Shown here piece by piece: positions 1-64,000 of a stretch of 64,000 nt of DNA; the first letter of the stretch is position 1; each line of letters starts with the position of its first letter. Source of the DNA: Negaprion brevirostris (Eukaryota); contig JARDVH010000042.1 in NCBI GenBank assembly GCA_030324005.1, positions 83,003,332 to 83,067,331 of the forward strand. The letters are read 5' to 3'. The notes below the pieces were generated by a model that was given only the letters and a program-made list of their open reading frames with translations, ran no database searches and was not told where the DNA came from. The position numbers and the translations under genes were made by a program.

Positions 1-94
1 ATCAGCCAACTTAAAAATTGAATTGGAGGGGAATTTAGCCACACAGCCTTAGGTATATAAGGAGTATAGTCAGGGGTTGGGGGGGGGGGGGAAC

Positions 95-145
95 GCGCTG
101 AGAATATAGCCTTGAGGGGCACCAGTGTTGAGGATCCTGGTGATG
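95..145 (-). mobile_element. Short LINE RT remnant
   Basis: Minus strand encodes NTGAPQG, an RT motif. Confidence 0.45.
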
Positions 146-489
146 ATCCCCAATATTCAGGTTCTTTACATACCTCAAGTAACATTCTGAGATGCTTCAA
201 TACAGTCAAAGAAACATTACAGATATTTTACAACGGTCTTACAAATGTTCCAAAGTTATTTTAAATGTTGACTACATGGAAAAAGTTGCACTGAGGTATT
301 TCAGTACAAATGCCAAAAAGATTGGTACTTCAGTGCAACTGAGGTACACGCGATATTCAGTCAAGTGACAGTAGAGTTCTCTTTCAGTCCAAATACATTC
401 CAAAAAAAAGAGGGACTGCATTTAATGAACCTTTCATATGCAATAATTGGTGAGATCAGTTAGCTCTATTCAGCTGATCACTGTTGGTC

Positions 490-900
490 CTACTCCAATC
501 GGCCATCGGGCTATAGCGACAGATCCAGATTTAACCTGTAATGAGTTAATAGGGTAATTTGATTCGGGGGGGCACTCCCGTTATTTCGGATTACAGGGGG
601 AATGTGCTTATAAAAACAAGTCGCTGCGGTGACTTGTTACACGTTTTCTTCCGTTTTAGTATTTTTAGGTTACCGGATAACAGGATTATTACTACTACTA
701 CTGGCGTTTTTTGCTTTAACGAGCAAAATGATTCCTTTTCGCGTAGCCTTGCTGCTACAGTTAGTAGTATGTTTAAATCCGAACAGATTCACGTATGGTG
801 AGTAGCGATTGTTTCCCGGCTGTGGAATTTAATCTTTGGAAATAGTGGGCGTAATTTATAAGCGTCATGTTATGTTCCGAAACACTGAGTTGAAAAGGCG
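490..900 (+). promoter_or_regulatory. CpG-retaining promoter/exon 1 region
   Basis: Many CG dinucleotides (ggccatcggg, tcgctgcggt, ttcgcgtagc, ccgaac) around the ATG, against near-total CpG loss in the introns. Confidence 0.6.
728..797 (+). CDS. VLDLR: Exon 1: signal peptide [23 protein letters not shown]
   Basis: aaaATG, hydrophobic core, donor G|gtgagt phase 1. Confidence 0.8.
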
Positions 901-3900
901 CTATCTATAAAGATTGATTACTTTTCCTTCATTAAAACTATTGCAAGTACTGAAGCATCTCTTGCTGCTCATATCAATAAGAATCCCTACCTCCTAAAAG
1001 ATTTGTAACTTAATAGCCCATCCACACCACAAAACGAGGGGTGGCTCTTCAGTTAATACTAATCCTTGTTTAGGATATGCTACTTTCAGTTCATCCTCAC
1101 CATTTATCCAGCCAAAAGCTAGTGGTAACCAACACTTATTACAGCTGAGTTATTTTTATCTTTTAGATCAGATTGTTTAACCGATTTTTCACTTTTTTTG
1201 TTTATAGTTATCAGTAAATTACACGTGTGGGTTTCTGAAATGGGGATGGCCTGAGCATTTTCATAGTGGTATAGGATTTTAATTGTAAATTTAAATGTAA
1301 TATTTACCAGGCTGGAGTAATAGTAAGTATCCATTCATAACTTCATTAGGAGTAATGCTTAATGGTCTGAGATTATGTAGCCCAAGAATGAAATGGTACT
1401 GGCCATCTGTTGATTAATACTGAACTGTAAAGTTACAGAAACAATAGGGAACAAGGCTGGAATTGGTCTTCTTTCTGAAAGAGAGCAACCTTTGGCTTGG
1501 TGATGCTTATGAGGCAAAATTGGGGACTCCTGTTCCCTTCCAATGAAAAGACAATCTCGGTTGGTACCACAAGTGCCACTAATGTGTGATCCTGATTCCC
1601 ATTGTGCTAGTCAACACTCACCTCTTGAACAAACATCACTTTAAGCAGGCTGTGATCATTATCCTAATACTGTGAGACTTTGCTCTGTACAAATTGGAAG
1701 CTGCATTTTCTATAATATAGTGGCTGTTATATTGTGCATAAAATGCATTGGAATTATCTTTTGTTTGAAAAGACACTAATTGCAATTTTGGGCCATGTTA
1801 TGGATTACTCATTTCTGGCCTAATGGGTATCTATTTCCTACCTTGGGAATAGTTCCAAACCAACTAGTAAAGTTTAAATTTATTGCCAATCCAGTAGATT
1901 GTTTTGTCCTGTATGTTGGTGAGCTTGTGGAGCTTTGTGATATAAGCACTTTGGATTACTCATGCAAGACTATCCATGCTCATTGGGTAGTATTTATATG
2001 GCTGCTCCATCTATTTATGGTATTCTGGGTATTTACCAATTGTAACTTTTTAAAGTCAAGGAGAGGTGGTTATATGATCATTGCCTAGCACTTCATGCCA
2101 TGATCAGCCCAAACCAAGATGTTGTCCAGATCTTGCTGCATGCCAATATAGACTTCTTCAGTGTCTGAAGAATGCCAAATGGAACAGCTCTTGGGTAACT
2201 GTCAGTGAACATCTCTCATCAGAGGGAAGATTGCTGAAATTGGTTGGGCTGAGGATATTCAATATTACCTTTTTTAGCAGCATTGTCATGATGGCTGACC
2301 TCCAATAACCATGCTATCTTCCAGCCCTGATCTCCATAACTTCCAGTATTTTCACCTGAGGCTCAGTCAGTCGCCTCCTACATTCAATTCCTGTGAAATT
2401 ATCTTTTATATGGAGTTAACAAATGTAAATTTTCATTCACCACAATGAAAAAGATATCTGATTTTGTTCCTGACTTTTTTGCTTTATAGTTCATCCTTTT
2501 TCTTTTGAAGGCTCAAAAGCTCCCTGTGATGCATCGTGGTTTCAGTGCCAAAATGGACGCTGTATCCCACAACTGTGGAGATGTGACGGGGATGATGACT
2601 GCACTGATGGAAGTGATGAAGATAACTGTGGTAAGTAGCTGGCTTGTGTGCTGGATAGCACTTTGGATCAGCATACCTTGAGGCCTGTGCAGGTAAGAGA
2701 AGAGGGCCAACTGCCCAATAAAATTTGGGCACTGGTGCTCCACCTCAGCACTGTAGGGCTTTTGCAGCCTTGCTCAATCTGAGAAAATGTGTTTTAATAT
2801 TTATGACCATCTCATCACATCTCTGTAATTATTAGCAGACCTGGGTGAGATCCATATTAGTTTTCTACTTACCTGCAGAAATGTAATACCTGTCTAAAAA
2901 TGGGACATTAGTTTATTCCTGACCAGTTTACATGTGTGCTGCAGACCAATCATGCCACATGTGTATTTTCTATTCTATCTGGAATAGAAGATAGAGGTAT
3001 CACAAGTAGTGTACCATTTTAATACCAGCAGCCCATGGTGCTAACTAATCCATATGTGATGGGCAGTCTGACATTTGTATGTAATGCAATGTAGGTAAAT
3101 TCTTGCATAAAAATTCATCTGACATTGTTTGCCAAGTTACCACTGATCAGTTACTATCAGGCTCTGCAGAAATCTGATTATAAATCATACAATCCAGGAA
3201 GAGGTCTCTTGGAGCTCTTGTAATCATTCAAGCAATACAAGATCAGCATTCACTGCCCACTTCCCCCAGTTGCTCTTGCAAAGGTGGTGGCAAGCTGTTG
3301 ATACAGTTTGTGGTGTATGTACACCCACTGCTGTTTAGGTGGGGAGGGATTTTGACCAGGACAAGTCATATGGGGAAGATTTTAAGTTTCCTGTGGAAAA
3401 GGATCAATTAGTGGCCTTTGATAAGAAAAAATATGCTCTCAAATGAGTAGTTGAGACCTAGATGTGGTTATTATTTGAGGGGTATTAGGCTTGTAATATC
3501 AACTGCAGTGGATGCACCTGAGCAAGAAGTCACAGACGTGGCCAAGTCTCAACCCTGAGTGCAGGAGTTGCACAAGAGGACTGGAGAATTGCAAATGATG
3601 TGCCTGGATTCAAAATGGCAAGGATGGATCATAACTACAGATGAGTCAATTTAAATGTATACTATGGAGAGCCATATATATTAAAATTGTTTAACTTACT
3701 CATGAGTTGAGGGCAGTGAAGTTGTATAAAGGCAAAGTTGTTAGGGTGCCAGTGTCAACATCCAAGCCCATGAATAAAAACAGACAGAAGCTAGATGGTA
3801 TTGCATGGTGGTTTTTTCAGACTGGTATTGGATACATAATGGGACTTCCCTTGATGTTACTGGATCACAACTTGTCCTAACCTAGACTTGTTTGCAAGCA

Positions 3901-6900
3901 GAACCTGGAGTACACTGATAAGCTGACAGAATGGATGAAATAATTCAAGACCTAGAAATTACAGCCCAGATCAACCTTTCTTCAGCTCTGCTCCCTGACT
4001 CCGATAGCTGCTCTGGCAATCTTCAGCCGGAGATACTGAGGTGTTCTTGTAGACCCCAGAACCTTCTCTAATTCTCTAGGGCTTTGTCAAACAAAAGCCT
4101 CAAATTCCCCAACCTTCCTGTCCACCACTTTGCAGGGAAATGGAAAAATCCCTCTGGTATAAAGGCAAGGGGCAATATAGAGGCAGAGGTTTACAGCATG
4201 GAAACAGGCCCTTCAGATCAACTGATCCATGCTGGCTTTTTAACTCCTTAAGCTAGTCCCAATTGCCTATAATCCCTCTACTCATCTTAACAATGTAACT
4301 GTCTAAATGCTTTAAAAGACAATTGTACCTACCTCTAGAAGCTTGTTCCAGATATTTTCTACCCTCTGGAAAAAGTTGCAGCTCTGAACCCTTTTGTATC
4401 TCTCCTCTCTCCTTAAACCTATGCCCTCCAGTTTTTAGACTCCCCTACCTTTGGGGAAAAAGTCTTGACTATCTAGCTGATCTATGTCCCTCATTATTTT
4501 AGCACTCTCTATAAAATCACCCCTTGGCCTTCTACACTTGAGTCCCAGTCTATCCAGCCTCTCCTTGTAACTCAAACCATGTCCTGGTAGCATCCTAGTA
4601 AACCTTTTCTACACTTTATAGAAAGGATATTAAACTAGAATATGACCAGAATTGGAATACTGTATGTGAGTGTGGCCTTAATGTCTTGTACAACTTCAAG
4701 ACGTCCCAACTTCTGTAGTCAATGTTCTGACCAACAAAACCAAGCATGCCAAATGCTGCCTTCAACTGTCCACCCATGACTCCACTTTCAAGGAGCTATG
4801 AACATGTACCCCTAGATCTCTGTTCTGTATCTCTCCCCAGTGCCTGACCATTAACTGAATCCTGCCCTGGTTCAATCTACCAAAATGCATCATCCTGCAT
4901 TTTTCTAAATTGAACTCCTGCCATTTGTCAGCCCACTGGCCCAATTGATCAAGATCCCATTGTCATCGGCAAACTTGCATGCCTCCTATATTCTCATCTA
5001 ATCACTAATCCCTGAGGCACATGGCTATTCGTCTACAAGTGTAGACACAATGGACTTTAATCTACTTAAGGTGAGGGATGCATTGAGAAGCTACATATGC
5101 TAGTCTTTAACTGAAGCATCTAAATGTGCAAAAGTAAGATTATGGTAGACTTTAATGTAAATCTTCAGTATCCAAGAGTCAGGAGGATGTGCAGATACTG
5201 GTGCAGGATGACTTGTGGGTAATTGGACTTTATTGGAGAAGCTGGTGGTCTTGAAGAGATTTGATACAAGATTCTAGACAGATAGGGAGAAACTGTTTCT
5301 GATAACATGGTCAAAAACCAGGGGCATTGACTTTAAGGTGAAAAGAACATGAGGAAAACTTTCAGTGGATGGTTAGGATCACTGCCTGAGTCTAGTTTGA
5401 TTTTTGGCTTTCTCAGATTGGAATATAATCAGATTTGCAGGGCTACAGAAGGGTAGGACTATTTGATCTTGCAAATAACTGCACAGATACAAATGGCTGA
5501 ACTATTGATACTGGAGATGAATACCTTCAGTCTATTGATGAAATTAAGAAAATGACTATTCTGAAACCTTGGCATAATGAAACTGGTCAATACAAATTTT
5601 GAACTGTGGTGATGTACTATCATATTATGTATACTTTATGAACAACATCAGTCAATAACTATATACCCTCCATGGGAATAACTTGGTATTTGTAGTAATG
5701 CTTCAAGTAGTAGACCAGAAACATGTATAATATCTCTCTTTCAAGGTAAAATCACCTGTGGAACTTCAGACTTTGTATGCCACAGTGGACATTGTGTGCC
5801 AAGTAAGTGGCAGTGTGATGGCACATCTGACTGTGAGGATGGATCAGATGAAAGTCCAGATATATGTCGTAAGTATTAGGAAGGAGTGAAAATTTTGATC
5901 CTGTATTTCCCTTGATCATTCTGTCCCTTTGCATTTTCTAATTTCTTCCTTGTCCATAACATAGGGCAACTGCATGTATTTTTGACTCTTTGTCTCCATT
6001 TGCTTGTATTTCATATTTTAGTTTTAAATATCATGTGCAGCAATAGGTTTTGTTCTGAGTGAGCTAATGACCAAATGCATCAAATTTTGGATGCTTATAC
6101 TATTTTAAACCATTTAGTGCTACCATTACAATGGCATTTTTACATAAAATTGAGGCTGTACTAGGTGACTTTAGTCTACTTGACAATTTAAGTTGTGCTG
6201 GAATCCATGTTCACAAACACTTAAAGCTCACCAGGAAGGAGGATGATGTGTGCAAACTTTCTCTAAACTCTAATGTCTCTTACAGATACAAGAATGTGTC
6301 ACTTAAATGAAATAAGCTGTGGTCCTGGGACTCTTCAGTGTATTCCTGCTTCCTGGAAATGTGATGGAGGAAAGGACTGTGACAATGGTAGTGATGAAGA
6401 GAACTGTGGTAGGTTAATGCCAGATTTAGCTGAGTGGATTCTAAATGTCCAAAGACTAGATTCTAGTTGGAGGAACAAAGGCCTGAACTATACAATGTGA
6501 ATTACTGCAATTTTAAACTTGTACTCCACTTTTTGAGTTTAAAGAACACTTTGGATCTAGCACTAAATATTTTCACAACACTAACTTTGATTTGCTAACA
6601 GCTGAACTTTTATGAATANNNNNNNNNNAAGCAAATGATATCAAGGCTTGCAGGATTCCCACAGGTTTAAGTGTTCAAGTGTTTTTATTTCTGCTAGTGC
6701 CATTATCACTCGTCACCAGACTCATGTCCACAATCCTATCTAGATTTTCCTTCCTGGGGTGTGGGCATTACTGACAAGGGCAGAATTTATTGCCCATTCC
6801 CTTGAATTAAGGGCTTTTGCCAGGCCATTTGTGAGCAGTTGCCTGGAGTCAAATGTAAGTCAACAAGTTAATGATGGCCTATTTCTTTAAAGAATATTAA

Positions 6901-9900
6901 TGAACCAGAAATAAAAATGTTGGATAAACTCAGCAGGTCACAGCATCTGTGGAGGGAAACAATTGACGTTTTTAGATTTGAATTTTGATCCAATACATTA
7001 AATAATCCTCAAACGTTCCTGAAACAGAAGGAGCACTTGGATCCTAGGGTGGGATTTTACAGCCTTGCTCATCCTGAGACTTAATCTTGCCTGAGGTCAA
7101 CAGACCTTCCCATACTTCACCCCTCACCAGCTCCAATTCCTGTGGCAGGTGGGCGACTCCAGCCATGATAACTTTCTCCTAACAGATATTACAAGATCTG
7201 CTGTTTTTACTTGATTTCCAGCAGTTGCAGTATTTTGCATGAACCAGAATGCATTATGAAAAATGATTAAATGGTCCCTGTTACTGAGACTAGCTTTACC
7301 TTGCAAGTGTGTTAACAATTCAAATTTCACCAGCTGTCATAGTGAAATTTGAACTTGTGTGCATTGGCAGGGTGCCTTGATTAATCTAGCAGCAATACCA
7401 CTCAGCCACTAAATGTTACCTCAATTGAAAACTGATAACTTGCTTTATGCAGTGTTCATATAGTTTTACTTTGGACTCTAATCTGGTCAAGCCAGCACTT
7501 ATTGCAATTCACCTTTTTTTGACTGGACTGACATGTCAACTCATCTCAATGTGGTGGAGGTATGCATATTTTGAAGGAAAATCATGGGTTGGCCTCCAGT
7601 AATTTGGCTCCAATTCTGGCTTTGGGTGACTTGAGTTCACATTATCCATATTTGTGGGCTTCTGCCAAGTACTTTAGTCTTGTCCCACTGTCCAGAGATG
7701 TGCAGTTAGATGGATTGGCCATGCTGAATTACCTCAATGTCCTACAATGTGTAGGCAGTGACAAAAACTACTGTCCTAGAGCCATCTTCCTAGACGGTTA
7801 TAAATCCTGGCTAGCATTGCTGCCCCTCCAGCCTCAGGTGACTGGAGTTTGCACATTCTCCCCCATGTCTGTGTGGGTTTACTCCAGGTGCTCAGGTTTC
7901 CTCCCACAGTCCAAAGATGTGTGGGCTAGGTGGATTGGCCATGCTAAATTGACTCTTGCATCAGGGGATTAGCACAAATGGGGTTTAGGTGGGATTGTGG
8001 TTGGTGCAGACTAGATGGGCCAAATGACCTCTTGCACTCCGGATTCTATTCTGGAAAACAACTGATTTTTGGAATGGTAACAAAAAAAATTAAGATCATC
8101 AGATTCCACTGGCACAATTAGCAACAGGATTGTGCTTCCATACAGCTGCTCTGCATGTTCCTGTCATCCCCACCTGAGCCACATCAGTAACCTGTGATGG
8201 GGTCATGATCTGAAAGTTTCAACTCTGTTGCATTGCTGTAATTTTTGATACAATTTGGCACAACCAAAAACTTGCCCTCTTAAGGGACAAAGTGCNNNNN
8301 NNNNNNNNNNNNNNNNNNNNNNNNNNNNNNNNNNNNNNNNNNNNNNNNNNNNNNNNNNNNNNNNNNNNNNNNNNNNNNNNNNNNNNNNNNNNNNNTCTTA
8401 AGGGACAAAGTGCTGGAAGCTAAATATTGCCAAGTCATGTCTTTTGCATTAATTACCAGTTGAAGGTTCCTATTTGCAGTCCTTGCATAGAGATTCTTAA
8501 AATTAAGTTGATTTCATTTGGTAAGGATTTTTTCTTAACTTGTATTCAATATAATTTACTAAAAGCATTCTAATTTCAGTAACAATGGATTTGCCTCATG
8601 GCAATACTCTTGGGCATATTAAAGCAAAAAATTTAATCTAATCTAAGTTGCCATGAACCAGAATATGCAAATTTTAATCAATTCCCACTAGAGGGGTCAC
8701 TTTGATGATTTTTGTTTAAATGACTCCAAAGCATAACTTGCTCCACTATGAATAACTTCTATACTTAATACAATTCCAGGTATTCCCTTGTTTAATTGCA
8801 TTATACCAATAGTGTTTTTGATTATTCATGGATTGGATTGAAGTAATTGGAAGGTGATGCAAGTGTTTTTAAACATGGAGGGGGAAGAGGGTAGTGCAGC
8901 AATTATCCCAGCCCTCTAGCACTGATCCCATTCCCCAGCACCAGTATTGTCCAGCAGCATGTGACTGCTAGCCACTAATGAACAGGCAGCTGACCTGGTG
9001 GAGGGCCCAGGGGGAGGGCATCCAGAAGGCTGCATGTGCTGATCTATGGCAATTGGCTTGTCAGCACTATGCTGCCATCTTCTTGTGGGAATATGCCCCA
9101 CCCTGGATTTTTCAGTGAATCCTGCTAGGGCACTCTGGCAGTGTCAGATTATCCTAGAAATCATGCATTTTTGAGGGGGGAAAAAAGCAGGGTTTACTCC
9201 TACTTTTCTCCAAACTGGAGACTTTTTGGAGAATTCCAGCCATGGTTTCTGATAGTGGACAGCTATGACCTCTAATTCTTGACACTTGGTTCACTGAGCA
9301 GTAAAAAACTTCTACACACAGTGCTCCCACCAATCTATTGGCATACACCACCATACAGGTAGATACATATTGAGCAACCCTCACTACTTGGTTTCTGCAT
9401 TAGTTCTAATCAATAATTCCATTTGTTCTAAAATTGGCATCTTTTCTTTCAGGCACTTTTGTTTGCAATATACTTGAGTTTACTTGCTCCAATGGCAGAT
9501 GTATTACTAAAACATTTATCTGCAATGGTGAAGATGACTGTGGTGATGGAAGTGATGAAAAAGGTTGTGCTCCATCTATTTGTCACTTGCATGAGTTTCA
9601 ATGCAATAGTTCTGAATGTATCCCCTTGAATTGGGTGTGTGACAACAATACTGATTGCGTTGACCAATCTGATGAAGCTCCAGAACATTGTGGACATGCT
9701 CTCCCTCCTGTGACCTGCTCTCCTAGTGAATTCCTATGTAATTCTGGTGAATGCATCAATCAACACTGGTACTGTGATGGAGATGATGATTGCAAAGATG
9801 GAAGTGATGAAATTAATTGCCGTAAGTCTTTATTTGGCTACTGAACTAAATCTCAAACTTGCAAAGTGGAAAACTTCCTAGTTGAGGTGTACAAATTGCT

Positions 9901-12900
9901 TAAATGACCCATCTAGATTTCTGACTCAGTTTACTAAGAACTGAGGACATGTGTATTGTTTCCTGCTCAGTTCTTCGTCTCAATCATTGGGTTAGCCAGT
10001 CATTGAAGTTGCACATTAAACAATGCAATGGGGTCTCTTGAAACCATTGAATATCCAAAATAGATATCCTTCAGTCTCTGATTTAGTCCATCTTTAGAAT
10101 AAATGATTTGGTATCAGTGAGCCAAACTGCAGGTGTTTTGCACTAATGGCCAGGACAGAAACATTTTCACCCCTTCCTGAACAAAGGGGCTAAAAGTATC
10201 TTCCATTAGTGAGGTTGCAAAAGAAGGGGTTACACTTTCAAATGGAATGAGAATTGCATTATTTCTCAAATCAACATGTATGTAGAACACAACTTGTAGC
10301 ATCTAGTGCAAGCAATCCAAATTGTGACTTGCTTAGTGTGGACACAAGGATATCTATTCAGGACAGGAAGCTTCATGCGAAGCATGTGCAATTTAAAATA
10401 TGGGTCAGTGAAAGTGACCAAGTATACAATGGTGGAATAGCATTTTTTAATAATTGGGTTTGCTACACATTTGGATTGTATGTTCTTTGTGCCATTGCTA
10501 ATTGATTCAAAACTTAACTTAGCTCCTCGGACATGTAGACCAGATCACTTCCAATGTGGTGATGGTAACTGCATCCCTAGAAGCAAGATGTGTGATGCAT
10601 TTGCAGACTGCTCTGATTCTACTGATGAAACCAACTGCAGAGAAGGTGAGTGCATAATTTCCATAGTGCAACTGAAATTGGAACTTCTAAAGTTGCATAT
10701 TTTAAACTGTCTTTCTATTTTAGAATGCACAAGTCCAAATGACTTCAAATGCCAAAGTGGAGAATGCATAGCTATAACTCAAGTGTGTAACCACAAATGG
10801 GACTGTAAAGACCGGAGTGATGAACCCTTCAAATGTGGTTAGTAGTTTTTGAACTTGGGTCTGTCTCTCTGGCTTTATGATTTTGAAATGTAATGCTGTA
10901 ATTACACTTAAGTCCTTGTGGATTTCATGATACTATCTCTGTTCAAAGCTTACTTCCTGGTTGACTCTACTAGATGGTTTTTTTTTCTGCATGGAGATCC
11001 ACACTCTCTGACTCATCCCAGTTAGTCAAAACTGCAGCCAGATAAATCAATTTGAGTAATTAGTCAGACTAAACATCAAGTGAAAATGGAACATGATTGC
11101 TAACAATTTTTTTACATGAAAAAGGAATAACAAAACATGAAACACCAGGCTTGGTCTGTTACTTGTAGGGCACAATAGAACAGGAGGCATCCAGTCCATT
11201 CACTGTCCCAGTCCATAACAGATGGACAGGAGCCAGGGTGTCCCTGACCAAATTCTTTGGTAATCTTTGCTGCACTACATGTCTCAATGAACTTGTTTCC
11301 TCCTGGAACTATTTGTCTGCTTTTCAAGAAACATTCATATCACCAATTCCCACTCATCATGCCAATCCAGTCAGGAAAATGACTGACTGCAAATTTGTAT
11401 AAATGATTTCTCACCCTCCATTGCCACACTTCTAAATTTTATGGCAGTTGATCCTGGCAGGCTTGCCATCTGACTATGGTGAGGGAACTATCAATGTACA
11501 TGCCATTCCAGTATTGTGATGAAACCCCCATGACATTTTAAGTATTCCAACTTGGGGGTCAGAACTTTAACTCTTCCTTTGCATTATAACAATCATTTTC
11601 CACTTCTGGCTCTAGGGTCCACATTTTGTAGTACTGTGTATCAAAGCATTTGTGCTTGCCCTGCCTAGTAATCCAAAGGAATAAGTTGGGTTTGCATCCA
11701 AAATGACAATCATTAGCTTTCTAAACATTAATAGACTCTAGTGATAAGCATTCTAACTGCTTGTGACCTAGCACATAAGAGCAAACTTTTATTGCAGTGT
11801 TCCATAAATGTACATGACTTACATAACTAGGTCTGTTCAAATATCACATAGCAGATGCTGTTGAGTGAAAGTATTTAAAGGTGTATTTTTCTCATCAACA
11901 GGATTAAATGAATGCTTGGTGAACAATGGAGGTTGCTCTCACATCTGTAGGGACCTTCTTCTTGACTATGAATGTGATTGTCCTGCTGGTTTTGAGCTAA
12001 TTGATGAAAGAACTTGTGATGGTAAGTTTCTGTCCTATTTGCTGCTTAAGAATTTATTGCATTTTGTTAAGTGTGAATTTTTCCTACAGATGTCAATGAA
12101 TGTCAAAGTCCTGGAATCTGCAGCCAAATTTGTATTAATTTGAAAGGCAGTTACAAATGTGAATGCTATGAAGGGTATCACATGGATCCTGCTACAAGAG
12201 CTTGCAAAGCTATAGGTAAGTACACTTTAACACCATGTTGTAAAATGACATTGCTGATAGAAATTTTACTACTGTGTGGAGTAATACTAGAGTCTTGCTC
12301 TGTTGGGAAAGAGTAAATAGTAAGGCTAGAGCCAGCTCAAGTATCTGACCAACCTCTGCACTGTTAGTCTTGGTTTTAAAAAAAAACAAATTATCAACCC
12401 ATAATTTATCTTTAAATATAAGCCAGTCTATTGATCTAATTCAAATGGCTACACTTTCTACATTCACTGGAAGTGCATGTTCAGGATTCTTAATTGGACC
12501 ATTTTTACTTCTTTTAAAAAGGCAAAGAGCCTTATTTGATCTTCACAAATCGGCATGATATCCGGCAGCTAGGACTACATAACCAGGAGTATACCCAAGT
12601 TGTTGTGCAGCTGAGAAATGCTGTAGCACTGGATGCTGACATCGCAGAACAAAGAATCTTCTGGGCTGATATGAGCCAGCAGGCAATTTTCAGGTATTGT
12701 TTCATATTGAACATGGCACTCAAATGTCAGAATAGACTTTTGTGCAGCTATGTTTGTCCACCAATAACTTATAAGATGCCATTAACATTTTAGAAATTGA
12801 TATTTGACTATTTAGTTATCCTCCACTTAATGAACATTTTTAATGGCAAATTGAAATTTGTGTAGTCCTGGAAGACTTGTGCATCTTTATACAAATAGAT

Positions 12901-15900
12901 GCTTTAACTTTGGTCAATCATCTAGCTTAGTACAAGTCAAATATTTATGGTGACATGGAAATTTTTTTTTGAAAGCATGCCTTAATAATCCAGAGAACAA
13001 ATCGCAATTGCTAAAGTATTCAGCATCCAAGGGACAATAGCAAATGTATGGGGCAAATACTATCATTGGTCCAAAAAGTTTGTTTGTAATAGCATTGTGA
13101 CAATTCTGAATGCAGAAGATAACCAATTTTTTCCCTTGAAGTACATCTCTGAATAGATATAAAGGCACAGTTGGTCCATCAGAGCTTATTAAGGATTTGA
13201 ACATTCCTGTGGGGATTGCTGTGGATTGGATTTACAAGCATATCTACTGGACTGATCGGGGCTCCAAAACTCTATCTGTGGCTTCGCTGGATGGATCTAG
13301 AAGAGTCGTTCTCTTCAACAACCTAACAGAACCAGCTTCTGTAGCAGCTGATCCATTATCTGGGTACCAACAGTTTTTCAAATTTTCAGCACCATGAATT
13401 CAAATCTAGCTCAAAGTTGAATTCTTATTGTCTTCACCACCAGATGGCATTTTAATTAAAACTTGGCAAGCTAATTATCAGTTGTAATAGCCCTCTTGAG
13501 GGGATGGGGAGGGAAAATCCATGAGTATTATACCTTGTCAAATTGACCCCCTGCTTTCTATGCAGGCAAAATGGCTTTAAGACAAATTAAAACTTGAATA
13601 AGCCACCATCTGGCTTGGTGCACATGAATCGAAATCAGGTTATAACTTCAGTACTGGGGGGTGGGAGAGAAGAGGGGAGTTTTAAACTGCATGGATCATT
13701 TGATTTGAATTCAGTAACTAGTTCTGACTCAAACTTGTATCAGATGTGTCACTATTCAGATGTTAAGTCACTTAACTGGATTTTCAGATACTAAACTAAT
13801 TTATGACTTTTATATAGGTTTATTTACTGGTCAGACTGGGGTGAGCCTGCAAAGATAGAAAAAGCAGGAATGAATGGTGTTGATCGCCAAATCCTGGTTA
13901 ATAGAGAGATTCAGTGGCCAAATGGCATTACACTTGGTAAGTCAACTATAATATTTTGCTTACAAAAACTTCTTGATGACTAAACTTCAATTATATCATA
14001 TTTCAAATTTCTCCACAGACCTTGTGAAACACAGTCTCTACTGGGTTGACTCAAAATTGCATACACTATCCTGTATAAATCTGAATGGGCAGGATCAAAG
14101 AATAGTCCTTAGGTCACTGGATTTCCTTTCTCACCCTTATGGTATTGCAGTATTTGAGGTAAGGCAGCATTACTATTACCTGTTATAATGCAAATATAGT
14201 AATCTTCAGTAGGTGGGGGAGGTCTTGAATCTGCTTTCTCTTACTCCTCAGTAAGAATTTAGCACTTGTATGCAGGGTTCTCTAAATAGCATCATTCTTG
14301 CTAAACTTCCACAAACATCTCTATCCTGCTCAGACACCTCCTGGATCTTTCAATCAAATCACCTTACTTCCCAATTCCAATGAATACAAACAGCCTTGTC
14401 TGATCTTTACATAACAATCCTCATTTCAGACCTTCTGTACTATTTTCCATGTAGTTGCATCCTCAAAAGGTGATACTGTACTTCTGATGGGGTCTCTGAG
14501 CTCATTACTTGTTCCTGCACTAGTACACATGATCCCTTTGCATATCAGACTTCTTTGTTTCTGACAAATGGACAGTTTTGCAATTCCCTGCATTATACTT
14601 CACTTGCCAGATTTTGGCCCACTTGCTTAACTCATCTATGCTTTACAGCCTCATCTTTACAACTTTCCATTTTTTATTGTCTGAATTTAGCAACCACCTC
14701 CAATCTCTTCACAGCACATGTTTTGCATGACTTTTCCTCCCTGTTCTACCCGTATCTAACATTTGTCTCTGGTAGATGTTAAGCTATTTGTAGTTTCTTG
14801 CCTTTGTTTCTATCCTTAAAGGAATTGTGTTTCCAACCTAAAGAATTTTGGGGAAATTAAAACTAGCATTTCCAACTATTTATCTGGACACTAATGTCCA
14901 TCAGAACCTGGGAACTTGTATTGCTCTATTCCGCATGTGATTGTACCTCAATTTTGAGGTGTTGCTTAATTTGATTTTTAATTGTCACATTAGTATACAA
15001 GGTATTGTTTCTTGGGTGCTGTACAATCAAAGCATACTGTTTGAAGAAAACGTGTAGAATGTTAGTTGTAACTAGAGTGGAGAAGGAACAACTTCATACA
15101 AAGTAGGGAAGAAGCTGAATCAGTTCTTGGTGGAAGAGTGTCTGGGCTGAGGTACTTGCAGATGCTGGCTACTTTTCCAAGGCAGCAGGAAGTCTATAGT
15201 CAATGGATGGGAGGCTGACTTGCAAGATGAACTGGACTTTGTTCATGACCCTTTGTAGTTTTATGGTTACTGCAATAATATAAACTCTCTCTCTCTCAGG
15301 TTGGTTGCTGAGTTAAGCATTGACCAGTTCTTCACTTTTTTGAAGCAGTCCCTCTGAAGATCATCCAATTTTCTCAGACAAGTATTACACCTATATCAGA
15401 TTCTCCCATTTCAGTTTTCCTTGTAAGCTAGGAGCAGTGGCACAGCCTTGTGGCCTGTTTTTTAGGCAATAAAGCAATAGACATGTTCTGTAACAATGGT
15501 CTAGAATATTTGGGCCTCTAGATATTTTATCTTCTACAGAGAATGATGCAAAATGCATTTTTGGTTCACCTGCCACCCCCCCCATTTTGCATTAAATTCT
15601 CTCTACTCTCGTAGGACTAAATTTTTTTTCCTTCCTGGTCAGTTGCTTTTGTTCTGTCACTTTTTGGATAATGTGGATGGTCAATCTTCAACTTGATGGA
15701 ATATCTATTCTATATTCTGAAATATCCCTGTTTGCCACTACATCCTGTATTGACTTGTCTCCTTTTTGCCTGTTTAATAGCTATACCCTCTTTTCCCTGT
15801 AGTTCACTAGTCTGGACCCACTCCCTCTTTCCCCTTGCATTAAAAGTAAATTATTGATTGCTGGCCATTAATCACATTGCACAATACTAGGTCTTGTATA

Positions 15901-18900
15901 ACTTTTTTCTAGTTAGCATCATGTTCTAACTGGTTACCTTTGTCCATCTGACCTACTTTTCAATCCATATGCAAATTGAATTTTTTTTTTTTGCCTTTTG
16001 ACCACTGGACATCCCAATGCCATTTTTAATGTAGTAAGCAGTAGCTAATTTGTGCAGAGCAAACAAAACAGCAATATGACAACCTTGGGTCAGGACACTA
16101 GTGAATTTGGTTTAAAATTACTTTTAAAGTATTTCAGGCACACCACCTTGCCACTTGCCTGGGACCTCCTGCCACTTCAAAGTAAGCATAAAATATTGGT
16201 TCTATATCTCCATTTAATGATTTTGATCCTGTTTATTGTGTACTGACAAACTTTGGTTCAATTGGGTCTTCCAAGCAATTGTATTTGTAGCTGTTATCTT
16301 GCAATAAAAAATCAATATCTTCCAGGATCGTGTTTTCTGGACTGATGAAGAAACAGAAGCAATCTATGGAGCCAATAAGTTCACTGGAGCAGATTTGGAG
16401 ACACTTATTTCTAATCTCCAGGAAGCACGGGATCTCTTAATTTACCATGAGCTAATTCAGTTGCCTGGTAATGCTCAGCTATTTTTCCAGTCTAATTTTT
16501 AGCTACTCCTTGTGCAAATTTACTACATTTGCCTTAAGTGCAGACACTGCACTCAACACTAAGTTTCTAATTGGCTCTCAACCTGCTCTAATTAACCTTG
16601 ATCAAGCTACTATAAAACCCTACTCTAGGTGTAGTTTCCAAAAACACCAAATACTACTCCTGTAGCAATTTCCCACAATTTTTGGGCTTTGTGCAGAATT
16701 TTAAAACTTGCTGTAAAATCATGAGCAAAGGGTATTTGGAATAAGTCAAATGTGACATTGCCATGTTCCCAATTTTNNNNNNNNNNNNNNNNNNNTTTGC
16801 AATACTCTGGATTGGCAACACAATACCATATCAACAGACACAATCAAATTTCTCCACAATTTGACATTTATAAACAATCCATGTTGGCACCTAGCAGTTG
16901 AGTGAAGAATTGATCTCTTGCTTATGGCAATTTGTACATCTAATTCTGCATTTGAGGTGCAAGTAAAAAGGAGCTGTGTAAGACATGTAAATTTGATTAT
17001 AATTTTGATATTCAGAATACTTCAGGTAGTGATATTGGGAATTTCTTACAGGCAAGAACTGGTGCAATGAGAGTGGAAGCTGTGAATACATGTGTCTTCC
17101 TGCTCCTCAAAAAGACACCACCTCTCCCAAGTACACTTGTGTGTGCCCATATGGAATGAAACTGGAGCATGGACAAAAGTGCAGTACAGGTACACCTAGG
17201 CATCTAACTACAGTTAGCAAAACTTTTGGCATGGACTTTTTTCAAAATGCTCAACTTCAACCCAAACTTTCTGGACATGAACCTCAGCATTTCATCCAAT
17301 AGCCTTTTTTCCATGAGCAATAACTTTAAATTGTCTTGATATCTAAAACTTTCTCTTTCAGACACAATAGCCTGTGGTATTTATGAATTCAGTTGTGGGC
17401 CTGGATCTCTTGTGTGTATTCCTATATCCTGGAAATGCGATGGAGCAAAGGACTGTGCTAATGGTCATGATGAGGAGAACTGTGGTAGGTTGATTACCTG
17501 CTCAGTAGCTAACAGCAACCAATGGTTGCTATCAGCTGTTGTGTATTGTCTCCATTCCCTATCAGTGCCTAAAAGCTCTTTATGGAAAGCAGGGCCATCA
17601 GCAGTTCACATTGATGTACATCCAGTACCATAATGAGTCATGTTTGGCTTTTGAGGGGCAGAAGGGACCTCTTGTAACCATGGCAGACTTCTGTAATGCA
17701 TTCTGTACTCCACAACTGGCCCCTCAGCCTCACTCAAATTTCAAGCAATCTGTTTACTAAATCCTTAAGATCACATGAAATGTCAATGGTTTCCTTTTGA
17801 ACTAAATCTAGCATTTTCTGCTGCAATCTTAGTCACATGAATAGTATGACAATATTGAAGTCTATGAAATCTGAAACTGGTTAGACAAAAACAAATTGTG
17901 CTGAAACTTGTTAGACAGCATCAGGGAGAGCACTCTTGTTTACTGACCTTTGCAAACAATTTTATTACATATACAAGGTCTCAAGTCTCACTGAAATTAA
18001 CTTTTTTACTTCTGTCTTCAGGCACCCTTACTTGCAGCATGCTAGAATTTACTTGCTCCAGTGGCAGATGCATTTCCAACTCCTTTGTTTGTAATGGTGA
18101 AGATGATTGTGGTGATGGGAGTGATGAAAAAGGATGTACTCAGTCTATCTGTGGTTTACATGAATTTCAGTGCAATAGTGGTTTAGAATGTATCCCTTCA
18201 AACTGGGTGTGTGACAATAATATTGACTGTACAGATAAGTCTGATGAAACTGCCAAACAATGTGGACACACTCCTGCACCTCTTGAACCCTGTTCTACCA
18301 ATGAGATTATGTGTCATTCAGGTGAATGCATCCACCGCCAGTGGTACTGTGATGGTGATCGTGATTGCAAAGATGGAAGTGATGAAATAAATTGTCGTAA
18401 GTAAAGCTCTTTTTCTCTTGCACCTACTGTCACTTTTTAAGCCATTGAGGAGTTTAGAGGAAGCTCTCTAGCAATGAAAAGTAAACTGATTTTATTTCAA
18501 AGCATTTAAGGCTCAATTTAACCTTAGTCTAGTATCAGCAAGGAATAAAGCTATTAGTTCAATTTGTAATGTAAATTGCAATCTTTTTAAGCTCCTCGCA
18601 CTTGTCGGCCAGATCAGTTCAGATGTGGTGATGGTTCCTGTATCCGTGAGAGTTTGAAATGTAATGGATACAAAGACTGCAATGATGAAAGTGATGAAGT
18701 TAACTGTAAAAATGGTAAGAATCTGCAATCATGTTGCAGCTTATTCCTTCCCCAAGATCAGATTGGATAAATGCAATTAAAAGGCAAATTGATGCATCAA
18801 TCATGCCATGTTTAATAGTGCCCCAGTCAGTCATTTGATTTTGGGCTGCTAATCTGAAAAGTGGCAATGCCAGTGTTAAACTGAAATGATCACTAAGGAG

Positions 18901-21900
18901 ATGTTAAGTTTCACAAATCCTTACACCTGACAATTGAAAGCAGGTTAAAGGATTTGGTTCCTGGGAGTTTAAGATTGGAGGGGTGGAAAGTAGTAGATTT
19001 AGTCATGTTTGCAAATTTTGGGAGCGTTGAGTCAATGGCTAGGGAAAATGGCTAAATCTTTAGTTTTGGACTGGCTTTGGTAACTGAAGTTAGTTGGCAG
19101 TGTTTTAAGCCTGATATGACCTGTGCCCTGCACTTCAAATGGAGAAGAAACTTTTTTGCAAAATCTTGCTGTGAGTCAGGGCATTGTAGATCAGGAGTTC
19201 TCCCACTGAACTAGTGTTTTGGCAGAGATCAGTGCTGGGACCTCTAACATATTCATTGAAAGAAAATGTAGACTGGTATGAATAGTATCTGCAAATTTAC
19301 TAAACAAATTGTGGATAGTTGTCAAGAATACAGCAGGATATAGGCTTAAATTAGGCAGAGATGGCATTTTAATCCCAACAAATCTAATTTTGGGTGCTCA
19401 AATGGCAGTTCCATCAGGAGCATAGACACAGATCTAGGAGCACAGATGTAAGTGACAGCACAAGTACTGAAAGCATATGGCATGCTTGCCTTTGGCTGGG
19501 CATAAAGTATGAAAGTTGGCAAATTGTTGTACAATGTTGGTTGGCCACATTTGGAATATCATGCCCCAGTTCTAGCCATCACACTACCAGAAGGACATGG
19601 AGGCTTTGAGTACAGAAAAGGTTAACCAGAATGTTGCTTGTTATGGAGGGTATTGACTAATGAGAACTGCAATTGTTCCCCATAGGCTGAGGGGTGACCC
19701 GAGGCATAAAGATGAACAGTTTGAAGNNNNNNNNNNNNNNNNNNNNNNNNNNNNNNNNNNNNNNNNNNNNNNNNNNNNNNNNNNNNNNNNNNNNNNNNNN
19801 NNNNNNNNNNNNNNNNNNNNNNNNNNNNNNNNNNNNNNNNNNNNNNNNNNNNNNNNNNNNNNNNNNNNNNNNNNNNNNNNNNNNNNNNNNNNNNNNNNNN
19901 NNNNNNNNNNNNNNNNNNNNNNNNNNGGCCAAGGAGCCTGTTCCTGAGTTGTACTATTTTTTTTTTTTGTTCTTGGGCATGGTAGCATGATTGACTGCCA
20001 GATTGGCTGTCAAAAGTTAAACAAGCATTTGAAGGTTCACAATAGTTTTCCAACAGTGTCATTTCAAACTCTCTTGCAGGTACAGAATGCATGACACCAA
20101 CTGACTTCAAATGTTTAAGTGGAGAATGCATAGATATTAACAAAGTATGTAACCACTTCCAAGACTGCAAGGATCGAAGTGATGAGCCCCGTGAATGTAG
20201 TAAGTGGAGAATTTTATGGCTGAAATACAAATGTTGCAATGGCTTCATTGATTTCTCACTGAGGTGGGAGGGATGGGGAAAAGAACTCCAAGCCAGATTT
20301 GACTTTTTGGGCATTAAGATTATCAATAGTTTAATGAACAAATTTTATTATTTTTCATCCTCTAATACTGCCAGGTCTTTGAATTAACATTGGTCTGGGT
20401 CCCCAATAGCTCTTCAATTTCTACTACACTTCAACATCCTGAGCTGTGTGTGTGTGTGTGTGTGTGTGTCTTCCATTCAGTACCCACTGGAATGTTTATC
20501 AATCATCACTTGATTTGTGCCTTTTTAACTCCTAATTAAAAGGAATGCAATCTGACCTAGTTACAATCATTTTAGTAACACTACCAATTAAGGTGTAGTG
20601 GCCAAAACTGATATTTTGCTACTCTTGAGCATGTTCTGAACAGTTAGTTCATAACTTCCAAACAAAGATCAATACTCATTGGTACTGTGTATCTTGCAAT
20701 TACTAGTTAGAATATTCTAACAAGAGAATGACTCCTTCTACTCCATAAATGGAAGTGTCCAATCCATATACAAGCCTGTTCCAGATATCCTTTTAGTGGA
20801 TGTTCACAGATATTTAGACATGACTTGCCTTCATCTATGGTAATCCAATTGATTTTTCTAGTTGTTTCAATGTCTTTGTAGTGGCACAATATTGGCAATT
20901 GTCCAATTTTTTTTTTTGTTTGCAGCCTTGATCATGCAATAACTAACTCCTGCCCAATATCCTGGGGTGGAATGTTTTCATGTTAGATTTTTCTATATTC
21001 AAAGAGTTTGCCTTGAATGTTTTTTTTATGGTATTGACTTGTCCATTTCCTGGTTCCTAATTTCAATATTCTCCACTGAATAATGTGGGCTCATGTGTCC
21101 ATGTCCTCCAAACTGTAGATGAACTTCCTGTAGCAGGTGTTCCAATGTTTTTGAAACATTGGTACTTTAAAATTTCAATTTCTCTTTAGCTGCTTTCCAA
21201 AATGAAGGAATCAGCAAATTCAACACAAATTTTAGATGTGGATTGTGGAAAGAATACATTTTTCTTCAATCACTTCTTTTCTGTCTTAAGAGACAAAATT
21301 AGTGTAGGAACAGGCCCATCAGCCCTCCAAACCTGCACTGACCATGCTACTTGACTGACAAAACCCCCTAATGTTCCAGGGACCATATCACACTCTTCCC
21401 ATCCTACTCTTGTATTTGTCAAGACATCCCTTAAGTCACCTTGTATCTGCTTCCACTATCTCCCCAGCAACAAATTCCAGGCACCCAGCACCCACTTTTT
21501 TTAAAGAAAACACCAGCTCCTTTTTGAACCTTGCACCTTTTTTAAACCTGTGCCCCCTAATAATTGATTCTTCCACGTAGGGGAGAAAAAAGCTTCTGAC
21601 TATTCACTCCCCATACCCCTCAATCTTGTAGACTTCTTGGGTCACTCCTCAACTTTTCAGTGAGAACAAACCAAATTTCTCCAGTCTCATAACTGATGCC
21701 TCCCATACCTGGCAAGTCTTTTCTGTATCCTCAACCCACCAATCCTGGTGTGGCAACCAGACTTGCCCACTAATTCCAAGTGGGCCTAACTAAATTTAAA
21801 AATTGGCAAGTATGTTGCAGCTTTTCAAACCTCAGTGCCCTGGTCCATGAAGGCAAGCATGCTATATGCCTCCTTGACTATCTTCTCAACCTGTGCCACT

Positions 21901-24900
21901 TTTTCAGTGACCTGTACACCCAGATCCCTCTGCCTGCCAATACTCCCAGGGCTCTGCCTTTTACTATCTGTATTAGACCTTCCCAAAATGCATTACCTCT
22001 TGTCTTTATTAAATGCCATCTGCCACTTCAAGTCTCTAACTGAACTGTATCCTGCTGTATCCTCTGGTCCTCATCACTGTACAAATCCACCTAATCTGTC
22101 ATCTGCAAATGTACTAATCAATCCAGTTACATTTTTCCTACAGCTTTGTATATTACAACAGCAAGTCCCAGCACTGATCCCTGAACTTGTCACAACCTTC
22201 AGTTAGTACATCCTTCCTTTGGTCACCTGTTTTTGACCAAGCCAGTTTTGCATCCACCATAGTCAGCTCACCTCTGATCCCATGCAACTTCACCTTTTTT
22301 CTGCCTCAGTCTGCCATGAGGAACTTTGTCAAAGACCTTGCTGAAGTCCATGTAGACAACATCCACTGCCCTACCCTTAGCAATAAGATCACTTGATCAA
22401 GTTAGAGACATGACCACTCCTTAACAAAACCATGCTGCCTCTAATCCATTACTTCCACATAGGACTAAATCTGTCTGATTTTTGCCTTTGATTTAAGGCT
22501 TACCAGCCTGTACTTCTGGATTCCTGCTACCCTTTTAAACAAAGGAAGAACATATAGCTACTCTCCAATCCTCTGTATCCTCACTGGCTATAGGGGAGGC
22601 CCCCGCAATTTTCCTCCCTTGCCTCAGTATTCTGAGGCATATCCATCAGGCCCTGGGGACCAGTCTAAATGTTTCTCAGAACCCCAGTACCACCACCCAT
22701 TTTGATCTTGGGCTCCAACTATCTACACACCCTTTCCCAGACTCCTCCATCACCAAGCCCTTATCAGTATGCAAAGTCCTCATTTTAATACCTTGCCCAT
22801 TTCTTCTGCCTCCATGCATAGATTCCCTCCCCCTGTTCTTGAGTAGGCCATCCCCATCCCTGGTTACCCTTTGCATTTGTGTATTTAAAAAGCCTTGGGT
22901 TTTTCCTTTTAATCCTGTTGGTCAAGAGTCTTTAGCAACCCTTTTTAGCTCACCTCACTAAATTTTTCTACATTCCTTGTATTCCACATTTGCTGGGCAC
23001 ACAGCTTATTTTTGACCAGGCTCACATCTCAATCTAAGATTCCCCAAACTTGCCATAATTATTCTTCTTTACAGATGTGGTGGTCCTGAATCCCTATCAG
23101 CTTACACTTGGTCTACCACATGTCAGATGTTGGTTTGCCTTCATATCTGTCCCAATCTACATTCTTCTCTTCCTGCCTAATATTGTTAGCCCCCCAATTC
23201 AGCACAACTTGAGGACTATACTTTATCCATCAGTACCTTTTTTAAAAGCTTACTGATTTGGGGTCACTGTTCCCAAACTGTTCTCCTACCAAAACAGTGA
23301 CCACCTCACCAGGTTCATTCCCCAAATATCAAGTCCAGTACAGCCCCTTTCCCTAGTTGGACTATCTACATTCTTTCAAGAAGCTCTCTTGGATGCTCCT
23401 TACAAATCCTGCCCCCATCCACAACCTTAGCACTGAGTCCCAGACTATAGGAAAGTTTTTAAAATCTCCCACCGCAACAGTTACTTTGACACCTTGTCAA
23501 AGTCTGCCAACATATCTGTTCCTTTCTCTGGCAGTTGCTTAGCCTATAGTAAGCCCCCAACATTGACTACACCCTTCTATTCCTGAGCTCTATCCATATT
23601 GCCTCACTGAGCCTTCTGCAGTGTCCTCCTGCAGTACAGCTATTCTTAACCAGCAGTGCAACTCCCCCCACACTACTTTTTGTTTCTTTTCCTCTATCAT
23701 AGGATGTTAAGCTGCCAACCCTTAACCAAGTCTCTGCAATATTCTAAATTCCTATACTTGTCCAAGCTGAGTTCATCTGCCTTCCCTGTTAGACTCTTCA
23801 CTTTGAAATAAATGCACTTCAGTCTACCAGACCCTCTTTGATTAGCAACCTCACCACCCTGCCTGCTGTTTGAGTCTTGCTGCTTTTGTTTTCCTTTTTT
23901 TTCAGCTAATTCATCTTTGGTTTCCCTGCCAAATTAATCTAAATCCTCCCTGGTGACACTAGCAAACCTCCTCCTGGTCAGAATATTTTGTTCTTGCAGT
24001 TTAGATGCAACCCATCCTTGTACAGATCCCACTGCCCTGGAAGAGACCCCCCAATAGTCCAGCTATCTGAACCCTCCCTCCTACACCCAGCTGTTTAGCT
24101 ATGTGTTGAGCTGCACTATCTTCCAATTGCAGTGCAATACATACATTAAGTGCACTAGAATGCATTGGTGTGGGCTGTTCAGAACTAAGGATGTCACAGC
24201 AGTGAACACTAAGTTTTGAATGTTAGCTGTAGTTTTGCAATCAGCCTCATCTGGCTGAAATTGACCACTTGCTACATTTACTAATGCAAATGAGGCACCA
24301 TCATTCATCTACAAAATACCTCCCTTACTGAAAGACTTTCTTATAAAACTTTACAAGATTCATTGTTCAGTATTGTGATTAATGGCCAGAATTTCCCACT
24401 TATTGCACTCATCTCTTGGCACAAGTGATTGCTGCATCAGTAAAGTTTTGACATGGACCAAATGGTTTGAATTAATCACTTTGCTGTTTCTGGCAATTTG
24501 TGCTTTTTGGCCTTGAGGTCAAGGTTTTTTTAGATACAGATGTCCAAAAGGTTCATTGTTAAAACACTCAACATTTTTTTGAGTTAACTATTATCCAACA
24601 AAATTTTTAAATCACAACTTCAGATGCTATAGAGGTTGGGAGTGAGGTTAGGCCTGGCTCAAACCACCACCTCCTCACCCCCAATGACTTGGAAACTTGT
24701 TTTCTCCCCTTTTGAAGTAGCAGTGGCAGATGTGGCACATTCATGAGCACTGCTTTTAGTGCTGATTCTGTTTTCCAAACCACTCTTTCCAGGGCTGGTA
24801 TAGGTATATCCACTGTCCCTGGAATGAAGTTTCTAGGATTTGGATTGTATTGATTTGAAAAATGGTGTCTTTTCAAGTAAGCATTGATTTGGAGAACCTG

Positions 24901-27900
24901 ATGTCTCTCTAATAACACCTCAGTAATGATTTGAAAGTTTGCAATGGATCCTCTTGGTATATCTTACAGCCTTACATTTCAGAGGGAGTGAATCATCAAG
25001 GTGGCAGATGGGGCTCTTAAATGTATTGCACTGGATGGTGTGCAGCTCAATGTTGATGCACTTCCCACACAACTGAAGTGTAGAGAAGTTCACCCCACAC
25101 AACCTGTTTTAAATATATTGTAGCTTGTCAATGGTGGGGATTCAGTGCCATTAAATGTCACCTGGTTTTAGTACAAACAGGGATTTGAAGCATATAGCCT
25201 TATCAGTAAGTGGACCAGAAGCCTGGCCATCTTGGTTCGAGGTGATGTATCATCCAATTGCACTTCCAGCTGAAGACATCCCCTTTTTTACCCACATGCT
25301 CTACCAACTTTCTGAATACAGGTGCTTGTGTCAAGACTACAGTGATTTTTTTTTTGGATATGGGTCACCATGCATGTAGCTTTGCTTGGTGCTACTCATA
25401 GCAAGTATGCTCTGTTGCTTTGAACAAATTGTTTCCATCAATTTGGTAAATGAGGAGAAAACACCTTGCATTTTGTTGCTGGCCTAAAATAACACTATAG
25501 GGGCTCCCAGAGTTGCTAGATCTCCAATGCTGTCCATTCATGAACTGACTATCTTTTTAAAGTTATCAGATACAATGAAGCCAGTTATAAGCCTCTGTTT
25601 GGGTTGTGTGGCATCAACTCCATACTGAGCTACTCATTTTATACTGGAGTTGCCTCCCTAAGTCATTGGGTTGACCCGTAGAATATGGACTACAGCAATT
25701 CAAGAAGGCAGCTCACTACCTTTAAGGGCAACTAAGGATGGGTAATGTTGGCCAGCCAGTGACATGTCCCACAAATGGGAAAATCTTGCATGCCATGCCC
25801 TTGCTGTTCTCCACTTCCTGTGATCAACATGGAGTACTCATCTGTTTTGGAACACTGGTCAGCAGAAGGTTTCCTTGCCCATTTTTTTGAGTCTAAACTG
25901 CTGTGGGGCAGGACAGCAGTAACTGTTTGCCAATGTTAGCTAGTTTAAGGGTTCTATTGATTCATAATTGCATTGAACAAATCTCCTAGTAGGGAGATTA
26001 GTGCTTTGTCTAATCTGCACTCTAAACAATGGCTTGAAGTGAGTTTAGATTTCCAAGCTATTTCTACACTAAAAATTGAACAAGTACCAATTAAAATTGA
26101 TCCTACATATTGAAACCCCTTTTGGCTTTATGGAGGTTTTAAAGTCAAGTAGACAATTAGGTTTTTGTATACAAATATACATAACTGTTTTTTGCAGATT
26201 TGAATGAATGCTCAGTGAATAATGGTGGCTGCATGCATACCTGTCAGGATCTTGTTATTGGCTACAAATGTGGATGTCCTCCTGGCTTTGAGTTGGTTGA
26301 TGACAAAAACTGTGGAGGTATGTTTTTCTTGCTGTTCAATCTATTCTGTAAAGTTTGTAATAGCTTGGTGAAACTGATTAGAATATCTACATTTCTGCAG
26401 ATATTGATGAATGCCAAGATCCTGGAACTTGCAGTCAAATTTGTACCAATCTGATGGGAAGCTATAAATGTGACTGTCACAGAGGATATCATATGGATCC
26501 TGTGAATGGTGTTTGCAAGGCAATAGGCAAGTAGGAATTTATATTACAATGTTAACACTTGAAAGTAAAATCAGTTTCATCCATTTATGGTAAATGAGGA
26601 CTCCATCCTAAGATTCATAATATCTATTAAATCCTGAGCGTGTTCAAGATCATTGGCCCAGATAATGAATAATGGGGAAACTCTTAGCAAGAACCTAGTC
26701 TGACAAATGAGCAATGACCTGGAATGCACTGCCTCTGTATTAGGGGGAAAATGCACCTGGAAAACAAGGAAGTGGGGGCTTTGTTTCCAAGTATAGATGC
26801 AACAGCTGAATTATATTTAACTGAAACATTAGCAACTAATGTTCAACTAATTGAATCACTTATGATGCAGGATATCATTCAGCCCATCAAGTCTGCCCCA
26901 ACTGAGCCTCTTCCCCTATCCATCCCTATAACTCTGCATTCACCATGGCCAATGTACCTAACCAGCACACGTTTGATCTGTGGGAGAGAACTCCATGCAG
27001 GCAGACAGTCACCCAAGACTGGAATCAAACCTGGGTCCCTAATGGTGAGGCAGCAGTGCTTGCTACTCCTGCTGTGCACATTGAATTCTATTCAAATATT
27101 CATCTCATGCCCTTGTCAATTGACACAGCCTGTAGCACATTTGATAGTATATCCAGGACCAAACACTCAGTGAATTTTTCTCATTTGCTTTTGCAAATCA
27201 GTCCCCTCCCCTTTATTCAATTAACTACAAATTCAGATCTGTAACATTGAATGCAAATTTGTGTACACATAAGCCCTCACCAACCCTTCTGCCTCTTCAA
27301 AACAAAAACCTAGGTTAGTTAATTGACAATCGTCAGATGTTCCAATGACCTTCCCTCCATTGTAGGATCAGAAGTGGGGATGTTCACAATGTTCAGTATT
27401 TGCAACTCAGTACTGAAGCAGTACATGTTCAAATGTAACAAGATCTGGCCAATATCAGACTTGGGCTGGCAAGNNNNNNNNNNNNNNNNNNNNNNNNNNN
27501 NNNNNNNNNNNNNNNNNNATCAATAAGCAACACTCAATGTCAAGGAGTGCCAGTTAATGGTGTAACCATCACTGAATCCTTGATTGCCAACATCCTTGAG
27601 GTTACCACTGACTAGAAACTCAATTGGACTCACCACATACAGCCTATAAGAGACTAGGAATACTGGTGGCAAGTGACTCCCTAAAGCATATCCTCCATCT
27701 ACAGGGCTCAAGTCAGAATGTAGTGGAATACTCTCTACTTGCCTGGATGGGTGCAGCTCCAACAAAAGCTAGACACTATCCAGGACAAAGTGGCAGTAGT
27801 ATGTACTTGCAACAAGATGCACTGCAGCAATTCACCAAAAATCCTTAGCACCTTCCAAGCCAATGACCACTTCTAGAAGGACAAGGGCAGCAGATAAATG

Positions 27901-30900
27901 AGTACCACCTGCAAGTTCCCCCTCTAAGCCACTCACCATCCTGACTTGGAAATATGTTGCTGTTCCTTTCAGTTACGGAGTCAAAAATCCTGGAATTCTC
28001 TCCCTAATGGCATTGGGGGTCAACCCACAGCACATGGAATGCAGCAATTCAAAGGCAGCTCACCCTCTCCATCAAGGGATGAGTAATAAATGCTGGCCAG
28101 CCAGTGATGCCCATATCCCACAAGTGAATGAGAAAACTTGTCAATTATTGATCTACTTTTGGATACTAGATCTTTCTGTAGTAATTGCTACTTATGTTCA
28201 TTAACATGCAAGTGTTGTAATTGCATACTTGATGACACAAATGACTTAAACTATCCCTGCTCAGATGTTTCTCCTCTTAATTTTCACTATTTTGAATGTC
28301 TTGGATAACTTGGCTGTATACTGCTCAAACTATTCAACCAGCTCAACAAACCACTAGGATACAATTGCTTTGAGGTGATGTGATGTTGGGCTACTGCCAG
28401 TGACGTTTCAGCAAAAATCATTTTGCATCAAGAGGAATAAAGCTAACATATCTTTCTACAAAGATTCTTTTCTTTTTCCTTGAATAGGGAAAGAGCCCTA
28501 TTTGGTCTTCACTAATCGCCATGATATTAGGAAAATTGGACTGCGCCACATGGAATATACCCAAATAGTTTGGCAACTGAGAAATGCTGTAGCCCTTGAT
28601 GCTGATGTTGCAGCACAAAGGATCTTCTGGGCTGACTTGCAAGAGCAAGCAATTTTTAGGTATGCATTATATTGTGAGCTGTAACAAACTTATTAAATTT
28701 GTATCCAACTCTAGATAAACCCTAAAGGTCTGATTACTTAGCTGGGGCAGTCATTGTGGAGAGCAGAACTTCAATCTCTGTCTTTTGTACATCCTGATAT
28801 CCACTTTCTAATCACAATCTTCTACCCTGCCTGCACATTCAAACTGAAATATAATATGAAGGACAAAAAGCTCACTAAGCAAGAGACCTAGCTAGAAGTC
28901 AACAGCACAAGTACAATGTCCCCAACCTGTGAAGTTTGCATTGAAACAGCTGAATTTACTATTGAATCTGTTTTCAATGNNNNNNNNNNNNNNNNNNNNN
29001 NNNNNNNNNNNNNNNNNNNNNNNNNNNNNNNNNNNNNNNNNNNNNNNNNNNNNNNNNNNNNNNNNNNNNNNNNNNNNNNNNNNNNNNNNNNNNNNNNNNN
29101 NNNNNNNNNNNNNNNNNNNNNNNNNNNNNNNNNNNNNNNATGGACACTTGGCATCCAAGGGGCTGCTAATTTAGATTAGTTCAGTTCATTTTGGTATACT
29201 GAAAGTATAAAATACTTTCCCATCCCCCACAAATTTTAATGTTTCATTTTAAAATGTATTTGCCCCTTAAGGGCTGATTTCATTATCTGAGATTAGGTCT
29301 CAAGGCAGTTTAATTGGAGGGGGCACAGAAGTTTAGAGCAATACATGTCTCACTTTGAATACAAGTTGTTGGGTTATTTCTTGAATTTTTTAAATTTGCA
29401 CAACCTGAAAATTGAAATACAATGACTGAGTTCTGACTACTCCTTGTATAGTGTGTCTATGGATCAACATGAAAATGCAGTTCATAAATCCAACGTTGTC
29501 AAAGATCTTGGAATCCCTGTGGGAATTGCTGTGGACTGGATCTACAAACACTTGTATTGGACTGATCGTGGCACTAAAACTATATCTGTTACTGATTTTG
29601 ATGGAACCAGAAGGAAAATCCTTTTTGATACAGATCTGCTAGAGCCAACTTCTATAGCTGTTGATCCACTATCAGGGTATGGCATTGTTCTTATGTTGTA
29701 CATCAAAATATTCCCCACATGCTTGAGCAGAAAGCAATTTGAACTGGTGGTTCATTTGTGATCATTCTGTCTTTTTGTTCTAAATTGAATTCCTTTTTGG
29801 CCTGGTCTGGGAACACGAACCTGTCCTTCCAATGGTTATTAATCAAAATTCTTTTTGGGTCAGTGAATATTCAAGACTGCAATGATAAATTTCAGTTGCT
29901 GCCAAAAGTCATAAAGATTCAGTGGCTACAACTTGTTTCCAATTTACAACTTCAGCATTTTGCTTTTGTGTTGTCCTGCTTTGTCACTGGAACTTAAAGC
30001 ACTGACTGCATTGCAAGCATTAATTTTCAAAGAATTGCATTTCATGCCTATGATTTGGCTTTTATAGGTTCCTGTACTGGTCTGATTGGGGTGAGCCAGC
30101 AAAGATTGAAAAAGCAGTCATGAACGGTAATGACCGTGGCCTCCTAATAGCTAGTGATATTCAATGGCCACATGGCATTGCTCTTGGTAAGTATATTATT
30201 GATTTTTGTAAACTGGAAGGCCCAGCTTTGGCATTATTATACAATGCACCTTTTTTCTGTCCACAGATCTTGTGAAAAGCCGTCTCTATTGGGTTGATCT
30301 GAAGCTGCACATGTTATCAAGTGTAGACTTGAATGGAAAAGATAGAAGAACTGTTCTTCAATCGAAAGAATTCCTCAGTCATGCTCTTGCAATTACCATA
30401 TTTGAGGCAAGTTGATTGTGGTGATAAAATGTCAACAGATGTTCAGCTTCTAAAACTAGTGCATGTGAATTGAATATATCTCAGTACCAATTGTTCAAGT
30501 CATGTTGCCTTCATGTTCCTGGTGCAAGATAGGTACTCCAAAAAAAAGCTGAGTAGACCTATCTAATGGGGATAGCCATTTGTCTAGAATCTGACCTCCA
30601 GCTTTTCTTCCCCACTTGCATTTTACCCAATCTCACCTCACCAGAGCTCTGAACTAATTTTGAACAGCTTTGCACTTTGGCAGAAAAATGGGAAAAATCA
30701 GCATCAGCTAGGCTCCCATTTATTGCTTAGTTTCTACAGCAATCTTTCACACCATGTATTCATCCTGTAACTCTTATTCTCCTTTAGTGTCTCATGCATT
30801 GCCAGTTAAATAGATCACTACAATCATGGCCTTGTTTGGCTACTTTTTTTGTTTCTAAGCTGACAGACCATGTAGCCATGGCATTTACTATTAGCTTTAG

Positions 30901-33900
30901 CTGAGGGAAGGAAAGAACAAATGAATTTTGTGCAAGACTGGAGAAAGTGCTACTTCAAAAGTGCTTGTCACTGAGCCTCACTTGTGCTGGAAACAATACA
31001 AAGTTGAAGATGTATTCTGTAAATTNNNNNNNNNNATAATTGAGACTGTAGCCAATGCTTTCTGCTTATTGGTCATGATCATCCAAGATACCATTTTATA
31101 ATTAGTTTTTGTTCAAATGGCTGTTTGTGTGGCTGCTGAAACAGGATTTGAAGTTGTACATAAGCTCTTGTATGTCAACTGGGGGCATGAGGAATAATGA
31201 ATTTACATAGGTGATTACATAGTAATTTCCTTGTCAATAGCTAAAGTTTATTATCTTGTTCCAGGATCATGTCTTCTGGTCTGATGGAGACAGTAAAGCA
31301 GTGTACAGAACCAACAAATTTACAGGTTCAAAAGTAGAGCTTTTGGCTGCCAACCTAACTGAACCACTTGACATCATTGTTTATCATGCACTGACACAAC
31401 CAGCAGGTGAGCAATCTGGTCAGATAGTGAAAAGCTCTTGCCTATTATGACTGAATATATGGTAAGTAATTGCTAGCTCACAATTGCCTGAGGTGAGGCC
31501 AGATATGATTGATCTTTCTTGGCTGTTTTTTTTTTTAAATCTACTTTACCTTCCAAGTGAAGATGAAATGGGTTTTCCAGCATTTTGCAACTATCTCAAC
31601 CCCTCTGCTTAACAACCTTAGCCACCTTCTGGACCCCAAAATCCAATGGCAGCTTCCCCAATAAATCTGGACCTTGTAATCCTACACCCAGGTTTCCACC
31701 AAAGGCCTGGACTTTGCTGTACTGTTGACTGGAAAACCAAGTTCAACTTTTATTGCACACCAAATCTCTAACAAATTCCTAATAAGGCACATTGCTACAG
31801 AGTTATTTGAAGTCTTTATTGAAGTCACCTAATGGTGTGAACTTGCCCATTCAGTTCCCACCAAGATTCTTGGAGGTGATGTATTCAATTTTGAGGCAAC
31901 TGTTGCAGCATGAAATTTTTTGGAGTTCTTGAATTTCTCCAATCTTCTACCTTCTGTCACTCTTGTGCATCTCCTCCCAGATGTGATGCCTGAATCTTAA
32001 NNNNNNNNNNNNNNNNNNNNNNNNNNNNNNNNNNNNNNNNNNNNNNNNNNNNNNNNNNNNNNNNNNNNNNNNNNNNNNNNNNNNNNNNNNNNNNNNNNNN
32101 TAAATGCTGTTGCAAACTGCTTTCACTGATGCCAGGGGCTGGGTTCCACTTCAGTGTGGGTGACTATTCTGCGATCTTCCTCCCACAAAGATGTAGGTTA
32201 GGTGGATTTGGTCCTGCTGAGTGTGCAAGGATAGCTGGGCAACATGCTTTTTCCAACTTGATGGGCACTATGGCCTCCTTCTTCTGTGCTGTACAGATTC
32301 CATGGGTTTATACAACCCAAGGCCCCATGTGCACAGTTGACAAGTTTAAAACTCCATCTCACTCTGCATAATAAATCAGATGGTCATAATCCCCACATCA
32401 ATTGTCCTACAGTTTATTGGCAGATTTACTTGGAGCCCTCAAGGTGAAAAGACTAAAGTGCAGCTCCATGTAAACTGGCTGGAGTGTCATGGCACTGGAG
32501 TACCTCTGCCATTCTTCAGACAGGAGCTAGGAATTACTGAGGGAATCAGCATTGCTTGGTAAGAGTTGGGTGAGCATTGCCAGGAGCTAAAGTTGTGTCA
32601 CTTCCAAAGTTGGCTGATCTAGACCTATTAAGTGCACAGCAGCTTGTGGTGATGGCACATGATATTCCAACTCTACTCAGTTACTGGATTCCAACTCTAT
32701 ACAGAAGAGATAGGCTCCATCTAGGCCAATCCAAAAAACTTCACCATTGGCCCTGTTCAGACACAAGGCACTTGCTTACAATCTCTACCATAAAAACTGC
32801 AACACATCTGGATAGATGAGTAGAAAATATTTCTCTTGTAATGGAATCAAATTCATGGGAGCCATTTGCTATGAAATTAGATTTCACAATAAATGGCTGC
32901 ATCTGTTTCTGATGTCAATTTGTTTTAATCCAAAGTTGGTAGTAACATTGTGTAGATTTAAATTTTAAGGGTATTGAGAATCAACTAATTAGAATTTTTC
33001 TGCTGGAAAAGTTCATTTAGAACCAGACTTTTTTTATTGCAGGCAAAAACTGGTGTGCTGAGAATCAGAAGACCAGAAGCTGTGAGTACATGTGTCTTCC
33101 AGCTCCTCAGACTAGTAGTCATGACCCAAAATACACTTGTGTGTGTCCATCTGGAATGAAACTGCAAAGAGATGGGTGGCAATGCAGAATGGGTGAGTAA
33201 ATGAGGTTGCAAACTCTTGCTTCAATGGCTAATCTAACCATGGTCTGTTAATTCATCAGGCTGGGTACTGGGGCATCAATTGTGCATTTAATTTCTGAGC
33301 TGGGACAAACCCCCCACAATTGTAATTTGCTTTCTTTAATTGAACAAAAATAAGATATTCACAAGGGAGAGACTATTTGGAAAATCAGTTAATATTTCTC
33401 AGCCCTTAAAATAATAACCTGTTTTCAACATTGTAAAATTGTGCAGTAGGAAAATATCCTTTTATGGTCCCTGAAAAGTAGAATCTATATTAATTGTGCT
33501 TTTCCATTTAGTTGCTACATGTGGAGCATCAGACTTTGTGTGCAAAAACAGACAATGCATTCCTAGTAGGTGGCAGTGTGATGGTAAAGCAGATTGTGAA
33601 GATGGATCTGATGAAAGTACAGAAGTCTGCCGTAAGTACTTGTTCTCCCATTCATTTACCATTTATCTACCTCAACAGTTGGATTTCAATTACTTTGCCA
33701 GAAGTCAAACTTTTCACAGCTGTGCAATCTAGTGCTGGGGTCTTTTGGTTAGGAAATCCTGATTAGATTGCCCACTGATCTCTTCTGGCCATGGTAATTT
33801 TACTGCACTCAACTTCAGCATCGCACTTTGGAACCTGGTGTGGGCTTTAAATATTCCCTTGAGTTCTAGCCTTTTTTAAATCTGTAGCACCAAAGCCCAG

Positions 33901-36900
33901 GTAACTACTTAGTGTTGGGGCCAGTCTTTTTGAGGATGTGGTTTCTTGATGCTCCTACAATTTTTGGCCATGTTTGAGATTTATCCTTCTCTTTAGACCA
34001 TCTTCTTGAACTTGGATACTATTTAGCTGTGTTGAATGATTTAACTTTTCCTAGAATGTGATAGAATCACAAAACTAGACAATAGAGGCCATTTAGCCCT
34101 TGTGCAAACAAAATAGCTATTAGGCCAAATATCAGGATTTGATTTGGGGTTTTTTTCTAATGCATGCATTAAAGTAAAAGGCTTTTTGCAAAGGGTCTTT
34201 CTACCAACTGCTTTCACAGCATGACCCTCCCATTTATAAATGGAAGATCCCAGAAAAGATGAACCATTTTCCACATTGTGGGAGCCACTTTCTCCTTGAA
34301 GGCAAACTGAGACCAGAGAACTGTCAGCCAATTGACAAGAGTCCATGACCTCAAACTCCAGACTATGGTTTAGTGGAAAACCAGATTTCCCAGTGTTTTT
34401 GTTTTAGATACTTACTTCCAAGTCCTGAGGCTTGCCATTGACTGCCCCCCACCCCCCCCCCCTTGCAGTATTCAGTCCAGTTTCCTAGTCAGTAGGAATT
34501 CTGCAGTGAACAATTTTCCACCTGACTGCTAAACCACCAGCTACAAAGAAGCCTTGAGGCTTCAGTTTGACTTTTGCTATTCCTGATGCATGCCAATGTC
34601 AGCAGCCTCCCAAAGTAAAAATTGGAGGGCAGACAGAATCCAAAAAATCTAGAAGCAACAACTTGTCCAAATTCAGTAGCAGAACTTTGCAGGCATTGAT
34701 CAAACTTGGCAGTCACCCATGTACCCATCAGAACCCTACTGAAGGCACCAAATGGTAAATGAAAATTCCAAAAAAATTTGGTTTTAGCTAATATTCTTAT
34801 GCCCTCTTTCCTGAAGAGCTGTGCTTCTGAACTGTCAAACTTCTCCAAGGTCTGATATCTGAAAGTCCACTTTCTCGGAGTGAATGTTGCATGAACACTC
34901 CTTTCTTTTTGCAGTATTAGACCTGCACTTGGAAATAGCTGTGCCCCTTTCTCAATCTGCTCCAATACGTATAATTTTAGACAAAGGTGAAATCATGTAA
35001 AGGAGTACAATTCTGTTTCAGATAAAATTACCTGTCTCATCCATGAGATCAGTTGTGGCCCTGGATCCCTTCAATGTATCCCTGCTGCTTGGCAGTGTGA
35101 TGGAGAAAAGGACTGTAATAATGGTGGTGATGAGATTAATTGTGGTAAGTTGAAGCACAAGCTTTTCTCTGCCTTTTTTGTGGGTGGGTTCAAATAGAAG
35201 TGTAACTAAATCTATTGACTTGGTTTGTTTTGTAGTTGTGTGAACTCTTGTATCTGCACTGTAGTGCAGACCAATAGTCCACAATTGTAGCACACAGCCT
35301 AGGTACTTTGCTCAATGGCCATTGCTATCAGGTTTTTCCTAAGCTTGTACTAGATTAACTTAAAGCAGCAGTTTGAAATATTTTAAAATGCTGGTCATTT
35401 GAAGCAAACCCATACAAGATATTTAGGCTTTGCCTAATTTAAAGCAATCTAATTGCAGCCACTTTGTTCCCACATGCCTTCTACTCATGTGCTTGAGGAA
35501 GGTACTCAACATACAACTTAAAATGTCACCCTCCATTTAGACATGTTCTAGATGCAAACTGCCAAACTTTTCCTTCCTGGAGGGGAAGTGGGGCTGTGTA
35601 TTTCAGAATACTGAGGAAATCTCTTTCTAAGACCAGTAGTCCTCCTTTTGACTACAGTACTGTGCATTTAACAATAGGGTTTTATAGTCTTGAAGTTAGA
35701 CATTTTAGTGCTACCCCCAACCCCAATAGTGGGTTTCATTATGAAGTTAAGTTTGCAATACTGCCATTGAATTTGTCTTTTAGAACTTGCATCTCGTCAC
35801 TAGTCAAGCAGAACATTCTAAAACCAAGTCAGTAAATGTTGTTAAAGCTTTAATTTACCTAATCTGAATTACCTTATCTGCAGCTGAGTGGACCACTCTG
35901 AAATTGATATTCTCATTTTTTTTTCAGGTGAAATAACCTGTAGCCCTGTTGAGTTTGCTTGCTCCAGTGGTAGATGCATTTCCAGGGCCTTTGTCTGCAA
36001 TGGTGAGGAGGATTGCAGTGATGGAAGTGATGAGAAAAGTTGTGCTTCAGTTACATGTGGCACTCATGAGTTTCAGTGCAATAGCTTGGAGTGCATATCT
36101 TTAAATTGGGTATGTGATAACAGTGTGGATTGTGCTGATGGATCTGACGAGACACTAGAACATTGTGGCCATACAATACCCCCTCCTGTGGCCTGCTCTC
36201 CTGCAGAGTTCCTATGTGATTCGGGTGAATGTATCCATCGTCGCTGGCGTTGTGATGGCGATACTGACTGCAAAGATGGAAGTGATGAGGCTAACTGTCG
36301 TAAGTAGATTACTTGTGCTACTTTGACTACATGCTGCAGTATTTAATTTGTCAGATCCAAGTGTGCAATTCAAAGCTGTACAAATTGCTAGACTCTAGTC
36401 TGTCTTTAATCTCTATTCTTTAGTTGGTTCCCCTCAACCAGCACCTTACTTTCAAGGATTGTTTGGTTGTATTTGAGCAGAGATGGCAAGGGTTGCATAT
36501 GGTGGCTTGAATGAGTAATTTTTAAGTGCCGTTGCAGATACTTATGAACATGGAGCACTTGTGATTATTAAGTGTACCTTAAATGCAGAATTGCATTGCT
36601 CATGTAAACACAAGTCAACATGACCTAGGTTTGTTAAGTGCTCTAGGATGCAATCAGACATCAACACTCAGTTTTATGATCATATCTAAAACCATTGCTC
36701 TGGAATTGCAGTTCAGCATTTGAATCTGGCACAAGTCTCCAGTGTAATCCCTGCAAACAAAACATAATTTTCCTCTGGGAGGCAAAATATCTTCCAGCAA
36801 CTTTTGAATTGTACCTGGAGCACAAGCATGCATTTATGGAGAAATATTCTGATTCTTGCAGTACCCTGTTAGCTAGTCTACCAAACTTTATTCTAATCCA

Positions 36901-39900
36901 TGTGAACTATCCTGGTCCTGAGCACTAACTTTGTACAACCTATCACTTGTACTGAATACACTTTAAAAATCATCTGTCTCCTAATCTCAAAGATGGTTTT
37001 AGATCTGTGAACATGTCCATGCCAACTGACATTTTACTCCATTCCATTTGGCTGAAGTTTTGATCTGTATCTTTTTTCAGCTCCTTTAACATGTAGACCT
37101 GGTGACTTCATATGTGGTGATGGCAGTTGCATACCTGGAAATAAAAAATGCAATCAATTTAGGGACTGTGATGATGGTAGTGATGAAGTGAACTGCAAGG
37201 AAAGTAAGTAAATTTAATTATTGCTCTGATTAAAGATCAGTATTATAAAGCTCCTGCTCTTACTCTATGCTATAGTTTCAGAGTGCGCTGGACCTACTGA
37301 CTTCAAATGTCAAAGTGGGGAATGCATAAATATCACCCAAGTGTGTGACCACAAGCAGGACTGCAAGGACTGGAGTGATGAACTTAATGGGTGTAGTAAG
37401 TAAACAGCATCACTTATTGCTCTACCAGTTCAAAATTAATTTATCCATTTTTGGGGGTGCTGTCTAAGAACACTCTACACTTTGTGTAATTGACAGCAAA
37501 TGTTAAGCTTTGTAGGAAGTGAGACAAATTTGAACTGCTAATGCAACTTTTAATTGCAGCATGAATTAAAGTATGTCCATTCCTGCTGAGATTATGGAAA
37601 CATTTTATATAAATGTAAAGATTTGATCCCACAAATTGTTCTGGACTCTTGGTGGTTCAAAATAAAAACCCAAACTTAGTAATGTGACTTGCTCAGCAAT
37701 CCACAATTTGATCCGCAAGGATTTTCCAGTAAATGGTACTATTGCGCAGTGATTTACTTGAATTCATTTCATTTCTTCAGACCAAAATGAGTGTTTGAAG
37801 AAGAATGGAGGTTGCTCTCACTTCTGCCACGACCTTGTCATTGGTTATGAATGTGAATGCCCTGCTGGTTTTGAATTGATTGATCACAAAAATTGTAAAG
37901 GTAAGTGAATGAATGTTGACTGACCCTTTCACCAAATAAAATTGTTTTGTTTTTACTTTAAGTTTTTTTTTGTTTTGTCTTCTCAGACATAAATGAGTGC
38001 CACAATCCTGGATCCTGCAGTCAAATTTGTATAAATATCGAAGGCAGCTACAATTGTGAATGTCATGCAGGTTATCTTGTGGATCCAACTAGTGGTGCTT
38101 GCAAGGCAGTAGGTAAGTGTGAAGCTGTTTGCTGCCTGATTTGATTACGCTTCTTCCTCCCCCCAATTTGTCTGGGATTCAAACGACTTTTAGAAGTGTC
38201 CCTTTGGGTCTTGCTTATTTACTACCTATCCAAATAAGCATCAAATGGAGTGATTTGGGACTTAAGAGGGTTCCCTTGTTGACAACTACATACCAGATGA
38301 GATCAATTATTTGACACTTAGCTGAACTTGTTAAACTATCATGACTTTATGCAGACAGTAGCACTGCTACCTCAGTGCCAGGGACCCAGTGCCATTCTAT
38401 CATTGGGTTGGGTAGAATGTGCAAACACCACACAAAGATGGTGTGGGTAGATGGATTGGCCATGGTGAATGTGATGTTACAGGGATGGGGCCTGGGTAAG
38501 ATGCTGAGTTGGTGCAGACGTGATGGATCACCTTGCACTAAGAATTCTGATGTAAAATGTATAATCTTGCTTCCTTAGCAATCTAATTTCACTGGCTCTT
38601 TTTAAATCTCTGAACTTGCTCTTTAGGAAAAGAACCATATCTGATTTTCACAAATCGCCATGACATTAGGAAACTAGGACTACGTCACCAAGAATATACA
38701 CAAGTAGCAACACAATTAAGAAAAGTTGTAGCACTGGATGCTGACATTGCAGAACAGAGAATCTTTTGGGTTGACTTGGGGCAGCGAGCAATTTTCAGGT
38801 AATATACACTTCATAATACTGGTACTAAACTTCAGTTAACACATGAATTGTACAGTCCCTTGAGCCTTGCATACTCTATTTCAAATAGACCTGAAGTTTG
38901 TTTTTTAACCACCTTGGTACTCTCTCTTTTTCAGTATGCTTATGAATAAAAGTGGGAAGGCTGGTATTTCCCAAATCATTGCTGATCTACAAATGCCTAT
39001 GGGGATTGCAGTTGATTGGATCTCCAAGCACATCTACTGGACTGACAGTGGGACCAAAACTATATCTGTGGCTACATTTGATGGAAGCAAAAAGAAGATC
39101 CTCTTTGATTCTGACCTGAGGGAGCCAGCATCTGTAGCAGTTGATCCACTTTCTGGGTACTATACATTGTATGACTAAAGGCTATCTGAAAATATCAGGC
39201 TGTTTCAAACAAATTTTAAATGTTATCTTTCTGGTATTGGACTAGTTCTTGGTACAGTATTGCAGCTCAAGCCATTTTGAATTCTATAGTCAGTCCATCC
39301 TTTTGATTTTGAAAGTCAAATTGCCATTCAGTGATTGTATTCTAGGGGTTGAGGCAAAAAGCCATGTGCAGGGTGATGGGAGAAGTGGTAGTGGTTGCAG
39401 AGGGAGTGGTCTTTTGAACACTGCAAGCTAAGCACATGGTTTGGGGAGGTGGTGGGGTGGAGAGTTGCTGGATTTGGTCAAATTTTGAGCAAATATTTGA
39501 AGTTAGCATACACAAGATCATTTTGGAGATTTGTAGGTACTATAGTACTGCTGTTTTAATAACATCTAAAACAAAAAAATGCAACTTGTACTACAGTGCT
39601 ATTTTATGCATTAAATTTGCATTACAATTAAGCCAAAGGATATTTGCATTCAAATTTTTAGTTTTTGCAAGTAAAACTTTAAAATGTTTGCTACTTGGAC
39701 AGAACATCTGCTTATTTTGTGATCTGTTTGTTTTGAAGGTATATTTACTGGTCAGACTGGGGTTCCCCAGCAAAGATTGAAAAAGCAGGCATGAATGGTG
39801 TGAACCGCCAGCTCCTGGTTACTACCAAAATTCAATGGCCAAATGGCATTGCACTTGGTAAGTAAGGCTTTTTTAGTTGTAGACTTCCTAATTTTTAGAC

Positions 39901-42900
39901 TTTCATAATAATAATAATACTTCAAACTTCTTCAGATCTTGTGAAGAGCCGTCTCTATTGGGTTGATGCAAAGTTTCATGTGTTATCAAGTGTGGATCTA
40001 AATGGTCAGAATAGAAGAACAGTATTACAGTCCCAGGAATTCCTCTCTCATCCCAGTGCAGTTGCTTTATTTGAGGTAATACAATCTTTTTTATTTGGGA
40101 CCTGACTGCCTTGTTATAATCCTAGAGTGGAACTCCAGTTTTAATCATTCTTAGCTGTGGATGAACAAATGTTTCATGTAAACCAATAGGCAAAATGTGG
40201 TCAATGACAGATTCCCTCATTTTATACAAATTTCTCTTCAAATCTCAGATGTTTGTCATCTGAGTTAGCTGGTCTTATTGACACCCTTGATTTTCACATT
40301 CCAAGAGGTTTTAGAAACCTTTCCCAAGCAACACTCCTCTCTTCACCCAAGGAAGCATTGTCAGGATTTCAATCTGTCTCCCTTTTTTTATGCCTTGGAT
40401 TTCTACGTGAAGTCTCTGGTACTCAGCTATGCCAACAAACTGCTCCACAGGCTGTATTAAGATGTCAACTGTCAATGTTCTCATTGCGTTCTCTCTCTCT
40501 TTTTCCNNNNNNNNNNNNNNNNNNNNNNNNNNNNNNNNNNNNNNNNNNNNNNNNNNNNNNNNNNNNNNNNNNNNNNNNNNNNNNNNNNNNNNNNNNNNNN
40601 NNNNNNCCCACCAACCAAGCTGGCTTTAAATCTAGTTGCTGCAACTGCCTCCAAATACTTTCTTTTAAATTCTCTTGAGCAGGACCTCCAACTTGTTTGT
40701 CATACCTTTTTTGTCTCCTGAGACTTTTCTCCAACTCTTTCTGCATCTTTTTTCAAAGTATCCTCCATGAAGGTCTCTTTTTAAAAAAAAAAACTTTGGT
40801 CCCTGTGCAAAGCTGACTATTTGGGGTTCTCAAGTTGTTTACTTTAAATTTATTACCATACCAGGACCTGAACTAACCTGTTAACCTCCAAATACAACAC
40901 TACTTTGAGAAGGATGGTCATACTTTTCTAGTACAAGTTGTGCACCATTTTGCTTGTGCAATTTAAAAATTCTAATGCAGACAAGGAAGTTGAATATGCT
41001 GAAATGGAAAAGCAAATAGAATTCCTGATTTCACTTTGGCCAAGGCAAAGTGGAAATTTCAGATCTAGCCCTGGTATTGAACATTTTCTTGTTTTTGCAA
41101 ACTGGATTTAAACAGTGAAAGGAGTTTCATGCAATCTAATTGCTTTGATACTGCATGGCCATAAACAGGGTTTAAGTTTAATGAACATGATCAAAAATTT
41201 AGTATGATATCCTCCCTAAATTTCCAGGACCATGCATTCTGGGTTGATGTGGCAAGCCAAACAGTTTATGGAGCCAATAAGTACAGCGGTGGTGATGTGA
41301 AAGTTTTGGCTTTAAACATTGAAGCTCAAGATATCATTGTTTATCATGAACTAGTGCAGGCACCTGGTAAGTATGCTACAGGACTCACTGCTTCACACTT
41401 CCTACATTTCTGCTATGGGCCTTTTTTCCTGAGACTAGATTCCACAGTATGAACTTTAAAAATGTGTATTTCATAATGTGGGCTGTCTGAGTTGCTAGCT
41501 GCGTTCTGTATGCAGGGATGTTTTGGGGTGAAATTGGACTGGAATCGGATCTTATCAATTGAACATCCATATTTAGTGGAGAGCACAGTCCATAACTAAT
41601 TATACATAACTGAGAAATGATAAACTTTGAGTCTTCCAGCATGATACTGTCTACTCACATTAATGTATGAGTAAATATGCACAATACACTTGGTTAAAAC
41701 CAGCGTGCTCAGATTTCAGCAACTACCTGGAAATATACAAACCTTAATGTGATTTTTTTTAATTCCCAGGGAAAAACTGGTGTGGCCATGTAGCTTGTGA
41801 ATACATGTGTCTTCCTGCTCCTCAAATCAACAGTCACTCAGCAAAATATACTTGTGTGTGTCCAGCTGGAATGGAGTTGAGCAATGATGAACAGCAATGT
41901 TACTCAGGTATGTGTATGTTTTTGTCTTGGGAGCTGTTTCCAGTATTTTAGCTTGACCTTTTTAGACATTTAGATCTATGACTTGGTTCCCCTGAATTGG
42001 ATTTGAGTGCTACTGAAGAGTCTTACTCCTAGGCAAGTATTTGTACTACAATTTTCCAGAAGTGCTAAGTCTGCTATGCTGGGAACTATTCAAATTGCTA
42101 ACTTCAGATGGTTCTGCTTGTAGCTTTCCTGAAAAGGTGGAAACAAACCATTTCAGCGTAACACCTTTTTAATGTACAGTTTGATACCACCCCTGCCAGT
42201 TCCTCCTGACTCCACAGGACCCTCCCTTGAACCAATCTAGACTGCTGCTCTAAACATGGCTCAATTTTTCAAGTGAAAAGTGTGGGTATCTAGAAGATTT
42301 CAGGTTTGCTTTAGAGCTCCCATTTATGTATGTAGTTGGTCCACTGTACAAAAAGCCCAAATCAAATGCAGTTGACACTAGGGCTTGAAGCAAAATGTCT
42401 TGCCCAACTAGTAACTTATTGCCATTTTAAGTTTGGTTTGGAACTGATCATAGTATCATTGGATATAGATTGGTTATCTATATACAAACGTGTATTTATT
42501 GCACCTTGAGCAGGATGCAGCCAACTAATTTACTAAAGACTTGATTTTTGAAACAACCAGCTTTAGTTGAATCAAACATGGTTTTTATTGTACTACCCAA
42601 ACTTTTAAACCATTTCAATTGACTTGTGTTGGGCAACAATTAAAGTAACCATTTTCCACAGCACATGTAAACTGATCAAGTACATAAGTTTCTGCATTCT
42701 GATCCTTTTACAGTGAATGTACAGCCTTCAAACATGTCTACAGTACCTTCAAGTGTTGCCCCAGGAGTTTCCTTCCGGTTACTTACTGTATTTCCAACCA
42801 GCTTGGCTACTTCCAAAGGTAATAGAATTAACAAGCAGCACAACCTTTTAACATGCATCTTAAACTTCTAAGCTAGTTTGATACATCTTGGCCTGTATCC

Positions 42901-43600
42901 CAGAGGGTTTGGATGGAAATTGGGACTTGGAGTTCCAGAATGACCTGGCTATACCAAATTAAAACAAGTTTGAAGTAACCTAGTTCAGACAAAACACTTG
43001 TGTTCTTTCAATCACAGCAAACTAAGACCAATTGCTGTTTGATTCTGGATAGACTTGAACCACTTAACCCAAGATCTAGTTTCTTGCTCTAACATTTGGT
43101 TCCATTCCAAGCAATGATTTTAGAACTTGTGGTACAGATTTCCCATGTTCAGTTGGGTTCCTTAAGTGTTTTTCAAAAATTGTTTTGAACTATTTGATTT
43201 TTGAGCTCAAGTGAAAATATCTTCCTACCCAGGTGTAAATGCAAGTTTTACTTCTGAAAGCAAGTCAAAAAAAGGATCTACGGTCATTTGGGTCATCTTT
43301 GTTGTTGGTAAGAACACTTTTTTGTCCTCCTGTCCATTTCACCCTAAACTTTTATTTGGTATAGGGTAATTGTGGTTAAGTATCAGGCTACAAAATTTGA
43401 TTTGTCTGATTTTTTTCTTACCAAAAATTTGACATACCCCTTGGATTGCCTAATATTATTCTTCAATTTCAGCACTCCTGATAATTGCTGGTTTCAGTGG
43501 CTACTTCATTTGGCAATCCTGGCAGAAGAAGAGGGTGCAGTACACTAGTTTTGAGAATCCAGTCTTTAGCAAAAATGTTCTGTCTGAACCATCAAAATAA
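728..43600 (+). CDS. VLDLR: VLDLR-derived giant LDL-receptor-family gene (paralog) with three tandem ectodomain modules; 43 coding exons, about 2165 aa
   Basis: Exons assembled by hand from GT/GC-AG sites with consistent phases. Summed CDS is 6498 nt and no internal stops were seen. Peptides follow VLDLR order and wording ([45 protein letters not shown]). The symbol marks family origin; this is probably a paralog rather than the canonical ortholog. Confidence 0.9.
2511..2630 (+). CDS. VLDLR: Exon 2: module 1 LDLa-1
   Basis: [35 protein letters not shown]; aag|..|gtaagt. Confidence 0.92.
4185..5010 (-). mobile_element. CR1/HER1-like LINE 3' fragment
   Basis: [30 protein letters not shown]; typical 3' tail. 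Confidence 0.8.
5746..5868 (+). CDS. VLDLR: Exon 3: module 1 LDLa-2
   Basis: [37 protein letters not shown]. Confidence 0.92.
6286..6408 (+). CDS. VLDLR: Exon 4: module 1 LDLa-3
   Basis: [37 protein letters not shown]. Confidence 0.92.
7812..8052 (+). repeat. HE1/V-SINE
   Basis: GGAGTTTGCACATTCTCCCCATGTCTGTGTGGGTTT...TCCCACAGTCCAAAGATGTG; partial copy at 7681-7742. Confidence 0.85.
9453..9821 (+). CDS. VLDLR: Exon 5: module 1 LDLa-4/5/6
   Basis: Three LDLa repeats in one exon, as in VLDLR exon 5. Confidence 0.93.
10523..10645 (+). CDS. VLDLR: Exon 6: module 1 LDLa-7
   Basis: [16 protein letters not shown]...STDETNC. Confidence 0.9.
10724..10837 (+). CDS. VLDLR: Exon 7: module 1 LDLa-8
   Basis: [15 protein letters not shown]...DRSDEPFKC. 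Confidence 0.9.
11902..12021 (+). CDS. VLDLR: Exon 8: module 1 EGF-A
   Basis: [17 protein letters not shown]...[13 protein letters not shown]. Confidence 0.92.
12090..12215 (+). CDS. VLDLR: Exon 9: module 1 EGF-B
   Basis: [26 protein letters not shown]. Confidence 0.92.
12522..12693 (+). CDS. VLDLR: Exon 10: module 1 YWTD propeller part 1
   Basis: [15 protein letters not shown]...IFWAD. Confidence 0.92.
13142..13363 (+). CDS. VLDLR: Exon 11: module 1 propeller part 2
   Basis: [15 protein letters not shown]...DPLSG. Confidence 0.9.
13818..13936 (+). CDS. VLDLR: Exon 12: module 1 propeller part 3
   Basis: [20 protein letters not shown]...IQWPNGITL. Confidence 0.92.
14019..14158 (+). CDS. 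VLDLR: Exon 13: module 1 propeller part 4
   Basis: LYWVDSKLH...[12 protein letters not shown]. Confidence 0.92.
16326..16467 (+). CDS. VLDLR: Exon 14: module 1 propeller part 5
   Basis: [21 protein letters not shown]. Confidence 0.92.
17052..17189 (+). CDS. VLDLR: Exon 15: module 1 EGF-C
   Basis: GKNWC...[10 protein letters not shown]...KYTCVCP. Confidence 0.88.
17362..17484 (+). CDS. VLDLR: Exon 16: module 2 first LDLa (LDLa-3 type)
   Basis: [37 protein letters not shown]. Confidence 0.9.
18022..18396 (+). CDS. VLDLR: Exon 17: module 2 LDLa-4/5/6
   Basis: Three-repeat exon. Confidence 0.93.
18592..18714 (+). CDS. VLDLR: Exon 18: module 2 LDLa-7
   Basis: [16 protein letters not shown]...ESDEVNCKN. 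Confidence 0.9.
19240..19725 (+). mobile_element. Decayed CR1-like LINE 3' region
   Basis: Remnants of the KWQ-FN and LYKTLV-PHLEY coding pattern. Confidence 0.6.
20080..20199 (+). CDS. VLDLR: Exon 19: module 2 LDLa-8
   Basis: [21 protein letters not shown]; alternative acceptor giving start 20086. Confidence 0.88.
20445..20469. repeat. (TG)n microsatellite
   Basis: Direct reading. Confidence 0.9.
21300..23830 (-). mobile_element. Long decayed CR1-like LINE
   Basis: Plus strand gaactttgtcaaagaccttgctgaagtccatgtagac is antisense of the RT motif VYMDFSK-FDKV; CR1-like tail near 21300. Confidence 0.75.
26198..26317 (+). CDS. VLDLR: Exon 20: module 2 EGF-A
   Basis: [23 protein letters not shown]. 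Confidence 0.92.
26401..26526 (+). CDS. VLDLR: Exon 21: module 2 EGF-B (GC donor)
   Basis: [15 protein letters not shown]; donor AG|gcaagt. Confidence 0.88.
26870..27070 (-). repeat. Decayed HE1/V-SINE
   Basis: Antisense head (gtgaggcagcagtgct), V-domain remnants and tail. Confidence 0.65.
27520..28135 (+). mobile_element. CR1/L2-like LINE 3' end
   Basis: RT C-terminal remnants ([15 protein letters not shown]) and tail aataaatgctggccagccagtgatgcccatatccca. Confidence 0.65.
28488..28659 (+). CDS. VLDLR: Exon 22: module 2 propeller part 1
   Basis: [19 protein letters not shown]. Confidence 0.92.
29452..29676 (+). CDS. VLDLR: Exon 23: module 2 propeller part 2
   Basis: [15 protein letters not shown]. 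Confidence 0.9.
30068..30186 (+). CDS. VLDLR: Exon 24: module 2 propeller part 3
   Basis: [15 protein letters not shown]. Confidence 0.92.
30267..30406 (+). CDS. VLDLR: Exon 25: module 2 propeller part 4 (GC donor)
   Basis: [11 protein letters not shown]...ITIFE; donor AG|gcaagt. Confidence 0.88.
31265..31406 (+). CDS. VLDLR: Exon 26: module 2 propeller part 5
   Basis: DHVFWSD...NKFTG. Confidence 0.92.
33043..33192 (+). CDS. VLDLR: Exon 27: module 2 EGF-C
   Basis: GKNWC...[10 protein letters not shown]...KYTCVCPSG; donor G|gtgagt. Confidence 0.9.
33512..33631 (+). CDS. VLDLR: Exon 28: module 3 first LDLa (LDLa-2 type)
   Basis: [22 protein letters not shown]...GSDESTEVC. Confidence 0.92.
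35022..35144 (+). CDS. VLDLR: Exon 29: module 3 LDLa-3
   Basis: [28 protein letters not shown]. Confidence 0.92.
35928..36299 (+). CDS. VLDLR: Exon 30: module 3 LDLa-4/5/6
   Basis: Three-repeat exon. Confidence 0.93.
37081..37203 (+). CDS. VLDLR: Exon 31: module 3 LDLa-7
   Basis: [14 protein letters not shown]...GSDEVNC. Confidence 0.9.
37276..37395 (+). CDS. VLDLR: Exon 32: module 3 LDLa-8
   Basis: [14 protein letters not shown]...DWSDE; alternative acceptor giving start 37282. Confidence 0.88.
37781..37900 (+). CDS. VLDLR: Exon 33: module 3 EGF-A
   Basis: [23 protein letters not shown]. Confidence 0.92.
37987..38112 (+). CDS. VLDLR: Exon 34: module 3 EGF-B
   Basis: [26 protein letters not shown]. 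Confidence 0.92.
38350..38550 (+). repeat. Decayed HE1-like SINE
   Basis: tagcactgctacctcagtgccagggaccc head; ggattggccatg. Confidence 0.6.
38627..38798 (+). CDS. VLDLR: Exon 35: module 3 propeller part 1
   Basis: [19 protein letters not shown]. Confidence 0.92.
38935..39156 (+). CDS. VLDLR: Exon 36: module 3 propeller part 2
   Basis: [15 protein letters not shown]...[14 protein letters not shown]. Confidence 0.9.
39739..39857 (+). CDS. VLDLR: Exon 37: module 3 propeller part 3
   Basis: [20 protein letters not shown]. Confidence 0.92.
39936..40075 (+). CDS. VLDLR: Exon 38: module 3 propeller part 4
   Basis: [11 protein letters not shown]...FLSHP. Confidence 0.92.
41228..41366 (+). CDS. 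VLDLR: Exon 39: module 3 propeller part 5
   Basis: DHAFWVD...[12 protein letters not shown]. Confidence 0.92.
41770..41907 (+). CDS. VLDLR: Exon 40: module 3 EGF-C
   Basis: GKNWC...[23 protein letters not shown]. Confidence 0.92.
42714..42818 (+). CDS. VLDLR: Exon 41: Ser/Thr/Pro-rich O-linked sugar domain
   Basis: [35 protein letters not shown]; phase 1-1; good acceptor. Confidence 0.7.
43233..43307 (+). CDS. VLDLR: Exon 42: stalk and start of TM
   Basis: [25 protein letters not shown], resembling the VLDLR juxtamembrane exon. Confidence 0.82.
43473..43600 (+). CDS. VLDLR: Exon 43: rest of TM and cytoplasmic tail
   Basis: [42 protein letters not shown]. Confidence 0.88.
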
Positions 43601-45510
43601 AAGTTAATTGGTATTTAAATGTTGCATAATTTCAGGTGTTGGCTGTGAAATTTCTGAAGCCATGGCCTAAAGCAAAAGTTAATCAACAAGCAGTCAATCT
43701 TTTGGGTTAGGAAAGATTTTTCAAAAGTAATATTTCAAATTTAATCATTAAAAACATTCAATGTTTTTTACACTGCTTCAGTTCCAAGACATTTCATACA
43801 TTACAGTACAGTTCTTCAAACTATATATACTACATATTCCATTTGTGCAACTCTAACAGCAGCACAGTTACACAGTAGGGGCTTAAAGAAATTAGCTGGC
43901 TAATCATTGCAACCTCCATATGAACAACACCTCTGGATAAACCTAAGTATGGTGTCTGCCTGGCTAGTTGCAGTATCCTGCAGCTGAATCTTGATGTGAG
44001 CTGTTGCAACAGGACCCATAAACTTGAATGGAAGTTAACTTTGCAAATGTTAAATCTTTTCCTCATTGGGAGGGAGAAAAGTTAAGCCTTAAATTTCATG
44101 ATAATTGTGCTAGATTTGCCTATAACTCAAGGCCTGAGCAGGCAACCCACATCTTAGTTCTGCATTAATTTTTAACTGTCTTTTGGAAGTTAACAGGACA
44201 CCATTTTTGCTTCCCTGGGAATTGGAAATGTTCATAATCTAGTGCAAAAATTTTCTGTAAATAGATGTCTGGATTTAGACTCCCTTTTATAGAGGGGGCA
44301 AGATCACAGCTGACTGCAGTGTTTAATGCCCTAACTGTTGGGTTATGGGTTTTAAAGAAATAGTTTGCACACAATTAGATATTGTCTACAGAGTAGAAAA
44401 TTAAGCAGGAACCTAATAAAACACAAGTATGTGACCCAGCTCTAAAGCAATCATGCAGCCGCTTGATATAAATGTGCAGAAACACTTGCAGATTTCAAAG
44501 TAACTGTTCAGTGTCTGCAGTAAAACAATTCTTCAACAAATTCTTGCTGTCTATCTTGGCTAACATCAGTTGCTAATTGTCTATAAACACAATCTTGTAA
44601 TATTTCAATCTTTATGAAGAATTTGATTCATATTAGAATATAATATCTAATATTCTAATTGTTTGGAGTTCCTCAGGATGGCTTGTATTTTAACTTGTTC
44701 TAAACCAGAGAATTACTGTTCAAAACTTCAAGTTTGTCAGCAGGTGGGCTGGTAATTGACTATACCATTCAGATAACTTGCATTTTCCATGAGAAGATGG
44801 AAATAAAGGGTTTGAATGTGGGAGGGGAATGGAGGGAAACAGCTGCACACATGTTGAATGTTCTCCACTGTCCACCACACATGGAAGGTGAGGAGTTTTT
44901 CACCCAAAATATCTTGAATTTGTCTTTAACTCCATCTTGGGCTTCCCAAAGCACTTTATTGCTCTTGCATAAGAAATCCAGCAGCAAAACTGCAATCAGC
45001 ATTGGAAGAACTCTTAAATATCTAGTTGACCAGCATGATCAAAAATGCAGCCCTTCAGTCCCACTGGTGACCCTCTTTGTAAGACAGATGTAGAGAAATG
45101 CATAAAACATGCAGTACTAGCTCAACAGGCATCAGCTTAGTTTTGAGGTACTGGATCTTTTGGTTGCTCTGTAAAACAAGATGTCATTTTTGTCCTTGGT
45201 TGTAATGTTTGTCCCAGCTAATCCTAATGAACTGGTTATCTAGTCACTATTGCAGGACTAAGGTCAAGTACAAACCAGCATTTTTAACTGCTGGTTGATC
45301 CTTTTTTGTATGAGTGCTGAGTGAACATTGTGGGTTAGTCTAAATGGCAAATTTGACATGCCCCCCCACTTAGTTTTTGGCTTCTGCTAACTACTGCATT
45401 GATTAAGGGTTTAATAAGTCTCTCCTATGGTAAGAGTGCATCATTAGTACAGAATTAAAACCAACTATGGAAAAGTGGAAGATGTGAATCATTGACAGTT
45501 TTAAGGGCAT

Positions 45511-45585
45511 ATAGTAGGTAGGGACAGTGGGAATCTCATTCATCCATTCATGTGCATCACTAATTAGATGACAAGGCATTTGGCA
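45511..45585 (-). pseudogene. 28S rRNA fragment immediately downstream of the R2 target site
   Basis: Minus strand reads TGCCAAATGCCTTGTCATCTAATTAGTGATGCACATGAATGGATGAATGAGATTCCCACTGTCCCTACCTACTAT, the conserved 28S sequence with CpG decay. Confidence 0.93.
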
Positions 45586-46038
45586 TTTTAATACAGAGTG
45601 CCTTATTTGAGTCTTTACGTCACTCATCGACGGTTTGGACTACCTCTAGCGGAATCCCAGTCAGGGCTCCCTGATCTTAATTGAGGAACATGAGCTGTTG
45701 TCTATGCTAGAGATTGTATTTCTAGCTATCTATGGACATCCCCAATCTTAGGGGTCTACTGATGAGCCAGTTTGTCAGTACCAAGTGTGCAGGAAACCTT
45801 ATGGCGAGAGTGAAAATTTAGAGTTTTAATTAGCCAAATTGAGCAAGGTCCAATTACAGGATAACTTATTAATGCCAATCAGCCTGACGAGCACGTTTTT
45901 GGGATGTGGGAGGAAACCGGAGTGCCTGGGGAAAACCCACACAAACACGGAGAATGTGCAAACTCCCACAGACATTGCTGTCCAGCATACAGTGCTAACC
46001 ACTGAGCTGACATGTTGCCCATTGACCAGTCCAGAATT
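45586..46038 (-). mobile_element. Older R2 3'UTR copy (runs into gap)
   Basis: Colinear with 46194-46663, more CpG-decayed, ends TAAAA directly at the 28S junction. Confidence 0.85.
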
Positions 46039-46138
46039 NNNNNNNNNNNNNNNNNNNNNNNNNNNNNNNNNNNNNNNNNNNNNNNNNNNNNNNNNNNNNN
46101 NNNNNNNNNNNNNNNNNNNNNNNNNNNNNNNNNNNNNN

Positions 46139-46188
46139 TCTTATAATCCTTTCCAAAACTTTGCCCACAACAGAAGTAAGGCTCACTA
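46139..46188 (-). mobile_element. CR1-like LINE RT fragment
   Basis: Translates VSLTSVVGKVLERIIR. Confidence 0.7.
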
Positions 46189-46480
46189 TTCTATTTTAAT
46201 ACACTCAATGAGTGCCTTGTTCAAGTCTTTACGTCGCTCGCCGACGGTTTTGACTATCTCTAGCGGAACCACAGTTAAGGGTCCACTGATCTTGATTGAG
46301 GAACGTGAGCTGTTGTCTAAGCTAGAGATGGTATAACTAGTTATCTAGGGTTATCCCAGATCTAATAGGGGCCTACTGATGAGCCAGGTTGTCAGTACCG
46401 AGTGCACAAGAACCCTCATGATGACGAGGGTGGAAATTTAGAGGGTTACGTTTATGCTGAACTAAGGGGAATCCAATTAC

Positions 46481-46645
46481 AGGACAATTTATTGTTGCCA
46501 ATCAGCCTAACAAGCACGTTTTTGGGATGTGGGAGGAAACCGGAGTGCCCGGGGAAAACCCATGCAAACACGGGGAGAATGTGCAAACTCCCACAGACAT
46601 TGCTGCCCAGCGTACAGTGCTAACCACTGAGCTGACGTGTTGCCC
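46481..46645 (-). repeat. V-SINE/HE1-like core embedded in the R2 3'UTR
   Basis: Minus strand: GGGCAACACGTCAGCTCAGTGGTTAGCACTG...GGAGTTTGCACATTCTCCCCGTG...CTCCGGTTTCCTCCCACATCCCAAAAACGTGC; also at 45858-46020. Confidence 0.85.
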
Positions 46646-46944
46646 ATTGACCAGTCCAGAATTATCATCTACTAACGGCCATGACGCACTGGGCGCCTCT
46701 CGAATCAACACCCAAGAACCAACCAAGTACGACCTGCCGAGTGCACACCCCTTGTCGGTCAACAAGGTGGACTGTAGCACCTGTAGATGGCATTAGGTGT
46801 CATCAATGAAATACAAATAGACAATACACAGACAGTACAAACACTGAATCAGAGTCCACCATATAAGTTCATACGGCCTCCGTGCGGGCTATAAGGTCAG
46901 TGGTCTGACAAGTGGCCAGCTTGTCCAGTGGTCTCGGTCGCCTC

Positions 46945-49900
46945 TCACCTGTCGTTGAAGATCCCCAGTAGCTCCAACGTTAGCGACAAGGTGAGTCTTG
47001 AAATTTGTTGGGCGAATGATTGGAATCTCTTTATTCCCAGGAAGGACATGAGGCTATTGTCCTTTTCCAGCCAATTCCCCCTGGTGCCAACAACAAATCC
47101 AAAGAATTGGGGATTCAGGCATCCAGTTAGTTTCTCAACCTCCGGTCCGAGGTGTTGGTATTTTAGGCACTTTTCCTGCTACGCCTTCTCCAGACTGCCG
47201 CAATTGTCTTCAAACCGAACCGTTACATCTACCACTGCCACCTTTTGGTCTTTCTCCCTCTTAAAGACGATGTCAGGTTTCCAGAGGGTACCGTCTTTTG
47301 CGATAAGCCGTGGTTCCAGGTAGGATGTCCAGCCGTATTTTCCGACACGGTTGCGCAGCTGTTCTAGGATCTTATTGTGGCGTTTACTTTGGCATTTCTT
47401 TACAAACGGGCACCGACCAGAAATGTGGCTCAAAGTTTCTAAACCTGCCTCACACCCTCGGCAGGATTTAGTTGCGAAGGGATTCCCTCTTGACAGGGTC
47501 ACCCTTGTCGGATAAAGATTGCATCTGAGTAGTATGTTATTTATGAGTCGATGTGCTTTAAGCCGATATGCAGCTTTCATCCAACTGTTTGAGATTTTAT
47601 CATTATTGTAGTAGTGTGCACCGATACCTTGGGAGGGTAGCTGCCTCCATTTGCAGAACTCCCACTCCCTCCACCCTGCATACTTGTTCACTGGTTTCTT
47701 GGGGCCTGCCTCCTCCGCATCGAGCATGGATAATGCGGCTCTGACCATGTTCACCTCCGTTTCGCCATTGTTGCCCTCTTCATTTGTTGGCATGAACTCC
47801 TCAATCTCTCTCAGGGCCTTGAGAGACCGCAGTTCCTTGATGTTTTCGCCAATGCTCTTTTCACAGAACTGAAAAGAGGCGCGAATGACTTGGTCTTTGG
47901 AGGCAGACAGCGACTCCCATTTCCGGATCACCGCAGATGGTATTTGGATCTCCAGCTTGGGAATCCCCAAACCTCCATTCTGAACCCGTGAATAGAGGAT
48001 GCCATCTGTTGTATGGGGTGGAAAGTGTAGGAACTGCTTGACTGCATTACGGATCAGTTGGTCCAGTTTGATAAGCGTGTTTTGTGACGCTTCCGATAGG
48101 ATCAAATGAAAGTATAGTCTCGGAACGACGTGGACTGTAAGCAGCTCTACTCGTTGCCTCGGCCGAAGAGCTGCCGCCTGTAAGTTGGAAATCCAGGCCT
48201 TCAGTCTCTCTTGCCACGCACCTTCTTCTACGCCAGCCCATGGATCGATTCGGGCTCGCAGGTATTTCTCGGCCTCTCCTGGGGGGATGTATGCAATATC
48301 TTCCTTCCGAATCTGCCAGTTTTTTCACTGATTGTATATGAAGGTCTTCCTCTTACTGGTAAAGTGGAAGCCTTTGGTCTTGCTGGTGTTGACAGCCAGA
48401 CCTGTGGAGTCGCAAAATGACTGGAGAATCTTCAGGTTACGGGTCATCCCGACGTATGAGTCGCTCAGAAGGGCAATGTCGTCAGCAAAAGCGAGGGCTG
48501 AGCAGTTGACTTTTGCTCCATCTAGCGTCATGCTGACACCAGATCTTGCCTCCTCGAGACTACAAATCAAGGGATCCATTGCGATGTTAAACAGTATTGG
48601 AGAGAGCGGGTCTCCCTGCTTGACACCCTTCTCAATGTTTATTGGTGCAGTCTTGGACTTGTTGCCCTCGACCACCGTTATGTTGCCAGTGTAGAGGTTC
48701 TGAATGAGCTCTACAAAGGCCTTTGGCAGTTTGCTTCTTCGCAGTGACTTTATAAGTAGCTTGTGCCCCACCGAGTCGAACGCTTTCGCCAGGTCCACAA
48801 AAACAATGGCCAGGTCCTTGTGATTCCTCTTAGCTCCCTTCATGATGTTTTGCAACACTGCGATGTTATCGTTGCATCCGGGAGTAGCTGCTAAAAACCC
48901 TTTCTGCCGTGGGTTTATTTCGACTGTCTCGCTCAGACTTTTCGCCATGATCTTTGTAAAGAGGCGAAGCAGCATAGGACCGATCGTAATTGGACGCCAG
49001 TTGTCAATGTTTTTCGGGCGTTCCTTATCCTCGCACTTAGGAATCAGGACTGTCCGGCTCTGTTTCATACAGTTCGGGATTGTTCTCATGGCCAACCACA
49101 GAGTGAAGAGGCGAGGTATACGGGTCTCATATTTCTCATGTATATCCCAGATGTCTTCCAGCCTCTGACCATCCGGCCCAGGTGCACTTGCCTCCTTAAT
49201 ACCCATGATGGCTTGGGTAACCTCTTCCGTGGTGATTGGCTTCATCAATTCACCATTATCCGTTCTCCCGCTGTATGCTGTGAATTTGCTTATGTTTGCC
49301 TTGTTGTTTTGGCTGGAGAGCTTCTGCCGAAAGCTTGCCTCCAGTTCGGTAATGGATAATGGACAAGTTATCTGTGAAGGCGCACCCATGATCTGTCGGG
49401 CCAGCTGGCGCCTGTTATTCTTATAGAGCAGTTGTGTTGCTCTAAAAACGGATTTTTGTTTAGCCCATCTCTTCCTGGCTCCGCCGTTGACCTCGTGCCT
49501 TACTTTCCGGCTGTCTTTTTCCGGTACCTTAGCCGCCGGACCGTTTTTACTGTGCCTGTTAGTCTGACCACCCATTAGAAGGTCAGTGATGCTCTCGACC
49601 ATACCCACTGCTAGGGCATGATTGTCGGAATTGTTCCTCGCCCTCAGGAGTTCCTCCGCCTGGATTAGGTTTTCATCTACGTCCCTGTGCCTAGGGACTC
49701 GGGCCGGAGGTTTACCAGCGACACTTACATGTGGGGCTTGGTTCACGACATCTGCCTCTTCCGGTTCCTGTTCTTGCTCGGAATCCAGATGTACTTCAGC
49801 ATCTGCCGGTGCTACAGTGTTTAAAGTTTTGCGCGCCATTGCAAGCAGCCTGCGCTTGTCTGAGATTTGCTTGGCAGTTTTAGATGTTAGAATACTGCCA

Positions 49901-50376
49901 ATCTCTTTATTTATAAATCGGGCCCCGGCAAATCTCTTTTCAAGCTCTTCAAGGAGTGATTCCTCCTCCTCGGACCATACGCTCTTATTTTTACCCCGTT
50001 TGTTGGTGGTTTTGGGCAGTGCTTTCTTCGTGCGTTTCTCATTGCGAAGAACTGGATGACGGTGTCTTTCGTGTTGGCTGAGTCCACTCTCCGATGTGAA
50101 GGCCAACTCACATGCACTGCATTGAAACTGCCCAACTGTCAAGGATCGACCCTCACCCTGACATTTCGGGTAGTGGCAGGCAATAGAGTGGAACTCGCCA
50201 GACTTACCGCATCGAGAACATTTGGTCTTAATGTTCTTAGTCTTATGTACTGTTTTAACATGGTCTCTGAACACACCAACCATGGGGAATATGGTATTGC
50301 AGGGCTTACAATATAACGTATCAGTGGGATAGTGGATTACCACCTCCTTAACCTGCATGATCTTGCATAGGTTCAA
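46945..50376 (-). pseudogene. R2 ORF (RT plus restriction-like endonuclease) with two in-frame stops
   Basis: CKPC..H..H, CSRC..H..C, CSAC..H..H fingers; WSEEE..KTAKQISDKRR Myb; WRPITI, DLAKAFDSV, GVKQGDPLSP, FADD; CRGC..ETLSHI..C; RHN; KPDIV..VVDVTV..EKCLKY. Stops at 48325-48327 and 47179-47181 interrupt one continuous frame ending at TGA 46945-46947. A frameshift near 50350-50380 separates a further N-terminal part. Confidence 0.93.
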
Positions 50377-50872
50377 TTATTATTGTCTCAATGAAGGTAC
50401 CATCATCCTGGGCACCTCCCATTGCTTTTGGTATTGGTGATGTTAGCCATAGATCCCACTCCCTCCATGAGGGTTTGATAGGCTTTGTTATAGAAGGTAC
50501 AAGTAGTTGTTACTACCGCCTCGGCTGGATGGGCAGTCCAAGCCGGCTCTTCTACAACAGCCATTTAGTCTGCACGTACTGGGACGACAGGTTCCTCTGG
50601 CCTGGGACCCGAGTCCGTCGCCCAATAGGGCACTGCTGGTATGTTTTGTCTCAAGACCATCTCTTCCGTCTGGGTCGAGTCTGATCTTGTTACTAACTCC
50701 CTAGAGTTGTTGTGTAACCTAGCATTTTTAACTTTTCACAGAGCGGTTACGGACTCGTCTGCGGGGTTCTTGTTGTTTATCCAGTTCGCAACCCATCCGG
50801 CCACATGCCTTCCAGACAACACACTTTTTTTGGCTGATCTAGCCAGATCACAACCGCACGTAGTTTTTCAGT

Positions 50873-64000: not shown

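What the first reader, a model, noticed from the sequence alone, without database searches (positions are those of the whole stretch)
728..43600. A triple-ectodomain VLDLR: a megalin/LRP1-style giant receptor rebuilt by intragenic triplication
Seen: one signal-peptide exon and one TM/tail bracket three full LDLa-EGF-EGF-YWTD-EGF modules (21 LDLa, 9 EGF, 3 propellers). Each module repeats the VLDLR exon sizes (120/126/172/222-225/119/140/139-142), and all 43 exons are open and phase-compatible. No signal, TM or stop exon fits in the 172-nt and 319-nt junction introns. Established: canonical VLDLR, the vertebrate vitellogenin receptor, has one module; multi-cluster ectodomains occur in LRP1, LRP2 and insect vitellogenin receptors. 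Inference: an independent lineage-specific route to a multivalent endocytic receptor, plausibly for yolk or lipoprotein uptake. I recall extra chondrichthyan VLDLR paralogs being reported (VLDLRc2/c3), so the gene may be one of them; novelty needs checking.
Basis: partly seen in the sequence, partly recalled or inferred. Interest (0 to 1): 0.9.

Follow-up and report, generated by a model that had tools for sequence, protein, structure and literature searches.

The report
Shark three-module yolk receptor VLDLRc2
This is an intact shark copy of VLDLRc2, an already published cartilaginous-fish gene in which the outer part of the VLDL receptor is repeated three times on one membrane anchor, likely used by growing eggs to take up yolk protein.

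Summary
The 43 exons (728-43600, +) splice into one open frame: signal peptide, three VLDLR ectodomain modules (8+6+7 = 21 LDLa, 9 EGF, 3 propellers), one TM and a short tail. Two acceptors move 6 nt upstream, giving 2165 aa. The protein is 84.9% identical and collinear with catshark VLDLRc2. Each module is sister to the same-position catshark c2 module (100/97 or better) inside the VLDLR clade. The gene sits between a five-module c3 and a one-module c1. Ohishi et al. 2023 (PMC10015161) described this architecture, the tandem cluster, ovary-only expression in catshark and the multivalent vitellogenin idea. The scan found the same gene before on other DNA (e1-8609270). Added here: a spliced contig from a relative skips exactly the 319-nt junction intron; modules 2 and 3 lack LA1-2 and LA1; and c2/c3 tails are short and read FENPxF, not FDNPVY. 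Junction 1 was not tested by RNA. Vitellogenin binding is inferred, not shown.

The parts
728..797 (+). Exon 1, signal peptide (predicted)
   Evidence: ATG at 728, hydrophobic N-terminus; aligns with the catshark c2 N-terminus
2511..10837 (+). Module 1 LDLa cluster, LA1-LA8 (exons 2-7)
11902..17189 (+). Module 1 EGF-A, EGF-B, YWTD propeller, EGF-C (exons 8-15)
   Evidence: module sister to catshark c2 module 1
17190..17361 (+). Junction intron 1, 172 nt, weak donor CAG|GTACAC; splicing inferred, not seen in RNA
   Evidence: ortholog records continuous here
17362..20199 (+). Module 2 LDLa cluster, LA3-LA8 (exons 16-19; exon 19 from 20080)
26198..33192 (+). Module 2 EGF-A, EGF-B, propeller, EGF-C (exons 20-27); two GC donors
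   Evidence: spliced contigs of run X1 join exons 25-26 and 26-27
33193..33511 (+). Junction intron 2, 319 nt
   Evidence: one X1 contig skips exactly 319 nt with 53 and 114 nt on the two sides; a DNA contig of another organism (X3) spans 32387-36930
33512..37395 (+). Module 3 LDLa cluster, LA2-LA8 (exons 28-32; exon 32 from 37276)
37781..41907 (+). Module 3 EGF-A, EGF-B, propeller, EGF-C (exons 33-40)
   Evidence: X1 contigs join exons 35-36 and 38-39
42714..43307 (+). Ser/Thr-rich stalk (47 aa, 34% S+T) and first half of the TM (exons 41-42)
43473..43600 (+). Exon 43: end of TM, tail of about 29 aa with FENPVF, stop
   Evidence: FENPxF in c2/c3 orthologs

Best explanation
The gene is the shark ortholog of VLDLRc2, one membrane protein carrying three VLDLR-type ectodomains, and it likely works as an oocyte endocytic receptor for vitellogenin and other yolk lipoproteins. 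Shown: gene structure, orthology, position between c3 and c1, splicing across junction 2 in a relative. Inferred: acidic Ca-bound LDLa repeats capture basic ligand at up to three clusters; the FENPVF tail drives clathrin uptake; each propeller can fold back on its LDLa cluster at low pH to release cargo. Origin (inferred): after a tandem copy split from c1, its ectodomain exons, bounded by phase-1 introns, were duplicated several times in quick succession, before chimaeras and sharks diverged; this gave c2 (3 units) and c3 (5 units).
For: 84.9% identity over 2161 paired columns to BDQ29912.1 'VLDLR c2', 90.6% to a Mustelus model. Each module groups with its same-position ortholog at 100/97 or better; all 34 c2+c3 module rows form one 100/100 clade sister to c1, inside a 100/100 VLDLR clade that excludes LRP8, LDLR-like, LRP1 and LRP2 rows. 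Own genome: 5 + 3 + 1 first-propeller exons in a row on contig C42, same strand, then a KCNV-type channel ORF. X1 contig skips 319 nt at junction 2. Ovary-only expression of c2/c3 in catshark (PMC10015161 section 10). FDNPVF keeps an internalisation index of 0.95 (PMC2133019 Table I passage). The positions matching LDLR K560/H562/H586 are K/H/H in all three propellers (role from PMC5452030 passages). The LA pattern 1-8/3-8/2-8 is the same in the elephant shark record.
Against: No binding or uptake assay exists in what I read; the paper leaves it to future work. The first three LDLa repeats are reported essential for vitellogenin binding (Li 2003 as cited in PMC11772764), and only module 1 has all three, so three equal sites are doubtful. 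Junction 1 has the second-weakest donor score of 42, was not tested by RNA, and the Mustelus model has about 11 extra residues there. The junction-2 evidence is one contig at depth 4.5 from a related organism, in a run whose RNA status is a guess; the tool placed the cut 5 nt off the GT..AG ends. Two database models (Cetorhinus, Rhinoraja) stop at junction 2, two newer catshark models split the gene inside module 2, and the Narcine model lacks an LA exon at both junctions. Elephant shark modules do not pair with same-position shark modules in the tree.
Confidence: 0.8

Rival explanations
1. Same gene, different cargo: c2 takes up VLDL-type lipoproteins, vitamin or metal carriers or other maternal proteins in oocytes or follicle cells, while c1 stays the main vitellogenin receptor.
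For: Modules 2 and 3 lack LA1-2 and LA1, part of the reported vitellogenin site. c1 is also expressed in ovary. No binding data.
Against: Module 1 keeps LA1-LA3 with Trp at the cage position. Ovary-only expression fits yolk uptake. VLDLR is the vitellogenin receptor in oviparous vertebrates (PMC10015161 introduction passage).
Confidence: 0.14
2. The locus mainly makes shorter products: a secreted one- or two-module ectodomain by read-through into a junction intron, with the full three-module receptor a minor form.
For: Read-through stops after 2 codons in intron 27 and after about 37 in intron 15. Weak donor at junction 1. Two database models end at junction 2.
Against: No canonical poly(A) signal in either intron. 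The only contig seen at junction 2 is spliced, and intron depth there is about 0. 12 of 12 full-length ortholog records compared run through both junctions, though they were picked as full-length and most are predictions.
Confidence: 0.05
3. Three separate VLDLR genes or an assembly artefact.
For: The assembly has N gaps in 9 of the 42 introns.
Against: Neither junction intron has a gap, signal exon, TM or tail. Modules are 66-67% identical. A DNA contig of another organism spans junction 2. The same architecture occurs in 10 species.
Confidence: 0.01

Closest known systems
Chondrichthyan VLDLRc2 (Ohishi et al. 2023, PMC10015161; catshark BDQ29912.1 / Scyto0010396)
   Same: Three ectodomain units, 8+6+7 LDLa, 2165 aa, 84.9% identity, collinear at both junctions, FENPVF tail, between c3 and c1
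   Different: Only species-level divergence; the last 10 or so tail residues differ
Chondrichthyan VLDLRc3
   Same: Modules from the same clade; short FENPxF tail; adjacent upstream gene
   Different: Five units, first unit starts at LA3; modules 63-69% identical to the window's
Canonical VLDLR / LR8 (c1 in sharks)
   Same: Exon layout, LA1-8 order, propeller, stalk, TM; 68-70% module identity
   Different: One module; tail about 54 aa with FDNPVY; broad expression
LRP1 / LRP2 (megalin) and arthropod vitellogenin receptors
   Same: Several LDLa clusters and propellers on one anchor
   Different: Best segments only 33-39% identical and outside the VLDLR clade; the design is convergent

Membership tests
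VLDLRc2 | Three repeats of the VLDLR extracellular domain | tested here: met
   definition in PMC10015161 section 8
VLDLRc2 | Groups with catshark c2 in phylogeny | tested here: met
   3 of 3 modules sister to the same-position catshark c2 module, 99/95 to 100/100
VLDLRc2 | Tandem cluster with c1 and c3 | tested here: met
   c3 (5 units) ends about 25 kb upstream, c1 starts about 91 kb downstream, same strand
VLDLRc2 | One transcript across module junctions | tested here: inconclusive
VLDLRc2 | Ovary-restricted expression | not testable with these tools
   No tissue-labelled RNA run served; published for catshark only
VLDLR (LR8) lineage | Inside the VLDLR clade, apart from LRP8 and LDLR | tested here: met
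   100/100 clade of 23 rows; LRP8 and LDLR-like labels
Canonical VLDLR (c1) | Single ectodomain and FDNPVY tail | tested here: not met
   Three modules, FENPVF; the true c1 lies downstream
LRP1/LRP2 | Orthology and about 31-35 LDLa repeats | tested here: not met
   21 LDLa; 33-39% identity; outside the clade. RefSeq names such as 'LRP1-like' for c2 orthologs are automatic labels
Vertebrate vitellogenin receptor (function) | Binds and internalises vitellogenin | not testable with these tools
   No assay; left to future work in PMC10015161

The most novel reading that the evidence does not exclude
c2 and c3 descend from one VLDLR copy that specialised for bulk uptake: it cut its tail to about half and fixed a non-phosphorylatable FENPxF signal, which would keep clathrin uptake but change adaptor or signalling use. 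It then burst into eight modules whose LDLa clusters are deliberately unequal (LA1-8, LA3-8, LA2-8, the same in shark and chimaera), so that only the outermost module is a full vitellogenin site and the inner ones bind other vitellogenin types or cargo. This would be a divided-labour yolk receptor, converging on megalin and on the non-tyrosine signal of Drosophila Yolkless. These details are not in the passages I searched of the 2023 paper.
Probability: 0.3. Interest if true: 0.5.

Novelty: already known. Interest (0 to 1): 0.17.

Why it matters
The architecture is striking but published, so this window mainly adds one more intact ortholog and a checked exon model. It is useful in three small ways. 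It gives spliced evidence across a module junction that the paper's two listed c2 primer pairs do not span. It shows that c2 orthologs are mislabelled LRP1-, LRP2- or LRP4-like or split in databases. It points to two testable details: unequal LDLa clusters and the shared short FENPxF tail. If c2 proves to be a multivalent vitellogenin receptor, it would help explain how sharks build very large yolky eggs and could serve as an ovarian maturity marker.

Tried and rejected
Order of module duplication: unresolved. Three trees give a polytomy or shifting weak pairs (c2M3+c3M5 at 84 and 91/72, but c3M2+c3M5 at 96/95). AU tests reject neither a c2-only clade (p = 0.133) nor a c3-only clade (p = 0.056) (29 rows, quick search, no mixture model). 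No claim is made on whether c2 triplicated independently. RNA search: no RNA holder on record was listed; X1 was treated as RNA only because its contigs skip introns. dN/dS per module was not run because no ortholog coding DNA was in hand. No structure or complex prediction was run. A furin-type RX[KR]R site was looked for and not found. In the c3 and c1 models, exons hidden by N gaps were left out (c3 module 1 EGF-B and LA4 start, module 2 last propeller exon, probably module 3 LA2; c1 first propeller exon partial), and these rows were used only in the tree. No LRP13 sequence was identified among the hits, so it is not in any tree. Place look-up of earlier notes gave nothing.

Full report
Observation. 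A six-frame motif scan found LDLa, EGF and YWTD motifs only on the + strand, between 2.5 and 40 kb. From the sequence I built a 43-exon model from ATG 728 to the stop at 43600. All 42 acceptors are AG, donors are 40 GT and 2 GC, phases match, and there is no internal stop. Two LA8 acceptors are better placed 6 nt upstream (20080, 37276): this closes two 2-residue gaps against the catshark protein, and a spliced contig uses 37276. The corrected protein is 2165 aa. It has 21 LDLa repeats with six cysteines each; by best score against six canonical VLDLRs they are LA1-8, LA3-8 and LA2-8. Modules are 66-67% identical in protein and 72-73% in DNA, which rules out a haplotype or assembly duplicate.

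One gene or three. The junction introns (172 and 319 nt) have no N, are closed in all three frames and have no canonical poly(A) signal. Three public runs hold part of the stretch, none on record as RNA. Run X1, from a related organism, has contigs that skip introns: exons 25-26, 35-36 and 38-39, and 29-30, 30-31 and 31-32, with loose ends matching exons 26, 28 and 33. One of the 6 contigs laid skips exactly 319 nt between exons 27 and 28, with 53 and 114 nt on the two sides; the tool put the cut 5 nt left of the GT..AG ends. This is single-contig evidence at depth 4.5. A DNA contig from a third organism spans 32387-36930 unbroken. Its donor is the second weakest of 42 by a matrix built from this locus, and the Mustelus model carries about 11 extra residues there. 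All 12 full-length ortholog records compared (10 species) cross both junctions; the Narcine model lacks an LA exon at each. Most of these are gene predictions, and four other records are partial or split.

Identity. A paper search for VLDLRc2/c3 gave one paper, PMC10015161. I read its outline and abstract, sections 8, 9, 10, 13 and 24, term-search passages, and part 2 of 9 plus search hits of its supplement; figures were not visible. It states that VLDLRc2 and c3 contain three and five repeats of the c1 extracellular domain, arose by tandem duplication, are expressed only in ovary in the cloudy catshark, and may bind several vitellogenins at once. The window protein is 84.9% identical over 2161 paired columns to P0124 = BDQ29912.1 'very low density lipoprotein receptor c2', whose cluster includes scyTo_0010396, the paper's c2. 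Other c2 records range from 64% (elephant shark) to 90.6% (Mustelus asterias). Of the paper's two c2 primer pairs, the first maps inside module 1 (10816 and 13155) and the forward primer of the second matches exon 39 of module 3 by eye. Neither spans a module junction, so adds a small independent check.

Neighbourhood. A search of the own genome with the first propeller exon gave 16 matches; the top 9 lie in a row on contig C42: five upstream, three in the window, one downstream. Exon mapping over 354 kb shows a five-module gene with its own signal exon and FENPVF tail, then this gene, then a one-module gene with FDNPVY, then a 449-aa ORF with BTB and ion-transport domains, KCNV-like (the KCNV2 name and its human linkage to VLDLR are recalled). 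The order c3-c2-c1 agrees with the consecutive whale shark ids in the paper's Table S4.

Phylogeny. In trees of the LA3-to-EGF-C core, each window module is sister to the same-position catshark c2 module, and shark and ray orthologs group by position at 100 (70 rows; 42 rows). All c2 and c3 modules, including the elephant shark's, form one 100/100 clade sister to c1. With outgroups (45 rows) this clade lies within VLDLR, apart from LRP8, LDLR-like, invertebrate lipoprotein receptors and LRP1/LRP2; that tree warned of long branches among the outgroups only. The neighbouring c3 modules are sister to Mustelus, so the source is likely a carcharhiniform shark. Branching among the eight module types is a polytomy and AU tests settle nothing. 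Elephant shark modules do not pair by position, yet its c2 has the same LA1-8/3-8/2-8 pattern, which favours a three-module gene before the chimaera-shark split; homogenisation or a separate expansion in chimaeras is not excluded.

Mechanism. Shown: anatomy, orthology, synteny. Inferred from family knowledge: the LDLa clusters bind basic ligands, and all three propellers keep K, H and H at the positions that map without gaps to LDLR 560, 562 and 586, the residues tied to acid-driven release (PMC5452030 passages). The tail is about 29 residues against 54 in c1. Among the 23 proteins, all 13 c2/c3-type sequences with a tail read FENPxF, all 4 c1 read FDNPVY, 4 models lack a tail and 2 are non-fish. 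In the LDL receptor, FDNPVF keeps an internalisation index of 0.95 against 0.20 for Ser or Ala (PMC2133019, Table I passage), so uptake should work. ARH-type adaptors act in Xenopus yolk storage, and Drosophila Yolkless uses a non-tyrosine FxNPxA signal (PMC3338440 passages). Against a simple three-site model: the first three LDLa repeats are reported essential for vitellogenin binding (Li et al. 2003, seen only as cited in PMC11772764), and only module 1 has all three. Modules join at phase-1 introns after EGF-C, so exon-block duplication needs no frame repair.

Novelty. Already known. Further searches found no later functional study in the held library; a 2025 preprint only cites the cluster (one passage). 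Subscription journals are not covered. 'NPxY' and 'cytoplasmic' do not occur in the paper's main text, so the tail change and the unequal clusters may be unreported there, but its Fig. 4A and seven supplement parts were not seen and could show the repeat counts. After forming this reading I found that the scan had reached the same conclusion on other DNA (e1-8609270); that is not independent support.

Verdict. Observation confirmed, interpretation supported, novelty none at the level of the gene. Identity as VLDLRc2 about 0.98; role as an oocyte yolk-uptake receptor about 0.8. Interest 0.17.

Noticed in passing
window 46700-51150, minus strand: R2-like non-LTR retroelement: zinc fingers plus reverse transcriptase (48328-50376, Pfam RVT_1 E 2e-35) continuing in frame to 47182 after one stop codon, next to 28S rRNA fragments at 50993-51151 (Rfam). 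A second 28S-like stretch near 45520-45590 was seen by eye from recall and not picked up by Rfam. Looks like a displaced rDNA fragment carrying its insert.
   Followed up: partly
window about 45600-46040 and 46190-46660: Two similar copies of a stretch of about 450 nt on either side of an N gap, just before the retroelement (by eye).
   Followed up: no
G000:C42:82898122-82979130 (L005-L013): Five-module VLDLRc3 with its own signal exon and short FENPVF tail; a few exons fall in N gaps.
   Followed up: yes
G000:C42:83137728-83152800 and 83166038-83167384 (L023-L026): Canonical VLDLRc1, then a KCNV-type potassium channel ORF.
   Followed up: partly
P0121, P0451 (skate records): Skate c3 models have 3 (Amblyraja XP_032874679.1, modules 3-5) and 4 (Leucoraja, modules 2-5) units and no clear signal peptide; either truncated models or a lower unit number in skates.
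   Followed up: partly
P0236 (firefly Lamprigera record, 2311 aa): Insect lipophorin-receptor-like model with three LDLa clusters, 40% identical over 95% of catshark c2; groups with invertebrate receptors. Convergent triple form or fused tandem gene model.
   Followed up: no
window 26526 and 30406; also several c3 exons: GC-AG introns; EGF-A/EGF-B donors are GC in several c3 modules too.
   Followed up: no

Follow-up and report, generated by a model that had tools for sequence, protein, structure and literature searches.

Why should the 3′ untranslated region (UTR) of an rDNA-specific retrotransposon contain the core of a SINE? The question is raised by a 64,000-nucleotide stretch of the genome of Negaprion brevirostris, hereafter called the window, in which a preliminary description had placed a V-SINE core inside an R2 3′UTR. 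It proposed that this core was fixed in the R2 lineage and possibly functional.

The R2 locus in the window

The features of the locus are as follows.

About 51001-51385, minus strand: 28S rRNA fragment, 5′ flank upstream of the R2 site (Rfam LSU match at 50993-51090; 73-89% to the 28S of contig C50).
46945-50376, minus strand: R2 open reading frame (ORF), lineage A, with three N-terminal zinc fingers and a Myb-like region, reverse transcriptase (RT) and C-terminal region.
46781-46944, minus strand: first part of the 3′UTR, fast-evolving (net divergence 0.30), ending in a pyrimidine-rich stretch and AG that resemble a splice acceptor (YAG then GT in 15 of 17 copies).
46646-46780, minus strand: folded module, probably a shortened form of an ITS1 domain (eight copies with a fold z of -1.8 to -5.4; 3′ end common to the 506-nt form).
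46603-46645, minus strand: 5′ part of a tRNA-derived SINE head; a 34-nt B-box segment is deleted between 46603 and 46602.
46485-46598, minus strand: V-domain of an HE1-like V-SINE, without the SINE tail (match to the free SINE).
46194-46246, minus strand: terminal pseudoknot-hinge-stem, predicted R2-protein binding signal (architecture as in PMC12180492).
46140-46193, minus strand: CR1 RT fragment flanking the first UTR, identified by translation.
46039-46138: gap of 100 N in the assembly, separating the two UTRs.
45586-46038, minus strand: second R2 3′UTR, from another subfamily, with its SINE core at 46020-45858.
45505-45585, minus strand: 28S sequence, 3′ flank downstream of the R2 site.
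7812-8052, plus strand: free V-SINE copy, 5′-shortened and with its own tail, used for comparison.

28S sequence is found on both outer flanks of the whole locus, as expected of an insertion at the 28S R2 site; the upstream match was the only one that Rfam gave at gathering score in the whole window. The ORF belongs to a dead copy: in-frame stops lie at 48327-48325 and 47181-47179, and the true stop at 46947-46945. It matches Pfam RVT_1 and is closest to the vertebrate A-clade R2 protein R2Tg (9dou, E 1e-121, against only 1e-28 for L1); the three zinc fingers and the Myb region were found by alignment to R2Tg 220-391 and by translation. By eye, the protein is also similar to the shark R2 proteins in PMC13188248 Table S2. 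The R2 sequence of the first UTR ends at 46194. Since 100 N separate the two UTRs, their adjacency may be an assembly join.

Three further observations concern the surroundings of such elements. On the strand opposite to R2, the window contains an exon with three LDL-receptor class A repeats (17868-18404, plus strand), and the R2 possibly sits in an intron of that gene. A second, more decayed V-SINE lies directly upstream of the free copy (7600-7730, plus strand). Outside the rDNA, a 5′-truncated R2 with 28S sequence on both sides (locus L125, 3518-4438) resembles the window locus and probably arose by retroposition of a 28S/R2 co-transcript.

A segment derived from a SINE

As the preliminary description had stated, an A-box head (46645-46603) is joined to the V-domain (46598-46485) in the sense orientation of R2, and the LINE-derived tail is missing: no SINE tail follows the V-domain in R2 copies. 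The match to the free SINE is real (7844-7951, 76.9% over 108 nt, E 2e-17), but "closely matching" overstates an identity of 77%. The absence of the B-box segment is likewise true of both window copies and not of R2 in general. Among the 19 R2-proper copies with a visible head, the 34-nt segment is deleted in five and kept in degenerate form in 14; one deep R2 lineage retains an intact B-box. Because the B-box was repeatedly lost, the core is unlikely to be a Pol III promoter.

A genome search gave at least 55 matches from 40 scored candidates. The UTR alignment comprised both window UTRs and 23 of 30 loci; the other seven were the window itself (two), L019, in which the site is deleted, and four whose sequence does not reach across the site. 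The second UTR carries the same insert at the same position (46020-45858). The two window inserts are 92.6% identical, against only 82.0% for the UTR downstream. The nearest relative of the second UTR lies on another contig (94.8%), the first UTR being only 86.6% identical to it, and the second UTR terminates in 28S target sequence; it is no local duplicate. The insert also occurs at the same site in most R2 subfamilies of this genome, in copies on many contigs, some of them flanked by 28S. It belongs to the R2 lineage, as had been proposed, and neither of the outcomes that would have spoken against this was obtained, namely a core missing from rDNA-resident R2 and two UTRs that arose by local duplication after insertion of the SINE. 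Among the four 28S-flanked copies that span the site, two (the second window UTR and L006) have the core; L019 carries its deletion there and L093 belongs to a basal lineage without the core. In all, six of 31 R2 3′ ends had a 28S flank when read by eye.

By its composition the R2 segment is derived from a SINE and is not itself one. The V central domain is present (77% to the free SINE, and alignable with 26 free copies), as is the A-box part. A tRNA head with both A- and B-box, a CR1/HER1-derived 3′ tail and independent mobility are all lacking. The names V-SINE and HE1 are applied here by description, and they agree with the accounts in PMC4824008 and PMC3747384.

The cassette and its ITS1-derived module

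The insert is only the 3′ portion of a larger cassette, which begins at 46780 and consists, in order, of a folded domain apparently derived from ITS1, the tRNA head and the V-domain. The module upstream of the head varies among copies from 135 to 506 nt, the window having the 135-nt form, and in 15 of 17 copies it starts after a pyrimidine-rich stretch and YAG then GT. This acceptor-like region has a net rate of 0.14-0.20, which is not especially low, and no copy spliced there was noticed. The 506-nt form is collinear, on the sense strand, with the host ITS1 between 18S and 5.8S on contig C50 (alignment score 365, against 155 +/- 9 and a maximum of 184 in 100 shuffles). The short module of the window shares just its 3′ end with the 506-nt form (E 5e-5), which points indirectly to an ITS1 origin for it too. 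Modules folded better than shuffled sequences (z -1.8 to -5.4, eight copies), and four of 27 pairs had changed on both sides in 45 rows, a modest covariation signal. Contig C50 also holds a GC-rich, divergent 18S-ITS1-5.8S beside the vertebrate-type unit (L189, G000:C50:5713-8865); this could be the rDNA of a parasite or contaminant, or a second rDNA type.

The cassette was likely joined at the RNA level, by template jumping of the R2 RT. Such an origin fits because two cellular RNAs stand end to end, both in sense orientation, with the 5′ end of the SINE intact and its tail absent. The R2 RT has been described to jump templates (PMC12180492). Insertion at the DNA level, followed by trimming, is the alternative.

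Distribution and history of the cassette

A search of the genome with the R2 protein, and thus unbiased for the UTR, gave 125 matches. The ORF tree was built from the last 600 nt of the ORF in 31 copies and rooted at the midpoint; it leaves out three copies whose ORF pieces were short and all loci lacking an ORF end. The cassette was present in 19 of the 31 copies (17 with the SINE core, two broken off inside the module) and missing in 12, one of which (C124a) has an N gap in the UTR. The three most basal copies, all on long branches, are without it. So is a young pair (C10625 and C31a) nested in the main clade (100/98). Fixation of the core in R2, which the preliminary description had proposed, is therefore not supported: the core is absent from these 12 copies, the young nested pair among them, and from the UTR of a zebra shark R2.

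On this tree four cassette changes are needed, at least two of them forced by strong branches. The cassette was thus likely gained once and lost at least twice, one loss falling in a young subfamily. In the tree of SINE cores, those of 14 main-clade copies group together (100/99) and are ordered like the ORF tree; the cassette is inherited with the ORF. A single origin of all 19 embedded cores relative to 26 free ones was not rejected (AU p 0.375), which is no proof of it. Seven of 18 shared V variants fitted a split of the ORF tree, a weak test given that the ORF itself reached 94 of 224.

Short tandem repeats were seen in cassette-less subfamilies (L114, L115, L058 and L116) and, by eye, to either side of the cassette of a sister copy. 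Because the same repeats flank the cassette there, they suggest loss by recombination between direct repeats. Two other rearranged UTRs were encountered. In L095 (523-830 after the stop; G000:C106:54267500-54269800) the R2 cassette runs into a free-SINE tail, a crossover within the V-domain. L100 (370-830 after the R2 stop; G000:C193:15756300-15758800) has a processed ribosomal-protein retrocopy, which we take to be RPS19-like, inside an old R2 3′UTR.

For other species, the 13 chondrichthyan rows of PMC13188248 Table S2 were used, five of which have UTR sequence in the accessible part. There, the complete UTRs of zebra shark R2-1 (about 215 nt) and of the elephant shark R2 contain no SINE core, and none was found in the first 400 of 478-565 nt in dogfish, stingray and one bamboo shark. 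By eye, the zebra shark R2 terminus resembles that of the window. A metagenome scan with the R2 protein gave 137 pattern matches, none of them confirmed, and a search by place for look-alike windows in other genomes found none.

CR1 as a second host

An abundant CR1 family with at least two subfamilies (L121 and L127-L186; for example G000:C97:86645200-86646100) was seen to carry an R2 3′ end with the ITS1 and SINE cassette in its 3′UTR. Its own ORF end is followed by the R2 ORF end, cassette and R2 terminus, and then by the CR1 tail. Two CR1 searches each gave at least 40 scored candidates, and all 30 loci taken from one of them show the CR1 ORF, the R2 remnant and at least part of the module. 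The R2 donor of this tail is nearest to one R2 subfamily group. CR1 took the cassette over from R2 at a later time. The B-box region was deleted again within the CR1 family.

An older and a younger CR1 subfamily (18 and 17 copies) were compared, without a valid fourfold control for these rates: V (0.046) and the module (0.042) changed slowly, and the R2 terminus (0.304), the R2 ORF remnant (0.191) and the sequence after V (0.245) have decayed.

A contact of another kind was seen in six R2 copies of different subfamilies, which end in CR1 RT at the same codon (window 46193-46140; L009/L109, L012, L013, L015 and L020). Such ends make up five of 31, plus L013 three bases upstream, and in L109 both junctions continue one CR1 frame (PGN|RPVSL). 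Judging from these junctions, the CR1 RT codon is a recurrent natural off-target site of R2 with partial likeness to the 28S upstream sequence.

Rate constraint on the V-domain in R2

Rates in R2 were taken as net between-subfamily JC distances from 11 main-clade copies, 10 of them in three groups; all rates come from dead copies of one genome. The V-domain had a net distance of 0.048 [0.017-0.083], against 0.362 [0.241-0.503] at fourfold sites, and was below these in 1000 of 1000 site resamples. The claim that the core is better conserved than the neighbouring UTR was borne out, and the level is about that of first and second codon positions (0.069 and 0.030). The other UTR parts reached 0.30 and 0.227 (flanks), 0.135 (head), 0.169 (module) and 0.074 (terminal 80 nt). 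Between deep lineages, 0.254 of the V sites differ, compared with 0.51 of the fourfold sites.

Conversion from free SINEs as the sole cause of this slowness was rejected for the main clade. At nine of the 114 V positions, at least 13 of the 14 main-clade copies share a state that is seldom seen among the 26 free SINE copies, and because these positions persist in setting the R2 copies apart, conversion is argued against. A short 3′ patch in one R2 subfamily may have been converted, as judged by eye. The rate of private non-CpG changes was 0.028 in V, compared with 0.032-0.037 at codon positions 1-2 and 0.025-0.052 elsewhere in the UTR; of the four cassette segments V had the lowest (0.028 against 0.04-0.05). 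The slowness of V is possibly mutational in part. Low mutability can explain only a small part of it, since the private rates in V are similar to those at codon positions 1-2.

A structured RNA was considered for V and is unsupported by folding and covariation. V did not fold better than shuffled sequences (z -1.3 to +0.8), and none of its 24 pairs changed on both sides in 36 rows. Because of this, nothing ties V to RNA rather than DNA.

Possible roles of the V-domain

The explanation that we favour, and to which we give about an even chance, is that the cassette was captured once by RT template switching and that V has been selected as a host-factor-binding element of the LINE RNA. The R2 RT would have switched template, joining the ITS1 domain, tRNA head and V-domain into the R2 3′UTR. 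V would then bind host factors and make the LINE RNA more stable, better exported or better translated, acting on RNA rather than DNA. Its advantage would be small and the element dispensable, because subfamilies without the cassette still spread. It is tempting to go further, with somewhat less confidence, and to regard V as a promoter-independent cis element that can pass from one retroelement to another and benefits the life cycle of whichever retroelement RNA contains it. Such an element would have been captured with an ITS1 domain by the rDNA-specific R2, passed to CR1 and selected in both hosts while the SINE promoter and the R2 terminus decayed.

Selection might instead act on V as a DNA element: as an enhancer, an insulator or a site that counters silencing, V would maintain transcription of rDNA units with an R2 or of the source copies of CR1. 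CR1 is transcribed by Pol II. R2 is co-transcribed by Pol I (PMC3414825), so a single DNA element would need to work for both, and next to V in the cassette lies a folded RNA domain whose sequence is conserved together with V in CR1. We consider a DNA element unlikely, even though the constraint on V lies in the primary sequence with no folding signal and enhancer or transcription roles have been proposed for SINE central domains (PMC4824008).

Similarly doubtful is a neutral passenger, whose V-domain would be a hub of recombination or template switching among R2, CR1 and SINE copies, or simply slow to mutate. Repeated loss of the cassette, the L095 crossover within V and the low private rate of V would agree with it, and a role in tail or module exchange is among the published hypotheses (PMC6887750). 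It is hard to reconcile with the nine diagnostic positions that persist against free SINEs and with a core tree that follows the ORF tree; moreover, the private-rate difference is about 1.5-fold, against a between-subfamily difference of about 5- to 7-fold. We therefore favour an element acting in RNA, at about even probability, over either of these two unlikely readings.

A link between the core and binding of the R2 protein, which the preliminary description had implied through target-primed reverse transcription (TPRT), is very improbable. For vertebrate A-clade R2 proteins, the signal is a terminal pseudoknot-hinge-stem of about 65-68 nt, and 68 nt suffice (PMC12180492). In the window this predicted structure lies at 46246-46194, about 240 nt downstream of the core, and its pairing was seen in 25 R2 ends. 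Copies with and copies without the cassette both have this terminal signal, so the core probably does not provide the signal for TPRT. V could still assist TPRT from its place in the 3′UTR, where it is as conserved as the terminal signal, and in silkmoth R2, of the D clade, determinants are distributed across the UTR (PMC12180492). V is conserved in CR1, however, where the R2 terminus is decaying. Finally, there is a negligible chance that a SINE inserted locally and was then duplicated, or that the arrangement is an artefact of assembly: an N gap does separate the two UTRs, but the identical insert site in copies on many contigs refutes this reading for the insert itself.

Comparison with known systems

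Why SINE central domains stay conserved across animals is described as unresolved (PMC4824008). Here, two autonomous LINEs unrelated to each other carry V free of a Pol III promoter and tail; codons provide rate controls and natural deletion variants exist, and for these reasons the function of V should be directly testable in existing R2 insertion assays. In addition, R2 is seen here to have acquired nucleolar and SINE RNA and to have passed it on to a second LINE, and the cassette may suggest a UTR module of use in gene insertion with R2. The literature searched (PMC12247875 and PMC13343379 among it), a scope outside which lay most subscription papers, Repbase and Dfam, gave no account of a SINE within an R2 UTR; the main text of an R2 survey has no occurrence of "SINE".

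Several systems share parts of this arrangement. HE1, a V-SINE of sharks and rays with the partner LINE HER1 (PMC3747384, PMC4824008), likewise has a tRNA-derived head followed by a V domain, and the R2 segment matches free copies in the genome. Unlike HE1, the segment is without a LINE-derived tail, its B-box is degraded or deleted, and it moves inside the RNA of autonomous R2 and CR1. Lineage-A vertebrate R2s (R2Tg/TaGu and PlaMe; 9dou, 9nl3, 9nl2; PMC12180492) and chondrichthyan R2s (PMC13188248 Table S2) have in common with it the three zinc fingers, RT, 28S site and terminal pseudoknot-hinge-stem. Their UTRs differ from those described here, which are 750-1300 nt long with an ITS1 and SINE cassette, whereas that of zebra shark R2-1 has about 215 nt and none. 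Fish R2 families whose 3′UTRs contain 28S-derived sequence (PMC5035012) have likewise acquired rDNA-derived sequence; in the present case it is ITS1 together with a SINE, and the target site has not changed. The LINEs Ingi-3_AC and R4-1_ADi also have a SINE-domain-like segment, of Ceph/RTE-like sequence, in a UTR, but this is the 5′UTR and the domain is another one, and no selection test was found in the text consulted (PMC5786205).

While a SINE core in an R2 3′UTR is apparently undescribed, the closest precedent for capture of a V domain is the MITE MER6, in which a V domain taken from a V-SINE was also spread by an unrelated transposon (PMC6887750). MER6 is a non-autonomous DNA transposon, whereas the hosts described here are autonomous retroelements that carry V in their RNA and whose codon positions provide an internal rate control.
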